From the IMG/VR virus record IMGVR_UViG_3300044797_000098, positions 342,471-406,470 of that record: a stretch of 64,000 nt of DNA. One strand, given 5' to 3'. The notes below the pieces were generated by a model that saw nothing but the letters and a program-made list of their open reading frames with translations, ran no database searches and was not told the DNA's origin. Made by a program: the position numbers and the translations under genes. Shown here one piece after another: positions 1-64,000 of this stretch. Within the stretch, counting starts at the first letter, position 1; every line of letters begins with the position of its first letter.

Positions 1-982
1 TAATTTTATTAGGTGGAAGATATAGATTTTTAATCTGGATATAAGTATTATTATACGGATAGGCTACGACTCGTATTTTGTTATTTGTTTTATTTTCTAT
101 GAATGCCCTGAATGATTCCATCACTTTACCATCATATTCAGGATACATTTTATCAATGAGAATAATCGGTTTTTGAGTTTGAGAATCAATTGTATATCTA
201 ACAACTGACCTTCTTATCATTTTTGATCCAAGACCATCAACATCTTTTCCTGATGTTAAATATATTATACCAACACAAGGATCAATAAGTGAGCCAACTA
301 ATTGTGTCTTAAATCTTCCACCCCAACTTTGACAAGACTTTATTCCACGCATAGACATTGTTGCAATGTCCCATAACCCTTCATTGCCATTTGATGAAAA
401 AACTATTTGATAGTTTTTCATTGGAACATTATCGGTGCTAAATCGTTTAAAATCTTTCATTTCTTCGAGTTTTGGAAGCACTTTACCTATGTGCAATGAT
501 TTAATTTCATTATATATTTTATTATATACTTTAAATATGCTTTCGTTTTCTCTGAAAACAATTTTGCCTTGTTGATCGAGAACATCATATGTCAATTTTA
601 TCGTTATTTTACCATCATCTGATGTTTTAACAAAACTGGATATGTTATAGGTATCTGGCATTCTTTCAACAACATATCTCCAATAATTAAGTCTATTGAT
701 TTTTTCGATTGTTTTAGGGTTTTTATTATGATTTTTATTTTCTAAAACATACGACTTGGCTCTAATCTTATTAGAAAGAATATAATATATTGACCAAAAT
801 AAATTATTACCAGCCTCTTTTGCAATGTCAGAATTGTCGAACTTACAAGTTTCGGAACAATTAAATAATCCTATTGATGGAAAAACTTTACTTACTTTTG
901 TCAATGATGTAAGTTTTTTATGACTTACAAGAAACTTCGGAAGTTTTTCATTTTTTAGAAACTCTTGAATGTTAGTCCGCAT
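1..982 (-). CDS. Hypothetical protein, paralog of 991-2583 and 2591-3994; runs off the window edge
   Basis: Absent from the ORF track. Manual translation from ATG 982 gives MRTNIQEFLKNEKLPKFLVSHKK..KVFPSIGLFNC and later WDIATMSMRGIKSCQSW..GSLIDP..GIIYLTSG..GSKMIRR, matching the two neighbours. Confidence 0.85.
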   Translation of the reverse strand, partial: MRTNIQEFLKNEKLPKFLVSHKKLTSLTKVSKVFPSIGLFNCSETCKFDNSDIAKEAGNNLFWSIYYILSNKIRAKSYVLENKNHNKNPKTIEKINRLNYWRYVVERMPDTYNISSFVKTSDDGKITIKLTYDVLDQQGKIVFRENESIFKVYNKIYNEIKSLHIGKVLPKLEEMKDFKRFSTDNVPMKNYQIVFSSNGNEGLWDIATMSMRGIKSCQSWGGRFKTQLVGSLIDPCVGIIYLTSGKDVDGLGSKMIRRSVVRYTIDSQTQKPIILIDKMYPEYDGKVMESFRAFIENKTNNKIRVVAYPYNNTYIQIKNLYLPPNKI

Positions 983-990
983 ATTATGAC

Positions 991-2583
991 CTATGGAAGT
1001 GGCAAGGGTTCGATTTTCATTTCGTTTCTTTTATCAACTACTTTTTTCAACTCTTCTTTTATTTCTTTTTCCATCAATGGGAAAACACTTTGCATCAATG
1101 GCACGAAGTTTCTTATACCGAAACGATGTCCTGCTTTTAGATACAACTCACCGTTTAGTTTTTTAATCAGTTCATTCTTTGACGAATGAATGGCTTTATT
1201 TCTATGATTGAAAAAACTATAATATACACGACGAATATAAGTATCAGAATTAGTAAATTGTGTCTTATCAACATTATCAATTATTTGTTTGGCAAGACTA
1301 CTACCGATAGCATTCAATGTATGATCATATGAATAGTATCTATTTTTATTTGGAAGAATAAGCAATTTCATTGCTGGCTTTATTGTTCTTGGAACTTTTT
1401 CTATATCTATTTTTTTAATAGCATCAACAAATGCTTTTGAAAAGATTTTTATGAACTTATTCTCTTTTTTCCTGCTATTTTTGTCGAATAAGACTGCTTG
1501 TTTGTCTTTTTTATTGCCAGATTGATTTTTAATTTTACAATCCTGATATGACTGAATCGATTCATATTCATCATACGGACGAGATTTACCTTCCCTGCTG
1601 GTGTCTTTTAGTTTCTTTCTAATTGGATTTAGTGGAAGATATGACTCTTGTAATAATTTGTAATCCATATTTTCAGCATAAAAAACATCGAACTTGTTAT
1701 TGGTTTTTGTTTCTATAAACTTTTTAAATTGAGCAATAACTTTATTATCGCCCGATGGATACATTCTGTCGATTAGAATATACGGTTTATGGTTTTTACC
1801 ATCAATAACGAACCTAACAACGCATCGCCGAACCATTTTACTACCATATTCATTAAACTTACCATTGGTCGTCATATAAATTATGCCAACGAATGGATCT
1901 ATGACTGAACCTATTGTGCAATACTTGTATTCTCCTCTATCCCAACTTTGGCAGGAAGATATACCACGCATTGACATAGTGCCAATATCCCAAGCACCTT
2001 CTGCACCATCGGATGAAAATACTATTTTGAACCCATTATTCGGAATGTTGTCCGTGCTAAATGCTTTAAACGAATAAGCGTTCTCCAACGGATCTAATCC
2101 AGCAACATTTGCCTCTTGAAGCATTTCGCTTAATTTATTATATACTCGGAATAGACTTTCATTCTTTCTGAAAACTGGTCTATTATCGCCTTCTATTGTT
2201 ATGTTGTCGGATAGTTTTAATGAAACTCGACCGTTATTAACTTGAATAATATCGTTGGATTTTTTTAATTGATTGAAAACTGCTTGAAGCAGGGTGGAAC
2301 AATTTTCTGTTTTTTCTTTATTGACTTTGTTTTTTATTGTCTTTTTATGCCTATTAAGTAATGTAATGCTGTATGATATTATAGCATTAATATCACCAAT
2401 CAAAATACCAGCAGATTGCTTTGCTTGATCTATATTATCTACATTCGCATCCTCAATACAATTAGGAAGTCCTATTGACGGAAAGACTTTTTTGATCGTC
2501 TTTACTTCCTTGAAAATGGGATGAGACGAAAACCATTTAGGATATTTTTTGTCTTTAAAGATTTCTTTTATTGGTGTTGCCAT
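991..2583 (-). CDS. Hypothetical protein (SMRGISSCQ family, copy 2)
   Basis: 530-aa ORF sharing the FSSDG-EG-WDI-TMSMRGISSCQ-W, DPF-GIIY, YGSKM-RRC and ID-MYP blocks. Confidence 0.9.
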   Translation of the reverse strand: MATPIKEIFKDKKYPKWFSSHPIFKEVKTIKKVFPSIGLPNCIEDANVDNIDQAKQSAGILIGDINAIISYSITLLNRHKKTIKNKVNKEKTENCSTLLQAVFNQLKKSNDIIQVNNGRVSLKLSDNITIEGDNRPVFRKNESLFRVYNKLSEMLQEANVAGLDPLENAYSFKAFSTDNIPNNGFKIVFSSDGAEGAWDIGTMSMRGISSCQSWDRGEYKYCTIGSVIDPFVGIIYMTTNGKFNEYGSKMVRRCVVRFVIDGKNHKPYILIDRMYPSGDNKVIAQFKKFIETKTNNKFDVFYAENMDYKLLQESYLPLNPIRKKLKDTSREGKSRPYDEYESIQSYQDCKIKNQSGNKKDKQAVLFDKNSRKKENKFIKIFSKAFVDAIKKIDIEKVPRTIKPAMKLLILPNKNRYYSYDHTLNAIGSSLAKQIIDNVDKTQFTNSDTYIRRVYYSFFNHRNKAIHSSKNELIKKLNGELYLKAGHRFGIRNFVPLMQSVFPLMEKEIKEELKKVVDKRNEMKIEPLPLP

Positions 2584-2590
2584 TATGATC

Positions 2591-3994
2591 TCATAGGTAT
2601 TTAGAATAGATTTTTGCGTATTTTGACTTCGGTGATTTCGGTTTCTTTGAAAGTTTTGCTAACTCTTTATTTATAATTGGAATTACTTTCTTTGATGCTT
2701 CTGATACGATTTTTTTTCTTATATTTTCAGTCTTTTTTGAAGGTGAAAAAAAACCATACCATACATCACTCATATGGTTGTTTATGGCTTTCTTTACATC
2801 TTCCACATCAGATTTAAATTCTGGTTTGGTTATATACCGCGGATTATCATTCCACAATCTTAAATCATCTAAAACATTAACATAATCGACATCTTTATTT
2901 TTTACATCTCTAATAACATTTTTATATTCTTCGGGAACATCTGCGAGTTTTAATTTTTTCACACACGATATAAAACTTTTTGCTACTGCATTATCAATTC
3001 GATCTGATATTTTTTCCAATTCTCTACCGGTCCTATCATCATAAGTTTCATCATCAGTTTCATCATCATAATCGATCTCATTATCGCGATATGATCTGCA
3101 ATCGTAATCTAAATTGCTAACTACTTCGCTTGTCGGTATAACAACATTGGAACGCAACCCATTTTTTAAATCGATTATATCGAACTTGTTTTTAGTTTTT
3201 TCTTTTAGAAAAGTAATGAACTCTTTCATTACGGCTTTATTATATTCAGGATACATAGTATCTATAACAATGCTTGGTTCTTTGCTTCGTTCTTTTACAA
3301 CGAACCTAACAATACATCGACGAAGCATCTTGCTACCATAATCTGTTTTTGTGCCAGAGGTTAGATATATAATACCAGTGAATGGATCGACAATTGATCC
3401 GACTAATTTACCACAATACTCCTTACCCCAGCCCTGACACGAAGATATACCACGCATTGACATCGTAGCAATATCCCATAGTCCTTCCATACCATCGGAA
3501 GAAAAACGAACTGTATGTTTAGCGTTTGGTATATTTATTGAACTGAATTGCTTAAAAGCACTAATGTTTTCTAACGCTGGAAGATATGATTGGTATTGTT
3601 TATGTAATTTATTATATACTTTGAATACACCCTCGCCTTGTTTGAACACAATTTTTTTATCTTTATCCGCAATAGGTTTTGTGAGATTGAGGGATATTTT
3701 ACCATCTTTTTTTACAACCGATTTAACAAGAGTATTAGATAGATTGCTTATCAATGTATAGTCTTGTTTATAAATAGGAATATAATTATGTAATGCACAA
3801 CTCATATTTTCAACTAAATTTAACGCAGTTTCCTTTATTTCTTCTGTGTTATCTATGCTTACAACTTTTTCACAATTAGGAAGTCCAATATCTGGGAAGA
3901 TTTTCCTTACAACTTTTACTGTTTTGAATATAGGATGTTGTCTTATGAAGACAGGAAAATCTTTTTTAGCGAATATCTGTTTTACTGTTGGCAT
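2591..3994 (-). CDS. Hypothetical protein (SMRGISSCQ family, copy 3)
   Basis: 467-aa ORF with the same conserved blocks. Confidence 0.9.
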   Translation of the reverse strand: MPTVKQIFAKKDFPVFIRQHPIFKTVKVVRKIFPDIGLPNCEKVVSIDNTEEIKETALNLVENMSCALHNYIPIYKQDYTLISNLSNTLVKSVVKKDGKISLNLTKPIADKDKKIVFKQGEGVFKVYNKLHKQYQSYLPALENISAFKQFSSINIPNAKHTVRFSSDGMEGLWDIATMSMRGISSCQGWGKEYCGKLVGSIVDPFTGIIYLTSGTKTDYGSKMLRRCIVRFVVKERSKEPSIVIDTMYPEYNKAVMKEFITFLKEKTKNKFDIIDLKNGLRSNVVIPTSEVVSNLDYDCRSYRDNEIDYDDETDDETYDDRTGRELEKISDRIDNAVAKSFISCVKKLKLADVPEEYKNVIRDVKNKDVDYVNVLDDLRLWNDNPRYITKPEFKSDVEDVKKAINNHMSDVWYGFFSPSKKTENIRKKIVSEASKKVIPIINKELAKLSKKPKSPKSKYAKIYSKYL

Positions 3995-4190
3995 AATTTA
4001 TAGTCCTGTGATTTGTTTTCGATAGATTTCAATCTGTTCTGTTGTTAATTTATCTGAACTCTCTACACGAACTGCGAATGGAAGCCTTGCAAGTTCCCAT
4101 TTAGCAACTCCTTCGTGATCATATTCCCAATATGCAATGTCTCCACGCGACGAAGTAATCATTAGAAAATATGTTGCCATTTTTCTTCTC

Positions 4191-4574
4191 CTACGAGGTT
4201 TTATTAACAAGAAACTCTAAATCATTAAATTTCAATAGTAATTCTCGTGTGCGAGACAATCTTGAATTATTCGCTTTGGTTTTTATTTTTTCTTCTATTT
4301 TTGTGCGCAATGCTATGTATGCTCTATCAATCCAAGGCTGTTCCAATTTTATTCCACCGATATACACATTTGGAAACTTTGATTGTGGCTGTCCGCCAGT
4401 TCCCGAATAACTCATAAATCCAGATCGTAATAATCTAAAAACTTTTTCTGGTCTGTAATCGCTAACGACTATTTGTTCAGGTATCTTTAAATTGTATGAT
4501 GGAATTACGAATGAATACTCATTACAATAAGCCATCATTTTCATTAATTGATCCATTGTTGGCTGTGATATCAT
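4191..4574 (-). CDS. Hypothetical protein
   Basis: 127-aa ORF in the tightly packed minus-strand run. Confidence 0.7.
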   Translation of the reverse strand: MISQPTMDQLMKMMAYCNEYSFVIPSYNLKIPEQIVVSDYRPEKVFRLLRSGFMSYSGTGGQPQSKFPNVYIGGIKLEQPWIDRAYIALRTKIEEKIKTKANNSRLSRTRELLLKFNDLEFLVNKTS

Positions 4575-4737
4575 TTGATTAATCCAATATGTTTGAACAA
4601 TTCAACATTAAATTCACCGAATGTTTTTCCTTTAATAAGGATATCTGGTTCTAACCAACGCACAATGCCTTCATCACTTTCAACTATCGTTCCCGTATAT
4701 GATTTTGGTGTAAAAACTTTAACGTTCCTATCCATAT

Positions 4738-5112
4738 TCATACCAGCGTTAAATACTTTGCTAAGTTTTCTTTGCCATATATTTTCTTGTTATCGAGAGC
4801 CTTTATATGTTTGCCATCGATATAGTATTCTGTTGTTTTGCCATGGTTTCTAATAATTGCCGGACCATCATCACGATGATTGACATATCCGGATGCCACA
4901 TATTTATTGTATGTTTTTATTCCATGAGAATACTCATTAGCATAACCATCTGGTGTTCTCCAACTTTTCGAGATACCATAACCATCTTTTCTATAAGATA
5001 TGAAAAAATTAGGTAATTTTATTTCTGAGTTAATTCCGAATCGATCGGCAAGTTTATATATTTGAAACTGCGTTTCTAATACTACATATTTTATATATTC
5101 AATAGCGATCAT
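4738..5112 (-). CDS. HR(E/D)DGPA-motif phage protein with conserved LDNKKIYGKENL-KYLTLV tail
   Basis: HRDDGPA motif; C-terminus nearly identical to 35423-35692 and similar to 42148-42414. Confidence 0.8.
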   Translation of the reverse strand: MIAIEYIKYVVLETQFQIYKLADRFGINSEIKLPNFFISYRKDGYGISKSWRTPDGYANEYSHGIKTYNKYVASGYVNHRDDGPAIIRNHGKTTEYYIDGKHIKALDNKKIYGKENLAKYLTLV

Positions 5113-5115
5113 AAA

Positions 5116-6105
5116 TCAATTCTCTTTACACACATTCACATAAAAAACATTACCATCAATTTCAATCTTTTTTGCATCCTTAGGATCATCATTATATGAC
5201 ATCAGTGCAATTTCATTCGCGAGCAGTTCTTTTTTCAACTTATCTTTATACTTTACGATGACATTAGCGGGTTTTGGCATACAAAAGATTTCGATATATA
5301 CTCGATCTGTCAATTCCAATTCGAGTTCTTTACGCACATTTTGCAATGCAGACTTAAAATCAGCAATAAATCCTCTTTCCAATAACTCATCGTTCAAGTT
5401 AGTATCAAGAATGATTACCCCTGATTTATTCGATGAGGAAGCATAACCCGCTTTTGATACGAACTCAACTTCAATATCTGCTAATGTTAGATCAATATCG
5501 CACATTCTAACTGCTTCTTTGTTTTCGAGCAGTTTATACAAGTCTTTACGATCAGCAAAACTCATCTTTGCCAGTTCAATTTTCAACGCATTACCTTGCT
5601 TGCCTCGTCCAGTTTTGCCAAGATTTCTAAAATTAGGCTTCAATACCATATCGGTGAATTGATTTGTGTCTTCGACGAATACAACTTTATCAACATTTAA
5701 TTCATCGCCAAGCACATTAGCGTAATCGTTGTTCTTGCAATCAACATACACCATATAATTTTGCACTTGTTTATCTGCGAATAACACATATGCTGTGCTC
5801 AATGGTTGTCGATTACGGATTTTAACTTCCGCACGAACCTTATGTCCCATCTCGCACATATCACGAATTGACCGCATACGATAGATTAGTTCGTAATCGA
5901 TATCACCAACTGGTGATTTATTTACACTAACGATAGCGAAGTTCGGATCGTTTTGATATTCCGCCTGATATTCTTTGATCAACTGATCTGATTTATCATC
6001 AATGGAATTGAACGAGGCGAATGCAGTCCATTGCTGAACAACACCTTCATCATTTGTGGAATTATAGCGAATTGTGTATTCACGCACGGTTTTTGTTTCC
6101 CTCAA
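5116..6105 (-). CDS. Stand-alone isoleucyl-tRNA synthetase (type 2) C-terminal region, no catalytic domain
   Basis: GHKVRAEVKIRNRQPL, ELNVDKV, LKPNFRNLGK and LDTNLNDELLERG..QNVRKELELELTDRV match the IleRS2 C-terminal (DUF5915-type) pattern. No HIGH or KMSKS motif. Confidence 0.8.
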   Translation of the reverse strand: MRETKTVREYTIRYNSTNDEGVVQQWTAFASFNSIDDKSDQLIKEYQAEYQNDPNFAIVSVNKSPVGDIDYELIYRMRSIRDMCEMGHKVRAEVKIRNRQPLSTAYVLFADKQVQNYMVYVDCKNNDYANVLGDELNVDKVVFVEDTNQFTDMVLKPNFRNLGKTGRGKQGNALKIELAKMSFADRKDLYKLLENKEAVRMCDIDLTLADIEVEFVSKAGYASSSNKSGVIILDTNLNDELLERGFIADFKSALQNVRKELELELTDRVYIEIFCMPKPANVIVKYKDKLKKELLANEIALMSYNDDPKDAKKIEIDGNVFYVNVCKEN

Positions 6106-6327
6106 TCAGTCCTGTTGCATTCCAGTCTTTACCATTGATCCACTGCATAAGATTTGCAATACCAGTTAGATTTTCTACAACACCGGCTTTACGGAAGTTT
6201 TTACTTGGTTCTCTTGCTACATAATAGATATGACCGCCCCAAAATTGATCGCCCATATAATTGATAGACATTTCTCTACCATTATTTTCTTCTTCCCAAG
6301 ATATTCCGCCATCCATATCTATAATCA

Positions 6328-6807
6328 TTACAAAATCGCCTTGCTAAATTGTTTATAGTCTTTATATTGTTTAGTAATCCTATTCCAAAATCCCCACGAA
6401 TTATTTTTTCTACTACCAGTGAAAAACAATGTCCAAGGCCCATTATTTTCATCAATAAGTTCAACGCGATGAAAATCATTGTGTGTGAAAAAATTGAATG
6501 ACAATGGCTTTACAAAACGACGAGTGATTGTATCATCGGGATTGCGTCGTTCTTCCCAATAACCTTGCGTCAATACGAAACTGAATGCCCACTTTGCAGG
6601 ATGATGATGCAACAAGTATGTTTTTCCACCAACACCATCATTAGGATCAGTATCTAAATCGCTACTTCGGAAGTGGTGTAAAAATAGGTTTCCCAACTCT
6701 CTATCTTTCAATAATAGGTAATATCTTGTTAGATACGGATTGCCATCTGGTTTTGGAATTGTGATATTTGGGATATGTTCAATCAACGAACGAAGAATAG
6801 TAAGCAT
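6328..6807 (-). CDS. Phage cupin-like His-rich hypothetical protein
   Basis: PYLTRYY..LFLHHF..D..HHHP..GYWEE..FHRVEL..WTLFFTG..WGF pattern; GGAGAG RBS upstream. Confidence 0.6.
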   Translation of the reverse strand: MLTILRSLIEHIPNITIPKPDGNPYLTRYYLLLKDRELGNLFLHHFRSSDLDTDPNDGVGGKTYLLHHHPAKWAFSFVLTQGYWEERRNPDDTITRRFVKPLSFNFFTHNDFHRVELIDENNGPWTLFFTGSRKNNSWGFWNRITKQYKDYKQFSKAIL

Positions 6808-6825
6808 TGTTCTCTCCTAAAAATT

Positions 6826-7033
6826 GCGGGAATGACCACACTTTTGTGGTTTGGCATTTAACTTTGTCCAGTTTTCACTCTTATGAATAACGCTTTGCTA
6901 TTCACCGCTTCGGGCACATTCAGCAGCGAGTGAAAGGGATTTAGTTTATTGCTTGCGGGCACGCCTCTGATGATTGGTTAGATTATCTTTCAACTTTGGA
7001 CATTTACTTTAAATCTAAAAAATCCATTCCCTG
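6826..7033 (-). ncRNA. Candidate ~205-nt structured RNA
   Basis: Intergenic and starts at the predicted TSS of promoter 7039-7067. Nested pairings GGGAAUG/CAUUCCC, AUUUAA/UUAAAU, UGUCCA/UGGACA, UUUCACUC/GAGUGAAA; hairpin UGAAUAGC-AAAGC-GUUAUUCA. Confidence 0.6.
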
Positions 7034-7038
7034 TTAAT

Positions 7039-7067
7039 ATTGTAAGCACTAACCCGACACCCGTCAA
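7039..7067 (-). promoter_or_regulatory. sigma70-type promoter
   Basis: TTGACG-17nt-TACAAT. Confidence 0.8.
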
Positions 7068-7567
7068 GGGGCTTTTGACTTTTTGTCCTTATTAGAAACA
7101 ACTCTTGGCATTTCAACACCGAAGATAGTTCGATATATATTTGCCAAGCAAGTTTCCGAGCATGCAACTCTATTCGGTAAGTCCTGCGTTTCATATGCCT
7201 TGTTCATATTGCCAATGGGTTTTTGGCAACTACAACATTTGGCCATACTTTTGAATGTTGATTGTGCCCATCGTTCAAGTTTTTCGAGGTCTTTTTTATT
7301 ATGTGGACCGAAGTATGTTTTCGTTCCTTTACCGTCGTGATTGACAAGTGATATGAGTTTTCGTTCATCCCAATATGAATTATTCCACTCATCTAAAATA
7401 CGAATAGCAACATTTACTGCATCGATAGGACTTAATAGATTTTTTTGTTCCCCCAAAAACTTTGCAGGAAGTATGTCTTTACCAGCATATTTTTTACCAC
7501 CACAAGATATTTCAACAACTAATTGATTATCTTCGTAATATCGTTGGCGACTCGTAAAAAAAGACAA
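7064..7567 (-). CDS. Hypothetical protein with C-terminal Cys cluster
   Basis: Likely TTG start at 7567 after GGAGGTG; CCSC..CSETC motif. Confidence 0.7.
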   Translation of the reverse strand: MSFFTSRQRYYEDNQLVVEISCGGKKYAGKDILPAKFLGEQKNLLSPIDAVNVAIRILDEWNNSYWDERKLISLVNHDGKGTKTYFGPHNKKDLEKLERWAQSTFKSMAKCCSCQKPIGNMNKAYETQDLPNRVACSETCLANIYRTIFGVEMPRVVSNKDKKSKAP

Positions 7568-7636
7568 AATACACCTCCAAAAAATTATCTTTGTCGATAT
7601 ATACATATAACCACATATGAATATATGGAGACAAAA

Positions 7637-8479
7637 ATGACAAGAAAACAAAGATCGGATACGATTATTTTAGACAAAAACCAATTACAAAATGACTATA
7701 ATGAATTAAAAAGTGTAAGGAAGGTTGGTAAAAAATACGGTATTTCTCGTGAAACGGTAAGAAAATATATACATTTATATAATCTTAATTATATTAAACC
7801 AATTAAATATAATTGTAATGAAAATTTTTTCAATGAAGAAACTGAATCTGCATATTATTTTGCTGGATTTTTAGCAGCCGATGGCTGCCTATTTAAGAAA
7901 AAAGGAGAAAGTTATGAAGTCAAACTCACACTGAAAGACACCGACAAAGATATTTTATTTAAATTTAAACAATCAATTAATTCTGATGCACCAGTAATTG
8001 AGACGAAAAGATTGTGTAGAGTTTTTACTAGATATTTCAATATAACAACAGCGCAATTTAGAATTGCATCTAAAATTGTGTTCAATAATCTAAAACAAAA
8101 GTTTCAATTAACTCCTCGTAAATCATTAACTCTTAAATTTCCGATAAAACTAAAAAACAACGAGTTAATTAGACATTTCATTCGTGGTTATTTCGATGGT
8201 GATGGGTCGATTTATATCAATCATACAGATAAAAAAAGTGGTATAAAACATATGCGAATTAGTATTGTAGGAACAAAACATATGTTGGAAAACATTAGAT
8301 ATGTATTAATGCGTGAATGCATAATAAAAAAGGGAACAATTATAAAAATTAATAATATTTATGAACTTCGATATGGCGGTAATAATATTGTGTATGCTAT
8401 ATATAAATATTTATATAAAGATGCTACATTATTTCTTGAACGAAAAAAACTTAAATTTGAATATATCTCACCAAGATAG
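7637..8479 (+). CDS. Free-standing LAGLIDADG homing endonuclease with N-terminal HTH
   Basis: Two motifs, YYFAGFLAADG and HFIRGYFDGDGSI; very AT-rich; opposite strand to neighbours; GGAG RBS before ATG 7637. Confidence 0.9.
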   Translation: MTRKQRSDTIILDKNQLQNDYNELKSVRKVGKKYGISRETVRKYIHLYNLNYIKPIKYNCNENFFNEETESAYYFAGFLAADGCLFKKKGESYEVKLTLKDTDKDILFKFKQSINSDAPVIETKRLCRVFTRYFNITTAQFRIASKIVFNNLKQKFQLTPRKSLTLKFPIKLKNNELIRHFIRGYFDGDGSIYINHTDKKSGIKHMRISIVGTKHMLENIRYVLMRECIIKKGTIIKINNIYELRYGGNNIVYAIYKYLYKDATLFLERKKLKFEYISPR

Positions 8480-8481
8480 TT

Positions 8482-9321
8482 TTACCTCAATCTTTCGAAT
8501 GTTTCAACGAACCTGTTCCAATACTTCTTTTCAAGAATGGTTTCGAACTCCATCCACTCGAACTCTTCCTTCAATGCATCAAAATCAATTTCATATTCCG
8601 AAAACTCTAATTCTTCATCTTCAATGATTTTAAACTCGACTAATTGCTTATTCAGGGAATAGTTCGCCCTGTTCTCTTCTTTGGAAAGAAACTCTGCTAA
8701 CTTTTCTGGATCACTTGCAATTGCAATAGCCTTCTTCTTGCTAATCAGCGAGGGAATGTTGTCGCTCGTATCACCATTCAATGTTAGGAATGTTAGGAAG
8801 TGATAGTCTGGCGGGACAACATATGCTTTGAGTGCGTGGCTATATACTTTTAGATTATCATAACCTTTTTGCAATAACTGAATATAATCTTTATCCGACG
8901 ATATGACAATTAGTTCTTCGTCTCGTAATGTAGAAACTAATGTTGCAATAACATCGTCTGCTTCGTATCTATTTGATTTTACTTGTGTAATTGGAAGATA
9001 TTTTAGTAATTTTAGAATGATATTATATTGGCGAAGGAAGTCATCTCGTTTCTTTTGCTTATCATCCGATCCTACTTTGATGATACGGTTTGCTTTATAT
9101 TCGGAAAATAATTCATATCGGAAGCACGAATTGCCCTCGGTCGCAAAAAACACTTTATCGGGATCGAACTGCTCAATCAATGCACGGGTGTTGCGGAAAA
9201 AATTATATACTGCCGTGAAACTTTCTTTGTCTTCATCTTCTGGTTTTGGTTTTCCGAATGTTATATTACTGCGATATCCGAAGTTAAGTCCATCGATCAG
9301 TAATATCTTGTCTTTGCTCAT
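8482..9321 (-). CDS. 5'-3' exonuclease / flap endonuclease (Pol I N-terminal or T4 RNase H-like)
   Basis: LLIDGLN, FRYELFSEYKANR, YEADDVIATL, ISSDKDYIQL, GDTSDNIP. Confidence 0.92.
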   Translation of the reverse strand: MSKDKILLIDGLNFGYRSNITFGKPKPEDEDKESFTAVYNFFRNTRALIEQFDPDKVFFATEGNSCFRYELFSEYKANRIIKVGSDDKQKKRDDFLRQYNIILKLLKYLPITQVKSNRYEADDVIATLVSTLRDEELIVISSDKDYIQLLQKGYDNLKVYSHALKAYVVPPDYHFLTFLTLNGDTSDNIPSLISKKKAIAIASDPEKLAEFLSKEENRANYSLNKQLVEFKIIEDEELEFSEYEIDFDALKEEFEWMEFETILEKKYWNRFVETFERLR

Positions 9322-9438
9322 TATGATGATGTCTCTTTACTTTCCTAACATACCCTTCAACCGACAATATAATAATAACTAACAATCCAGCGAATGCAAG
9401 TGGATGCCGTCGAATAAAATTAACCATCTATTAGAATG

Positions 9439-9660
9439 CTACATTAGCAATAGATATTTTTCTATGCCTTCTCTGTATTTGGAATACCAATCACATTGCC
9501 TTATATAATCTAATGGCTCGTGCCCATATTCTTTCCTAATGAAAACTATCAGTCTAACAACTTCGCGTGAAACATCTAATCTCTGTTCCTCACATAATTT
9601 AATTATTTCAGACCAAGTGTTGGTTTTACATAACTGTTTGTAATCAAGCACAATATACAA
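9439..9660 (-). CDS. Small protein related to the 28479-29642 family
   Basis: W..II...E...LDV...V and EKYLLLM tail. Confidence 0.65.
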   Translation of the reverse strand: MYIVLDYKQLCKTNTWSEIIKLCEEQRLDVSREVVRLIVFIRKEYGHEPLDYIRQCDWYSKYREGIEKYLLLM

Positions 9661-10426
9661 TCTTTCTCAACCCAAGCAATAACTCATTCTTTTTCTCATC
9701 GTCAAGTTTTTCCAATACAACATTTACCGCAATTCCAGCCCAACCAGTATTTTCATTCAAGCCTTTTGCAATAGCATTTTCGAATGCAATTTTAGACCGC
9801 TCGTCATTCCACATTGACGCCATCAGATATGCGCCCTTGTCATAATTTCTTTCAATCAATTTAGGCAATTCTTTTGCTGCCAATTCAGGATTAGAAACAC
9901 GCATACCCAAGAATGCAGGGCTCCACCAAAATACTGAACTATTCGACCATACATTGAACCACCATTGTTCAATGGCTTCTTGTCGAGTTTGGATATATGC
10001 GAATGCAATCATACCGTCTCGATATGTTGTTTTCCATTTAAGATCTTCGCAAAACATAGCGTCTTTTTTTGCCAATAACCATTTATACAATAATGTTTCG
10101 CAACGCTTTATTCGCGAATTGGCAATTATAGAAAACACTCCCCGCAATAATTCGTGGCTTTCTTTTTCTTTGTCGTGCAAAAGATTGTGCAATAACAAGC
10201 CAACCGCAGGAACAATGACATCATTTACACCTTTATCAATGAATGTATTGATGATATCTGTTGGTTCCTCACCATTATGATGTCTAACATATGGCCCATT
10301 TACACCCGGACTAACTATTCTTTTTTTAAGCAGTTCAACAATTTCTTCTGGTGAATTGGTTTTTTTCATACCTTTCACCCAAGGATCTCGTTTTACATAA
10401 CTGTCTGTTAAATCTTGCTGATACAT
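9644..10426 (-). CDS. Hypothetical protein
   Basis: 260-aa ORF; no recognised motif. Confidence 0.75.
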   Translation of the reverse strand: MYQQDLTDSYVKRDPWVKGMKKTNSPEEIVELLKKRIVSPGVNGPYVRHHNGEEPTDIINTFIDKGVNDVIVPAVGLLLHNLLHDKEKESHELLRGVFSIIANSRIKRCETLLYKWLLAKKDAMFCEDLKWKTTYRDGMIAFAYIQTRQEAIEQWWFNVWSNSSVFWWSPAFLGMRVSNPELAAKELPKLIERNYDKGAYLMASMWNDERSKIAFENAIAKGLNENTGWAGIAVNVVLEKLDDEKKNELLLGLRKIVYCA

Positions 10427-10434
10427 ATCTTCCT

Positions 10435-11024
10435 CTAATAATTTTTAGTTTCTGCTTCTTTTTTAGCAAAATCAATTAAAACTTCGAGTTCTTGCGGAAT
10501 TGAACTGTTCAATACACTAAAATCAATACAACCGCCACAAGCACAACCGGCATTAAGTTTCCCATTCTTTATTAGAAAATCTTCTGCTAATTTATATGCT
10601 GGTTCTTCGGGTTTGATATAATTTTTAAGTTTTGCCGGATTTAAAATTAAATCCTTATACATAAGAATTAAAGCATCTCTTATAGCCTGAACCTTATCTG
10701 GTTCTGAAAGGTGTATATAGGCTGCCATCAATAACTTTTCTTTTCTGCATTCGAACGAGCAACATCAAGCAATGGTTCAAGTTCTGGATCAATCGGAACC
10801 ATTTTGATTTTTGTTGGATCGAACCGTCTGCAACATACGCAAGTTTTGGAATTGAACCTATTTACAAAATTGAGTATGGATTTTGATTGAGCGTTATCGA
10901 TGAACTTTTGTGCTACATAAGTTTTTAATACTTCTGGTGTATCAAAAATAGATTTGATCACTGCTGAAAACTCTTGTTTTAATACTGTAATTTTATCATT
11001 TGGTGAAAAATCTGAATAATGCAT
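10435..11024 (-). CDS. Tandem paralog pair of 98-aa proteins (10435-10731, 10728-11024)
   Basis: Shared Y..S..DK..P..LK.Y..CxC..ELE.L.D.A...AE.K.Y pattern. Confidence 0.75.
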
Positions 11025-11295
11025 TTTAGTTCATCTCTTTTTTGTTGTCGCTATATTCGGCGCGAACAATTAGGTTTTGACTGTCTTTTGCGGAAACGAA
11101 TATGATTTTGTTTGGAAGATTAATGCGAAGTGATTTGATACGCTTATCGAGAATAAAATCGGAACATCGAATAAGGATTTTTGATCCGATATCCTCATCT
11201 GGTGCTGATACCTCGATTGAGTTATTCAACATAACTGCATCCTGACCAATTAATTTGAATGATACTGGTTCGTTCATCACATTATCCTCGAATAC

Positions 11296-11324
11296 AATGT
11301 AAGGCTCGACAAGCCCCAAGTCAA
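11296..11324 (-). promoter_or_regulatory. sigma70-type promoter
   Basis: TTGACT-17nt-TACATT. Confidence 0.75.
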
Positions 11325-11350
11325 TGTGGATACTTAGCTACTGATGTGTG

Positions 11351-11773
11351 CTACCGTCCTACAACCAGCGCGCCAGCAATAATCAATACCATCCCAATAA
11401 CTTTCATCATCGTTATTTGCTCTCTGAAAAATATCGAAGTCAAAATCAATGTTATTACGATTGGCATTGTTGTTGATATAGCATACAATGTAGCAACATT
11501 ATTGCTATATTTTACGCCATATATGAATGCAAGTCCTGCCATCGTTGCTGATAGCGTTGCAAGCATTGCCCACATCACGCCAGTTATATTGAATGGTTGT
11601 GCTGAAACTTTCGTATTCAATATATGTAAATATATTGGCAACAAGCATATTCCAACACAACAATTTACAATGTGGATTTGGAATGGATGTATGTGTTTTA
11701 CTGCAAGTTTTAAAAAGAAACTCCAACATCCATATCCTATAATAGATAGGATTATTAGATATTTGCTATTCAT
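11351..11773 (-). CDS. EamA/DMT-family small membrane transporter
   Basis: About five hydrophobic segments; P..T.IL..FFRE.IT..KVIG.VLII.G tail typical of DMT/EamA. Confidence 0.8.
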   Translation of the reverse strand: MNSKYLIILSIIGYGCWSFFLKLAVKHIHPFQIHIVNCCVGICLLPIYLHILNTKVSAQPFNITGVMWAMLATLSATMAGLAFIYGVKYSNNVATLYAISTTMPIVITLILTSIFFREQITMMKVIGMVLIIAGALVVGR

Positions 11774-11774
11774 A

Positions 11775-12488
11775 TCACGACCACAAGTATTTTCTAATTT
11801 TCAGCAATCGAATAAGCATCTCTTCCAATTTATCTTCGTTTCTTTTATCGATGTTTTTTAATTCTTCCCATAGTATTTTTGTGTATGGGGATTTGGATTT
11901 TTTAGCATTGTGCCATTTTGTTAATGCTTCGTCGCCTTCTTTACATTCGAGTTTTCGACCCTTATTCCACCAATTATAGATCGCAATGATTTCATTATTC
12001 TGATCTAATTGATGTTGCAAGTGCGGTTCTTTTGCAATATCTTCTTGCGTCGGAAAATACATATGCACAAGTTGTTCTTCTACGAAGTTAGTCAATAGAT
12101 TGAACATCGCATATATCATTTTGGTATCCGTATCAATATATCCAGATCGATAGCAATCAACATCGAATTGCTTATTGCGTTTTGGCTGGCGAAGATCGAG
12201 CATATGATCTCGACGAATAATGAAAGATAGGAACCAGTATTTGAACTCTCGAAGTTTCCATCCAATTAATTTTAGCCAAGTATGATAAATGAACTCGGGA
12301 AGCGTTGAGGCGAAGAAAAACTTTACGGGGTAAGTCTTTTTGAGATAGTTATAGTAATAAGCCCAAGTTTTTTCACCATGATCGTCTTCTTCCTCGTCAT
12401 CCCAATCCATTGCCATAGCATTGCAGTGCTTCGACATTCCTAATTGTTTAGGATTGGGGAACTTGAAAATCTTTTGGAAGTATAGCAT
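11775..12488 (-). CDS. Hypothetical phage protein
   Basis: 237-aa ORF ending LIRLLKIRKYLWS. Confidence 0.75.
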   Translation of the reverse strand: MLYFQKIFKFPNPKQLGMSKHCNAMAMDWDDEEEDDHGEKTWAYYYNYLKKTYPVKFFFASTLPEFIYHTWLKLIGWKLREFKYWFLSFIIRRDHMLDLRQPKRNKQFDVDCYRSGYIDTDTKMIYAMFNLLTNFVEEQLVHMYFPTQEDIAKEPHLQHQLDQNNEIIAIYNWWNKGRKLECKEGDEALTKWHNAKKSKSPYTKILWEELKNIDKRNEDKLEEMLIRLLKIRKYLWS

Positions 12489-13116
12489 TTATGCTCTCTC
12501 ACACAAAACATTTTCTTTGGCTAACCTTATTAGACATTTTACTCCACGAACCTCATTTTCAATATATGCTTCACTTACTTTTACTTCCCACGGTGATCCC
12601 ATATCACTAATAGTGTAGGAATGGTTCTTTACAACAACTGTTTCTGTTGTTTCATCTCCATTAGCCCAACGAACTAATAATAGTTCGCCGTTTTTCAATG
12701 GTTTTTCATCCAATCGATCAATATAACACCAATTACTATAAATCTCTACCTTTTTCATTTGACCAATTCCTCTCTAATCATAACGCCCAATTCATAAGCA
12801 AAATCTTCCTGATCATATTCGGATTTTGGATATCCGTCGAAACCTTTTTGGAATGAACGAACCCAATTTACATTTGTTTCCAAAATCTTTTCGATTGAAT
12901 AACTTCTCCAATTGGTGAGGTGTGCTGGTATAACATTTTGTTTTGCCAACATTACACACGCGAGCGCACAACAATTAGCATCCTTCTTTGGCACCCATTG
13001 TTCTTTGCCTTTGATTTTTTTGAGTTCGATGCCCCAAGATTGAATGCCAAGTTTTACACCATTGGCCGTGATGGTTTTGATTGCATCACGAATAATCTGT
13101 TCTCGTTCTCCGTCAT

Positions 13117-14676
13117 TCATAGTAATAGCAACAATTTTTCTAATTGTTCCACTGTTTTAGCATCGAATAGTTTCGCCCCATACAATTCAGTTATACAGTG
13201 AATGTCGATTGCTAATCCGTTCTCCATTCTAACCCTGCTAACAATGGTTTTAAAACCTGTGTTTTCCAACTCCCATTCTATTCTATATGTCGCCCCAACT
13301 GTGCGGAATGCATACCCATTCCATTGACTAATATCGCATTCGTGGCATTTAGAAAATGAACCACCAAAACCATTATCCCATATCAATGGCTGTTTGCAAC
13401 ATATACAATTTTTGTTTATCATAGTAAAATCAATAGTTTCTCAATTTGTTCCACTGTTCTAACATCGAATAATTTATACCCAACAAAAGACTTAATCGCT
13501 TTTGGTGAGCCACTGTGTCTTGAAAAAATAAATGTATGATTGTTTGACCACTCAATATCATATGAATATATTTGTCTGATCGAAAAAAGAGTGTAATGAT
13601 AAATATCACATTGATTACAATACCTTACCAAGGCGAATGGATCCAGCGGTATATTACAAGCGATACAATTCATACGCCTCATATCAAAATCAACAATTTT
13701 TCTAATTGTTCTTTCGTCTTTATATCGAACAATTTCCAGCCATCGATTACTTTGATTTCATCTGGATACCATTGTTTTATGGATTCGAACCACTTATCCT
13801 TGAGTATGGCAGTTATTGGATCTGCACTATATTCATCCCTATTCCATTGGATCACATAATTCTCTATGTATCTTCCGCAATCATTACCATCATAATTCAT
13901 ATCACCAAAATATATTATATCACATTCATCACATTTGTTTGTGGTTTGTGTTGCGTTTCGTGTTGGTTTCTTGCAAGATATACATCTCATATTAATATAA
14001 ACAATCTTTCAATCTCTTCTGGCGTTTTAGTCTTTGCCAATTTCAATATCATATCAATATGATTTATTGTTTTTACCCAAAACAATTTTAGACCATCGAA
14101 TGATATAATCTCATCCCATATCTCTCTTGTGCTTTCCGGACTATCATTAATATCTTCCTGAATAACTGTTCGTATAGGTTCTCCATCGTGCCATAGCCAA
14201 GTTATTTGTAGATATTCTACTGATCGTTCTGCTTGCCCACCACCTTTTAGATAGGCAATATCGCAACTATAACACCAAGTATAACGATATTTTTCATTGA
14301 ACTCAATTTTATTTCCACAACATATGCAATCAAAACTCGTCATCGTCATCATCAATCCCACCACCAGTATTATCTTCCTTTGTTCATCTGTTAGTGATTG
14401 AAGGAGCCCCGGAGCATTTGCTATTTTCTCTACCATATCGTCATAATGCTTTTTGAACTCTGGATTTTTCATTTGTTCATCGAACCATTTAGCGAAGCCG
14501 GTTTCGTCTTCTTTATCTTCTTCCACTTCTTCGAGCAGTTCTCGCTGTTCATTCTTTTGACCACCGCGAGGTGCGTTCTTTGATTTCATTGGTGCCATTC
14601 CTGCCACACGCGAGCGCGCTGACATAACATTGGAATTGCGAGGAACGGATTTGGTTTTCTTTTTATTTTTTGACAT
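13117..14676 (-). CDS. Four tandem paralogs with N-terminal CxxC..CxxCD knuckle and KLF..T.E..EKLLIL tail (13117-13422, 13419-13682, 13679-13990, 3' half of 13987-14676)
   Basis: Direct comparison of the four translations; ATGA-type overlaps between them. Confidence 0.85.
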
Positions 14677-15106
14677 AATTTTTATATTGTTTGATTGATG
14701 CTATCCATGTCTTCAATTTTTTTATTAAGACCGAAGTCTTTTAGGAACATTTCCACTGCATCACGGTCGTTAGAAAACACCGCATAATCATGTTCTCCAA
14801 CATCCGAGTATTCGTCCGTATTAATGAGACATACTTCTTTACCGTTTTTTGTAGCATAATCTCCGAATAGTCTATTCCTCTTGCCTTCATGACGCATAGG
14901 TTTTTCGGCATACGCAAATGCAGCGTCGGCATACGCAAATGCAGCGATAGTCCATCCATTACCGAGATCGCAATCTCTACCGATGTTATCAGCGTCCTCA
15001 TATAGATCGATCATAGGACGAAACTTTCCAAGCATTGCTACATTTTTTACGATGTCTGAATATGTATGTCTGCTCATTTTTTTGCTCCTATGTAGGGAAA
15101 ACTGCG

Positions 15107-15172
15107 AGAAACGGCTACCGCTTTGGCGCCGTTTCCTGCTCTAACAATAGCCATCGATCACCGCTTCGTCAA
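15107..15172 (-). promoter_or_regulatory. sigma70 promoter (15144-15172) followed by a leader hairpin with an AAAGC loop
   Basis: TTGACG-17nt-TATTGT, then GAAACGGC-GCC-AAAGC-GGU-A-GCCGUUUC upstream of ORF 14682-15077. Confidence 0.7.
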
Positions 15173-15342
15173 GCCCATATTAACTTAATCTTTTATATCA
15201 TAACATATGGATATTATTGCATAATAGTATGCAAAAATATAATTATAAAATTTAATATATTATCCAAACAATAAATTATCTTTGCAACGAAAACTCGAAA
15301 AATCTCAAAAAATACTTTATTTTAGAAAAAATATGAAAACAC

Positions 15343-15374
15343 GGGGCAACGTGTTGCTTTAACACGCGTGCCCC
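15343..15374 (-). terminator. GC-rich hairpin with AAAGC loop, terminator-like
   Basis: GGGGCACGCGUGUU-AAAGC-AACACGUUGCCCC followed by GUGUUUUC. Confidence 0.55.
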
Positions 15375-15479
15375 ATTTCTATATCAATAGACTATTGACT
15401 TATTATTCATGAAAACTTTTCATCTTTAATACTATTAGATATATCGCCTGTTTTTTGACAAAATCCCTTCCATGGATCA

Positions 15480-15685
15480 TTTGGCTTTACTCGGATGGTT
15501 AATCCGTCTGGCGAGGTTGCATCTCTGCGAGCAGAATACCATTCTGCGTTTTTCGTGTTTTGAATGCCGTCGCATTATTTTGTTGTCGAGTCAATGCCCT
15601 TTGAGTTTATGCTCTTGGGTTCATTGCCAGCCCACAATCGGAGATACATTACATATCAAGCGATTGCGCCCGACATCTGGGTAAG
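15480..15685 (-). ncRNA. Candidate multi-stem structured RNA
   Basis: Intergenic and GC-richer than flanks; stems CGCAAUCG/CGAUUGUG, CUGGC/GCCAG, CAAUG/CAUUG, GCAGAAU/AUUCUGC, CGGAU/AUCCG. Confidence 0.45.
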
Positions 15686-15879
15686 TCAATAATCATTTCC
15701 TCTTTCAAGAGATTTTACTCTATCCCGTAAGCAATCTAACTCATTACACAAAAACCTTACACAATCTTTTATGTTTTCGTGGTCAATTTCTTTGTATCTT
15801 GGATATCCGTGAAAATCATTGTCTGGATTTTCTATCACCTGACTACACACGCTACATATTATTCCGGGCTTCGGTTTCA

Positions 15880-16581
15880 TTATGGTTTCGTGCTAACCTT
15901 TTTGATTGGTTTCATTTTCTTTGTTGGGGTTGGAACTGGATTTGCTGGCATTGGAACTGGAACTGTTTTTGTTCCACTGCCACCAATATATTGTCCTGAT
16001 CCTGCTGGCGGTGTAGCAGAAATACTTTGCGTTGGTTTAGTTGTTTTCAATGTTTTCAGTTGATTTACCGCATTCTTCATCTTCTCTTCGAGCGTTTTCT
16101 TTGCTTCCTTTTTCACTGTTGGCTTGGAAGATAGATCAATTTTCTTCGGTGTATAACCGATGCTCTTATACATATCTTCTCTTGGGAACCTATAATACTT
16201 TACGTTATCTTGTTCTGCGTTTTCTGGTTGTGATATATTATCACGCACCCGAATGATTGCGTTTCCATTCTTTACATCTTTACCAATTAGCCACACTGCT
16301 TTTTGCAGCACATAATCTTTGCCCGGTGCGCTGTGATCGAATGTGCTTGGCATATCCCACATAGCATCAATCTCTGCGAGGACAATAAAAACATCCGTTG
16401 GATCAAGTGATTTAGCAATGTTTTCCATATCGGTTAAATTTAAATCACCAGCACCAATTCGCTCGCCCGCACCATTATACCAGCCAGCATTTTTTATTAT
16501 GCTGTTCCAGCGCATTTGGTTATTAGATAGACCGAATGCTTTGCATTTGAGATCGCCGAACATTGATTTTGTGAGTTTCAT
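15880..16581 (-). CDS. Hypothetical protein with Pro/Lys-rich tail
   Basis: 233-aa ORF overlapping the gltX stop. Confidence 0.75.
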   Translation of the reverse strand: MKLTKSMFGDLKCKAFGLSNNQMRWNSIIKNAGWYNGAGERIGAGDLNLTDMENIAKSLDPTDVFIVLAEIDAMWDMPSTFDHSAPGKDYVLQKAVWLIGKDVKNGNAIIRVRDNISQPENAEQDNVKYYRFPREDMYKSIGYTPKKIDLSSKPTVKKEAKKTLEEKMKNAVNQLKTLKTTKPTQSISATPPAGSGQYIGGSGTKTVPVPMPANPVPTPTKKMKPIKKVSTKP

Positions 16582-18005
16582 AGTTGTGCCTTTATTCTAT
16601 TCAATACTGTTTCTTTTCCGAGCACGCCCATTACTTGGAATAGTTCAGGGCTTTGAGTTCGGCCGTATAGTGCCACACGAGTGCTTTGTCCAACATCGCG
16701 GATTGTTAGATTGTTTTGTGTTAGCCAATCATTCGTTGCTGTCCGAAGATTGGTTTCCGTCCAATCATTTACGGATTGTAGGAATGTATTGAATGCGGAT
16801 AGTTTCGTTTTGGCTTCCGGTGTTAGTATTTTTTCTACTGCGGATTGGTCAATGGAGATGTCGGAACGGAGAACTGGCTCTAACTCTACGCTGGCTTCCC
16901 GAAAATTTTTTGAACGCGTTCTGACGAGATTAGTTAGGGAAGCAAGACGATCGCGGGAAACATCAAGCCCCAATTCTGCAACGAACGGATGTAAGTGTTT
17001 TGCATACACATCGTCAGGCGTAAGCGTCGATGACTTTAAGTGTTCATAGTTAATGACACTGAATTTCTTGAAATCATATTTGCCGTCATTACGACCCACT
17101 GCTTCTAATGAAAACTTTTCGATCAGTTCATCAATGCTAAATACCTCTTGGGACTTCCATCCCCATCCAAACCTTACAAGATAATTTAAAACTGCATTTG
17201 GAGTAAAACCTAATTGCCTAAATTCAGCAACGCTTACTGCACCATCGCGTTTCGAGAGCTTCCCGCCATTGCTATTTAATAATAATGGCAGATGACAATA
17301 TGTCGCACGATCAATTCCTAATGCCTCGTATAACATCAGTTGGCTGGGTAGATTTTTTAAATGGTCAGATCCCCTGATAATATGCGTTATATGATCTATA
17401 ACGCCGTCATCTATGGCGTTTGCGAAGTTGAAGAGAGGGATACCATTTTGTCTAAAAATTACGAAGTCAAAATTTTCCTTGTTTGGAATTGCTCGCTTAC
17501 CAAACGCTATATCATTAAATTCGATTACACCATCTGTTGGAGCTTTGAAACGAACAACATAATCTTTGCTTAATTGTTTCGTTATATTTCTACAAGTTCC
17601 GGGATACTTCCAAGGATTTTTAGGATTTTTCGCAAGCGCTTCTTCGCGTTGCTTATTTAGATCTTCCTCGGAACAATAGCATAAATAAGCTTTACCGCTT
17701 GCTATTAGTTCTTCTGCATACTTCTTGTATATTGGAAGGCGTTCCATTTGTGTATAAACACCAGCAGGCTTATTATTCGTTCCATAACCCATCGTTGGGA
17801 TTAGTCCGAGCCATTTAAGATCTTCAAGTATTTTATCTGCGCCACCTTCAACAACACGAGCCTGATCGGTATCTTCTATTCTTAATAGGAATTCGGCATT
17901 ATATTTTTTGCTGAATAACCAATTGAACAAAAAACTTTTTGCATTTCCGCAATGTAAGGTGCCACTGGGCGACGGAGCACATCTAACACGAAGATTATTT
18001 GACAT
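16578..18005 (-). CDS. gltX: Glutamyl-tRNA synthetase
   Basis: RVRCAPSPSGTLHCGN (HIGH region), LRIEDTDQAR, YLCYCS, ITHIIRGSDHL, KLSKRDG (KMSKS), and C-terminal RVALYG..SPELF anticodon domain. Confidence 0.97.
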   Translation of the reverse strand: MSNNLRVRCAPSPSGTLHCGNAKSFLFNWLFSKKYNAEFLLRIEDTDQARVVEGGADKILEDLKWLGLIPTMGYGTNNKPAGVYTQMERLPIYKKYAEELIASGKAYLCYCSEEDLNKQREEALAKNPKNPWKYPGTCRNITKQLSKDYVVRFKAPTDGVIEFNDIAFGKRAIPNKENFDFVIFRQNGIPLFNFANAIDDGVIDHITHIIRGSDHLKNLPSQLMLYEALGIDRATYCHLPLLLNSNGGKLSKRDGAVSVAEFRQLGFTPNAVLNYLVRFGWGWKSQEVFSIDELIEKFSLEAVGRNDGKYDFKKFSVINYEHLKSSTLTPDDVYAKHLHPFVAELGLDVSRDRLASLTNLVRTRSKNFREASVELEPVLRSDISIDQSAVEKILTPEAKTKLSAFNTFLQSVNDWTETNLRTATNDWLTQNNLTIRDVGQSTRVALYGRTQSPELFQVMGVLGKETVLNRIKAQL

Positions 18006-18192
18006 TTTTATTGTCCTTTTTATTATTGTTTTCTGTTGCTTTTTTGCATTGTGTTTCTAATATGGCACGAATATATTCTGCCTTCGTGATATACTTGTTG
18101 GTCTTTTTGAGATACAAAAAAAACGCTTCGTCAATCATCTTCATTAGTTCAGGGGTTAGCCGAAGAACTAATTGTTTAGTCTTTTTTTTCAT
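17995..18192 (-). CDS. Ribbon-helix-helix-like small DNA-binding protein
   Basis: KQLVLRLTPEL...ID......TKAEYIRAIL pattern. Confidence 0.55.
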   Translation of the reverse strand: MKKKTKQLVLRLTPELMKMIDEAFFLYLKKTNKYITKAEYIRAILETQCKKATENNNKKDNKNVK

Positions 18193-18265
18193 TTTTTACC
18201 TACTAATGATATAGCATACTTGTATGCAGTGCAATGCATAGTTTTATTTGTGAAAAGGATTTTCG

Positions 18266-19075
18266 ATGAGCCATTATGTATATATATTGCAAAATAAAAT
18301 TAACTTGAAGATTTATGTCGGATATTCCGCAAATCCAAAAATAAGATGGAATAGTCATAAAAACACCGCGAATAACCCAAAACATAAAAATCATCACGAA
18401 CTAATATATAATGCAATACGCAAACACGGTTGGGAAAATTTTGACAAACAAATTATTGAAGAATGGGAAACTAAAAAAGAAGCGCTAGAAGCAGAGATGT
18501 TTTGGATAGAATTTTTTCGAACCAATATTCATATTTATGGAAAAGAATATGGGTATAATCTTGGCCCAGGTGGAACTGGCGGTCGCGTAAAAGGTGGAAA
18601 ACTTTCTATTGAACATAGGCGCAAATTAAGTGAAGCGCATAAAGGAAGAACCGCGTGGAATAAAGGGAAACCGTCCCCACTAAAAGGTCGAAAAAGAACA
18701 ACACCGCTTACTGAAAATGAAAAACAAAACCTTGCAAGACTTGCTGATTTTCATAGAGGTAGAAAACATTCACCAGAACGAATAGAAAAATCAAGACAAT
18801 CACGCTTAGGAAAGAAAACAAAACCACATACGGAAGAACATAAGCGCAAAATAAGTGAGGCTCAAAAAGGAAAAAAGAAACCAAAACACATATTTTCAGA
18901 AATAATTGAAAAACAAATTGTTCAAGAATATAAATCTGGTAAATCTATAAATAAATTAAAAATTGAATATAAATGTAGTTGGACTGCAATCAAATCAATA
19001 TTACTTATGTATATAGCGGAAAACGATATAAGAAAAGATGATGGTAAAAAAACGAGAAAAATTATTCGAAAATAA
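18266..19075 (+). CDS. GIY-YIG homing endonuclease with NUMOD3-like repeats
   Basis: YVYILQN...KIYVGYS..RW.SH; GYN...GG; repeated H..EH.RK.SEA.KG. Confidence 0.9.
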   Translation: MSHYVYILQNKINLKIYVGYSANPKIRWNSHKNTANNPKHKNHHELIYNAIRKHGWENFDKQIIEEWETKKEALEAEMFWIEFFRTNIHIYGKEYGYNLGPGGTGGRVKGGKLSIEHRRKLSEAHKGRTAWNKGKPSPLKGRKRTTPLTENEKQNLARLADFHRGRKHSPERIEKSRQSRLGKKTKPHTEEHKRKISEAQKGKKKPKHIFSEIIEKQIVQEYKSGKSINKLKIEYKCSWTAIKSILLMYIAENDIRKDDGKKTRKIIRK

Positions 19076-19418
19076 CTCAACCATTGAGCAAAAAATAATA
19101 AACGATTATCTTTCTGGAAAGAGCATAAACTATATATCAAAAATATATAAATGTTCTTGGAATGTTGTAAATAGAATAATAAAAGACGCAATAAATAATA
19201 ATCTAATTATTTATAAAAAAATACGAGGCGGGGCACAGTCTAAATTGACTGAACATGATGTGTATCAAATACTAATTGAATATAATTCAACCGAAATATC
19301 ACAAGAAAAACTTGCTAAAAAATATAATATTGAAAGAAGCACTGTAAGAAATATAGTAAATGGAAAAACATGGAAAGATATTTATCTCAAATATGTTAGT
19401 GCCACCAAGACAACCTAA
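19038..19418 (+). CDS. HTH-repeat continuation of the GIY-YIG gene in the +1 frame
   Basis: Repeats the IE..I...Y.SGKSIN.....YKCSW unit of the upstream ORF; ends in SQEKLAKKYNIERSTVRNIVNGKTWK. Confidence 0.7.
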   Translation: MMVKKREKLFENNSTIEQKIINDYLSGKSINYISKIYKCSWNVVNRIIKDAINNNLIIYKKIRGGAQSKLTEHDVYQILIEYNSTEISQEKLAKKYNIERSTVRNIVNGKTWKDIYLKYVSATKTT

Positions 19419-19440
19419 TCATTCCACCGCACCCCGTCAA
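19412..19440 (-). promoter_or_regulatory. sigma70-type promoter firing antisense through the endonuclease cassette towards gltX
   Basis: TTGACG-17nt-TAGGTT. Confidence 0.7.
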
Positions 19441-19715
19441 GCCTAACCGTTTTCTTTTCTGCCAGCCCAAACATATTGTCCCAGTAAAAACAAAACAGTC
19501 ATTACAATTCCAGCGGGAAAACCAAACATAAATAACACTTCATTTATATCATGTGATGAATAGCACATACATAATATGAATAGCACGCCTAATCCAACGA
19601 TAGAACTTAAAATTAAACTGCTGTCTCTAATAACTTTTCGTTGTTCGTTATTCATTGTTCTTCATCCATTCTCTACCAACAACCTTCCACCAACGAACGC
19701 GAATGTTATTACTCA

Positions 19716-20197
19716 TTATGCTTTTCTCCAATCATAACTTTGATCTGGTAATCTCGTGTATTTTACCTTATTCCAATAACCTAACATATTAGGGTTATCA
19801 ATCTCCCACTCCTCAATTGAGACAATTCTATCACCATTATTCAGTAGATGCTTATCTCCTGCTTGTTTTGCATCATCAAGTGATTGATGAACACTAAGCA
19901 TGTCATCACATTCGCCATTGCCATGGAATAATATAAATACACTATTCATTTTGATATGATTTCTCCAAGTGTAAAAGATGGTTCTGATTTTACCCATTCT
20001 CCACCAACAACCTTCCCCCAACTCACATTATATCTCACCGCCCCAATATACCATTCAAAAATATTTACATATTTTGATTCCCATCCAGCCAACAATATTT
20101 CATCACCATATTTCATAGCCTCATCCAATGAATAAAAACAAGGCGTATTATTACCCATATAACCATTGCCCGGAACAACTTGAAAGATACTATTCAT
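19716..20197 (-). CDS. Tandem paralog pair of small proteins
   Basis: Both begin MNS(I/V)F....GNG and share SLD.A...GD..L...V.I.EW.I. Confidence 0.7.
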
Positions 20198-20362
20198 TTT
20201 TCATCTCATCCTTTACCCATTCAATCAATTCTATAATAAAATTACACTTACCATTATTCTCGTGATCGTAATCTGACATTGAGGTAATATAAGGATCGCC
20301 AGCGTTTTGAATTGAACGAAGTTCTTCTTGTAAATGTTCAAGTAATTTTTGCTGGAATGTTA

Positions 20363-20628
20363 TCATTGTAATATCAATAACTCATTATGTCTTTCACAAA
20401 CTGCCATCGCTTCTTCTTTTGTGTCAAACTTACAATCATCTGGCGTGCTATTGCCAAAAATAGTAATATCACTTGTACGAAGATTTTTGGTCAGAAAACG
20501 AATATTACCATTATTGACAATATATTATAATATAATTCATTTTTTACGGAAGCAACGGAATACTTATATGGCACAAACCAAGTTTCATTCCATTTATGTT
20601 GATGCTTACCTCCATATACCCATTCCAT
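20363..20628 (-). pseudogene. Frameshifted eleventh copy of the TKEEA..CERH..LLILQ family
   Basis: N-part MEWVYGGKHQHKW.. and C-part FLTKNLRTS..CKFDTKEEAMAVCERHNELLILQ* lie in different frames. Confidence 0.8.
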
Positions 20629-20636
20629 AATAAATC

Positions 20637-23423
20637 CTATTGCAAAACCAGTCGTTGATTATATCTTTCACAAGCTACCATTGCTTTTTCTTTTGTGGCA
20701 AACTTATGATCTGGTCGAAGACCATTGTTATTTAGTAATGTTGTAGATACTGAACTTTTATTTAGCCAATGTATTTCGATATCGTCGATATGATTTTGAC
20801 AAACCATAGTGCACCACCAACCGTTATTTTCTACACCTTGATACATCACACTGTAAGTATAGGATCCTTCGCGAGCAACAAAATAATGCAAATAACAATT
20901 ATTCTCTTTTGCTATTGACCATTCTAACATATCATCTCCTTATTGTAATATCAATAACTCATAATGTCTTTCACAAACGGCTTTTGCTTCTTCTGGCATC
21001 TTGAAAAAACAATCATCTGGCAAACTATCAACCCTACTTGTAATACAATGCATATGAAGTCTGTTTGACACATATCCGCCCAAACTTTTTGGCGGAGTAT
21101 AAACTATATACCACCCACTTTTACTATATTGTAAATACACAATGTCATACCATCCACGATCTGTATTTGATATGTATCGGTCATCACCACTCAATGCATC
21201 ACTATCATTTTCCCATTCCATAATAAATCCTATTGAAGAATAAGCAGTCTATAATGTCTTTCACAAACTGCCATTGCTTCTTCTTTTGTAGCAAACTTAT
21301 GTTCTTCTTGAATACCAGTGTTAGTATGTAAATCCGTTTTTATACTCTTTGTTATGTATAAACCGATCTTAGTGGAATTATAATCTGAAAAGAAAATAGA
21401 ACACCAGCAATCTACACCTACGATATTTTTGCGAAACAAAATAACCTTATAAGATATATCACCTATATGTGATATATAATCATCTGGATGTCGAGTTCCC
21501 TGTTTTATCCAGTTCATTGTAAAATCAATAACCTATAATGTCTTTCGGCGATTGCCATTGCTTCTTCTTTTGTCGCAAAAATAAGTCCAACTGAATTTGC
21601 TTGAATGGTATTTGTTCTTCTGGCTTTTAGATTTTTAGATATAAATTTACCCATACTTCGAGGCGAATTAGTATGATATCTTATTACCCAGCCGTTATAG
21701 GTTCTTCCGTGAAATTCTACATCGTAGCAATGAAAATTATCAACTGTTAGACACCAATGATCGAAGGTAGAAAACTGTTCCCAATTCATTGTAAAATCAA
21801 TAATTTGTGATGGCGTTCGCATATCTCTTGCGCTTCTTCTTTCGTGGCGAACTCACAATTAGATTGTAGTCCTTGTGCTTCTGCTATTCCATAACCGCAT
21901 TCTATGTTAAGATTATTAGATAGGAAGCCACCAAGCATATCTGGTGGATTATATGATGAACACCACTTGCCATAATAACTGATCACACAATAATCATTTC
22001 CATCATCAAGATGAGCTTCCCAATAACCTATATCAGTTTCTAACCAATTCATTTTATAAACCTTATTGTAAAATCAATAATTTGTAATGTCTTTCAGCAG
22101 CGCTGATTGCTTCTTCTTTCGTATGAAACTTATGTTCATCCAAAAAATGACCATAATTTGTGCTCAATGGCTTTGAGTTTTTGTCAAGCCAGTTTATTGG
22201 TAATCCGTTTCCATCTGAATATAAAACGCTCCAAGTCATATTTGATTGTAAGTAAATTACATTATATCTGTAATCACTTCCTATTGCAAGAAACTCTTTG
22301 CTTTCTATTTGTTTCCATTCTAACATAGGATTAGTAATTTGTGATATCGCTCACAAACCTCCATTGCTTCTTCTTTTGTTTTGAATTGACATTCTGGTAA
22401 GTTTGTAATCATTCTTCTGTTTTCTTCCATTATATGTAAGTTTTTAGGTATCCATGCTCCACTTGGTTCTCTTCGTAAGGCTCCCCAACAACCTACAATA
22501 TATGAAGCACTATATCTATGTAAGCCATCTATATTAGCAGTTATAGTATAGGGTGATATAATCTTCCATTCCAACATATGAATCCTACTGCAAAATCAGT
22601 AATCTATAATGTCGTTCTACAACTATTATCGCTTCTTCTTTTGTAGCAAAAAGATGCTTCGATGATATCAAGCCATCATTATAATCCAAGTCTATCGCCA
22701 ATGAGTTTTTAGTTAACCATAATGATTTATTGAACCTATTTCCATCTGTAATATTTACACACCAACAATTCTCTTGTTTTGAAAATCCTACTAAATACCT
22801 TATATTACCTGCTTGCGCAATAATTTCGCCATATTTATTTGTTTCTATATTTCTCCATTTTAACATATTATGAACCTATTGCAACAATAATAATTTGTAA
22901 TGTCGCTCACAAACCTTCATGGCTTCTTCTTTTGTGGGAAACTTGCAATTATCTTTCAATTTATCGCCGTAATAAGATTCTATGCGAAGATTGCTTGATA
23001 GATAGCCAGCATACCTATTTAGATTTGGAGTATAATTAGCAACCCAGATATTATTTTTATCTTTCTCAAAAACTCTATAATTATGATCGATATCTGTGAA
23101 TGGATGAGCGTAAAAATATGTAGGCTTGGATTTCCATTCCATGTGTTAGAATCCTATTGCAACAATAATAATTTGTAATGTCTCTCGCATATTGCGAACG
23201 CTTCTTCTTTTGTAGAAAATCGGCAATTTGTCGGCACACCATATCCATAATAACTTTCTAATTTCAACTTATTTGATAAGTATCTTCTTATTTTATTGTT
23301 CTCGGAATATTCTGAACTCCAAGGTATATTATTGCCGGATGCGTAAGATACCCGATAAAATCTGTTATCGATATATGCTATGAATATTTCGTCCCCATTG
23401 CCATATGGATCAAACTTCAACAT
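20637..23423 (-). CDS. Tandem array of ten intact 85-100 aa paralogs (M(L)xW..variable..F.TKEEA..(C/A)ERHY.LL.LQ)
   Basis: ORFs at 20637, 20940, 21230, 21514, 21786, 22063, 22320, 22585, 22876 and 23154 share the C-terminal ~20 aa. Confidence 0.92.
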
Positions 23424-23497
23424 TGTATTAGAAACCTATACACTGTGCGGTGGGAAGACGGGCTTTCATAATTTTTACTGCGTCGGGGTTAGTAGTG

Positions 23498-23526
23498 AAT
23501 ATAAGGATGGGTGGGGCGGTTGTCAA
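23498..23526 (-). promoter_or_regulatory. sigma70-type promoter for the paralog array
   Basis: TTGACA-17nt-TATATT. Confidence 0.85.
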
Positions 23527-23743
23527 GCATCCACGATAGAAAGTAATTTTTTGATTTCCTTGATTTCAAGGTTCGATGAACACACTTTGTTATAGAACGC
23601 GGTGAAACGATCTATTGTTGTGTTTTTGTAAAACTTGAATGGCTCCCAGCCAGTCAATCGAAGCACGAGACATTTACAATCTTGTGCTTCGGATCTATGT
23701 TCGATATATTGTCGAAGGCATTCGGAATATGAAGGCTTGATTT

Positions 23744-24049
23744 TCATTTATTGAATTTAGGATATTTAGTAGGGTTTAGCCCATATGTTCCTCTATCATA
23801 AACTCCACCTTTGAAGGAACCATTAGTAATCAATACGCCCCCATATGAGGCAAAATCAGTATCAATTTTATCCAGATCTCCCCTAATGACTTGTAGAAGA
23901 CTTGCTTCTGGTGAAGCTGCCTTTTTTACGGCAGGCTTGTGGTTAGCATATCCTAACTGCTTCATGCGTTTCCATATATCATTATAGTTCAATGGCTGAT
24001 TGGCTCTAATCAAAACTTCAATAGCAAACTCTCTCATAGTGGTTATCAT
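23744..24049 (-). CDS. Winged-helix (HARE-HTH-like) protein
   Basis: T..E.A..VL..A..PL...DI..........SP.ASL...I..D pattern. Confidence 0.55.
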   Translation of the reverse strand: MITTMREFAIEVLIRANQPLNYNDIWKRMKQLGYANHKPAVKKAASPEASLLQVIRGDLDKIDTDFASYGGVLITNGSFKGGVYDRGTYGLNPTKYPKFNK

Positions 24050-24064
24050 TTATTATTTTCCTTT

Positions 24065-25021
24065 CTATTTTTCATAGTTTTTATTCAAAAACTTTTTTGC
24101 ATTTTCAAAATCTTCTATACTACGAATAGTAATTTCTAAATCATCTGGACAAAAATCTTTACTTACATCTTTCGTAAAACCCTCTATTAGGGGAAGATTA
24201 GTATTAGATTTGGTATATATTTTTATTATTTTTGTTTTAGCGTCAATCGCTATTGATGCAAAATTATCTAACCCGCGCTTGAATATAAAATATAATTCAA
24301 TTTCTTTTTCTTGTAAATCATTTCCAAGATTTAATATATAAGATTTTATATTATCGAAAAGATCTTTGATATTTTTATCCGCTTCGTGTAATTGAATATT
24401 GAATGTTTTCGGACTACTATCATCTATTGATGCAATATCGTTTCTAATTTCTTGAAGATCGGGTATGGTAGGAGGCAGAATACTTTTCGCCATTTTCGAA
24501 GGGCGGTCATTATCAATCGCATTTATTAGTTCAAGGATCATAAACCCTTCATCGTATTTTTTATACCTAATCAGTTCTATGTTATATTGACTAATCATTT
24601 CTGCTGAACGAAGATCATATTTGGTAAAATCCTCTGCAATACATAAAATACGCGGACTTTTCCAGTCAATATCATTTATTGAATGATCGGCTAATTGTTC
24701 TCTAACAAGTATTTTGAAGTCGCTTTTATGATCTAATAGCCATCCTAAATAATATAACCCTTGACTAATTACATTTTCATTTATTGAACGCTTATATTCA
24801 ATAATAACTGGACATCCGTTTCTGTCTATACCAAGCGTATCAATACGACATTTATGTAGTTTCTCTTTTGGATATTCGGTAGCAAGAAACCTAACCCCAA
24901 GAAACCCTTCTAAATTAGCTTCAATTGAGGACTGTAATGATCTTTCTAACTGAACCGATTTTCCTGTCAATTCTATTATTGAATTATCATCTTTGAACTG
25001 GAATAACTTGATATTACTCAT
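24065..25021 (-). CDS. NucS/DUF91-like PD-(D/E)xK endonuclease with DUF5655-like C-terminus
   Basis: LERSLQ..IE.NLE.FLGVRFLATEY, RIDTLGID..G.PVIIEYKR, QGLYYL.WL.DH. Confidence 0.8.
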   Translation of the reverse strand: MSNIKLFQFKDDNSIIELTGKSVQLERSLQSSIEANLEGFLGVRFLATEYPKEKLHKCRIDTLGIDRNGCPVIIEYKRSINENVISQGLYYLGWLLDHKSDFKILVREQLADHSINDIDWKSPRILCIAEDFTKYDLRSAEMISQYNIELIRYKKYDEGFMILELINAIDNDRPSKMAKSILPPTIPDLQEIRNDIASIDDSSPKTFNIQLHEADKNIKDLFDNIKSYILNLGNDLQEKEIELYFIFKRGLDNFASIAIDAKTKIIKIYTKSNTNLPLIEGFTKDVSKDFCPDDLEITIRSIEDFENAKKFLNKNYEK

Positions 25022-25083
25022 ATTTTTGATGCCATTAGTGCCACAAAAAGATTAATCATTTGACTTAAAAATTAAATAACAAC

Positions 25084-25112
25084 ATTGGGTTATATAAAAA
25101 ATATAACCCAAT
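25084..25112. promoter_or_regulatory. Perfect 12-bp inverted repeat (operator or hairpin)
   Basis: ATTGGGTTATAT-AAAAA-ATATAACCCAAT upstream of the NucS-like gene. Confidence 0.5.
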
Positions 25113-25840
25113 AATAATTACTATTTTATAAAATCTCTCCCTACGATATCTTCGCTAAATCTTCAACACTCACATACATCTCAATCGCATTCTTTGCGCC
25201 TTTGATTAGATCACGCGATATCTTTTCATCTATTGCATACGAAAGATCTATCATGTATTTTTCAGTCAATCTCCAACCACCATCATTTTCTTTGCTAAAC
25301 TCATACATAACTTCTTCTTCGGTAGGATCTCTTCGCAACCACCAACACCAACGACTGTTCATCCGCTTCTTCAATGATGCCCTAATCTTATCCATCGTCT
25401 CTTTATATCGTGTTTCTTTTCTTGCTTTCGCCCAAGCAAGATATTTTTCCGCAACATGAACAACTTCCTTCGGATCCATCTTCACGAGCGATTGATTTGG
25501 ACAAGTCATTTTATTTTCCTCGCAATTTTTCTCTGATGAAACGGTTCCGTTATCGTTATCCAAAATCCTATTCCACAAAATACCATTGATACAAAAAACC
25601 AAGTATTGACAATACTCATTAATATTGTATATATCATAATTTATCCACCAAGCATTGTGGCACTAACTGCCATTGCTATCCATAGCACTAATGTTGCAAT
25701 CGCAGTTAGCAATGTGAAACCTCCTAACACAATTGAAACTTTGTCCTTATTTACAATAGATCGGCTCAACCAAAAAATAGTTGTTGCTAACGCAATTGAA
25801 TACAAAACAATCATACATATGATCAAAAACATTTTTTACC

Positions 25841-26209
25841 TCATTTCAATAACACGCATACATCACATTCACATCGAAGCCAATAATTATTTTGTCTAAT
25901 CTCGCCCGGTCTTCCGCATCTTTCACAAGTCTTTGCGCTTTGTGCTTCTGCTTCGTGTATTGCATCATACATCTCTGATGTGCCTGCCGAAAGATAGAAA
26001 CGAAGCGTTGCAAACTTGGACTTGCATTGGCTTGCTCTGTGTTTTAATCGTTCTACTTCTGGTAGCGCCAGTATCATCGTTTCAAGTTTCTTACTTAACG
26101 CTTCGATCAACAAAAACCAACCATCGCCAATACCTTCAAACCCATATCGTAGTTCTGAATATAGATTGGGATATGTTTTGATTAGTTCTTGTTCAAGTTC
26201 TTTTTTCAT
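25841..26209 (-). CDS. Conserved phage hypothetical protein with Zn finger
   Basis: DGWF.LI..Q.K.KF..LRFY..AE..S..TCERCG.PG motif set. Confidence 0.7.
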   Translation of the reverse strand: MKKELEQELIKTYPNLYSELRYGFEGIGDGWFLLIEALSKKLETMILALPEVERLKHRASQCKSKFATLRFYLSAGTSEMYDAIHEAEAQSAKTCERCGRPGEIRQNNYWLRCECDVCVLLK

Positions 26210-26486
26210 TTTGTATCTTTCATATATTCTTTTCCAATTGCATGCAAGTTCTTTGTTAGCAATTGATCTTGCGTATCATAACTTATATCGATACGAGTAA
26301 GTTTTCCTGTGTTCAACTCTCCGCGAGAAACACAAAAATAATAACTATAACCTAAATCCTCATCATATTCTTCTTCCAACCAAGCCTTTGCGCCATCAAT
26401 AACCAGTTCTGGTGAGGAATAAAATCCAATACTAAAATTATCAACTATTCTACTGTCGTCAATAACATCAACCCATAAATAATAAA

Positions 26487-27092
26487 TCATTGTAGTAAAT
26501 ACCCCGTTCCGTTTTGTCCAACCTTCACCGTCATCAATCGATCTCTCAACTCTGGCACCAATCGACGAATGTTATTTACTCTTCGTCCAATTGCGTCCCA
26601 CCATCTTGCAGGAAGTTTTGATCCGTATTGAGGATACACAACCTTATCGCGAAGTTCTTCCAATGTAATTACTTTTTCGGGATTGGAATAAATATATTCG
26701 AACACGAAAAAATCATCATCATTCAATGTTCGCACACCATTTTTCGATCTGACTTGTCTATTGAACTTATTAATCACGAAGTCTTTTTGACATTGCTTCG
26801 TTGTATCTTGCGGAATAATTGGGCGAGAAACCTTTACAAGTTTTTGGTTATTGATCATAATTGAGGTTTCTGGGTCTTGTATTTTTTGATCGCTCAATCG
26901 TATAAGTTTTGTTTTTATTGGGCACTCCATATTATTATCTTTGTATTTCTTTTTGATTTCTGATACTGCTCTTTTAATTGATTTTAGTTTTACTCGTGTA
27001 GGATCTTTGCTAAATTGAGCGAGTTCTTCCCAATATGCCTCTGGCTTATCTTTGAGAAAATTGATTATATTTTGTTCTTGTTGTGTTAGCAT
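26487..27092 (-). CDS. Winged-helix (OmpR C-terminal-like) DNA-binding protein
   Basis: L...F.VF.Y.Y.NP..VI..EEL...V.......RVNNIRR....TV......GY.L. Confidence 0.65.
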   Translation of the reverse strand: MLTQQEQNIINFLKDKPEAYWEELAQFSKDPTRVKLKSIKRAVSEIKKKYKDNNMECPIKTKLIRLSDQKIQDPETSIMINNQKLVKVSRPIIPQDTTKQCQKDFVINKFNRQVRSKNGVRTLNDDDFFVFEYIYSNPEKVITLEELRDKVVYPQYGSKLPARWWDAIGRRVNNIRRLVPELRDRLMTVKVGQNGTGYLLQ

Positions 27093-27425
27093 TTAATTCA
27101 CCGTTATCATATAAATTATGAACCAAACGATTTTACAAACGATATGCAAAATCTGATCTGTATGGATGCTATATTTGCCTTCACATTTGAAAAAATCAAT
27201 CCAATAATGCGCAACTGTTTCTGCAATACCGAGCCAAACATTCTGTGTGATCAATGCTACTGCACCACCATGTATTAGGGCGTGGCTTCCCAACCAGTAA
27301 TAAAATGGGACGGCTTTTTGTAATGGCGTATTAGCATTACGATTTTTGTTGATTGCTGTGGCATCGCCCTGCAACGGGAAGTCGCATAAGGCATGCGCAG
27401 CAATTAGGAAGAATAGTATTATCAT
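27093..27425 (-). CDS. DUF3307-like membrane protein (predicted leaderless)
   Basis: AH.L.DFPLQ, H..IH, H..ID..K, DQ.LH; ATG lies 7 nt from the -10 box. Confidence 0.8.
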   Translation of the reverse strand: MIILFFLIAAHALCDFPLQGDATAINKNRNANTPLQKAVPFYYWLGSHALIHGGAVALITQNVWLGIAETVAHYWIDFFKCEGKYSIHTDQILHIVCKIVWFIIYMITVN

Positions 27426-27431
27426 CGGGTT

Positions 27432-27460
27432 AATGTAAGTCTCCGTGGCTCGGCTGTCAA
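27432..27460 (-). promoter_or_regulatory. sigma70-type promoter
   Basis: TTGACA-17nt-TACATT. Confidence 0.85.
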
Positions 27461-28482
27461 GGTATAGCGTTCAATCTTTCAACAACTTCAATTAATACCT
27501 CTTTTTCCACCGCAAGATTTATCCTAACCTTACTCGCATCACCAAAACCTTCTCCATCTGCCACATTGATTTTAGCGTGTTGCAACTTTTGATATTCTTT
27601 CCCTTTTCTAAACCAACCAAACATCCCCGGAATATCAACAATATCTTCCGGCACATCAAGAATATCTTTACGAATAGATTTGATGATTGTCTTGTTTTCA
27701 ATCAATCCTTCTTGGCATCGTTGAATGAATATATCGTATGTCTCTTTTTGTTCAAGATCGGTTAGCAATTCGAGAACAATACTTTGACTAACTGTCGATA
27801 CACCGACTGTCATCATTTCCATATATTCTTGGATATCGTGGTGGAATTGTTCATTACTACAAACCGTATAACCAATCCTTAAACCTGACAAACCTAAAAA
27901 CTTACTCATTGAATAAATCTGAACATCACCCAATGCAGGGAAGTCCTTATATGTCGGAAGATAGATTGGGTTGTAATACACCGCGTCATGTATGAATGGA
28001 ACATTGTTGTCCTTGTGCCATTCAACAAGCGTTTTTATTCGTTCGGGACAATCGAACATATTACCACACGGATTACCCGGAAGCACTGCAAGATATGCAT
28101 CATAAGATCGATCCACTGTTTCAAGACCGTGTGCTTTTAGCAACGGAGGAATTAATGGCCAAACTGGTCTCGTCAATGCTACTCGTTTTTTATTCATTTT
28201 ATTGAGCGCATATGCCACTGCCCCAAGTGCATTCTTCGCCCCATTTGTAATTACGACTGGTGCCTGATGCTTATCTTCCAAAAACTTTACAAGCGGTGGA
28301 TATCCTGTTGGTGGCTGATATTCACATTTGTTATTTGAGTATAAATCAACGCTCAACTGATTTTGAGATCGATATAGGTCGAGCGTTGTTAGCAATGCAT
28401 TACGAACAATATGAGCCTCGCCCACTGACAAGTCAATAAAACCCTCACCTAATTTTGGAATTGCAAGTAATAAATTACTCAT
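27457..28482 (-). CDS. PLP-dependent aminotransferase class I/II
   Basis: IDLSVGE, VITNGAK.AL, PGNPCG, IHDAVY, SMSKFLGLSGLRIGY, VRIN. Confidence 0.9.
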   Translation of the reverse strand: MSNLLLAIPKLGEGFIDLSVGEAHIVRNALLTTLDLYRSQNQLSVDLYSNNKCEYQPPTGYPPLVKFLEDKHQAPVVITNGAKNALGAVAYALNKMNKKRVALTRPVWPLIPPLLKAHGLETVDRSYDAYLAVLPGNPCGNMFDCPERIKTLVEWHKDNNVPFIHDAVYYNPIYLPTYKDFPALGDVQIYSMSKFLGLSGLRIGYTVCSNEQFHHDIQEYMEMMTVGVSTVSQSIVLELLTDLEQKETYDIFIQRCQEGLIENKTIIKSIRKDILDVPEDIVDIPGMFGWFRKGKEYQKLQHAKINVADGEGFGDASKVRINLAVEKEVLIEVVERLNAIP

Positions 28483-29642
28483 ATTAGCACCAAGTATTTT
28501 TCCATTTCTTTATCATACTTACCGTTCGTGCATCTACTAACGACACCATATAAATGATGTATTTGTTTTCTATCAATGCCATTGGTCATTCCTCGAACTA
28601 AATTACGAGCAACATCCAATCCCTTTTCCTCATATATTAAAACCGTTGCTTCCCAATAATTACTTGCCATTATGGTCTCGGTAAAATCATCATCAACGAT
28701 TGTAATATAATATGTCTTATTTGATCCAAGTGGAGTGTATTTCCAATCATATGATTTTAACATAACAACATATACTTTTCTATTTCTTTGTCGTATTTCC
28801 CGTTTGATTTTGCCATCATAAAATCATAGTATTCCGTTTTAGACCATGCTTTGTTACAGAGTTCCATAACAATCTTATATGTCAATACCAAGTTCTTTGC
28901 AACATTCAAGTTTCGTTTTTCATATTCTTGTATTACCGCTTCCCAATAACTATTAGCGCGAACCAAGGCACAAAAATCAGTATCAGTTATTTCAAAACTG
29001 AACCTATACTTATCTGGCATAGGAGGGATTTCACGATCGTCGAGTAATCTAATTGATTTTAGCATTATAGCAACATCAAGTATTTTTCGATTTCTTCATC
29101 ATATATACCGCCAGTAAATTGACTGGCAAGTTTCCTGTTGTCATTAGACGAACCTTTACTGATCCATTTAATGGCACGCGCTAGATTAGCAGCAATGTTC
29201 AGGTTTCTTTTTCCATATTCTAAAACTAACGCTTCCCACAAATTATTGGCAATCGTTGTCTCGGTAAAATCAGTATCAATAATAGTAATCATGATTGTCT
29301 TACCACCATTTACATATCTATTAGGATTATAGTCCCAAGTTATAGATTTGAACATTATAGCAACATCATATATTTTTGGAGTTCGTCTTTGTATGGTTCA
29401 ACGCTTGGTATATTATGAATAATATGATTATATAAATCCGCAGTAGTTATATTGGGATTACTCCAATTAATAATGGCGCGTGCTAAGTTTTTGGCAACAT
29501 TAAGATTTCGTTTTTTATACTCTATAACTATCGTATCCCATACTGTGTGGGAGTCCGATTTTACTTCGAAGTCATCATCAGTAATAATCCATTCTTTCAA
29601 ACCAGTGGATGTATTTTCTCTTAGGCTGCATTTGATATACAT
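28479..29642 (-). CDS. Four tandem ~95-aa paralogs (I.D.DF...W....Y....LN(V/I)A.NL...E..KY(L/M)..L)
   Basis: ORFs at 28479, 28757, 29065 and 29355 share these blocks. Confidence 0.88.
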
Positions 29643-29645
29643 CTG

Positions 29646-29906
29646 TTATACCAGCATCAAGTATTTATCAACTTCACTTGCATACTTTGCAAACTTTTTT
29701 TGGGTTTTATAATTATTCCATGTTTCTAATATCAAGCGGGGCTTCGCCCCGCTGGATCGGGCTCAGTCAATAGTCCTAACGGAAGCAATTCCAATGTATC
29801 GTCAACGGCAACGTTGGCAGATACAAGCCCTTGCCTTTAGGCAAGGGTAGTTGACCTCAATTGGAGATGTATTAGTTTTGATGATTGGTTCAGCGCGGAG
29901 GAACAT
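29646..29906 (-). pseudogene. Fifth family member disrupted by an IS-end remnant
   Basis: N-fragment MFLRAEPIIKTNTSPIE from ATG 29906; C-fragment ..KFAKYASEVDKYLMLV*; middle replaced. Confidence 0.65.
29731..29855 (-). mobile_element. IS200/IS605-superfamily end remnant (IscB/HEARO omegaRNA-like 5' segment)
   Basis: GTCAACTACCCTTGCCTAAAGGCAAGGGCTTG..ATTGAC plus hairpin AGCGGGGC-GAA-GCCCCGCT; no transposase or nuclease ORF. Confidence 0.7.
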
Positions 29907-29911
29907 TGTGC

Positions 29912-30292
29912 CTAAAATCTAAAATAGGTATCAGTGTTGTTATGCGGATACCAACAACCATACTCATTGGGGCTGATAGAATAGAATACTTTCTTTACTC
30001 GTTTTGCTTTTAGTGCATTGGCACAATCGGGACAAGGACGAGCAATAGCAAGCGAATTATCACGGCGAAGTATTCTAACTACATAAAAGGTTCCGTTAAA
30101 ATCCACTTTTTTCAGCGTCCTGTATTCGGCGTGGGCTTTACGATCTGGTTCTGCCACTGGCGAATTGGGAGCACCAACAAGCACGCCGTCATTTCTCACA
30201 CATAGGGCACCTACTTTGAACGAGCGTTTATCGTCTTTGGAAAGAGCAATTTTTACTGCCAGATCAAAATAGTAATGAACGGAATTGCGCAT
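29912..30292 (-). CDS. Zn-dependent nucleotide/nucleic-acid deaminase (CDA/TadA fold), predicted leaderless
   Basis: VGA, HAE and PCPDC motifs; ATG 30292 is 7 nt from the -10 of promoter 30299-30327. Confidence 0.85.
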   Translation of the reverse strand: MRNSVHYYFDLAVKIALSKDDKRSFKVGALCVRNDGVLVGAPNSPVAEPDRKAHAEYRTLKKVDFNGTFYVVRILRRDNSLAIARPCPDCANALKAKRVKKVFYSISPNEYGCWYPHNNTDTYFRF

Positions 30293-30298
30293 CAGGGA

Positions 30299-30327
30299 TA
30301 GGTAAGGCTCGGACGCTGGTTTGTCAA
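30299..30327 (-). promoter_or_regulatory. sigma70-type promoter
   Basis: TTGACA-17nt-TACCTA. Confidence 0.6.
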
Positions 30328-30360
30328 GTCCAGTCAAAAAACTCAATGATATCAAGGCAG

Positions 30361-30433
30361 TCGGCGTGGTAGGGGTCGAACCTACTAATCGAAGAATATA
30401 AGTCTTCTGTCTTAACCGTTTGACGACACGCCG
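30361..30433 (-). tRNA. trnI: tRNA-Ile (anticodon UAU), CCA not encoded
   Basis: CGGCGTG/CACGCCG acceptor stem, D-loop GG, GAAGA-CTTATAT-TCTTC anticodon arm, GTAGG-TTCGACC-CCTAC T arm, A73. Confidence 0.9.
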
Positions 30434-31271
30434 GTATCACGAAACTCTAAAACGCCAACACTTCTTCATCAAAACTTTTTACACCAACATCAACCACTTT
30501 CTTATACTCACTAAAAACTTCTGGCAACGGATTAGCAGCAACTACTTCAACCTTCTTCACCTCATACCCCAACGCCTTCACCAACGCTTGCCTATCCTTC
30601 TCCGCAATCTCAACACCATACTTATTCGGCAATACCTTCAATGTCTCAGCATCAAAAATCACTCTTGTATTCACTGCAAAATCAGTTAGATACAAAACAA
30701 ACAACGGAGATCCAATTCTTTGCTTTGCCGAGATTACATACAATCCGTTCGACAACATCATATTGACTTTTCGATTTTGTTGCTTGTTTTTCATATCATT
30801 TATCCTTCAATAGCAAGATCATGTTTTCTGTGTCTTCATACACTTTGAGTAATTCAGGATACTTTTCTTCAACGAATGCTCTCCTGTATGGCGACTTGTC
30901 ATAACTATAAATACCATAATAACGATCTTTCACCAATGCACGAATAGCGTCTTTTGGCGATAGTCCTGCTTTCTTTGCCAACTCCATATAACTAATCAAT
31001 CCCTTATATCGATTACACATTACGAGACCACATTCATTCCATCAAACCAAGGTAATAGATTAGCATGACGTGTTTCCATATGCTTACGGATCATCATCAT
31101 ATTGTGATATATGTTTCCGTGATGGGCTTCCTTCATACGATTGCGATATGCTGTTTTAACATTGGCATGATTAATCGATAGATCATACTCCATCGCCTTA
31201 TCAATATTAAGGATATCCACCGTATCCGTATCAACAATAATCATAACTAAACCGTTTCTACTGGAACTTTC

Positions 31272-31928
31272 TCAACAACACCGGTAGTCTTTGCCAATTT
31301 CGCTCGTTGCTTCTTGGCACCTACCCCCGTCCCAAGTTTTGCGTCGAGCAGAGCAATCTTCTGCGAAGCGGAAAGGGCAAAGGCTCATGCACGCCATACC
31401 AACTTTTTCACTGATAGACATAGCAATCGCTTTCATAACTTGGCCACCATCTAACATACCTAATGGAAAGCAATTAAACAAGTTTAACATTGCCATCCAT
31501 CCCGCAGCAGCAGCAAGCATTGGTAATCCAGTAATTAGATATGCAACATATGTTCCAATCGCTAATACCAATCCTCCAATTGGACCAGCCAATGCAATGA
31601 ACGCATTGTCAGCATATGTTTTGTATTTGTCTTCTGCGATTGCTGCCCCTCCAAGGAAAGGAATAAAATAAAATCCTTTCGTTCGAAAGCCCTTATGCTT
31701 CATAGCAACAACGTGAGAACTCTCGTGAAAACCCAACGCAATAATAATGAGCAACGCAAACTTCCAAGTAAAAAGATATGCATACGAAGCAAAACTAATT
31801 GCAAGCAATCCTACTTTGATCAGTTTCGTCATCTTCAATAACTTAGGAAGATATGTTAGAAACTTTGCTCCGAACTTTCCAAACAATCCCCAACCAGTCT
31901 TAGATTTCTTTTCAGTCATGTCAATCAC
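31272..31928 (-). CDS. M50 (site-2) membrane metallopeptidase, C-terminally truncated or fused
   Basis: HESSH, IALAGP, NLFNCFPLGMLDGG; the last ~35 aa appear to be an out-of-frame read of another gene. Confidence 0.85.
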   Translation of the reverse strand: MIDMTEKKSKTGWGLFGKFGAKFLTYLPKLLKMTKLIKVGLLAISFASYAYLFTWKFALLIIIALGFHESSHVVAMKHKGFRTKGFYFIPFLGGAAIAEDKYKTYADNAFIALAGPIGGLVLAIGTYVAYLITGLPMLAAAAGWMAMLNLFNCFPLGMLDGGQVMKAIAMSISEKVGMACMSLCPFRFAEDCSARRKTWDGGRCQEATSEIGKDYRCC

Positions 31929-33018
31929 CCCAACCGTGATATCCCTCTAATCCGTGATATCTTTCCATAGCATGACTAATGGTCCCAGTATGGGATGTTT
32001 TCAATTTTTCTGCTAACTTCTTGTTGCTTGCTGTCTGCACTGACTCAATACTACCATCTTTTGGATCGTATGTGATATGCAATTCTTCTTTGAAAAGTTT
32101 TCGGAATAGCCTGTATGCTACCTTTGGCGAGACTTTGAAAAACAAAATTGCTCGCTTTATCTCTGTCATTAATTCATTTTGATAGCAGATACGATCTGGA
32201 ATACAATCGTCCGTATCGTATGATGAATGCTGGCCTCTGCGAGACAATTTACAACTCAATGTGTAATAATCTTCGAGACTATCATAGACCGTATGAATAG
32301 ACAATCGCTCCCAATCTTTGGATACATACGATGTATATCCGGTTCCATAATACGAACTATTACTAACTGAAACAAGTTCATCTGTCCAGAATACTAATGT
32401 AAAATCTGAATACCTTCCAGACTTTGATGCACTGCTAATTGCAGCAGCACGATTTAGATTTCTGAACTTATATTTCTCGATTGATTGAATAACCGGTTTA
32501 GACTTTGTCGAACTTGAATTCGACATCAATGATGACCAAGTCGTTTGAGTTTCGGTTTTTGTTTCGGTTTGAGTTGTTGTATAGTCAGATACTCTAACGA
32601 TAGCAGTTGAGGACGCTTCCGTTGCAGATGAAACGACTTTTCTTTCTGCGTTAAAAACATGCATCTTTATATGCTGGTCGAGGTAATTTTTATGGATTTG
32701 ATTTCTGCATATATTACATTGCGACCAATCTGTTGATTTACTACTTAGTGGTGTGGTATTATTAATCATTTGATTTGGTGTTTCTTTTTTGGAATTATGT
32801 TTTCCAACATTAGGATTACCGTCGTCATCGAGACGATCAGAATTAACATCTACATAGTCAATAGGTTCCCCAACGCGTTCCCCAATCCGAAGGACATTTC
32901 CAACATACGGATTTCTCGGATGATAGTTGTGGTTTCCACCATGGATTGCATCACGATCATGGTATCTTTGGTGTTGGCAAACGACTGCGCCACACAATGA
33001 ACACACTATCCCTGACAT
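31921..33018 (-). CDS. Hypothetical protein with C2H2-like motif and Ser/Thr-rich linker
   Basis: C..C........L..H...H at residues ~101-120. Confidence 0.75.
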   Translation of the reverse strand: MSGIVCSLCGAVVCQHQRYHDRDAIHGGNHNYHPRNPYVGNVLRIGERVGEPIDYVDVNSDRLDDDGNPNVGKHNSKKETPNQMINNTTPLSSKSTDWSQCNICRNQIHKNYLDQHIKMHVFNAERKVVSSATEASSTAIVRVSDYTTTQTETKTETQTTWSSLMSNSSSTKSKPVIQSIEKYKFRNLNRAAAISSASKSGRYSDFTLVFWTDELVSVSNSSYYGTGYTSYVSKDWERLSIHTVYDSLEDYYTLSCKLSRRGQHSSYDTDDCIPDRICYQNELMTEIKRAILFFKVSPKVAYRLFRKLFKEELHITYDPKDGSIESVQTASNKKLAEKLKTSHTGTISHAMERYHGLEGYHGWGD

Positions 33019-33260
33019 CTATGCTAATCCTTTTAGCAGTTTAGCAAGCGCTCTTTGTTGGGCTTTGCGTTCGCGCTTTCGTTGTTTCTTGGATTTTGGA
33101 ACAACGGAATTACCACCGCAAGATGGACAACGCCCGTCGAGATATACTTGGTTCTTCTTCTTGTCTGGATCAATGACTTTGGATGTGCATAGACGGCACA
33201 CTAATGTGTAGTTATAGTCAATGATCTTAATTAGTTGTGGTTCCATTTTGTTATGCTTGG

Positions 33261-33289
33261 AATATAGCCATTGATGGCATCGCTGTCAA
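33261..33289 (-). promoter_or_regulatory. sigma70-type promoter
   Basis: TTGACA-17nt-TATATT. Confidence 0.85.
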
Positions 33290-33293
33290 TGTA

Positions 33294-33337
33294 GTTGCTT
33301 TGAACCCTGTGTGGCTGCTTGGAGCCCTGTGTGGTTG
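33294..33337. repeat. Imperfect 20-nt tandem repeat, two copies
   Basis: gttgctttgaaccctgtgtg / gctgcttggagccctgtgtg. Confidence 0.7.
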
Positions 33338-33353
33338 GATGTGCGCTAAAAAC

Positions 33354-33514
33354 TAAGAAAGGCGCAAAACCTTGGCAGCGTTTTCCGACCTAATGTCCTA
33401 TATAAGTTGCCTCATTAAAGTCCTCAATGCAATTTTTGAGGTTGCATATCAATGGAGAATGAGGAAGTATATTTGGACGATCGGAGACGGTGCTTAAGTG
33501 AGCGCCTTTGCTTA
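33354..33514. ncRNA. Candidate ~160-nt irregular rod-shaped RNA, strand uncertain
   Basis: Nested inverted repeats AAAGGCGC/GCGCCTTT, TCCGA/TCGGA, GTCC/GGAC, CCTCATT/AATGAGG, TGCAA/TTGCA, directly downstream of the tRNA-like trio. Confidence 0.6.
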
Positions 33515-33522
33515 TTTTGAAT

Positions 33523-33597
33523 TGGTGACCTCTATCTGGTATAAGCAGATATTCTTTTGAGCGAACTCAAAATGTCCTTAACTTAGACGAAGAGGCC
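33523..33597 (-). ncRNA. tRNA-Glu-like RNA 3 (non-canonical; UUCG tetraloop; CCA encoded)
   Basis: GGCCTCT TC GTCT AAGTTAA GGAC A TTTTGAG TTCG CTCAAAA GAAT ATCTG CTTATAC CAGAT AGAGGTC A CCA. Confidence 0.85.
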
Positions 33598-33610
33598 GTA
33601 ATGAAAAACT

Positions 33611-33686
33611 TGGTGACGGTAGGAGGGCTCGAGTCTCCATTGCCAATGCCGAAGCGCTGGTGTCCTACTAATTAGACGATACCGCC
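33611..33686 (-). ncRNA. tRNA-Glu-like RNA 2 (non-canonical; UUCG tetraloop; CCA encoded)
   Basis: GGCGGTA TC GTCT AATTAGTA GGAC A CCAGCGC TTCG GCATTGG CAAT GGAGA CTCGAGC CCTCC TACCGTC A CCA. Confidence 0.85.
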
Positions 33687-33702
33687 ATACGTAAAAACTT
33701 CG

Positions 33703-33775
33703 TGACCGGAGAGGGGCTCGAGTCCTCATCGATGTTTCCTAAGAAACATTATCCTACTAATTAGACGATCCGGCC
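33703..33775 (-). ncRNA. tRNA-Glu-like RNA 1 (non-canonical; UUAG tetraloop; CCA not encoded)
   Basis: GGCCGGA TC GTCT AATTAGTA GGAT A ATGTTTC TTAG GAAACAT CGAT GAGGA CTCGAGC CCCTC TCCGGTC A. Confidence 0.85.
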
Positions 33776-33814
33776 GTCTTTTGATCATTCACTTTCGCGT
33801 CCGACCATATCTAC

Positions 33815-33843
33815 AACTTAACCACTACCGCGCTGGCTGTCAA
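33815..33843 (-). promoter_or_regulatory. sigma70-type promoter of the tRNA-like operon
   Basis: TTGACA-17nt-TAAGTT. Confidence 0.8.
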
Positions 33844-34063
33844 GCCCCCTGCTTGGCTTTTTCCGCTTGCATCGTCAAGTTATGCGCAACGGAAAGAAAC
33901 ATCTCTCCAAGATTTCGGAAGTCTTGGATTGAAATGTCGTGCAACTGGATCGATCCGTAATTTGTACGATAGCCGAACTCAACAACCACTTCCCCATTTT
34001 CACCAACACTCATTGACCATTTTCGGAATCCACAATGGACTACTTCACTTTTGATGCTCATTT

Positions 34064-34336
34064 TTATTGACCAGCCTTGCGCAACTGAATGCCACCAGCC
34101 TTGCGCAACTGAATGCCACCACCCTTACCGCGAGGAGCGTGGATATCTGCACGACTATCCACATACATAGCAATGATAGCCACCGCGCCACCGACTGTCA
34201 AGCCATTGGCGATAGCAATCTCATTGGCAAGCGCTGTGCCAGATAGTGGCTTACCGCTTGCAACCGCTGCATTGATGCGTGTCTCCACGACATCAAGAAA
34301 ATTACTAATCGTATCAATTACAACTTGTTTGCTCAT
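34064..34336 (-). CDS. Small putative winged-helix protein
   Basis: HAPRGKGGGIQL wing-like motif; own promoter. Confidence 0.6.
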   Translation of the reverse strand: MSKQVVIDTISNFLDVVETRINAAVASGKPLSGTALANEIAIANGLTVGGAVAIIAMYVDSRADIHAPRGKGGGIQLRKAGGIQLRKAGQ

Positions 34337-34362
34337 TTTATTTTCCTTCCGAACTCTCTACT

Positions 34363-34391
34363 AATCTAACCAGCCTACCGACCGCTGTCAA
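34363..34391 (-). promoter_or_regulatory. sigma70-type promoter
   Basis: TTGACA-17nt-TAGATT. Confidence 0.85.
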
Positions 34392-34940
34392 GCCCACGTC
34401 GCCGATTTTTCCATTACACTATTTTTTGAATAATGATTTCAACTGCTACCAGTTCTCCGTTTTCAATACGGTATGTTGGGGTATATGGATTTCTATACAA
34501 CACGCCGTCAATACAAAACGAGCCAATGGCTGGTATGCTTTCCATATATACAATCAACATAGGCTGATTACTTAGTTTTTGACCGCTTTTACCTTGTCGA
34601 TATGCATCGACATATAATTCTATTATCATATGATCATCATCCTTTCAAACCCCGAAAATCCGTTTCACCAAGCGACTAACTAAATAAATCGGATACACAA
34701 TAATATATGCCATACCAGTCAAAACCATATACTCTCTAAAATCTCGTTGTTTTTGTTTTTCTCTGGCAGTCTTTTCTTCTTGCGTAATAAGTCTGCCTTC
34801 TTCTTTAATCGAATGCATTGGTCGTCTTGTTGCCATGTTATTTCTCACTTCTACTTCTATTATCCCCAATAGACAATAACAAGCCAACACCTAAAATAAT
34901 ACCAACGAACACGATATAACCAGTGATATGAAAATCCATT

Positions 34941-35420
34941 TTACTCTAACTCCACTCTACATTGACCGTCAGCAATGTTCGCGTATATATTCAACGCTTT
35001 GAACCTCTGTATTATAGTCTCTGCCATTGGCTTTGTCAAGACCGGGCACTTAAAATTACCGAACACAACTTCCTTTGATCCAGCAATACTAACACCGGTT
35101 ATCTCTCTAAATGCCTTCACCGCTTCCATTCTATTCTCATCAGGAAACGCAAGCATTCTAATCCTAACACCAACATCTGGCTCTTTATAAGTTCCTAAAT
35201 TGATTTCTTTTACTGGCTTCTCGCCCAACTTGGATTGCTTAATGAACGATGGTGTTTCTTCCATCGAAGTAATTGTTCCGATCGAATTAGCATCCGATTG
35301 AATGTTTCCAACGACATTGGCAGCAATCTGTGCAATATCCATAATCTCTCGCGAGGAAAGATTACGATTGAGTTTGATATGAAAGATACCGTTTTGATTT
35401 TCGTTTTTTATTTCGAACAT
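34941..35420 (-). CDS. Protein with ribosomal protein bL12 C-terminal-like domain
   Basis: RMEAVKAFREITGVSIAGSKEVV resembles the bL12 K..VIK.VR.ITGLGLKEAK..V motif. Confidence 0.6.
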   Translation of the reverse strand: MFEIKNENQNGIFHIKLNRNLSSREIMDIAQIAANVVGNIQSDANSIGTITSMEETPSFIKQSKLGEKPVKEINLGTYKEPDVGVRIRMLAFPDENRMEAVKAFREITGVSIAGSKEVVFGNFKCPVLTKPMAETIIQRFKALNIYANIADGQCRVELE

Positions 35421-35422
35421 TT

Positions 35423-35692
35423 TTACACCAACGTTAAGTATTTTGTCAAGTTTTCTTTTCCGTATATCTTTTTGTTATCTAATTGCTTGATATGTTCCCC
35501 ATCGATCCAGTATTCAGTTCCACCATCCACATATTCTATTGCCGGACCATCTTCTCTGTGAAAAAGATTACTATCATAACCAATACACCAATAGGTATTA
35601 CCATTATGATTGTATTGCCACCAAGCGTCGATACCCTCTATACGTTTACTCCAAGCATATAACGTGTTTTTAATTTGCTTTATTAATCCCAC
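35423..35692 (-). CDS. HREDGPA-motif protein with conserved KYLTLV tail
   Basis: HREDGPAIEY..YWIDG.HIKQLDNKKIYGKENLTKYLTLV. Confidence 0.8.
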   Translation of the reverse strand: MGLIKQIKNTLYAWSKRIEGIDAWWQYNHNGNTYWCIGYDSNLFHREDGPAIEYVDGGTEYWIDGEHIKQLDNKKIYGKENLTKYLTLV

Positions 35693-36391
35693 TGTTTATT
35701 TATCCTTGCAAGCATAATCTTATCGTATTCTTGTTCTTCCCAACCACAATTCTTCAATACCAATCTAAAATCAATCAATGCTTGTTTTACCTCTTCTACA
35801 CTTTTTGCTTTGGCGAAGATATCTGCTTCCAATCTTGCAATCGTGTCGAATGGCAATTTATACTTTTGCATCTACGATTCCAATCTCCTGAATTGTGTGT
35901 AATGGACAATTTATTCCATATTGGTTTTTCATATATGCATCGTATAATTCGATTAATTTTTTAGCATTATCGATGGTTTTATTAGTATTCGTAATTGCAA
36001 TTTGTTCTTTAATTGCATTAAGATCTCCTTGATCTTTGGTCGAAGATGTCGGTAAATCTAATGCAACAAAAAGATCTGGATACCTATGTGATGGTGCATT
36101 CATTGGCTCTGGAACTGGAACGGGACGATCTTCACCTATATCATCAACGGCTTGATATGGCTGAGCAGGCTGTTGTTGTAATTCTTCTAAGGAAACTAAG
36201 GAAAAAGCATTTGCTAATCTTGCATATGGAACTTTTTTCGGTGATTTCTTTGGTGATGGTTTTTTAGCCTTCAATCCAAGATATTCTTCAATTTTTTCTA
36301 CAACGCCTTCTACTGCTTTTGTTTCTGTTCTAAATGCTAATCCAGTTGGATTACCATCGGTATAATTAAAATATATCCACATATATAACTC

Positions 36392-37234
36392 CTAATCTGT
36401 AATTACGACTTTTTGATTTTTCTTCTTACATTTATTGTCCCATTGCTCAATAGTCCATCCGTATTCTTTGAGAATGTTTGGCCAATGTTCTTCATATTGT
36501 GATTTGTTTAATGTTTTTGACAACTCCATTAAATCATTGAACTTGGCTCTTTGCGGTGTTCTTATCTTGAAAGATGATCTTGTTGGATCTAATTCGAGAT
36601 CTGTTTTGATTGCAGCAATTCTATTAGGACGATTATTATCGACTTCAATTTTTACTAACTGCATTAATTCTTCGTGAGACAATGTAGGGTTTTTATCTTT
36701 TACAACAATGAATGCCTTCAATTCATCAATTTGATATCGTAGATTTTTGTTTGTTTCTCGATATTGTTCGAGAGTATTGATCAATGTTTCGGTAGATTTC
36801 TGTTCTTGTCGTTCCGATCTTCTTCCTTGTTCGACGCCCAAAAGGAATGTTATATGCAAAACAACATCCATCAGTTTGATGTTTTTTAATTTGGCAAGAT
36901 GTTTTTCTGTAAATTGATTTTTTGGAGACGGGAATAATTGCAATTCGTTCTTACCGATATTGTATCCTTCATAATCGAAGGATTTAACATCATTGCGAAT
37001 AAGTTTATATCCCTTATTGATTATGTCTTTTAACGGTGATATTAGTTTAGAATACGGAACTAATGTGGAAGGATCGTCTGACCACTTCTTCATTTTCTTT
37101 TGTGGCTTTGGCTCTTCCTTCGGTTTTTCATTTGCCGGAACTGATATGGTTGTTGGCAACATCTCTGATGGTTTGCTATTGAGTTTTGTAATATCAATTA
37201 CATTATTCATCTTATCGTCCAAGGTGTTGTCCAA
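36392..37234 (-). CDS. Hypothetical protein
   Basis: 280-aa ORF; no recognised motif. Confidence 0.75.
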   Translation of the reverse strand: MDNTLDDKMNNVIDITKLNSKPSEMLPTTISVPANEKPKEEPKPQKKMKKWSDDPSTLVPYSKLISPLKDIINKGYKLIRNDVKSFDYEGYNIGKNELQLFPSPKNQFTEKHLAKLKNIKLMDVVLHITFLLGVEQGRRSERQEQKSTETLINTLEQYRETNKNLRYQIDELKAFIVVKDKNPTLSHEELMQLVKIEVDNNRPNRIAAIKTDLELDPTRSSFKIRTPQRAKFNDLMELSKTLNKSQYEEHWPNILKEYGWTIEQWDNKCKKKNQKVVITD

Positions 37235-37862
37235 GGATTTGGAAAAAGATCATTTGATATCGTGAAAGTATTCCCAACCACATTTGTGGTGGTAGTGAAT
37301 GGTCCATACATAGTGGAATAAGTATTCGATTTCAATTCTTGAACTGGATGAATGTATAAAATCTCTCTTCCCTTTGGATCATATAGAGCATAAGCATGTA
37401 TTCCGGTTGTGATGGACGATTTTATTCCAACTGGAATAATTTGTATGTTATATACAGGATGCCAGTTTTGTGGATTAATAATTTTGGATTTAACCAGTTC
37501 TTCGTAAAAGTGTTGAAGAGTTCCTTTACCAGCGCATAGACTGATGTATCCTAATACTTTTGAGTTTTTACTTTGTAGTCTCGGACAATGAACGCGATAT
37601 ATCATTTGATCCTTTTTGGATTTGTATATTAAGTAATACTTTACTTAGACGAGAAACGATTTTAGATCGTCGTATGACTTCGTCCATCGAAAGTTTCTTG
37701 AATAAATTGAATATGTTGATTTGACTATTTTGACTACGGCCTGTTGCGATTGTATCTACAATAGAGTAAAACTCTTCTGATTTGAACTTATGATGGAAGT
37801 AATCTTCCAAGTCTAATGTTAGACCATATGGTGTGAATATAGATTGAAAACGATTGGGGGAT

Positions 37863-38075
37863 TTATGATGCGGAGATTTGGGTAATGGCATAGCGACCAC
37901 CTTTTCCTGCTACAATGTGTCCATCATTTGCAACTGTTTGTGCGATAGCGGATCTAATGGATCTTGCTACACCATTTGCTTTCAATTCATTATCAGCAAT
38001 GGTTCTGGCATCGTATCCGCCACCATACTGTTGCATTATATGTGTGTATAATGTGATTGCGTCTATTAGGTTCAT
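37863..38075 (-). CDS. Small hypothetical protein (predicted leaderless)
   Basis: ATG 38075 is 7 nt from the -10 of promoter 38082-38110. Confidence 0.7.
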   Translation of the reverse strand: MNLIDAITLYTHIMQQYGGGYDARTIADNELKANGVARSIRSAIAQTVANDGHIVAGKGGRYAITQISAS

Positions 38076-38081
38076 AGCAAC

Positions 38082-38110
38082 AATGTAAGCCTTTTTCCGT
38101 GTGTTGTCAA
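38082..38110 (-). promoter_or_regulatory. sigma70-type promoter
   Basis: TTGACA-17nt-TACATT. Confidence 0.85.
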
Positions 38111-38121
38111 GGGGGTGAAAC

Positions 38122-38158
38122 AAAAAGACCCCGCTATTGGCGCTTTGCCAGCGAGGTC
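38122..38158 (-). terminator. Intrinsic terminator-like hairpin with AAAGC loop
   Basis: GACCUCGCU-GGC-AAAGC-GCC-AAU-AGCGGGGUC-UUUUUG. Confidence 0.7.
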
Positions 38159-38159
38159 A

Positions 38160-38390
38160 TCGTCCTAAGTTAATTCGTTCTTGGGAGAGACAATCCCTTT
38201 GAACTAATCTTGGCATAACTTTGGAATGCCATGGCAATTTATAGTGAGCCATCACTTTCTTTCTGATTGCAAGTATAACTCAACGATGATCACCTTTGGA
38301 GTTATTGAGTTATGTTGCGCGATCCCAATTGATGATGGGATCAATTAACCCCTCATCCGTATCAAACTCAACGGACAAGGCAACAATTAG
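38160..38390 (-). ncRNA. Candidate multi-hairpin RNA
   Basis: UCCGU/ACGGA, GAUCCCA/UGGGAUC inside GUUGC/GCAAC, AUAACUCAA/UUGAGUUAU, UGGCAU/AUGCCA, GUUC..GGGA/UCCC..GAAC within a ~290-nt gap in an otherwise fully packed region. Confidence 0.55.
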
Positions 38391-38782
38391 CGTATAAACA
38401 AAACCCATATCCATTAGATTTTTCCAGCAATCACATCATCATAGCATAGCACGAATGCCTGACCGATCTCGGTATTGTTCTGAACCTCAATCAGCAAGTC
38501 TTGCAATGAATAATCCCTGCCGTCAAGTTCAATGAATAATGCCATAGTCTCGGCAGGCTCGTCCTCAATCCAAGCCTGCAATTCACTAATCACATAATTA
38601 TGATTGCTCATCACTATACTCCTTACATTCAGCACGGATTTTGCTACAATACTTACAAGGACAATCGTCTTCACCCCACCACTTGCTTAAACCTACCATC
38701 TGGCAAAACCAATAGAAACGATGACGAAGAATGTAGTTATCGAACTTATCGAGTAAGTGTATGATTAGTAATTTGATCGTTT

Positions 38783-39745
38783 TCATTTACATTCGATATG
38801 TTGAACTTGAACATTTCGTCGAGTTAGATCGGCAAGAACCTTGTCCGTTAGTGGTGAAAGACTTTCATTGTTATTTTGTCCATAATAATCATTCACTTCT
38901 TGAATAACGAAGACACCGCTCTTGAAGTTAGAAACGAGTGCGTATTTGTAAGCGCTCTCGAATGTATCAAACGACGCCATAACTTCTCTGCCATAAACAA
39001 CAACAAACTTGTTTCTTAGAAACTTATTGGTTAGCATATTCGGAAGTTCAGCAAGGAAGGCTTCATAATTTGCTTGTTGTTCAGGAGTGGCGAATGTTTT
39101 TTGTGCTTTTGGCGTCTTCTTAACTTCAACCTCTTGGGCTGACTCGCGAACAAAATCCTTACCATTCTTTACCCACTCTCCATAGTTTTCATTGCCATAC
39201 TTAATGAAACCAATCGTTGTCGGATCACAAGTGAGTGGTGTAGTGGATTTACTTGTTAGATCTTGTGTAGTCCAAGTTTTTAGTGCCTCAGTCATAATCT
39301 GTTTTTCAGTTTTACCACGAGAATCAATTTCACGAGGTTTCATTGAATCATCAAGCCACCGTTGTGCAGCCTTGGCAACACGAGCAGGAATATGATACGC
39401 CCAGTTATTCCCGTAAGTGCGCAAGATATAATCGCGATTGAACTTGGAAGCCTGCTCAAAACGAGCCACAATATCGGTCATAATCATTCGGCTAATGATA
39501 TGACCCGATGTCGGCATGGCTTCAACCCACACAATGGCAGGGTTTTCTTCCAATCTTCCTGCTGCAATTTTTCGCCCGAGATCCTTTTTGAAGTCATCTT
39601 TTGGATGCATTGTTGCAAGACTGTATTTGATTACATTACCAGCACGATCAATGGATGTCATTAGACAAGCAATAGGATCGCCTCGCTTTTGATTAGGACG
39701 AGGAACATTGCGAAGATAGTAAGTCCGAGTGTTGTGGGTGTTCAT
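38783..39745 (-). CDS. Hypothetical protein with DUF5678-like C-terminal motif
   Basis: KFVVVYG.EV..SFDTFE.AY......G.FVIQEV. Confidence 0.7.
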   Translation of the reverse strand: MNTHNTRTYYLRNVPRPNQKRGDPIACLMTSIDRAGNVIKYSLATMHPKDDFKKDLGRKIAAGRLEENPAIVWVEAMPTSGHIISRMIMTDIVARFEQASKFNRDYILRTYGNNWAYHIPARVAKAAQRWLDDSMKPREIDSRGKTEKQIMTEALKTWTTQDLTSKSTTPLTCDPTTIGFIKYGNENYGEWVKNGKDFVRESAQEVEVKKTPKAQKTFATPEQQANYEAFLAELPNMLTNKFLRNKFVVVYGREVMASFDTFESAYKYALVSNFKSGVFVIQEVNDYYGQNNNESLSPLTDKVLADLTRRNVQVQHIECK

Positions 39746-39780
39746 TTTTGACTTTCTTTGTGATTGTTGTTTTGATTATT

Positions 39781-39939
39781 TGGTTCTTGGGCTGGATTCG
39801 AACTCAGCATCACCGTGCAGGAACATCGCTTTGATGCTCAACGATTACACAAGTATCCTCCCGTAAGAAAAGGAGATATATAACCTGAGTTAATGGACTT
39901 AGGATTACGCTTTTCCTTTTCTATTGAACGACCAAGAAC
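39781..39939 (-). ncRNA. tRNA-shaped RNA with a ~95-nt insert replacing the anticodon arm
   Basis: GTTCTTGG/CCAAGAAC acceptor stem; TCGTTCAATAG..AGGA D-like arm; GCTG(A)G-TTCGAAT-CCAGC T arm; ends ACCA; 5' G at the predicted TSS. Confidence 0.75.
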
Positions 39940-39945
39940 ATTTCC

Positions 39946-39974
39946 AATGTAAGCATTTGACGGACGATTGTCAA
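39946..39974 (-). promoter_or_regulatory. sigma70-type promoter
   Basis: TTGACA-17nt-TACATT. Confidence 0.85.
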
Positions 39975-39986
39975 GGGTAAGTTGAT

Positions 39987-40090
39987 GTAGGCTTTTTCGG
40001 ATATGCCCGCCTACGAAGGCATTGCGATACAATACAATACGATTGTTATCGGCTGACTGCAACGCCGGCAACCTTATTATACCCATCCGA
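39987..40090 (-). ncRNA. Candidate pseudoknotted RNA element
   Basis: UCGGAU/AUCCGA, GGCGUUGC/GCAAUGCC, CGAUA/UAUCG, plus GUAGGC complementary to downstream GCCUAC. Confidence 0.45.
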
Positions 40091-40093
40091 GTC

Positions 40094-40555
40094 TTATAGA
40101 ACGATCGTATCCGAGTTCTTCTTCGCTTGCAATGTCTTAAACTTCTCAATCGTTGCGGGCGATGATTGTCGGACGCCACCACCAGCACCTTTCACAATCC
40201 AGTATTTACCAGCCTCACCACCAGTCGCTTCGAAGACCTTGCTCTCCGCACGAACATAAGCCTTGATATTTTCCAGCATCTTCGTTTCCTTACCGGTCGC
40301 AACGGTCATAGATCCGAATGCCTTCAACGCAAGACCATTAAAATCAATCAACTTGCTTTCCGCATTCGGCATACGAGCAAAAACACTCTCGACTGCTTCT
40401 GCAATTCCAGCGGTATCTTCAACCGTCGAAGCAAGGTATGCAACCAGTTCCGCACGAAGCATTGCCATCGTTGCATCAACATTGACAACGCCATTCTCAA
40501 CGAGCAATGCTACTTTATTCCACTTTACACCACTACCAACATTCTCATCTGCCAT
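40094..40555 (-). CDS. Hypothetical protein with KGAGGG wing-like motif
   Basis: 153-aa ORF, GC-richer than the background, AGAGGG RBS. Confidence 0.75.
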   Translation of the reverse strand: MADENVGSGVKWNKVALLVENGVVNVDATMAMLRAELVAYLASTVEDTAGIAEAVESVFARMPNAESKLIDFNGLALKAFGSMTVATGKETKMLENIKAYVRAESKVFEATGGEAGKYWIVKGAGGGVRQSSPATIEKFKTLQAKKNSDTIVL

Positions 40556-40969
40556 AGGAATACCCTCTTTCTTGTTAGGGGCTGTGTTCGCCCTCTTGAC
40601 CCAACTAACCTAACCAGTCGCCAAAAAATTGCAAGGGGCTGAGAAAAGGTTCCGAACGAAACTTACATCGCCTAACATCTGGGGTAATGTGGGTGCTTAG
40701 ACCAATCAGTCAATAATTGATTGGCTCTCTTTTCCGCATAATCAAGTCTCTTTATTACACTTACGAATGCAGCGAAGTCTTTTCGGCTCATACAATATCG
40801 AGAATGAGCAGGGACATAATCATTCTTATCGATGTCATTCATATTATAGAATGAAACATCATCGTGTCCAAAATACGATATGCTATACTTATGTCTCAAA
40901 AACAACTCTTGCAATGCGTCAAGTTCTTTTTGATCTTCTCTATGTTCAATTCTTGGTTTTGTTTCTACT

Positions 40970-41638
40970 CTAACGTATACCATACCACTTGCCATCCTTC
41001 TTAAAACGCTTGTCTTGTAATGCTCTACATATCGCTGAATACGAACAATTTACACCCATAGTATAGACGATATAATGAATGTCTCTGGCTGAAAGATCAT
41101 TATGAGGGGCGTAATCTTTTACTGCTTCTTGAACAATGTCTTTCAGAGAAACCTTATTAGATTTTGGCATATCGAACTTTTTCGATGATGTCTTTGGTTC
41201 TTTGATGTTTTTATATGCGAACCTAATTTGGTATGTTGCAGTATCTACTTTCTCAAACATATGATAGTTATTAGATATTGCCTGATGCACATTGTTGTAG
41301 ATGTGATATTGACTATCGCTTTTCCATCCAAGTGCTTGGAGTTTTGCAATGATATCTACGATATGTAATGGAGTTTCGGAAGCAGAAAGGATCTGAAAAA
41401 TCAATGATGATAGTGATTTTGGATTGTTTTTTGGGGAACTAACTTCACGAATGTTTTGTGCTCGATTAAGTTTCTTCTGAGCACGGACATATCTCACTGC
41501 TAAGTTTCGTATTGACGAAGCGAGTTTTTGCTTACTATTGATCTTGGTTTTTTTGATTTTGGAAAAATCCTGCTCATCAAAAGACTGATCATCTTCTTCA
41601 ACTGGAAGCATAGATATGTAATGATTTTTCCAACTCAT
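40970..41638 (-). CDS. Winged-helix (HARE-HTH-like) protein
   Basis: SL..LI..IL.....PLH..DI...L......F.KV....Y. Confidence 0.55.
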   Translation of the reverse strand: MSWKNHYISMLPVEEDDQSFDEQDFSKIKKTKINSKQKLASSIRNLAVRYVRAQKKLNRAQNIREVSSPKNNPKSLSSLIFQILSASETPLHIVDIIAKLQALGWKSDSQYHIYNNVHQAISNNYHMFEKVDTATYQIRFAYKNIKEPKTSSKKFDMPKSNKVSLKDIVQEAVKDYAPHNDLSARDIHYIVYTMGVNCSYSAICRALQDKRFKKDGKWYGIR

Positions 41639-42147
41639 TTTTCTACTCGAAGATTTTTACCGTATTTTTGATTGCAGACTTTTATCCAAGCAGTTATTAA
41701 TGGATCTAATCCCTTATCATCCCCGCTGATGTATCTATATGATCTTCCAGCATTATATGCGATATGCCAAGGAGCAACCGTTGATAGAAACTCTTTATTT
41801 GAGGAAGATATCAATGTATCTAATTTTGACATCGCATCGTCTTGCAATGCTGGATTTTCAAACACCCGAACGATGATGTCATATCCGAATGCACCAATAC
41901 GACGAATACTAATTTCTATATCGTTAGACGTATGATTTCCCATTATAGTATCCATCAATAGCGTTGAGTGCTATTTGCTGCAATTCCTTATCAATCCAAC
42001 GGCGACCATCGTGTGTTTTGACATACACAACAACGTCATTGAGCAACTCAATTACATCGCCAGTGTTATACATAATACGACGAACATTTTCTGCAACGCA
42101 GATCAGTTCTACCGCACCGTTATCATAATGACGAATGATGTATTCTT

Positions 42148-42414
42148 TCATATTAATAATAGAACCTTTTCGAGTTTCTCTTTGCCATATATTCGTTTGT
42201 TATCGAGTTGCGGAATGTGTTTGTCATCGATGCAATATCGTGTTTCTCCGTCAGTAAGTTCCACAGCAGGACCATCAACACGATGACATTTACCATTCAG
42301 ATACCAGTATTTATCTCCGCTATCATATTCAACGGCAGGACCATCTTCACGATGAACTTGACCGTTTAGATACCAGCAGGTTCCGTCAGCATATACTTTA
42401 CTTTCTGGTTTCAC
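42148..42414 (-). CDS. HREDGPA-repeat protein with conserved tail
   Basis: Two WYLNG..HR.DGPAVE repeats; LDNKRIYGKEKLEKVLLLI. Confidence 0.85.
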   Translation of the reverse strand: MKPESKVYADGTCWYLNGQVHREDGPAVEYDSGDKYWYLNGKCHRVDGPAVELTDGETRYCIDDKHIPQLDNKRIYGKEKLEKVLLLI

Positions 42415-42824
42415 TGGACGCTCAATTCACCAATAACCCTCTTCAACATATCACCTGAAAAATTATCCATCTTTGCATGAATACCGTTCTTATTCAGCGT
42501 ATCACGCATGTATTTTGCACCATGCGGATTGTATGAATGAATGATTGCGCGATGAAACCATTTGTCTTGTGGCACATTTCGGATCATATAATCGACGAAG
42601 TATGCTCCGTGATATTCGGTTTTGCGACCATCTCTATCTTCTCGAATGTCATCTAAATCGTGATCGAGTAATGCAAGTCCGATCGGTTTTGCAAAACACT
42701 CAACAAGTTCAATACCTTCTTCAACATTGAACGCGTGCAATACGATATGACCAGCAGCAGAAAGATACTTCTCTGCTAATTCGTGTCTAACATCTTGGTC
42801 GTCGAGGAATAGAATATGCATCAC
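42411..42824 (-). CDS. Stand-alone receiver domain (cyclic-phosphate-processing type)
   Basis: ILFLDD, LDHDL, IIHSYNP.GA..M. Confidence 0.75.
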   Translation of the reverse strand: MMHILFLDDQDVRHELAEKYLSAAGHIVLHAFNVEEGIELVECFAKPIGLALLDHDLDDIREDRDGRKTEYHGAYFVDYMIRNVPQDKWFHRAIIHSYNPHGAKYMRDTLNKNGIHAKMDNFSGDMLKRVIGELSVQ

Positions 42825-45800
42825 TTGCTCCGAAACTTCAACAAGTCATCCCAATCTTTTTGGCGTTGCTTATCGTATGAGACTGTCCGATATAACCATA
42901 ACCCAATTATGGATGCAATGATCAATGCAATAACAATGATTGGTCGAAGATTAGCTTCAATCATCGATTGCTTTCTTTCGTTTCACAACTTTCTTTACTT
43001 CGGGTTTTGCTTTGGGCTTTTCAACATTATTATGAATACCAAGTCTCGTATTCAATTCTTTGTAAAACTCATCCTTTGACCAAACATTCTCGTAAAAGAT
43101 GTTATCCATTGTTTCTGAAAACACAATGTGCTTAATTTTACCTGTCTCATAGTTCTTACAATTTTTACCAAGCAGATCAACGATTGCTTTGAATTGATCT
43201 TCTGTTCCTCTTTTACCCATAATCAATTCTCCAATGGGATGCGAAACTTCCTCAACATCTTACCACGACGAGGTTTTCGTTGAGGTTCATCGTCGAGATA
43301 CTCATCATATTCCAGTTCGATATCTTCTTGTTGGGCTTGAAGATCAATTTGATCATCATTACTGACTTGTTGCTTATTCGTAGACATTGTTAGATCATTT
43401 TCCTTTTGTTTAGAGAGTTGCATTATTACGACCGACAATTACATAGTCTGGATGCACCGGACAAGGATGACAATGTTGTCCCGGTTTTAGGCAGATCATA
43501 ATTGGTTTATGACACATACATTTAGGATCTGGTTTAGTGGCATATGGCCCTTCGTCCTTTACTGGACAATTAGGGACTGGACACTGGCTTTGGTTCTTCA
43601 TCTGGTATCTCTTGTGTTAGTCTTTTCACAAGTTCTTGTAGCATACTATTTTCATATGCTAACTGGCTTGCTCTGGCTTCCGCGAATGTAAGGCTGTATT
43701 TGACTTTGTCAAGTTCTATGTTGAGGTCGGACACTGTAAGTAAGTGTCTGATCCTCTGCTTGTGTAGTTTTCGTTTCAATTTCTTTTTGGATGTCATTTG
43801 GTTTTCCTTTTAATGGACTTCAACAATTTCCAATGTTGAACCATCCTCTTCGTATGATTTACCTGTCTGCTCAATGTATATTTGATCCATCAATAATTTC
43901 AATGCTTCTACTGATGGAACATTTGGGAATAGATTTTCTGCTTCCAACACTTCATTATTGTTGATTGGAATTATTATTACCGCTTTATATCTTGTCGTCA
44001 TTTTTCTCTCTTCTCTAATGGGAAAAATAGCCATAATATGAATAGACATAGTCCCCAATATAAACACACCTGAATAATACTGTTCGCTAAATACCAATGT
44101 GCTCCGTAAGGATTATCATAAGTCATTTTCAGATATGATCTTCTTTGATCGGCGATCAATAGCATCAATGACATCAATGAAAGGACAATGCGGGTTTTCA
44201 CTTATGAAACTCATCCTCCGCAATAGAATAACCAATTTCCAATCCTTGGATCATTGCGTGAGTTTCATCCGCATTAGTGATTTTCATTACGCGATCATAG
44301 ATCTTGATCATCGATGGATATGTTTTAATTGCTCGAAGTTGAGCAATAACATCTTCGATTTTCAAACCGTCTGTTGTGATTGTATAACTATCGCTCATTG
44401 CAAAACGCTAACTTTGAAGTCTGTATCGTCTGTTTTTTTGACCCATAGCATTGCTTTGCCGTCGCTTGACCGAACTGCCAGCCAAGTGCCGGGGGAAGCA
44501 CCACGATACGGTTCTGTCGTCTCTTGCCGTAGCAACCAGCGGGTGCCGTGATAGGAAGCACGCTTCTTCCCTTGGTCAGTTTTTGGAATGAGATCTACAT
44601 ATGTGTCTTTCTTATGACGAGCCATTATTCTAATACCATTAGTTTCTTCAATTTTTCCATCTCAGTTAAAAACGGAATGAAGTCATCTTGGGTAAGGAGT
44701 ATTTCATTTGCAGGAACATTGAATGAGGTTCCATCTTCAACAACGGTTTCTTTTCCATCCGTCCAATTACCATCATCATCCATCATTTCCATTGTAATGC
44801 GATAGTTAGCATAACCATCGCTAAACGGAACTGTCTTTTTAACTTTCAATCTCGAATCTTCGGTTAGATTCAATACAATGGTATCCATCACTTCTTCTCC
44901 TTCATCGTGCCAAGCGTTCCACTCCACACGATCGGAATAATTGGTTCATCCTTGATCTTTTCCATCATCTCTGGCATTCGTTGTCGATATGCTTCAATCT
45001 CTGCAAGTCTCTCATCATCAAGACTATGTTCAATCTCGAAGGTGTTTTTGTATTCATCAATCTGATATTGAATGTGTCGCTCATTCTCTCGCGCTTCAAC
45101 AAGACTGTTTTCAATCTCAATCAGTTCCTTCTTTTTAGAAAGATAGATCTTTTTGTAATGCTCTATTTCATTCTTTGCAACAACAAGTTGCGAATTGAGT
45201 TTTTCGATCTTTGTCATTTGATATTCCTCGAACAAACAACGCAATGAAAAAAATACTGGCCTTGACCGTTCTTACTTGTTGTGATAGTGGCTGGAATAAT
45301 ATGGACACCGTGCTTGTCTTTGTCAATAGCGACGTGATTGGTTTTGCATAGACTGCAAACGAACAAGCAAGTATCGAGATTACCAGCAGGCTCAAACATT
45401 AGTTCCTGCCATCACTTCTAACAAACGACAATGTTTTGCCATTTGATTTGGCAAGAAACACCATCGCTTGTTCAATCTCTGCTTTGCTTGAACCTCGTTG
45501 AAACATTCGATGAACCATATCGTGGAGTTCATCTTTCGATATTCCAACCGCTATGGCAACTTTTTCGAGCCAAGTTTTGGGAATGGTTAGTTCTTGTGTC
45601 ATAGTAATTTCATTTGTCCGGCAAACTTTACAAACAATTTAATACAATCAACACACAACGGAATATAACCTTTTGGTGCTGGCACTGTAATCATTTCATA
45701 ATACATTATTGCTGGCTTATGACATAATTCACAATTGCCATCAATATGAATAGCTTTATCCATTATATCGCTCAGGCTTATTTGGCTTACCGCTAACACC

Positions 45801-46962
45801 AGCACCAGCAAACTTTTGTGGCTTTGGTTTCTTATCTCCATCCCAAGGAAAAAGAAAAGCAATGTATGTTCCACCAAGCACGGTCGCAATCATCAAACTA
45901 ACAAGAATGTGCATTTGAGTTCTCCAATGAATTGGCAAGGTTCATATTACCAATACAAACTACAACACAAACGATTAGCAATGTTCCATCCAAACCTAAT
46001 AGACACCAACCAATAATCTGATGCAACATATAAAACATACACACCGCAAGGATGCCGAGAAACTTCGCAACAGCAAAAAGACTTCCCGCGACTTTGTTAT
46101 TGTGTGTAATGATTTTGTCCGGGTTCATCGAGTGAAACCTCCGTTATCGACTAACACAATCATGCCGTCATCGCTATGACGCAACATAACGTTGTTTCCA
46201 GTATCATACAACTCTTGTATCATTTCCCATGAGATCTTGATTGTTTCTTGATGAATGAACCATTCTGGAAGATTTTTCGCACCACCACGCCAATCATACA
46301 TTACGGCATACATTACGGCATTCATTCTATCCCTCACGGCACTATCTGCGTGTAAATATCAAGGAAAAATCCTTCTAACTCTTTGCTCTCAACAAAACCA
46401 AGTCTTGTCATTGTGTGTCTAACATCATCGATCGATTGCGATGAATACCATTCATTTTCAATATCTAATGATGGCGTTAGATTGGGAAGAATGTCATCGA
46501 TGAAAATTGGGCAATTAGGAATATGCTTAAACTTTTGGAAGTAAGCAATCGGCGAAAGAATGACAACACATTTGCCTTTCGCTTTTACCAATTCACTTGG
46601 AAGCACACAAAAACAAAACTCCCAAGGAATGGCATTGGCGCACATATCATAATATGTGCCATCCTTATCAACGTTGTTGTAATGAACCTCTACATGAGCC
46701 CAATCTTGCATTTTGTTTCTTTACGCCCCCTGAACTCCAACAACATTCAATGGAAGACTTGTATTCTCTTCCATTTGACCAAGCGTTTCCTCGCCCAAGT
46801 CAAAATGCTCCTTACACAAAACAAGATCAATTCCAACATTATATGTATTGTCTTCAACTTGCTTTTTCACAAGCGTTGCTTTAACAACGCCGGACCCAGC
46901 ACAAAAATTACAATCCTTATTACCTTTGCTCATTTGATTTTTCCTTGCCTTTCGTTGCACCA

Positions 46963-46991
46963 ACATTAATCACCGAGGCACCCCTTGTCAA
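46963..46991 (-). promoter_or_regulatory. sigma70-type promoter
   Basis: TTGACA-17nt-TAATGT. Confidence 0.75.
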
Positions 46992-49720
46992 GCGCATCCA
47001 AGGCTTCCAGTAATGACGCACACATCCTCTCACCTTGGAGACCGCTGTATCATCTGATGCTGTCAATACTGCATTTACAATAGCAGGATCAACATTCAAT
47101 AACGTGCTAACGCCTTTTACACCATAAATCTTACGGAGATCTATTGCCCGCTGTCTTACTTCATCGATTGTCATTGTTGATATCCCGGTAAGTCTTGTTC
47201 ATTCAAAACTGGCTTGGACAATGCTTCTCTTGCCATATCCAACACGTCTGACATTTCTTCAAGCGTATCGGATACAAAACCACACGGATGCGAAGTGTAT
47301 TTCTCGACATTACCAACATCGTCGTAATAAACTTCATACAATCCGTATGTATTATCCTCAACGTGCTTAATGATACGGTAATTCCAATGCCTGCTCATTT
47401 GCTTTCCTTTTTTGTCTCTGGTATCAACATGTCTTCGCTATATTGATACTTATCGCCTTTGTCCCATTGAACATAGTAATAATCGCCATCAGTTGCAACA
47501 TACCTCGGAACTGTGCCATAAATAAAACCGTGATACTTCTCATCACTTGCGAGAACAACACGATCGTTCCTTTTGAACTTCTGCGCCATTACTTCTGTCC
47601 TTTTGCCCAAGCAACAATGGCTTCAAGGGTTTCAATGCTAAGTGAAACTCCCTCTTTGCCTTGGCTAATATGCACTGCCTTTTCATTGTCTTGTGCTGTT
47701 TCGTGCATATTCGGAACTACTCGAATACGCGGTGGCATATAATCTTTACCACCATTGATACTAACATTCTCGCCCATTTCACGTGTAATCTCATTACTCA
47801 TTTTCGTTTTCCTTTGTTTCAGTTTCTTCTTCTTTGAGAACCCAAGTGCTCTTCAAACCACCATCTGCGTAATTGTATCTAATGTGAATATCTTTGGATA
47901 TACTATTATTCGTTTTGGCATGATAGTAATTAGCATATTGCGTAAAACCATATATTTGGAATAAACTATTCACTATATCATACGAAGATGATCCGTGTTG
48001 TTCTCCATAAGTATTAAGCATAATAACTTTATCAGTATCGTGCAATGACCCATCAGGGAACACTTCATAAATACGAAACAATGGCATTGCTATTTCTTCT
48101 TTCTAACAAGACCCTTACTATTATATGCATCAAAATCAAGTTCTTGTTCAGCAATCGGATCTGGAACTACGATTGGCTTACTTATGGTATAACCTCTGCC
48201 ATCACGAGTATATCTAACCTCTGTTATACCGTTGTATAAATCGAAGTCAATTTTGCTTTCCATAATATCTGGGATGGCTAACTCTTGCGCTTTATTAGTC
48301 GGTGTTTCGGTTATGATTTTAGTTTCTGTTGGAACAATTTTATCGATTGCTAACTCTTGGTGTTCGTATGAGAATACTTTACCATCAGTCCATTTAACCC
48401 ATACGAAGTCTTTGACATAATGATTGCAGGTTTTCTTATCGCAAGATTTACCACCAGCAACGGTCGCCATATTACAAGCAATATACTTTACTATACCGCC
48501 TGACTTATCACCGTTAGTGGTTCTTACTACATCATCAACTTTGAACGGGTTCATCTTCTGATGTTTCTTTCTCTGTTTCTCTGATACGCCAAGTCGGAAC
48601 CTTCCAATAGATATTTGCAACCGATGGAGTTTCCCAACTTATATTGAAACCATATGTTCCCTTTGTAAAACCATAAATCGTTTCGAACATTATTAGTATA
48701 ATTGCATAGTTATGATATTTGGCATCACCAATACAGGAAGACAAGCCATATTTACGGAGATACTCATCGGATTTTTCTGGTGTAATTGAAAACATCCCAA
48801 CATATTCTTCCCTGCCATCAGGATATAATTCAAACGCCAGATATGTCTTCATTTGGAATTAACCTAACGAGGATTGAATGAACAACCTTTGCACGATGGA
48901 CAAACAACATCACCATCTTCACCCGAGTTTTGACAACGCTTGCAATTCCTAATGCTCATATAAGTTCCGCCAATTCCCCAGCCAACAATTGATTGGCTAA
49001 TAACTTCAACCAACGCATATGCCTTTGGAACGAAAATGTCTTTATGAGTGCCTTCAACAATTCCCCACCAACCCGGAATAGCACCGGGTTTTGGAACGAA
49101 GATACTTTTCTTCATTGTTCCAGCGGATAGTTTTTTACATAGATCAATTCCAGTATCTATGACATAACAAGTGTCTTCTGGTTCGTCGGAAGCAATTAAT
49201 TTAGCCTTTTCCCAAACCTCATATACCATTATTAATATGCCTTATTATGACAAGGACAATCGCAAGGTGTCTTCGCACAATACGCTCCTTGTGGTTTTCC
49301 TCTACATTCTGAACAAGGAACTGGACAACGAACGCACATAACATCACCACGATCTATCATTGGCATCATATGAGTATCGTTGCAAGCATCACACACTGGC
49401 AATTTTGCTTCTGGTTTTGCAGCAAGTTTTTCCAACTCCGACACTACTTCATATTGCTCAAACCGTAGCAATCTCGTTATTGGATATATTCTGTCTTTGT
49501 GATTGAGTGAGAATACTGCAATGTATTCCATATCATCACCGTCGAGTTCCATGATGAATGAGTTGTTCATCTCCAATGTGCTATCATCATAAAACACAAG
49601 ACTGACATGTCGCTGAAAACGAGGATCATTGGCATTGAGTTTCTTGCCATATTCTTTTACTAACTCAACTGCCTTCTCGTAATTCATAGCGACCCTCTGT
49701 GTCAATTTTGCAACGGAGAC

Positions 49721-49749
49721 AACCTAACCATTGGCAGAAACCGCGTCAA
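49721..49749 (-). promoter_or_regulatory. sigma70-type promoter
   Basis: TTGACG-17nt-TAGGTT. Confidence 0.7.
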
Positions 49750-50128
49750 GGTCGGCGAGAAACTTGCAAGCGACGCACACAAACTTATCACCTACATTGG
49801 GGTTCGTGTGGGGTGCTGGAAGATTACAACCTGCACAAACCTGATTAGGATTGATTATTGCTTGTTCGAACATTTCAACTGTGCATGATCGTCCAACCCA
49901 GTAAAACCAATTGATATGATCATATTCCTTGCCAATGGTAATATCTCTAACCATTGCAGTAAAATTACCATTAGTTCTATTCCAACCAGTCCCACCACCT
50001 TCCATTGGTCTTTCTTCCCAGCCCAATACAACATATCCGCCATAAAATCCTAACATCGTGGCTGGACTATTACTATATTGACATATGACCTTTGTTCCTA
50101 TTGCAACATCTTTGATGTAGGTCTTCAT
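49724..50128 (-). CDS. C..C.LPAPH..PN...F.C..CK Zn-finger-tail family protein
   Basis: C-terminus shared with 54450, 56911 and 57402. Confidence 0.8.
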   Translation of the reverse strand: MKTYIKDVAIGTKVICQYSNSPATMLGFYGGYVVLGWEERPMEGGGTGWNRTNGNFTAMVRDITIGKEYDHINWFYWVGRSCTVEMFEQAIINPNQVCAGCNLPAPHTNPNVGDKFVCVACKFLADLDAVSANG

Positions 50129-50340
50129 TTGTATCCTAACAACTTCATAACACTACTAACAAGATTTGTTAAAAATCGTTGTATACTTTCTTATATATAA
50201 CAAGATTATATCTTCTCTTTTGCCATTTTGATTTATTCTTTTACCAGTTAAAATATCATGAATTGCAATTTTACCCTTGCTGCTTCCGCCAATATATACT
50301 AATTGTTTTTTATATAGAACTACTGATCCTCTTTGTAAAT

Positions 50341-51450
50341 CTAGGCTAACCGTTGTTCCGTATGGTTTTCGTTTCCCGCCTTTTGCAACAATTTTACTAG
50401 ATTGTCAATCTGCATTTCCGCAAAATACTGCCGAAAACTATGAACTTTTTTTGCTCTCAATGAAAACAATGCACCTGAACATTTTGACTTCACTGCCAAT
50501 AATGCGAACGCTTTTTGTTCGGGAATGTCTTTGATGAGATCGTATTCTGCTTCGAGCGTTGCGATTAGATTGTCCAATCGCTTTTGTGCTTCATCAAACG
50601 CTGGTTTATATTCTGGGAATGCGTTCAATACTTCTGGCATTTCACCCTGACGAATAATCTCGACGATTGACTTATTGGACATCAATCCATCTTTGGCGTG
50701 ATGCAGTAATACATACTTTGGGTGCTTGATTTTTACCCTATTGAACGATCCATCGAGGACGACATATCCTTCTTGCTCCAACGGATCCATTTTATCGAAT
50801 GATGCAATGCAAGCATCGAAACTGTTCAACGGAAACTCTTTTACGATTGGACAAGGGATATATGCTTGTGCTTCTTGTGCTGTTAGTTCTTGCAATGTGA
50901 TTAGATTGCGTGCCCCAAGTAATGTTAGTTTTGGTTCTGTATATCGAACTACAACCCTGTTGTAAGGACTAACAAGTTCGAAAAAGAAACACATTCCACA
51001 ATTTGGATCTGGTAATTGATACTTGAATGTATCCCAGAATAATTGCTTGAATGTGATGCCGAAGTCATTGATTGGTGTATTGGCGTCCGGTGTTCCAGTT
51101 GTTGCAACATTCCATTCACCATAAATTGGCGCAATCGTAATTAAACTTCCATCTACTTTCTCTTGGACGCGAGCGGTATTCCAATCTATCGTTGCAGCAT
51201 TTGGTTCGCCGAGATTAAAAAACTTCGTGAAAGCAAGCGACACAACATTCCAATCATTACTTTCATCCAAAATTATACCACGACACTCACGAACAATTCG
51301 CTCGGAAAAATCACTCTCTATTTGATTATACTTGAACAAAACGAGATTGTTATATACTGAATGACGCTTTGCATCAATAGCATACTTATCCGACAACTCA
51401 TCGAATGAATAGCCAGATCGAAGGAAGTTTTGGATTACGAGGTTAGGCAT
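50341..51450 (-). CDS. T4 Rnl1-type RNA ligase
   Basis: RECRGIIL, FTKFFN.GE, EKVDGSLI (motif I), FELVSPYNRVV, EGYVV, RVKIK. Confidence 0.92.
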   Translation of the reverse strand: MPNLVIQNFLRSGYSFDELSDKYAIDAKRHSVYNNLVLFKYNQIESDFSERIVRECRGIILDESNDWNVVSLAFTKFFNLGEPNAATIDWNTARVQEKVDGSLITIAPIYGEWNVATTGTPDANTPINDFGITFKQLFWDTFKYQLPDPNCGMCFFFELVSPYNRVVVRYTEPKLTLLGARNLITLQELTAQEAQAYIPCPIVKEFPLNSFDACIASFDKMDPLEQEGYVVLDGSFNRVKIKHPKYVLLHHAKDGLMSNKSIVEIIRQGEMPEVLNAFPEYKPAFDEAQKRLDNLIATLEAEYDLIKDIPEQKAFALLAVKSKCSGALFSLRAKKVHSFRQYFAEMQIDNLVKLLQKAGNENHTEQRLA

Positions 51451-51469
51451 AATTTGTTATGATTTTAGA

Positions 51470-51670
51470 ATGAACAATAGCAATTTCTTCCACATTCTCA
51501 ACGGGTTAGGCGCAGCAATCGGTGTTCTAATTGCGTTTCTTTCCTATCGAAAATCGAATCAAAAGGGATCAGAAAAACAAGTTGAGTCCATTCAGGCTAC
51601 ACTAAACACACATAATACGAAGATTGCTGTGTTGGAAGAACGAGTGAATAACTTGAAAGAGAGACTTTAA
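51470..51670 (+). CDS. Small single-TM coiled-coil protein (holin-like or lysis accessory, tentative)
   Basis: One hydrophobic helix, then KIAVLEERV; fills the gap between two minus-strand genes. Confidence 0.55.
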   Translation: MNNSNFFHILNGLGAAIGVLIAFLSYRKSNQKGSEKQVESIQATLNTHNTKIAVLEERVNNLKERL

Positions 51671-52785
51671 GTCTCTTCCACAAACTCTACTTTATTGTAT
51701 AAATACCGTGTATCATTGTAGATGGAAGTGAATGAACCATGATCCACAAAATCTTGCACATCATTCAGGTGTGCTGGTGGATTATAGTTATATGTGATCC
51801 ATTGCTTGCGTTTTGCTTCGTATTCTTGATGGGCTTGATTACGAAGTTGCTGAATGTTTTCACATTCTTTATTCCAAGCACTAAGACGAGCATTATGCTC
51901 TTGTTGCAATCGCTTGTGAATTGCTTTTAGTTCAGGAGTTATTTTCTTGATTTTATTCAATTCAATATATTCAGGTGATGCAGATGGTTGCGCTGGCAAT
52001 TTGTAAACATCATAGGAATAATATGGCCTTACGTTTTCATCAAGTTGTTTTGCAAACGCACAGTTGAATTCTTGAAGTTCTTCAAGTTTCTTTACGATCT
52101 CTTTTGCTTTATCTTCACTGCGACAAACGCAAACATTCGATTCGGTATGATCGGAATAATCACCATGGGAATCACTAACAACATAGACTTTCATTGGTTT
52201 TTCTCACATGAGGCGTCTTGTTCTGCTGGTTGTTTTGGCTTATTTTCCGGGTAATGTCCAGCAGTAATTTCATTTAGTGTTGGCTGGTTAGTAAAACTAA
52301 CCGGCACACAACCAACGAAAAATAGAATGATTAGACATAGTTTCATCATTGGTTTTTCTCACAGGTTTTTAGATCGTTAACACACAAGACTGCCCAATCA
52401 GCGAATGTGCAATCAACATTACCGCGACCATTGCAAAACGCAATTGGTTGATCATTTTTGAATGATGATATGCAGTAGTTCCAATTATGCCAACACACTG
52501 GATGAATATGTGCTCTGTGTGGATCGCGTGCTGGCTTTGAGCATGCAAGTATTGGTAGTAGAAGTAATGGTAGGAGTAGTGTTAGTTTTTTCATTGTGTG
52601 CTTTCTTTATGTTCGGGGTGAGTTTCGTTGCATGATTTAGTGTGGCATTTGTGATGGAACTTTGCGTGATACCATAGATGGGCTTTGCGGAAATAGTATC
52701 CGATGAATGGAAGCATTGCCATTAGAGCCATTGTTTCGTCGATGCACCAATGCATTTTCCTCAATCCTTTCATATACTTACGAGA

Positions 52786-53379
52786 TTATTGCGAGTTAGT
52801 TTTGACAATCAGATTTTGCTTGTCTCGAATTGCAATTAGTTCATCAATGTGAATTAGTCTATAACCCCAAGCATCAACACCACAATCAATACGACGAACT
52901 TTTACCTTATCTTCGGGCTTCGAATGCTCATGTCCGTTAAGCAACCATCCGCCTTTATCAACTGGACGATATTGCGCAAACTTTACACCATGTGCTCCTG
53001 CCTCACTACCAAGATATGGAAGATGATTTACCGTGAAACCAAACCAATTTTGCAATTCTTGATAGACACCAGCAAACCCATATTGTAGATACCGCTGCTT
53101 GGCTGCTTCGCTCTTCTTACCATGCACTGGATGCGCGCGATCGTGATTTCCTAATACAAGGAATTGCTTGGCTCTTATGCGAGGAAGAATTGCAGGAACC
53201 GTTTTTTCATTCATCGAAAAATCGCCAAAACACCAAACCTCATCACCATCACGAATGACCGAATTAAAACGATCAATCATCACATCCTGCATTTCTTTGA
53301 TGTCCTTAAAGGGACGATCGCAAAAACGCAAAATATTGTGATGATCCCAGTGAGGATCGCTATAAACCCATGTATTCAT
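52786..53379 (-). CDS. Calcineurin-like metallophosphoesterase
   Basis: SDPH.DH, GD, GNHD, H.P, GHEH, CGVD. Confidence 0.9.
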   Translation of the reverse strand: MNTWVYSDPHWDHHNILRFCDRPFKDIKEMQDVMIDRFNSVIRDGDEVWCFGDFSMNEKTVPAILPRIRAKQFLVLGNHDRAHPVHGKKSEAAKQRYLQYGFAGVYQELQNWFGFTVNHLPYLGSEAGAHGVKFAQYRPVDKGGWLLNGHEHSKPEDKVKVRRIDCGVDAWGYRLIHIDELIAIRDKQNLIVKTNSQ

Positions 53380-53605
53380 TGAACTTTTTACCTTACTGAA
53401 TTACTGAATGCTGGCTTTAACAATTTTCCCGTTTTCAATTTCGACACACACGCGGTCATCTCTAATATCACTCGGATAGTCATGAAACATTTCATTATCA
53501 ACTCTAATGAGTCTAAATATTAGATTCATTTTTTCACTTTTATTATGTCCACCTGTTTTACTTAAACCAATAAAATCATTTGCTGATAGGGTCATGGTAT
53601 TTATC

Positions 53606-53845
53606 CTAATTAAATGTGTGTCCAGCTTCTAATGCATCCTCAGTTTTATTAAAACTTTGTATAACTCTAAATTCAAAATTGGAAACGCCATGCTTTGACA
53701 TGGCTCTATGTATTAGTCTGTGTTTATCATATTCAGGATTTTCGGAAGTATAAATATGTTCTTGCCATCTGTATTTAGAGCAACTTTGTCCGATATACAT
53801 TTTACCATTTATAGTATTCAATATCATATATACATATGTTGTCAT
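53606..53845 (-). pseudogene. Truncated GIY-YIG endonuclease
   Basis: YVYMILN..NGKMYIGQS..RW.EH..AM.KHG..NF; stops after 79 aa. Confidence 0.75.
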
Positions 53846-53927
53846 ATTTCCTTATTTACACTGTGGCACCACTTTACCACTACATGTAAATATATCATAA
53901 TATTGAATATTTCAAACTTTTTAACGA

Positions 53928-54089
53928 TTACTTCTTCCTCCGCAGATCAACGACATCGAAGTGCTTGGAATTACCGCATTCCTTTTTCAGATATCGAGAT
54001 AGGCCATGAATGGAAGAATGCTCTTCCTCTTGCTCCATATCGAAAATGGAATAGAAAAACTGCCTAACTTTATTGAATAGCGATTTCAT
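53928..54089 (-). CDS. 53-aa hypothetical protein below the ORF-track cutoff
   Basis: MKSLFNKVRQFF..DLRRKK*, directly after promoter 54116-54144. Confidence 0.55.
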   Translation of the reverse strand: MKSLFNKVRQFFYSIFDMEQEEEHSSIHGLSRYLKKECGNSKHFDVVDLRRKK

Positions 54090-54115
54090 TTGACTTACTT
54101 CTTTTGGCTACCAAT

Positions 54116-54144
54116 ACTTTAACCACGCCCGAGCCATCCGTCAA
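54116..54144 (-). promoter_or_regulatory. sigma70-type promoter
   Basis: TTGACG-17nt-TAAAGT. Confidence 0.75.
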
Positions 54145-54449
54145 GGTGTAAGTCTATTGCCTACACGACGGGAAACACGAAACATTCTTTGTCTCACCAC
54201 TAATTCTATCCACAACCACAACACATATTACACCATCGACACCACGAGGGACCGACAACACTTGGAACCTGTCATCATATTTCAATTCTGGTGAGACAAC
54301 AATCCTTTGTCCAGTCGAAGGTATAATAGCATTTCCAACTTGCCTATCATCATTTGATGACCACATTGCTGCAATAGCAAACACCGCACAACATATAACT
54401 CCAACCGCAATCAATAATCTAACAACTGGTTCCATACAATCATATCTAA

Positions 54450-54908
54450 TTATTCCAAGTCTTTCAACACCTTACATGACAAACATTGAAACTTATTTTC
54501 GGGCAGATTAGGATCACCATGAGGCGCTGGAAGATTACAACCAATACACTTTCTATTTGGTGAAACAACTATCTCTTTTTTCAATTTCACTAATGTATCA
54601 CGACTAACCCATTCATAAAACATATAATCAGATGCGTTGCTTGCCATTGTATATCTTCTGGTATCAGATTTCCATTTATCAGCAGCGTTCTTAACGGGAT
54701 TTCCACTTATACCTCTTAAACCTAAGGCTTCATTAGAATGCCACCCAATACACATTTCATCAGAATAAAACTTACCAATTATATCAACTTCAACTTCATC
54801 TTCATCAAGAACAATATCACGAATAATATCTGATACCACGATATTTCCTTTGCTCTTTCTAATAAGAACTGTATCTCCTAATTGACAATGTGATATACTT
54901 ACAAACAT
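54450..54908 (-). CDS. Zn-finger-tail family protein
   Basis: SPNRKCIGCNLPAPHGDPN..FQCLSCKVL. Confidence 0.8.
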   Translation of the reverse strand: MFVSISHCQLGDTVLIRKSKGNIVVSDIIRDIVLDEDEVEVDIIGKFYSDEMCIGWHSNEALGLRGISGNPVKNAADKWKSDTRRYTMASNASDYMFYEWVSRDTLVKLKKEIVVSPNRKCIGCNLPAPHGDPNLPENKFQCLSCKVLKDLE

Positions 54909-54928
54909 TCTAATAATTCCTCATATTT

Positions 54929-56137
54929 ATGATGGACTTCACTTATCTTCTCAAAACTGCTAATGATTTCAGGAAACTTGCGGAAGAACCATATTCCAAG
55001 ATTTTCGGCGATGATTTGTTATCATACATTCTATCAGCAATAACTCCGGGCAGATTTAAAAGGGAAGAGTTTTCCAGTTATATACAAACCAATCGAACGA
55101 TGCTTAACCAGATGAAAGGCGCCATTGCTTGGAAAGGTAAAAACGAAAAAGGCGAACTTCAAGGAATAGATAGGAACAATAATTTCATTCTACTATCAAA
55201 ACAACCTAATCCGCCAAAAGATTACGATACAAGATCAATGTCATTGTTGAAAGGCGTTGGTGCCATTCCCACATTGTATTTATACACAATGAAAGAGCAC
55301 GAATACAAACCAAAAGATATAGATTATCCAAAAGAACTCGGACATTACTCATTCATAATGCAAGCGTTTTTAGAGATGTTTCCTTGGTTAAAAACCGAAA
55401 GCAACACCGAATATAAGAACAACATATTGGAGTTCGTGGAAACGAATAAGGCTAAAATAGATCGCTTACGAAGACAATTTGATTACGAACCAACATATAT
55501 GAGTTCGGGATCATCTGGCTCGACATTCGCTGTTGGTCAGCATAGGATACTAAAATTGTTCAAGGATCATTCAGAATATCAAGCAGCACAAGCAGCAATG
55601 GGAAGGGTATTCAAGGGTCATGGGATGGGGAAAACGGAAGCATATATTGATGATGCTGGAATGCTTGGAACATTCTATGACAATATCGTGTATTACTACA
55701 TACAAGAAAGAATGGTAGCATTGAATGCATTATTTGCCGATGATATGGATACCGGTGGATATATGGGAGAGATATTATGGGACATTAAGGAATTGTTCCA
55801 AAAGAACAAGCCTATATTAGAACGATTGCGCAAGATGGTTAATCATCCAAGAGCATTGGACGCAGTTAGAATGATTGCAAACCGAATGGCAGACAAGGTA
55901 AAATCAACAAGCGGTCAGAAAATTGAGCACATTGGCAATGCAATGAATGAACGCGTTGGAATAAGAAAAGATTGGCTCAATGTATTGATTGAGGATATGA
56001 TCACAAAATACATAACCGGTAGAACCGATCTGCATGCTGGCAATCTCGGAATAAGTAATCGAGGTGGTGGAAGCGTGATCTATTTTGATAGCGCATTCAG
56101 AGAAGGTAAAAATAGATCTGATATGATCAACGTTTAA
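54929..56137 (+). CDS. Protein-kinase-like (PKL fold) protein
   Basis: SSGSSGSTF glycine loop, ILKLF lysine, IQE hinge, DLHAGN catalytic loop, YFD. Confidence 0.75.
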   Translation: MMDFTYLLKTANDFRKLAEEPYSKIFGDDLLSYILSAITPGRFKREEFSSYIQTNRTMLNQMKGAIAWKGKNEKGELQGIDRNNNFILLSKQPNPPKDYDTRSMSLLKGVGAIPTLYLYTMKEHEYKPKDIDYPKELGHYSFIMQAFLEMFPWLKTESNTEYKNNILEFVETNKAKIDRLRRQFDYEPTYMSSGSSGSTFAVGQHRILKLFKDHSEYQAAQAAMGRVFKGHGMGKTEAYIDDAGMLGTFYDNIVYYYIQERMVALNALFADDMDTGGYMGEILWDIKELFQKNKPILERLRKMVNHPRALDAVRMIANRMADKVKSTSGQKIEHIGNAMNERVGIRKDWLNVLIEDMITKYITGRTDLHAGNLGISNRGGGSVIYFDSAFREGKNRSDMINV

Positions 56138-56721
56138 CGATGTCCGCCTCCGTGGCCACCGCCACCATGCCCACCACCGCCAGCATGACCACCATTGCCA
56201 GCATGTGGAGCACCAGAGTGTTGTTGTGGTGCAGTGTGTTGCTGAGGCGCGGAGTGCTGTGGTGCTGAATAATGTTGAGATTGAACATGTTGTGCGTGAT
56301 TGAACGATTGAGGATGATATCCATTACCATTCCTTGCCCAGCCGTGTTGTTCATGCCAACCGCGTTCATGATAATATGAGCCGTAATGATCGTGATACCC
56401 AGCCCAATATCCATGATGATAATAACCGCCATACCAATAACCATATGGTGAGATCCAAGAATGAAAATACCAATCATAATATACATAACCACCATTTACC
56501 ACATAATAATTACTACATACTTCTCTTTCACCCCACTGATCAACGATAACTATACATCCATATTGTGATATGCCAGTCGGGAATACTTCCGCCCCAACAT
56601 TTCCTTCAGCAACAACGCCTTCTTGTGCCTGCACTGTTGCAGCACAACCAGTCATTGCTAATCCGGTTGCCAACACCAATCCTAATAGCATTTTTTTCAT
56701 GTTCATTCTCCTTTTATTCAA
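56134..56721 (-). CDS. Predicted lipoprotein with aromatic/His-rich and Gly/His-rich tail
   Basis: MKKMLLGLVLATGLAMTGC lipobox; APQQH repeats. Confidence 0.75.
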   Translation of the reverse strand: MNKRRMNMKKMLLGLVLATGLAMTGCAATVQAQEGVVAEGNVGAEVFPTGISQYGCIVIVDQWGEREVCSNYYVVNGGYVYYDWYFHSWISPYGYWYGGYYHHGYWAGYHDHYGSYYHERGWHEQHGWARNGNGYHPQSFNHAQHVQSQHYSAPQHSAPQQHTAPQQHSGAPHAGNGGHAGGGGHGGGGHGGGHR

Positions 56722-56910
56722 TGTGTATTTTCACCAGCGATTGAGCAATCCATACAATCACAACTCTTATAGTTTTCTATTTCTACTACAATACCTAAAT
56801 AAGCACCATCCATATCCCAACATTCTTGACCAACGATCATATCATTTGCAATGGCAAAATTACCATGAATAAGCATAACTTTCCTATTAGGCGTTAGCCA
56901 TCGTTCGTGA

Positions 56911-57833
56911 TTATTGGTTGAGTTGGATATCTTGATTAATTTCATCTATCACCTTACACGATATGCATACGAAGTTATTCCCATTATTTGGTTGAGCATG
57001 CGGTGCTGGCAGATCACATCCAATACATTTTTGATCTGGATGCAATATAATGCTTTTCGTTATATGTTTAACCATCACATGACAAGGTATCCAAACGCAA
57101 TAATCACATTGATCATATAACGCTGCGTTCTCTGCCACGAGATATTCATCTGAATATTTGCCCCAATCTGTTAAATAATTGGAATAAAATGTCTGCATAT
57201 CATATGATGATTTTTTTACATTACTACGACTAAAAGCAACGCACCTACCTAAATTAGAACCGCCTGTATATATGGCAACAACATCACCTTCCATATAATA
57301 GCGTCTTATATCCACACCCCAAGAGGAAACTCTATGACCCTCATAATAACAAAACTTAATGCGCTCACCAATATCAACTGTGCCCATAGAAACAATATCG
57401 CTCATTGCAGTTCCCTCAATACTTTACATGATATACATTGAAACTTATTATCTTTTGTATTAGATTTCGCATGAGGTGCTGGCAGATCACATCCAATACA
57501 TTTTTGATCTGGTGATATAATCATATCAATAATTTGGACAATAAAATCTGGTGTAACCCATTTGTAATATCTAAACTCTTTGTAAGATGGAATCATTTCA
57601 TAATTATCAGAAACAGTCCATCTGTGACTATGAGACGGAATATCTCTTTGACCAAAATGCTTATATCCCTTCCACGCAATACATCTCTCACCTGTTCGAG
57701 TATAATTACCAATGATCCGAACATTCAATTCTGTAATTGGTGCTGAATAATTGATGGGGACAATACAGTCATTATATACACCGACAAGCACGTCCGTATC
57801 GAGTGCTACATCTTTTATTTGGACATGAGACAT
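56911..57833 (-). CDS. Two tandem Zn-finger-tail family proteins (56911-57405, 57402-57833)
   Basis: Both carry PDQKCIGCDLPAPHA..N....F.CISCKV. Confidence 0.85.
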
Positions 57834-57989
57834 TTATAGCACCGGGATTACAAGATAGTAATCATCTGATTGTGTATCAATGATGTGAGATACATGCGTC
57901 ATATACAATCTCGCATAGACCCATGCTTCATGAAAGAGGTCAAAATTGTCAATGAGTTTTCCACGGCAGACGAGTTTATACATGTGAGT

Positions 57990-58018
57990 AATATAGCCAC
58001 GAATGAGTGGCTTGTCAA
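57990..58018 (-). promoter_or_regulatory. sigma70-type promoter; leaderless ATG at 57983
   Basis: TTGACA-17nt-TATATT-6nt-ATG. Confidence 0.85.
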
Positions 58019-58069
58019 TGTCGGACGATGTGGGATACGGATGAATTGGTATTATGTTAGGAGAATAAT

Positions 58070-58783
58070 ATGCACATAGCACTAATTTCACAATCAACAC
58101 TTGTAAGTAATACGGATGCTAAAACAATAGCAGACGCTTGCCAAGCACAACTAACGAACGATTTTCTTCCCGCATGGAATATGAAAGAGGCATTTTGTGC
58201 ATTCTATCCGGATAAGAGTGTGATACCAAGTAATTATTGGGTGGTCAATTTGCTTGATAACCCAACACAAGCAGGGGCATTAGGATACCATAGCGTTGAT
58301 AATGATGAAATAGATGCATTCGTATTTGCTCAACCAACATTAAGTAATGGTGGTGTTGTCCTATACGATATGACTAATCCTCAAAATGTTAGCGTTGCAA
58401 GCGTTGTTTCTCATGAGATACTCGAGATGGCTGGTGATATGTATGCTAACACATATTGTGATTTTGGAAACAAGAGTTTTGCACTTGAAGCATGCGACGC
58501 AGTTCAGGGGAATAGTTATATTGTTTCTGTTGATGGCAAGAATGTTTCAGTATCAGACTTCGTTTATATGTCATATTTTGATCCGCAAGCAACTATAAGT
58601 GATAGACCATTCAATCATCTAAATACACTGACTGCGCCGTTTAGTATTGCACCTGGCGGGTATCAGATTGTAAGGGCCTCTGGTCCGGGTTCTGAAACAC
58701 AGGTCTTTGGTGATGCTATGCCAGAATGGGTAAAAGAAACCAAGAAAACTGCTTTTGCTCGTTTTGCATTAAGGACTAAATAA
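58070..58783 (+). CDS. Putative zincin-like metallopeptidase
   Basis: ALGYH, SHEILEM..D, E.CD.V. Confidence 0.6.
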   Translation: MHIALISQSTLVSNTDAKTIADACQAQLTNDFLPAWNMKEAFCAFYPDKSVIPSNYWVVNLLDNPTQAGALGYHSVDNDEIDAFVFAQPTLSNGGVVLYDMTNPQNVSVASVVSHEILEMAGDMYANTYCDFGNKSFALEACDAVQGNSYIVSVDGKNVSVSDFVYMSYFDPQATISDRPFNHLNTLTAPFSIAPGGYQIVRASGPGSETQVFGDAMPEWVKETKKTAFARFALRTK

Positions 58784-58798
58784 CAATCACATTAAATA

Positions 58799-58829
58799 GA
58801 AAAAGAGGAATGGATCTCTCCATTCCTCT
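58799..58829. terminator. Hairpin between convergent genes
   Basis: AGAGGAATGGA-TCTC-TCCATTCCTCT with an A-tract on the left. Confidence 0.75.
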
Positions 58830-58859
58830 CCTTCATTTACTACCGCTTTTCTTTACTTA

Positions 58860-59885
58860 TTACTGTTGTTGTGATACTTTCACGAGACGGACAACAATCG
58901 TATCAACTCGACGATTGCTTGCATCGTTTGGCTCACCCGTTGCACCGAATGCAACTGGATGTAGTGATGCAGCATCAACGCCTTGTGTGCCAAGGAAGTT
59001 TGCTACTGCATGAGCGCGATTGTTTGCGAGCACGAGATTTGCCGTGCTATCACCTTCTGCACTTGCATAACCTTCGACAACCAACATAAAACCTGCTGGA
59101 AGTTCTTTGAAGTCTGTTGCAAGTGATGTTAGCGCTGTTTGTGCTTCTGCACTAACAACGAAACTGCCCTTGTCGAATTGAACTGATGGTAGAACCAATA
59201 GTGCCGAACCATCTTGAACTGTATTGACTGGAACTGGAACTGCAACTTGTTGCATGACTGTGTGCTCTTGAACAACTGTTCGTGTTTGAACAACTGGTGC
59301 AACTGCAACATGCTTTGATGGGAAGTCGAATGACATGCTTACACCAGCAGTGCCGATGCTTGGATCTTCACGATTGAGTAGTGGTGTTTGCTTGTTTGCA
59401 GCGTTGTATGTATCGAGAACTTTGTCCCAACCAACATATACTCCGAGCCAAGATGAATGCTCTTGATTGAGAGCAAAATTAACACCAACTTGTGTCATGA
59501 ATGCTGGGTTCCAGATTGTGCCTTGTTTTCCGGCGCCCAATGAACCTTGAATGTATGGATACCAGCCAGCGTTATGATTGCCTTGGACACGAACTGTGCC
59601 ATCGAATTGCCATAGTGTGGATTCTTCGGTGTTTGGTGCCGAACGCGGTAGATATACGGATGATACTGTTGGTCCAATTGCAACGTTTGGAACGATTGCG
59701 AATAGGCCATCTACTTCACCTTGCGCACCGATATTAAAGGTGTTGCGATTTACGACGTCTGCATTGGGGGCTCGTAGATTTAATGCTGGGCCACCCTGCG
59801 CATTAAGTGTGAAATCTTCTGCGGAAGCAAAAGATGTAATTGATGCAAGTGCTAATGTTGCAAGAACTGTTAATGTTTTCTTCAT
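58860..59885 (-). CDS. OmpA-family outer membrane protein
   Basis: Signal peptide MKKTLTV..ASA, beta-barrel-like N-domain, V.F..GS..VEGYAS.EG....N..LA..RA.AV..FL..NRRVD. Confidence 0.88.
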   Translation of the reverse strand: MKKTLTVLATLALASITSFASAEDFTLNAQGGPALNLRAPNADVVNRNTFNIGAQGEVDGLFAIVPNVAIGPTVSSVYLPRSAPNTEESTLWQFDGTVRVQGNHNAGWYPYIQGSLGAGKQGTIWNPAFMTQVGVNFALNQEHSSWLGVYVGWDKVLDTYNAANKQTPLLNREDPSIGTAGVSMSFDFPSKHVAVAPVVQTRTVVQEHTVMQQVAVPVPVNTVQDGSALLVLPSVQFDKGSFVVSAEAQTALTSLATDFKELPAGFMLVVEGYASAEGDSTANLVLANNRAHAVANFLGTQGVDAASLHPVAFGATGEPNDASNRRVDTIVVRLVKVSQQQ

Positions 59886-59948
59886 TGTGTTTTTCTTTCT
59901 TTGTTTTAGGTTAGTTAATTCAGAATAAGTTTCTACTCTGCCCGACAC

Positions 59949-59977
59949 AATGTAAGGCTGAGTCGGCGGGTTGTCAA
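59949..59977 (-). promoter_or_regulatory. sigma70-type promoter
   Basis: TTGACA-17nt-TACATT. Confidence 0.85.
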
Positions 59978-59994
59978 GACCTGCCTGTAATTAT

Positions 59995-61374
59995 TTACAC
60001 TATCGCTCTTTTACGAATGTTTTCGAGAGTATCATCCACCAATAACTCTCCGTTCTCATATACGGTTCGCATTACTGATAACGGACATTGAATATCATTA
60101 TCAGTCAATCTAATTGTTTCAAGTTTTCCATTACGATTAATTAGATCAAGACGACCTGCTTTGCTTCGTTTTCCATGATCTGTAATTGGATCTTTGAAAA
60201 CATCAACTTGCTTGCCATCAACAATAGCGCTACTACATTTCATAGCGAACTTATTGGTATCACGGTTATGTTGCTGCAATAACGCACCACCCATACCGAA
60301 TGCAACATTAGATGCGCTATAACCATTAGCGAGCAACTTTTCAAGAATGATAGCAATCATTCCTTCATTAATACCATCACCCTGAATAATACGAACATGA
60401 TTCAACACACGATATCCTTTTGTATTGATTGTATGTCCAAAAGATTCATCGAGTAATTGCGCTGTTTTCAAAACAACATCGGGAGGATGACCGGAGTCTG
60501 GACGAATAATAACCGTTGCTCCGCTATCAATAACTTCGCCTTTCAACTCGCTACCCCAATACTTACTGATAGCATTCCATAAATCATAACTATCACTAAC
60601 CACCGCTACAAGAGCACCGGGCTTCGCGAACTGTTTTAGCATATTACGATATGCATCACACTCTCTATCTCTACCCCAACTTGTAATTGATGAATGTTCT
60701 GCTGCCGAGATAGAGAATGCTGACATATCTATATGATAGAAATCATTAGCACATAAAACACCTACATCTGTATCACTTCCCATGAAGTTAACCAAGTGTG
60801 ATGCTCCACCAATCATTGCTGATTCTTGACTGGATACACCCCGACTCCCAAAATCATGTAGTTTGAATGGTAATTCTGCTTCTGTATTATCTGCTGATTT
60901 ATCGAGAGCAGCCTTGATTAGTTTCTTGATTCTCCAACTGATTGTCGCAACATTGGTCGGATACCACACGCGAAGCAACGAGGTCTCAATCCAAGAATAA
61001 ATCCAAGGAACTTTCGTATCTGTTAATTCAACTGTAATCAGTGCATTGTGCGATGGAACAACTGTTCCTTCTGGAACCGCACGAATGCGAACTGGAATCT
61101 TACCACCAAGATCTTTGGCGATATACATCCATCCATCGTAATTGAATACTCCCATATGAGCCTTGAAAAACTTATTGGCTCGCTCGACTTCATCAACTGT
61201 GATACGATGAGTTAGGTATTCTTTGAGATAGTATTGCAATCCGAAGAATACTGTTTCTGGATGCTCACCTCCACGTGATTCAACATAACCGAATAGGCTT
61301 GTTGTATTAGGAGGATATTGTAAATAGTGGCTTGATTTATAACTGTCTGTGTCGAATATAATGCTGTATTTCAT
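59995..61374 (-). CDS. nadV: Nicotinamide phosphoribosyltransferase
   Basis: TDSYKSSHYLQYP, LHDFGSRG, AAEHS, VVSDSYD, IRPDSG, IIQGDG, FGMGGALLQ. Confidence 0.97.
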   Translation of the reverse strand: MKYSIIFDTDSYKSSHYLQYPPNTTSLFGYVESRGGEHPETVFFGLQYYLKEYLTHRITVDEVERANKFFKAHMGVFNYDGWMYIAKDLGGKIPVRIRAVPEGTVVPSHNALITVELTDTKVPWIYSWIETSLLRVWYPTNVATISWRIKKLIKAALDKSADNTEAELPFKLHDFGSRGVSSQESAMIGGASHLVNFMGSDTDVGVLCANDFYHIDMSAFSISAAEHSSITSWGRDRECDAYRNMLKQFAKPGALVAVVSDSYDLWNAISKYWGSELKGEVIDSGATVIIRPDSGHPPDVVLKTAQLLDESFGHTINTKGYRVLNHVRIIQGDGINEGMIAIILEKLLANGYSASNVAFGMGGALLQQHNRDTNKFAMKCSSAIVDGKQVDVFKDPITDHGKRSKAGRLDLINRNGKLETIRLTDNDIQCPLSVMRTVYENGELLVDDTLENIRKRAIV

Positions 61375-61420
61375 TTGACTCTCCGTCTTTGTTTAATTCA
61401 ACGAACCCTCACTGGGATCG
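61372..61420 (-). promoter_or_regulatory. nadV leader motif (two hairpins)
   Basis: CGATCCC-AGTGA-GGGTTCG..GAC-GGAGA-GTC-AA-ATG. Confidence 0.6.
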
Positions 61421-61433
61421 CTTACTGTTTGTT

Positions 61434-62459
61434 TCAGTTGCCATCATCGTTATTGATGAAGTTGTAAATTATATGCCAATGATCCTCAAAAAACTCTGAA
61501 CTCCTCGTATAATACTCTGCAAGAGGAAGCCAAAAGGCTTTGTCTGCGTCGGAATCACCCTTCACAAGATTCAGGGCACCAATTCCAAGATTCAATTTGA
61601 ACGCCTGAGTAATTGTTCTTCCTCTAAGTGAGCGACGAGGATGATCGAATGTTTTTTCCCCTTTAATAGCAGCGAACAATGTTCGCTTATCGAGATCGAT
61701 GCTTGTTTCTTCTTTTAGTTCTCTAATTGCTGCTTCCCTGAGAGTTTCATTCTGTTCAACGAATCCACCCGGAAGAGCAAGCAATCCTTTACCATACTTA
61801 GCACGACGTCTAACAAGTAAAATATGACCTGATTTAATTACTACTGTATCGACTGTTTGGAAGGTAGGCGGAAACGGGGCTCCCTCCCATGCCGACTTAT
61901 ATTCATTCAATTCATCAAAACTATCTTTGAGATATGAAAACTTCTTGGAACGTTTAAACTCTTCCAACCAACGAGCAACGTTCTCTGGAACGTATTGTCG
62001 ATACGAAACATCATGAGTAAAATACAATTCACGAATACCAGTGGCATGTAGTTTATGTTGCGTCTTATAGTTAATGAACTCCCAATCAGGGAATGAATCA
62101 AGGTAATAAGAAGTGATATCTGACTTATGTCCAACGAGAGCAACATGCTTAGAACGATCTGTGATATCGAGAACTTTTTGTTGAATCTCAATTAGCCAAG
62201 TGTTCTCATTGTATAGATAGTCTCGAATAGGAAGAACTATAATCCTATCTTTTTGTTCTGGGGTTAGAACTGACTCAATAATATCGTGTCGCTCTCTCGA
62301 CGAGAACGGATCACGAGGATCGGATGCTTTATCATGCGAACCAACAATAAGAATTACCTTATCACCAATGGATAGGGCAAGATTAAGAAGTTCCATGTGA
62401 GCATTATGGAATGGCTGAAAACGCCCAATAACAATCGCATATTCGTAATCTAATTTCAT
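61434..62459 (-). CDS. natV: Bifunctional NMN adenylyltransferase / Nudix hydrolase (NadM-Nudix)
   Basis: IGRFQPFHNAH; Nudix box GGFVEQNETLREAAIRELKEET; RGRTIT; FEDH. Confidence 0.95.
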   Translation of the reverse strand: MKLDYEYAIVIGRFQPFHNAHMELLNLALSIGDKVILIVGSHDKASDPRDPFSSRERHDIIESVLTPEQKDRIIVLPIRDYLYNENTWLIEIQQKVLDITDRSKHVALVGHKSDITSYYLDSFPDWEFINYKTQHKLHATGIRELYFTHDVSYRQYVPENVARWLEEFKRSKKFSYLKDSFDELNEYKSAWEGAPFPPTFQTVDTVVIKSGHILLVRRRAKYGKGLLALPGGFVEQNETLREAAIRELKEETSIDLDKRTLFAAIKGEKTFDHPRRSLRGRTITQAFKLNLGIGALNLVKGDSDADKAFWLPLAEYYTRSSEFFEDHWHIIYNFINNDDGN

Positions 62460-62577
62460 TTTGACTCTCCGTCGTTAGTTAGAAGTAAATCCCCTCTCTG
62501 GGGATGCAAGAGAAACTACCTTGCAAGTAGATGCTGTCTTATGCCCATAATGTAAGTCCCGCTGTGCAGCCTGTCAA
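62457..62577 (-). promoter_or_regulatory. Promoter (62549-62577) and natV leader motif
   Basis: TTGACA-17nt-TACATT; ATCCCC-AGAGA-GGGGAT..GAC-GGAGA-GTC-AAA-ATG. Confidence 0.75.
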
Positions 62578-63363
62578 GACCCACGCCAACAAGTTTTCAT
62601 CTCAACAATTCACTCAATCTAATAAATCTCAATAACTCTTCATCGCTTGGACGATGGTCATAATCTTTTACCGACTCGCCTCTATACCATACACTGGCAG
62701 TGTCATACTCTCTAACAATATCTAATCCATCACATATATCATACCACCTATCGGATAGATCGTCATACAACGTATATTTATGATCTTCTTTATGACATCG
62801 TTTCCATTCCCTGTCATTGGTCAAAAGATCTTTACATATAGGACAATAATGTTCTTCGTCTAATAATTCAGACATTTGCTTTGAACAGTATTTCTTTTGG
62901 ACATTCAGGGTTATTCTTTTCAACAAAATACATTAGATACATATCACCCATGCAAGCACCATAAGCAAGTATCTTTCTTCCCTCTGGATGATTTGCAATA
63001 CGACGATCGTATTCTTTAAACTTCGTGATATCAGCAGTGAATAGTTTCCCATCGGGTGCCATTACTTCGAGAATGTTTCCATTGAGATTTACAATGGCAT
63101 CGGGAAGATCCCAGGCGTATTTTGATGGAAGATTTTCTGTATCTATATGATGATAGTAATCCGTCATCATTGCGTCAAGGCTTGGATATCCCTTTATTCC
63201 AGCGGTTTTTTCGATCCAGAAACCAAGGTCAGTGGCATGCAAGCGGAATGCAGTTCCGTCAGTTAGGACGAACTTTGCGATTGCTTCCGCTGCATTTGGC
63301 GGTTCAATGGCAGCGATTGTCTTACCTTCGAGGAGAGATTGGAGTTCTTTGAATGCGTTATTG

Positions 63364-63797
63364 TTATTTGCCATTGTTATCTCTTTTGATTATCTTACCA
63401 CAACGAACACATATATCATGAACATAAATTAGATTAGTAGATGCGTTCTTTATTGCATCTGCTAATTCATAGATCGAACAGCCAGATGCATTATTAAACT
63501 TAACATTATTACCATTATGTTTTTCATCATAACGAGGCTCGAACTTATGGACATTATCTTCGCAAGATTTAAACCATAACATTATTCATTCTCCTTTATA
63601 TCAATTCTATCCACAACATCTCCGCAATGAACACATATATCATGAACATAAACTTTGCGAATATAATAATCTCGCGTAAATCCTTTGTATAATTTATCAG
63701 TATAGGTTTTCAATGCTCCGGGGATTTCTACCTCATCATATCGGGCTTCGTATTTGTGCTTACCCGTAAAACTTACGCATTGATTTATCATTGTCAA
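63364..63797 (-). CDS. Tandem paralog pair of small Cys/His proteins
   Basis: Both have C....HK(F/Y)E.RYDE..YVHDICV.CG. Confidence 0.8.
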
Positions 63798-63888
63798 TCC
63801 TCTATTTCAATAATAGATATGTATCAATTTTCTTTTCATCAAAATACATAAAACCTTTTAATGCGAAAACAAAATTACGATCTTTGAT

Positions 63889-64000
63889 AGCCGAAAGCCA
63901 ACGACTTTAGTCGTTGGATGAAGGCGTCTATGTTTCTTATCGAAAAAAAATGTTAGATACTTGACAAAATCTATGCATAATGATATATAGTTGTCAGAGG
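63889..64000 (+). mobile_element. IS200/IS605-family left end; element continues beyond the window
   Basis: TTGAT (63884-63888) followed by hairpin CCAACGAC-TTTA-GTCGTTGG and an inward TTGACA-17nt-TATATA promoter; interrupts a minus-strand gene ending KIDTYLLLK*. Confidence 0.7.

Follow-up and report, generated by a model that had tools for sequence, protein, structure and literature searches.

Identification of a shared C-terminal tail on unrelated phage proteins

Why should many small proteins that have nothing else in common end in the same short hydrophobic sequence? This question arose from a 64-kb stretch of DNA (hereafter the window), which constitutes the last 64 kb, positions 342,471 to 406,470, of the 406,470-bp record IMGVR_UViG_3300044797_000098, a soil jumbo phage from peat or rhizosphere metagenomes whose portal is 34% identical to that of Bacillus phage G. 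In the initial annotation of the window, made from sequence alone, more than 20 small proteins from four families and a few singletons were noticed to share a hydrophobic C-terminal tail, which was interpreted as a portable address tag such as a docking motif for one hub, a degron, or a packaging or localisation signal. The observation is confirmed, since every listed tail is present on the minus strand where it had been placed, and it turned out to be larger than described: the phenomenon is genome-wide, with about 85 rather than about 25 proteins, which fall into about 50 BLAST-unrelated families or singletons rather than four. In the whole genome (designated G000), 75-85 of about 646 ORFs, or about one in eight proteins, end in [ED]-x-φ-[ED]-K-[YL]-[LM]-φ-L-φ-stop, all of them on the minus strand and with a median length of 93 aa. 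The conserved module is also longer than first described, as it comprises a 12-13-residue amphipathic helix, often with a T/S-x-E-[EQ] N-cap, and its last residue is partly dictated by the ATGA stop/start overlap with the next gene.

Within the window, all tailed genes are on the minus strand and many are arranged in tandem. The family designated F2, with DUF6745/MORN-like repeats in the gene at 4738-5112 (124 aa, tail ...GKENLAKYLTLV), is further represented at 35423-35692 (89 aa, tail ...GKENLTKYLTLV) and 42148-42414 (88 aa, tail ...GKEKLEKVLLLI, 16.4 bits), the first two ending in KYLTLV and the third in EKVLLLI. The family F0 includes the gene at 9439-9660 (73 aa, tail ...GIEKYLLLM, 20.4 bits) and four tandem genes within 28479-29642, namely 28479-28763, 28757-29065, 29065-29355 and 29355-29642, with the tails EKYLVLI, EKYMLLC, EKYLMLL and QKYMMLL. 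They are followed at 29646-29762 by a 3' remnant of a fifth F0 copy (...ASEVDKYLMLV), whose 5' part is replaced by a 130-bp exact repeat (29728-29857). Four F3 genes occupy 13117-14676: that at 13117-13422 (101 aa) has a CxxC...CxxC N-terminus and the tail ...EQLEKLLLLL, followed by 13419-13682 (87 aa, ...EQIEKLLILL), 13679-13990 (103 aa, ...EQLEKLLILI) and 13987-14676 (229 aa, ...EEIERLFILI). The family F1, with tails of the RHY[KR]LLILQ type, had been counted as 11 copies, but consists of a tandem array of ten intact genes of 85-102 aa at 20637-23423 (20637-20930, 20940-21221, 21230-21517, 21514-21822, 21786-22052, 22063-22326, 22320-22577, 22585-22866, 22876-23142 and 23154-23423), all ending in ...ERH[YH]xLL[IL]LQ/C, while the 11th copy at 20363-20512 is only a 3' remnant (...CERHNELLILQ) with stops upstream. 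A singleton gene at 44625-44927 (100 aa) ends in ...MEKLKKLMVLE (13.6 bits), and a short ORF remnant at 63802-63906 ends in ...EKKIDTYLLLK.

C-terminal enrichment and selection at the protein level

Absence of C-terminal enrichment over the AT-rich background, or full-length homology of the families, would have argued against a portable tail, and both points, raised in advance, were examined. The 5-mer [KR][YLF][LMIKR][LIVM]L occurs 74 times in called genes, and 58 of these occurrences lie exactly one residue before the stop. Using an 8-residue PSSM with a threshold of >=10 bits, 75 of 646 C-termini score, as compared to only 10 of 124,552 internal windows (8e-5), an enrichment of about 1,400-fold. 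Among ORFs in unselected frames, 5 of 1622 score, and three of those are real genes missed by the simple gene calling used. In contrast, in two related phages with 64% portal identity, designated G001 (472 kb) and G002 (221 kb), 0/749 and 0/274 C-termini score. Tail genes lie only in the small-gene accessory regions and never in the 110-220 kb region of large and structural genes.

At the sequence level, acidic residues occupy positions -10 and -7, Lys is found at -6 in 60/75 tails (Lys or Arg in 67/75), and positions -5 to -1 are [YL][LM][LIVM]L[ILVM]. The last three residues are [LIVM]-L-[ILVMKQA], with Ala being rare and occurring only at -1. Leu at -2 is present in 75/75 tails, yet is encoded by five codons. 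Mean nucleotide identity of the tail between pairs is only 54%, with third-position identity of 40% against 60% for positions 1+2, so selection acts on the peptide. The tail is the best-conserved 7-residue window in F0 (128 sequences) and F1 (25 sequences), and all but 4 of the 119 F0 hits and all 21 F1 hits keep it.

The tail resides on unrelated carriers

With tails removed, hhalign comparison of eight families gave probabilities under 10% for all 28 family pairs, and when tails were included only the last 10-18 residues aligned. No Pfam family was found for any of 81 tailed proteins. The AlphaFold model of the F0 protein encoded at 28479-28763 (pLDDT 92.4) has three strands plus four helices, with the tail at helix 84-91 plus 3 residues, whereas that of the F1 protein encoded at 21230-21517 (pLDDT 88) has a beta sheet plus one C-terminal helix (78-94) that contains the tail. 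The two predicted folds differ, and neither has relatives in PDB or AFDB. The F2 repeat domain has more than 7,000 homologs, but among the best 120 only 7 carry the tail, and in this set the widespread domain bears the tail only in this phage lineage; these 7 are ~50% identical to the F2 proteins of the window in the tail-adjoining region, and one of them is the F2 paralog of G000 itself. Families are essentially all-tail or no-tail, with one two-member family pairing a tail protein with a degenerate tail. The tail is therefore portable and is not left over from full-length homology.

Comparison with known C-terminal signals

Nonpolar C-terminal residues act as degrons in bacteria (ssrA-type tags; Parsell, Silber and Sauer 1990), and with such degrons, recognised by ClpXP/ClpAP/FtsH/Tsp, the tail shares a short nonpolar sequence, restriction to the extreme C-terminus with a free carboxylate and transferability between proteins. 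However, it is genome-encoded on about 85 proteins, is longer, forms part of a helix and ends in bulky Leu/Ile/Val/Met, or in K/Q/A, rather than in small Ala-Ala, and tail-dependent degradation would be an inference by analogy. A basic residue followed by a Leu-rich core of 4-5 residues also recalls the DnaK (Hsp70) substrate motif, such as the model peptide NRLLLTG, and the phage encodes a full-length DnaJ and a second J-domain protein. The DnaK motif, however, is not position-specific and disfavours acidic flanks, while the tail combines Lys at -6 with E/D at -7 and -10. A complex prediction with phage DnaJ (residues 100-323), E. coli DnaK (residues 389-607) and an F0 protein returned no answer. 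C-terminal docking tails of AAA+ partners and adaptors (HslU ...SRFIL, proteasomal HbYX, SspB XB motif ...LRVVK) similarly place basic or aromatic plus aliphatic residues at the very C-terminus for insertion into pockets of a protease or unfoldase, but sit on one dedicated protein, usually after a flexible linker, and are not spread over dozens of unrelated small proteins.

The beta-clamp binding motif (QL[SD]LF / QLxLxL, often C-terminal) is a Leu-rich hexapeptide shared by many otherwise unrelated clamp clients. In the tail, Gln is replaced by Lys or Arg, the hydrophobic residues are contiguous rather than alternating, and no PF02768 match was found in the 406-kb genome, although a host clamp cannot be excluded. 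The T4 capsid-targeting sequence also gives several unrelated small phage proteins a common destination, but is N-terminal, found on a handful of proteins and cleaved at φ-x-E by the prohead protease, while the tail is C-terminal with an x-φ-E-K pattern. Poxvirus ankyrin-PRANC and other viral F-box adaptor families are large, lineage-specific expansions of proteins with variable target-binding N-terminal parts and a constant C-terminal element that plugs into one host machine. PRANC is a folded domain of about 40-50 residues with a known partner (Skp1), whereas the shared element here is 12-13 residues long without an identified partner, the variable parts are unrelated folds and the host is a bacterium.

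A common recognition handle as the favoured explanation

The interpretation in the initial annotation is only partly supported: a portable tail under protein-level selection is upheld, while its functional half (docking motif, degron or packaging signal) remains an inference. The analysis itself establishes that the tail is real and strictly C-terminal, that selection acts on its amino acids, that it is the most conserved segment of the families examined, that it sits on different predicted folds and that it is absent from the related phages. The module, specific to one phage lineage, has been attached to, or has evolved on, about 50 sequence-unrelated families of small accessory proteins (about 85 genes, 12% of the proteome), whose genes sit in tightly packed, translationally coupled minus-strand arrays of this phage-G-like jumbo phage. 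What is inferred is that such a constant element on variable domains, with conserved solvent-facing charges (E/D at -10, E/D at -7 and K at -6) next to the hydrophobic end, is most simply a common handle read in trans by one partner, whose identity is not established, and a probability of about 0.5 is assigned to this reading. The most likely class of partner is machinery that reads nonpolar C-termini, meaning a host AAA+ protease or chaperone, in which case the tail would be a shared degron or delivery tag. A link to proteostasis in the clade is suggested by the two J-domain proteins and by a more distant tail-bearing relative that encodes a ClpP among its tail genes. However, the DnaJ and the MoxR/VWA pair also occur in the tail-less relatives, and searches of the phage genome revealed no ClpP, Clp ATPase, Lon, S41 protease, HSP70, Cpn10 or beta clamp. 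The partial setting of the last residue by the ATGA overlap also counts against this reading. Furthermore, in both monomer models the tail is an ordered helix end with pLDDT about 88-90, which, on helical order and pLDDT alone, fits a packed structural element better than a free peptide and hence weakens the idea of the latter.

Among the alternatives, a structural cap without any partner is unlikely but ranks next. In this view, the tail is simply the last helix closing the hydrophobic core of very small domains, shared because new genes in these arrays are born by replacing or extending the 5' part of an existing gene while keeping its 3' end and the coupled start of the next gene. The ordered placement of the tail in both models, the three 3' remnants retaining only the tail (20363-20512, 29646-29762 and 63802-63906), the ATGA overlap with the next start in 40% of tail genes as compared to 15% of other small genes, and the use of the most AT-rich codons (K, Y, L, I), which makes the tail cheap to evolve in this genome, are consistent with it. 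On the other hand, core packing needs a hydrophobic pattern but not Lys at -6 or acids at -7 and -10 on unrelated folds, the tail is more conserved than each family's own core, related phages with the same genome style have none, and 54% nucleotide identity argues against recent cassette spread. Less likely still, the Leu-rich helix ends might pair as an oligomerisation zipper, giving homo-oligomers, mixed assemblies or condensates, since five consecutive hydrophobic residues cannot all be buried by one small domain and a heptad-like stripe exists at -12, -8, -5 and -1; yet high monomer pLDDT was obtained without a partner and 12 residues are short for a coiled coil. A nucleic-acid signal, such as a promoter, a coupling element or a recombination linker that is only incidentally translated, could be suspected from the enrichment of TGA stops and ATGA overlaps and from the preference of codon -2 for a purine in the third position, but is largely refuted by the free use of synonymous codons, conservative L/I/V/M substitutions and the low third-position identity, and sigma-70-like sites are not enriched.

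Two further readings remain doubtful. The tail might be a substrate handle for C-terminal modification by an R2K-clade ATP-grasp ligase (genome 319,765-320,520) and a Peptidase_S51 (320,870-321,643), which by analogy with cyanophycin synthetase/cyanophycinase or the tubulin tyrosination cycle would add residues to the C-terminal carboxylate and remove them. Both enzymes are present in G000 and in every tail-bearing relative where that region was seen (designated L067, L098 and L099), are absent from the tail-less G001 and G002, and are flanked and separated by tail genes. R2K enzymes are predicted to ligate amino acids to protein side chains or C-termini, and R2K.2 occurs in phages (PMC4431377). 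However, this co-occurrence rests on very few independent lineages, 431 of 646 G000 proteins also lack a G001 homolog, and R2K.2 also occurs in phages such as Myrna and RSL1 (PMC4431377), whose C-termini lay outside the present comparison. Alternatively, the tail might target small proteins into the capsid for co-injection, as a C-terminal counterpart of the T4 sequence, since the cargo is small and diversified, as expected for injected anti-defence proteins, and the capsid of a 400-kb phage has ample room. Against this, tail genes lie far from the structural module in arrays of early-gene style, about 85 different cargo species would be unprecedented, and no protease-site pattern of the T4 type is present.

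Physiologically, a handle read by proteostasis machinery would give this whole gene class a common fate, such as timed turnover or hand-over. A more speculative possibility, considered improbable though not excluded by the evidence, is that the tailed proteins form an adaptor library, in which about 85 rapidly diversifying small domains would each bind a different host or defence target, while one constant C-terminal plug would couple all of them to a single machine, either a host AAA+ protease or chaperone, or a phage enzyme such as the lineage-specific R2K ligase/S51 peptidase pair. This would be the bacteriophage counterpart of poxvirus Ank-PRANC or F-box effector families.

Genomic context of the tail genes

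The window covers bases 342,471-406,470 of a 406,470-bp IMG/VR virus record with 35.6% G+C, which CheckV rates as 95% complete and whose DNA is found in peat and rhizosphere metagenome runs. The portal protein is 34% identical to that of Bacillus phage G, the only cultured relative found, and searches against cultured phages by megablast and tblastn gave no match for the window or for a protein of the tailed family F0. A search with the phage's aminoacyl-tRNA synthetase, made in order to identify the host, found no close cellular relative. A crude greedy ORF call gives 646 genes, of which 541 are on the minus strand, and these gene calls are approximate, since at least three real tail genes were missed. 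Tail genes have a median length of 93 aa and are located at 40-55 kb, 90-101 kb and above all 250-375 kb of the genome, among other small genes, while none lies in the 110-220 kb region of large and structural genes. None of the tail genes has a homolog in the related phage G001, whereas 215 of the 646 proteins of the phage under study (G000) do.

Distribution and consensus of the tail

All the C-termini listed in the initial annotation, which described one hydrophobic tail on more than 20 small proteins, are present, and the observation thus holds, with three details requiring correction. The copy counted as the 11th of the 'RHY' type (20363-20512) is a 3' remnant, the copy ending in DKYLMLV (29646-29762) is a 3' remnant whose 5' part is replaced by a 130-bp repeat, and the one ending in DTYLLLK (63802-63906) is a short remnant. 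The 130-bp repeat (window 29728-29857, corresponding to genome 372,198-372,327) is 100% identical to a second full copy at genome 306,669-306,798, with a partial copy at genome 3,808-3,844, and contains a G+C-rich hairpin (CCCTTGCC-TAAA-GGCAAGGG). It may be a small mobile element or a terminator cassette, and in the window it replaces the 5' part of an F0 paralog.

The main finding is that the tail is genome-wide. Reading back from the stop, the consensus is [ILVMKQA] at -1, L at -2, [LIVM] at -3, [LM] at -4, [LY] at -5, K (R) at -6, [ED] at -7, [ILF] at -8, [ED] at -10 and [YTL] at -12, and the module is often introduced by T/S-x-E-[EQ]. The 5-mer [KR][YLF][LMIKR][LIVM]L occurs 74 times in called proteins, and 58 of these occurrences lie exactly one residue before the stop. 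An 8-residue PSSM, trained on one representative per BLAST family, scores 75 of 646 C-termini at >=10 bits but only 10 of 124,552 internal windows. C-termini of ORFs in unselected frames, which serve as the AT-rich codon background, score 5/1622, and three of those are real genes. Absence of enrichment over this background and full-length homology of the carriers had been set beforehand as the two conditions that would overturn the proposal, and the first of them is not fulfilled.

Related genomes were scanned in the same manner. Two related phages with portals 64% identical score 0/749 (G001, 472 kb, complete) and 0/274 (G002, 221 kb). However, close relatives do carry the tail, namely G003 and L075 with portals about 91% identical, as do the more distant contigs L067 and L068. 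A 30-column tail-only profile searched against 1.84 billion representative proteins gave no hit at E<=0.001, as expected for so short a model, and of 11 hits of an exact DNA pattern in IMG/VR only one close relative was genuine, the rest being due to chance.

Selection acts on the peptide

Leu at -2 is present in 75/75 tails and uses five codons, and in 69% of gene pairs the codon at this position differs synonymously. The 24 nt encoding the tail are on average only 54% identical between pairs, with third positions 40% identical and first plus second positions 60%, while substitutions stay within L/I/V/M. Selection is therefore on the peptide, and the codon analysis largely refutes a DNA-level signal. 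A scan for sigma-70 promoters gave a count equal to the shuffled expectation. There is, however, one nucleotide-level overlay, since 40% of tail genes end in nnATGA and overlap the next start codon, as compared to 15% of other small genes, which suggests tight translational coupling within the minus-strand small-gene arrays. TGA stops are enriched as well (31/58 against 180/646). This explains why the last residue is often encoded by nnA, such as ATA Ile, CTA Leu, GTA Val, AAA Lys and CAA Gln.

The tail is carried by unrelated proteins

With the last 13 residues removed, BLAST groups the tailed proteins into about 10 small families plus 46 singletons. Families are essentially all-tail or no-tail, the one exception pairing a tail protein with a paralog whose tail is degenerate. 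Profile-profile comparison of eight families without tails gives probabilities under 10% for all 28 pairs, and with tails only the last 10-18 residues align. AlphaFold2 with family alignments predicts confident and different folds for two families. F0 (window 28479-28763) has pLDDT 92.4, with three strands and then four helices, the tail being helix 84-91 plus three extended residues, while F1 (window 21230-21517) has pLDDT 88, with a beta sheet followed by one long helix 78-94 that contains the tail. Neither model has a significant relative in PDB or AFDB clusters, only a weak DUF551-like resemblance being found for F1. Family F3 has a CxxC...CxxC N-terminus, and family F2 consists of DUF6745/MORN-like repeats. 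This F2 repeat domain has more than 7,000 homologs in public data, yet only 7 of the best 120 carry the tail, sharing ~50% identity and the same linker with the F2 proteins of the window, and one of the seven is G000's own paralog. Full-length homology of the families is thus not observed, and the tail is an add-on.

In metagenomes F0 has 119 hits, all but four of which end in the tail (usually [EQK]-K-Y-L-x-L-[ILVM]), and all 21 F1 hits end in ERH[YH]xLLxLQ/C. In both family alignments the tail is the most conserved 7-residue window of the protein. Scans of 10 and then 81 tailed proteins against Pfam and PHROGs returned nothing usable, with no family covering any of the 81. A second paralog family of 134-164 aa (window 49724-50128, 54450-54908, 56911-57405 and 57402-57833) has its own shared Cys-rich C-terminal motif (...N-x-F-x-C-[IL]-S-C-K-V-L/I...), which is unrelated to the Leu-rich tail.

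Search for a partner

Searches of the phage genome for HSP70, ClpP, Lon, S41, Clp-type AAA_2, beta clamp and Cpn10 as candidate hubs all found nothing. The phage does encode a full-length type-I DnaJ and a second protein with only a J-domain (genome 222,927-223,898 and 164,528-164,905), without an Hsp70 of its own, and a MoxR-like AAA+ with a VWA-metallopeptidase partner (genome 303,254-308,215), a pair already noted in jumbo phages (PMC7824862). Both DnaJ and the MoxR pair were considered as hubs, but they also occur in the tail-less relatives and hence are not specific. The single complex prediction, combining the C-terminal part of the phage DnaJ, the E. coli DnaK substrate-binding domain and an F0 protein, returned no answer and is no evidence either way.

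A pair that does track the tail is an R2K-clade ATP-grasp ligase plus a Peptidase_S51 (genome 319,765-321,643, outside the window), separated and flanked by tail genes. It is present in G000 and in every tail-bearing relative where that region was seen (L067, L098 and L099), and absent from the tail-less G001 and G002, although this sample of lineages is too small for the pair to be more than a lead. R2K enzymes are predicted to ligate amino acids to protein side chains or C-termini (PMC4431377). In the more distant tail-bearing relative L068 (JGI 3300080028 contig, 195,786 bp), a 202-aa ClpP (PF00574, E 8e-22) is encoded at 11558-12166 among arrays of F0 tail genes, in a region syntenic with window 5-12 kb, whereas the genome of the phage studied here lacks it. 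Next to the arrays, a tandem array of five paralogous proteins of 467-548 aa, about 35% identical to each other (window 2-3994 and genome 338,647-343,452), gave no Pfam family, only low-confidence Atlas structures and no family or structural lead. Its orthologs sit next to tail genes in L067.

Other genes of the window include NAMPT next to an NMN adenylyltransferase-Nudix fusion (59995-61374 and 61434-62459), which together form an NAD+ salvage pair of a kind reported to counter host defences that deplete NAD+. A class-I Glu/Gln-type aminoacyl-tRNA synthetase (16578-18005), a T4-type RNA ligase (50341-51450), a protein with an OmpA-family domain (58860-59948) and an aminotransferase-like protein (27457-28482) are also encoded. 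An ORF at 56134-56721 has a Gly/His-rich low-complexity C-terminus (...HAGNGGHAGGGGHGGGGHGGGHR) and overlaps another ORF in a different frame.

Interpretation and significance

What the analysis establishes is that the element is real and strictly C-terminal, that it is selected as a peptide, that it is portable and lineage-specific, and that it sits on about 12% of the proteome. Its service as a common handle, its recognition in trans and any role in degradation or delivery are inferred from sequence and from predicted models. The interpretation in the initial annotation, that the tail is a portable address tag such as a docking motif, a degron or a packaging or localisation signal, is therefore supported only in part, namely as to portability. 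The hydrophobic stripe at -12, -8, -5 and -1 can pack on the carrier domain, as the models suggest. However, the conserved Lys at -6 and acids at -7 and -10 on unrelated folds, together with the invariant Leu at -2 next to the free carboxylate, are hard to explain by folding alone and point to recognition in trans. The chemistry resembles nonpolar C-terminal degrons, Hsp70 substrate cores and docking tails of AAA+ partners. Hence, a shared degron or delivery tag for proteostasis machinery that reads C-termini is ranked first, with a probability of about 0.5 for a tag read in trans, while a degron specifically remains a tentative and less likely form of this reading.

Among the alternatives, a structural cap inherited through 3'-preserving gene birth ranks highest, although it is considered unlikely, and an oligomerisation zipper is less likely still. 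A substrate handle for the R2K/S51 pair and a packaging signal are about equally improbable, and a nucleic-acid signal is the most remote possibility in view of the codon analysis. A membrane anchor is rejected because the tail is too short and has acidic flanks, and a T4-type protease site is rejected because the register is wrong.

Short C-terminal tags are a known device, but one tag shared by dozens of unrelated small-protein families of a phage, and restricted to one clade, was not found in the literature searches made here. If the reading as an adaptor library or that of C-terminal modification holds, it would be a new kind of phage system, and if the tail couples variable binders to a protease or an enzyme, it would be the first proteome-scale adaptor system described in a phage. 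A transferable tag of 7-13 residues would also become available as a tool. The phenomenon may not be unique, since proteome-wide terminal motifs are easy to miss with family-based annotation and C-termini of other large phages could be scanned for them systematically. Most genes of jumbo phages are small ORFans that give no handle for study, while here about 12% of a proteome appears to declare, through one short peptide, that it shares a fate or a partner. If this partner is found, dozens of unknown genes would gain a common mechanism at once, whether that is turnover, delivery, modification or assembly.

Follow-up and report, generated by a model that had tools for sequence, protein, structure and literature searches.

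A conserved class of tRNA-Glu-like RNAs with a sealed anticodon arm in related phages that encode glutamyl-tRNA synthetase

The non-proteinogenic tRNA-Gly species of staphylococci act as glycyl donors for the Fem peptidyltransferases; they have a normal anticodon loop and are kept from translation by weak binding to EF-Tu. Here we describe phage RNAs resembling tRNA-Glu, in which the anticodon arm is sealed by a tetraloop (sealed-arm RNAs). Like the staphylococcal species, they are extra copies that apparently stand outside translation, occur several per genome and, in the window (the whole 64,000-nucleotide stretch of huge-phage DNA analysed here), have lost the D-loop GG and the canonical T-loop. 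The staphylococcal tRNA-Gly has kept its acceptor end for charging, and the sealed-arm RNAs have kept theirs too. In contrast to the staphylococcal species, however, sealed-arm RNAs have no anticodon loop, and no Fem-type consumer was found in the ORFs scanned.

Another precedent is mascRNA, which acts through GlnRS without decoding (PMC9976931). The sealed-arm RNAs share with the MALAT1 mascRNA and the MHV68 units a cloverleaf whose anticodon loop is not a regular one and which the tRNA processing enzymes presumably mature. While those units belong to eukaryotes or eukaryotic viruses and do not trace back to one particular tRNA whose identity set they keep, the sealed-arm RNAs have tRNA-Glu identity, encoded CCA ends, multi-copy arrays and a phage setting. 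Phages also encode anti-defence tRNAs, including the T5 tRNA-Tyr directed against retron Eco7 and PtuAB, tRNA-Lys directed against PARIS, and anticodon-loop variants (PMC11555353, PMC12409363). Sealed-arm RNAs are like these in lying in variable clusters beside homing endonucleases and in having an altered anticodon region that removes the nuclease target. However, the anti-defence tRNAs remain able to decode and stand in for the host tRNA that was cleaved, whereas sealed-arm RNAs cannot decode, and therefore only decoy or off-ribosome action would be possible for them. Finally, the tRNA-like domain of tmRNA and YrlA (PMC4201824) likewise mimic acceptor stem and T-arm without an anticodon, but they are larger and carry an mRNA-like region or a Ro-binding helix, whereas sealed-arm RNAs are complete tRNA-sized cloverleaves; Rfam found neither tmRNA nor YrlA in the window. 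A type III antitoxin (ToxI-like) array was also considered and rejected, as the units are diverged cloverleaves rather than identical repeats and no toxin-like gene is adjacent. Searches of Rfam 15 and of the literature for tRNA-like, decoy, non-proteinogenic or anticodon-less tRNAs gave nothing comparable, and we know of no other identifiable tRNA that has its anticodon loop zipped shut and is kept in many diverged copies throughout a lineage.

The three cloverleaf RNAs of the window, 75-76 nt each, lie on the minus strand at 33775-33523. RNA A (33775..33700, 76 nt, 92.5 bits) has the arm AUGUUUC-UUAG-GAAACAU, the T-loop CUCGAGC and the 3' end A-CGA; RNA B (33686..33611, 76 nt, 94.3 bits) has the arm CCAGCGC-UUCG-GCAUUGG, the same T-loop and the 3' end A-CCA; and RNA C (33597..33523, 75 nt, 86.1 bits) has the arm UUUUGAG-UUCG-CUCAAAA, the T-loop CUUAUAC, which recurs in RNA R1 of the related phage locus L056, and the 3' end A-CCA. 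Common to all three are a 7-bp acceptor stem with G1-C72 and G2.U71 followed by A73, U8-C9, a GUCU/GGAY D-stem, D-loops without GG and 4-nt variable loops (CGAU, CAAU, and GAAU, respectively). Their 18-nt anticodon arm folds into 7 bp capped by a tetraloop, UUAG in RNA A and UUCG in RNAs B and C. The arm of RNA B, closed as C(UUCG)G, contains one C.A mismatch; its ortholog in L062 and L063 shows compensatory stem changes with a mismatch at the identical stem position. RNAs A and B have an A53.C61 mismatch, and for both of them the cloverleaf is the minimum-energy structure in RNAfold. The T-loop palindrome CUCGAG was considered as a site of kissing dimers and rejected, the palindrome being absent in other family members, and inspection by eye of D-loop and T-loop complementarity gave no consistent pattern. 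Every structural detail listed in the preliminary description, which had noted three cloverleaves behind their own promoter, was present.

Set against the general definition of a tRNA (RF00005, ARAGORN), these RNAs have the four-arm cloverleaf and lack the 7-nt loop with U33 and a 3-nt anticodon. They share with canonical tRNA-Glu(UUC) the cloverleaf itself, the GGCC../..GGUC-A-CCA end, U8-C9, the GUCU/GGAC D-stem with U13.G22, a 4-nt variable loop NAAU and the letters UUCG at positions 34-37. In contrast, canonical tRNA-Glu has an anticodon arm of 5 bp and a 7-nt loop, while the sealed-arm RNAs have the 18-nt arm with 7 bp and a tetraloop and no U33, pair 53-61 is often mismatched, and the window copies lack both the D-loop GG and the T-psi-C loop. 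When scored with a model of the window copies, bona fide phage tRNA-Glu(UUC) genes reach 40-60 bits; they have the D-arm, a 4-nt variable loop and the acceptor end GGCC../..GGUC-A in common with the sealed-arm RNAs. On these sequence comparisons, the sealed-arm RNAs derive from tRNA-Glu, in agreement with the preliminary description. The tetraloop letters are those of U34-U35-C36-G37 of phage tRNA-Glu(UUC), and the anticodon loop Y-U-UUC-G-A became two extra base pairs and a stable tetraloop. With the loop zipped into a hairpin, codon reading is impossible; the proposed exclusion from decoding holds, since the sealed arm cannot present an ordinary anticodon loop. The label "anticodon-less" is inexact: the tetraloop consists of the former U34-U35-C36-G37, with UUAG, CUCG and CUUG occurring in the family as well.

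A model of the three window copies matched relatives in other phages with E-values of 1e-8 to 1e-21. In total, 36 sealed-arm RNAs were found in 10 related phage contigs, the neighbouring proteins of which are 36-58% identical; 28 of these are parsed members and the other eight are in L206 and L207. The sealed arm is present in all 36, with strong covariation, and G1-C72, G2.U71, A73 and the 4-nt variable loop are found in nearly all of them and in every one of the 28 parsed members. Standard pairs fill 97.6% of the pair cells in a set of 39 distinct sequences, compared to 57.9% with partners shuffled and at most 48% with partners slid, and both sides change in 21 of the 23 pairs. Hence, the family structure is far above chance, and the selection on structure claimed in the preliminary description is substantiated. 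In the parsed members, the acceptor stem (196/196 cells) and the D-stem (112/112) are paired throughout and the T-stem in 124/140 cells. Arm pairs 6 and 7, which were formerly loop positions, are standard in 28/28 with 4-6 pair types per position, and position 33 is a C, G or U paired to its partner. The arm length is fixed at 18 nt with 7 bp, or 16 nt with 6 bp in L206 and L207, always with a tetraloop; C(UUCG)G is the commonest among the variants UUCG, UUAG, CUCG and CUUG, and the letters UUC, present in 20/28, are locked inside the tetraloop. CCA is encoded in 17/28 and not in 11/28, while C74/A76 are found in nearly all. A structural scan of 1.47 Mb of unrelated loci returned a handful of non-repeat matches, none in the tRNA-Glu family. 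One locus in that scan, L051, contains a tRNA-like RNA whose arm is also sealed but which is of a different type.

The sealed design is shared by related phages encoding GluRS, and the sealed-arm RNAs are therefore a conserved, previously undescribed class of non-decoding tRNA. They are selected for structure and, judged from the sequences, appear to be functional. None of the relatives has an ordinary 7-nt UUC loop, and the sealing of the arm is inherited throughout the family and did not arise by parallel loss in three copies as first suggested. The loss of the D-loop GG and of T-psi-C is true of the window copies but not of the family, as members in L068, L066, L065, and L063 retain GG and/or UUCGA-type T-loops. 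The core determinants of tRNA-Glu are U13.G22 with A46, the absence of residue 47, and U11-A24 (PMC9976931), all of which are present in the three window copies. Of this identity set, U13.G22 (24/28) and the missing residue 47 (28/28) hold in the family, whereas U11-A24 is kept in 15/28 and replaced in 13/28. For E. coli GluRS, the anticodon positions U34, U35, C36, and A37 are strong determinants as well, while GluRS1 of A. ferrooxidans charges solely tRNAs with an augmented D-stem and without residue 47 (PMC9976931). None of the sealed-arm RNAs displays U34, U35, C36, or A37 in a loop.

Neither ARAGORN nor Rfam (E <= 10, with noise only) calls any of RNAs A-C, the only call of these programs in the window being a tRNA-Ile(UAU) at 30360-30433. 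Pseudo or undetermined calls had been expected; the window copies remained uncalled by ARAGORN, while some relatives are indeed reported as 'tRNA-???' with a 2-base anticodon. No match was obtained by blastn of the region against the INPHARED phages, and the exact D-arm 17-mer was found in IMG/VR solely in the source contig and one unrelated tRNA-Gly. A degenerate pattern search returned mostly ordinary phage tRNA-Glu with G37, which we used as comparator. The pattern GTCTAA..GGAC-N7-CTTCGG gave 16 viral matches with no family member besides the source contig, and, in cellular genomes, no member among the 120 matches listed, with ~1,700 matches expected by chance.

The array is preceded by a sigma-70-type promoter (33815..33843, minus strand), read directly from the sequence as TTGACA (33843..33838), a 17-nt spacer and TAAGTT (33820..33815). 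It was absent from the output of a generic promoter scan because the TAAGTT -10 hexamer matches at 3/6 positions only. The arrangement TTGACA-N17-TAnnnT precedes the array in five lineages (L056, L062, L063, L065, and L067; -10 variants TAGATT, TAGAAT, and TATAAT), so the promoter, which is dedicated to the multi-copy array, is kept as well as the RNAs. The 5' leader (33776..33806, minus strand) ends directly at G1 of RNA A and holds the 21-mer GTCGGACGCGAAAGTGAATGA at 33805..33785, which is identical in L056/L057, as found by an exact-match scan, and in L062 and L063, as read directly; the neighbouring proteins of the phages sharing it are only 52-58% identical. The exact-match scan revealed no phages beyond two that were known already. 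Downstream of RNA C follows a conserved trailer of ~180 nt (33335..33522, minus strand), a candidate separate structured small RNA that is co-transcribed with the array here. Its sequence is conserved in L056, L062, and L063, and in its consensus fold the 5' end pairs with the 3' end, with compensatory changes at seven pairs.

The phage GluRS (475 aa; 16578..18005, minus strand) lies on the array strand 15.5 kb downstream, in a separate operon. The preliminary description had placed array and GluRS in one operon, which does not hold, as many genes intervene and the two are not co-transcribed. The protein matches the Pfam families tRNA-synt_1c (1.3e-80) and Anticodon_2 (9.9e-25), aligns full-length with solved bacterial GluRS structures and has the motifs HCGN and KLSKR; the C36-binding arginine is apparently kept. 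From its sequence it looks like an ordinary enzyme for ordinary tRNA-Glu, and being full-length with an anticodon-binding domain, it shows no sign of specialisation for a loop-less RNA. A single-sequence GluRS search of IMG/VR returned the source contig only. The suggested co-occurrence of the RNAs with a phage GluRS was observed across the clade: five contigs, judged by their matching length, carry both the array marker gene and GluRS, the distance to the array is ~15 kb in three phages, and two loci found from GluRS alone have sealed-arm RNAs no more than 10 kb away (seven RNAs in L206, a single one in L207). This co-occurrence may reflect mere shared ancestry, since all contigs have their wider gene order in common.

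Among the neighbouring genes, a 75-aa protein with CxxC...CxxC motifs and a basic tail (33019..33246, minus strand; own promoter at 33289..33261, scoring 11/12 in the promoter scan) is always encoded first after the array, in the same order in L056 and L062-L068, and is linked to the sealed-arm RNAs by adjacency alone. The synteny marker is a 365-aa protein (31921..33018, minus strand) with 34 homologs, consisting of N-terminal Cys/His zinc-finger-like motifs and a confidently folded C-terminal domain. It had no Pfam or PHROG match and a weak C2H2 zinc-finger match among PDB sequences, and its AF2 model (pLDDT 66) matched no PDB fold at E <= 0.001. The candidate transferase anticipated for these RNAs was not found: window ORFs of at least 150 aa on the gene-carrying strand contain no LanB, HemA, Fem, CDPS, or L/F-transferase domain, the scanned window ORFs include no match to the MprF family, and the window yielded no glutamyl-tRNA reductase. 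Two proteins of 530 aa and 467 aa had no Pfam, PHROG, or PDB sequence match, and fold searching gave them weak GNAT similarity only. The tandem ~520-aa proteins showed weak similarity to the GNAT fold (E 0.03-0.4; GNAT-like proteins at 991-3994) and are perhaps, on this modelled similarity, a weak lead for a consumer of charged acceptor ends. The window also encodes an Rnl1-type RNA ligase and a metallophosphatase; in T4, cleaved tRNA is repaired by Rnl1.

We tentatively favor a role of the sealed-arm RNAs as a private, off-ribosome pool of glutamate-charged acceptor ends for some consumer. RNase P and maturation of the 3' ends, including the addition of CCA, would cut the array transcript into tRNA-sized RNAs. 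As the retained features are those that GluRS reads outside the anticodon, the RNAs would be ligands and probably also glutamylation substrates of the phage GluRS inherited with them. Their sealed arm would bar them from decoding as well as from anticodon-loop nucleases, and the charged ends would be spent by the consumer off the ribosome, the GNAT-like ~520-aa proteins being a weak lead. Descent from tRNA-Glu, the invariant acceptor end, U13.G22, the missing residue 47, the co-occurrence with GluRS and the weak GNAT-fold matches speak for such a donor role. On the other hand, C(UUCG)G cannot display U34, U35, C36, and A37, the GluRS has a normal anticodon-binding domain, U11-A24 is replaced in 13/28 and CCA is absent in 11/28, and the scanned ORFs include no recognised aminoacyl-tRNA-dependent transferase, with the GNAT lead being weak. 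Furthermore, fast cassette turnover and sequence diversification suit an arms race better than a metabolic function. The specific version in which GluRS loads glutamate on sealed tRNA-Glu and phage enzymes, perhaps the GNAT-like ~520-aa proteins, pass it to a phage or host target appears unlikely.

A possible, if doubtful, alternative to the donor role is that the RNAs are decoys or sponges against an immunity directed at tRNA-Glu, mimicking its acceptor end and core and thereby titrating or inhibiting a host effector, which could be a CCA-modifying toxin, a nuclease acting on the acceptor stem or variable loop, or an enzyme acetylating aminoacyl-tRNA. The sealed arm would then keep them from interfering with translation and deny nucleases a cleavable anticodon loop, and the phage GluRS would keep real tRNA-Glu charged and hence protected. 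This is consistent with arrays of one to at least seven copies behind their own early-type host promoter, with the homing endonuclease genes that adjoin the loci and with the strong divergence of copies inside one genome, where arms are on average only 38% identical. Cassettes have also been swapped between near-identical strains with identical flanks (L056 vs. L058), and L062 and L063 differ in UUCG against UUAG as well as in T-loops. The RNA ligase and metallophosphatase would fit such a role too. The invariant top of the acceptor stem is reported to be where FaRel2-type toxins select tRNAs (PMC11559606), and tRNA-directed defences and the phage tRNAs countering them are common (PMC11555353, PMC12409363, PMC13096335). 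However, the literature searched gave no bacterial defence effector that specifically recognises the acceptor end or the core of tRNA-Glu, stoichiometric decoys are poor against catalytic toxins unless binding is tight, nucleases reading the anticodon loop would not bind the sealed arm, and a decoy needs no steady association with GluRS.

We consider it decidedly improbable that the RNAs act as ligands, and not as substrates, of GluRS or another enzyme binding tRNA-Glu such as glutamyl-tRNA reductase, with a stabilising, activating or inhibitory effect. The precedent is mascRNA, a non-aminoacylated RNA with no anticodon loop that makes GlnRS more stable (PMC9976931), and the retention of GluRS-type core and acceptor features with loss of the anticodon determinants agrees with it, as does the co-occurrence with GluRS. 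Nevertheless, the majority of copies have kept CCA and almost every one has C74/A76, which points to a working 3' end, a regulatory ligand would not need many diverged copies, and the window contains no recognisable glutamyl-tRNA reductase.

Processing punctuation has precedents in mitochondrial tRNA punctuation and the MHV68 tRNA-like units. Here, the units would be RNase P and RNase Z signals freeing or stabilising the leader, the trailer or small mRNAs, as might be suggested by leader and trailer being better conserved in sequence than the tRNA-like units and by the alternation of units with small ORFs in L206. For this purpose the tRNA-Glu acceptor end, the missing residue 47, the encoded CCA and the fixed tetraloop-capped arm would be superfluous, tandem units separated by spacers of 1-14 nt free nothing, and in L062 the trailer is split from the array by two ORFs and has its own TTGACA promoter, making this explanation very unlikely.

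That the RNAs are decaying, functionless tRNA-Glu pseudogenes is barely conceivable: detectors call none of the window copies and these lack the elbow nucleotides, but phages in which the marker protein is 36-58% identical have all retained the unusual arm, with compensatory changes, pairing and covariation are as strong as described above, and the promoter is conserved. Equally hard to uphold is that they are unusual decoders, acting in quadruplet or +1 frameshift reading through an 8-nt loop or, for RNA A, as a UUA suppressor; the arm is one nucleotide over normal, with UUC or UUA exactly at positions 34-36, yet the two would-be loop-closing positions are complementary and covary in 28/28, the sealed fold is favoured over an arm of 5 bp and an 8-nt loop by a mean of 5.2 kcal/mol (range 2.5-8.7), CUUG and CUCG loops exist and the same RNA has UUCG or UUAG depending on the strain, the 6-bp stem with tetraloop of L206 leaves no space for an 8-nt loop, and the window ORFs read through normally under code 11.

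Sealed-arm genes are overlooked by standard tRNA finders or labelled 'undetermined', and the 36 natural variants could show what GluRS and other readers of tRNA-Glu need besides the anticodon. If true, the version in which phage enzymes pass the glutamate on to a target would constitute the first virus-encoded tRNA-dependent pathway of non-ribosomal aminoacyl transfer, with a dedicated non-decoding carrier. Any of the roles as carrier, decoy or synthetase ligand would extend the known functions of the tRNA body in infection.

Direct reading of the minus strand at 33843..33523 identified an RNA array consisting of a promoter (TTGACA-N17-TAAGTT) and a 31-nt leader at its upstream end, followed by three tRNA-sized units, RNA A (33775..33700), RNA B (33686..33611) and RNA C (33597..33523), with 13-nt spacers, GUUUUUACGUAU after RNA A and AGUUUUUCAUUAC after RNA B. 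The window derives from the 406-kb IMG/VR entry IMGVR_UViG_3300044797_000098, has a G+C content of ~37% and carries nearly all of its genes on the minus strand. In 5' to 3' order, each RNA comprises a 7-bp acceptor stem, U8-C9, a D-stem (GUCU/GGAY) whose loop of 7-8 nt lacks GG, A26, a stem of 7 bp closed off by UUAG or UUCG (hereafter the sealed arm), a variable loop of 4 nt, the T-arm, A73 and a terminal CGA (RNA A) or CCA (RNAs B and C). The cloverleaf is the minimum-energy structure of RNAs A and B (RNAfold), and the structural account in the preliminary description proved accurate throughout on direct parsing. Neither ARAGORN nor Rfam called RNAs A-C, the window match being limited to tRNA-Ile(UAU) at 30360-30433, which is also conserved in relatives.

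Relatives were fetched through the 365-aa protein encoded downstream of the array (31921-33018, minus strand), for which 34 metagenome homologs (34-62% identity, the window's own protein included) were found. Nine loci were obtained in this way, and all of those with sufficient upstream DNA carried an array of like RNAs, yielding 28 distinct members; none was an ordinary tRNA according to ARAGORN, which returned "tRNA-???" for three members in L068. When GluRS homologs were used as the starting point, two loci on huge contigs provided eight more members, seven in L206 (428 kb) and one at the extreme edge of L207 (353 kb), all with a 6-bp stem and UUCG. A filter-free model search recovered every member found by eye. 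In one otherwise intact member (L067, 2936-3039, +) the D-loop carries an insertion of 36 nt (36-nt D-loop), and a canonical tRNA-Gln(UUG) lies amid the seven sealed-arm RNAs of L206 (5044-5117, +), ~5 kb upstream of the gene for the phage GluRS.

G1-C72, G2.U71, A73 and the 4-nt variable loop were each present in 28/28 members, and pairing was complete in the acceptor stem (196/196 cells) and D-stem (112/112), with 188/196 paired cells and four to six pair types per position in the sealed arm and 124/140 in the T-stem. The tetraloop was UUCG in 20 members, CUCG in 4, UUAG in 3 and CUUG in 1, closed by C-G in 22 of the 28, while the 3' ends read CCA (17), CGA (5) or CUA (3); D-loop GG was present in 8/28 and a non-standard pair at 53-61 in 14/28. 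In a model-based alignment of 39 distinct sequences, standard pairs occupied 97.6% of cells compared to 57.9% after shuffling and at most 48% with slid partners, and both sides had changed at 21 of 23 pairs; being fitted to the model, this alignment is biased towards structure, but the independent parse gave the same picture. Moreover, sealing gave the arm 2.5-8.7 kcal/mol of extra stability over a 5-bp stem that leaves a loop of 8 nt open. The constant features of the family are the sealed arm, the signature at the acceptor end, U13.G22 and a missing residue 47. All members have the sealed arm and none an ordinary 7-nt UUC loop; what had been taken for parallel loss in three copies is an inherited trait. 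The reported loss of D-loop GG and T-psi-C holds for the window copies, but does not define the family, as D-loop GG and/or UUCGA-type T-loops persist among members in L068, L066, L065 and L063, and elbow loss in the window copies is therefore secondary.

A search of IMG/VR with a D-arm plus "TTMG" pattern returned ~50 loci, and those tested by ARAGORN were mostly ordinary phage tRNA-Glu(UUC) genes. These share with RNAs A-C the UC-GUCU...GGAC-A D-arm and the NAAU variable loop, several also share the GGCC../..GGUC-A acceptor end, and their anticodon loop, Y-U-U-U-C-G-A, has letters in common with the tetraloop, such that UUCG of the window RNAs aligns with U34-U35-C36-G37 of tRNA-Glu. In canonical genes the arm measures 17 nt, GG is present in the D-loop and the T-loop is UUCGA or UUCAA; true tRNA-Glu genes scored 40-60 bits against the covariance model of RNAs A-C. 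Together, these features and scores support the proposed ancestry and indicate that RNAs A-C are tRNA-Glu derivatives, in which one inserted nucleotide and substitutions at 32, 33 and 38 turned the loop into two added base pairs. In other phages, tRNA-Glu-like genes without D-loop GG and with odd T-loops were likewise uncalled by ARAGORN (L054, 932-1006, +, with anticodon loop CAUUAGU; L033, 52-126, -, with an irregular arm). An unrelated phage tRNA cluster (L051, 3826-3903, +) contains a tRNA-like gene with a sealed arm of 7 bp and GGAU, a variable loop of 5 nt and a T-loop of canonical type, called "tRNA-???" with a 2-base anticodon, suggesting that such RNAs may exist for other tRNA types.

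The phage GluRS (16578-18005, minus strand) is complete: both the catalytic and the anticodon-binding domain are present, as are the motifs HCGN and KLSKR, and its whole length can be aligned to solved structures of bacterial GluRS; an apparent C36-binding arginine was assigned by eye against E. coli GluRS rather than the T. thermophilus structure. As 15.5 kb with >25 ORFs separate the gene from the array upstream of it, the two do not form one operon, contrary to the preliminary description. The suggested co-occurrence was nevertheless found: GluRS homologs (48-61% identical) lie on contigs equal in length to marker-gene contigs (160591, 91690, 163630, 31995 and 33837 bp), the spacing is ~15 kb in three phages, and both loci readable from GluRS alone (L206 and L207) contain sealed-arm RNAs. 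However, all co-occurrence contigs have more of their gene order in common, with a PLP enzyme, a 5'-3' exonuclease and an M50 peptidase, and the association is therefore not phylogenetically independent.

The arrays turn over rapidly in content, with one to at least seven copies per phage and high divergence within a genome (identity in the arm strand averages 38%). Between L056 and L058 the flanks are identical and one cassette is exchanged (R3 to R5); L062 and L063 differ in tetraloop and T-loop, with two extra ORFs after the array in L062. Homing endonuclease genes occur nearby: GIY-YIG adjoining GluRS (18266-19075, +), LAGLIDADG near the DUF5915 gene (7523-8479, +) and LAGLIDADG directly after the array in L064 (1564-2457, -), all on the opposite strand. 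Promoter, leader and trailer are near-identical between phages with ~55% identical proteins. A leader 21-mer, GTCGGACGCGAAAGTGAATGA (33785-33805, -), is 100% identical across phages whose neighboring proteins are 52-58% identical, and may serve for protein binding or processing; a resembling GGUCGGA motif recurs in the trailer. The conserved trailer (~180-190 nt; window 33335-33522, -; L056 5528-5700; L062 3512-3695; L063 1405-1590) pairs its 5' end with its 3' end, with compensatory changes at 7 pairs among four sequences, and has no Rfam match. In L062, two ORFs separate it from the array and it has its own TTGACA promoter, and so could represent a separate gene for a small RNA.

All sequences are metagenomic, and function is predicted from sequence. 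In E. coli, anticodon-loop bases are the strong glutamate identity determinants, while some GluRS enzymes select mainly by the augmented D-stem and missing residue 47 (PMC9976931). The family retains core and acceptor-stem elements and discards those of the anticodon loop, which fits an RNA needing recognition by GluRS or another tRNA-Glu-specific protein. In view of the association with GluRS and the CCA that is retained, we tentatively favor, at well below even confidence, that the RNAs would act as a private glutamyl acceptor. Ranked close behind, and possible though on balance unlikely, is a decoy against tRNA-Glu-directed immunity, which is favored by the cassette turnover, the diversity among copies, the promoter of early type and the window's tRNA-repair-type genes, an Rnl1-type RNA ligase (50341-51450, -) and a metallophosphatase (52786-53379, -), both of which would fit tRNA-repair capacity. 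A synthetase ligand of the mascRNA kind is doubtful, and processing punctuation more so. Pseudogenes are highly improbable. So are odd decoders: the third tetraloop base is free in strain variants of one RNA (UUCG in L058 and L063, UUAG in L062), which speaks against codon reading.

Domain searches for a consumer of the private acceptor, covering window ORFs of at least 150 aa encoded on the gene-carrying strand, detected no LanB, HemA, Fem, CDPS or L/F-transferase domain. Tandem paralogs of ~470-530 aa without a sequence-family match (991-2583 and 2591-3994, -) lie ~12.6 kb downstream of GluRS, and three or four copies lie a few kb downstream of it in L206 (15119-21376) and L207 (16355-20331). 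An AF2 model of the ~520-aa paralogs gave uniformly GNAT-fold PDB matches, all weak (E 0.03-0.4). Aminoacyl-tRNA transferases of the Fem, L/F and MprF types use the GNAT fold, as do aminoacyl-tRNA-acetylating toxins, so these paralogs may offer a weak lead towards a consumer. The window also encodes NAMPT with an NMN adenylyltransferase-Nudix fusion, an NAD salvage pair (59995-62459, -), and a stand-alone 329-aa protein (5116-6105, -) with DUF5915, a domain that IleRS-type synthetases carry at the C-terminus. This protein is likewise kept as a gene of its own in a relative (L204, 19791-20762), and no complete IleRS came to light in the 64-kb window. To judge from the sigma-70-type promoters and the phage's protein with an OmpA domain, the host may be Gram-negative.

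No family in Rfam 15 matched RNAs A-C, and full-text literature searches on tRNA-like, decoy, non-proteinogenic or anticodon-less tRNAs revealed nothing comparable, nor did a search yield any report of GluRS in jumbo phages. The nearest known RNAs, staphylococcal non-proteinogenic tRNA-Gly, mascRNA-type tRNA-like RNAs and anticodon-nuclease-evading phage tRNAs, each differ from the sealed-arm RNAs in a defining respect. In conclusion, the sequences show a non-decoding tRNA-Glu body with its acceptor end preserved, and the sealed-arm family is a real and conserved non-decoding tRNA or tRNA mimic.
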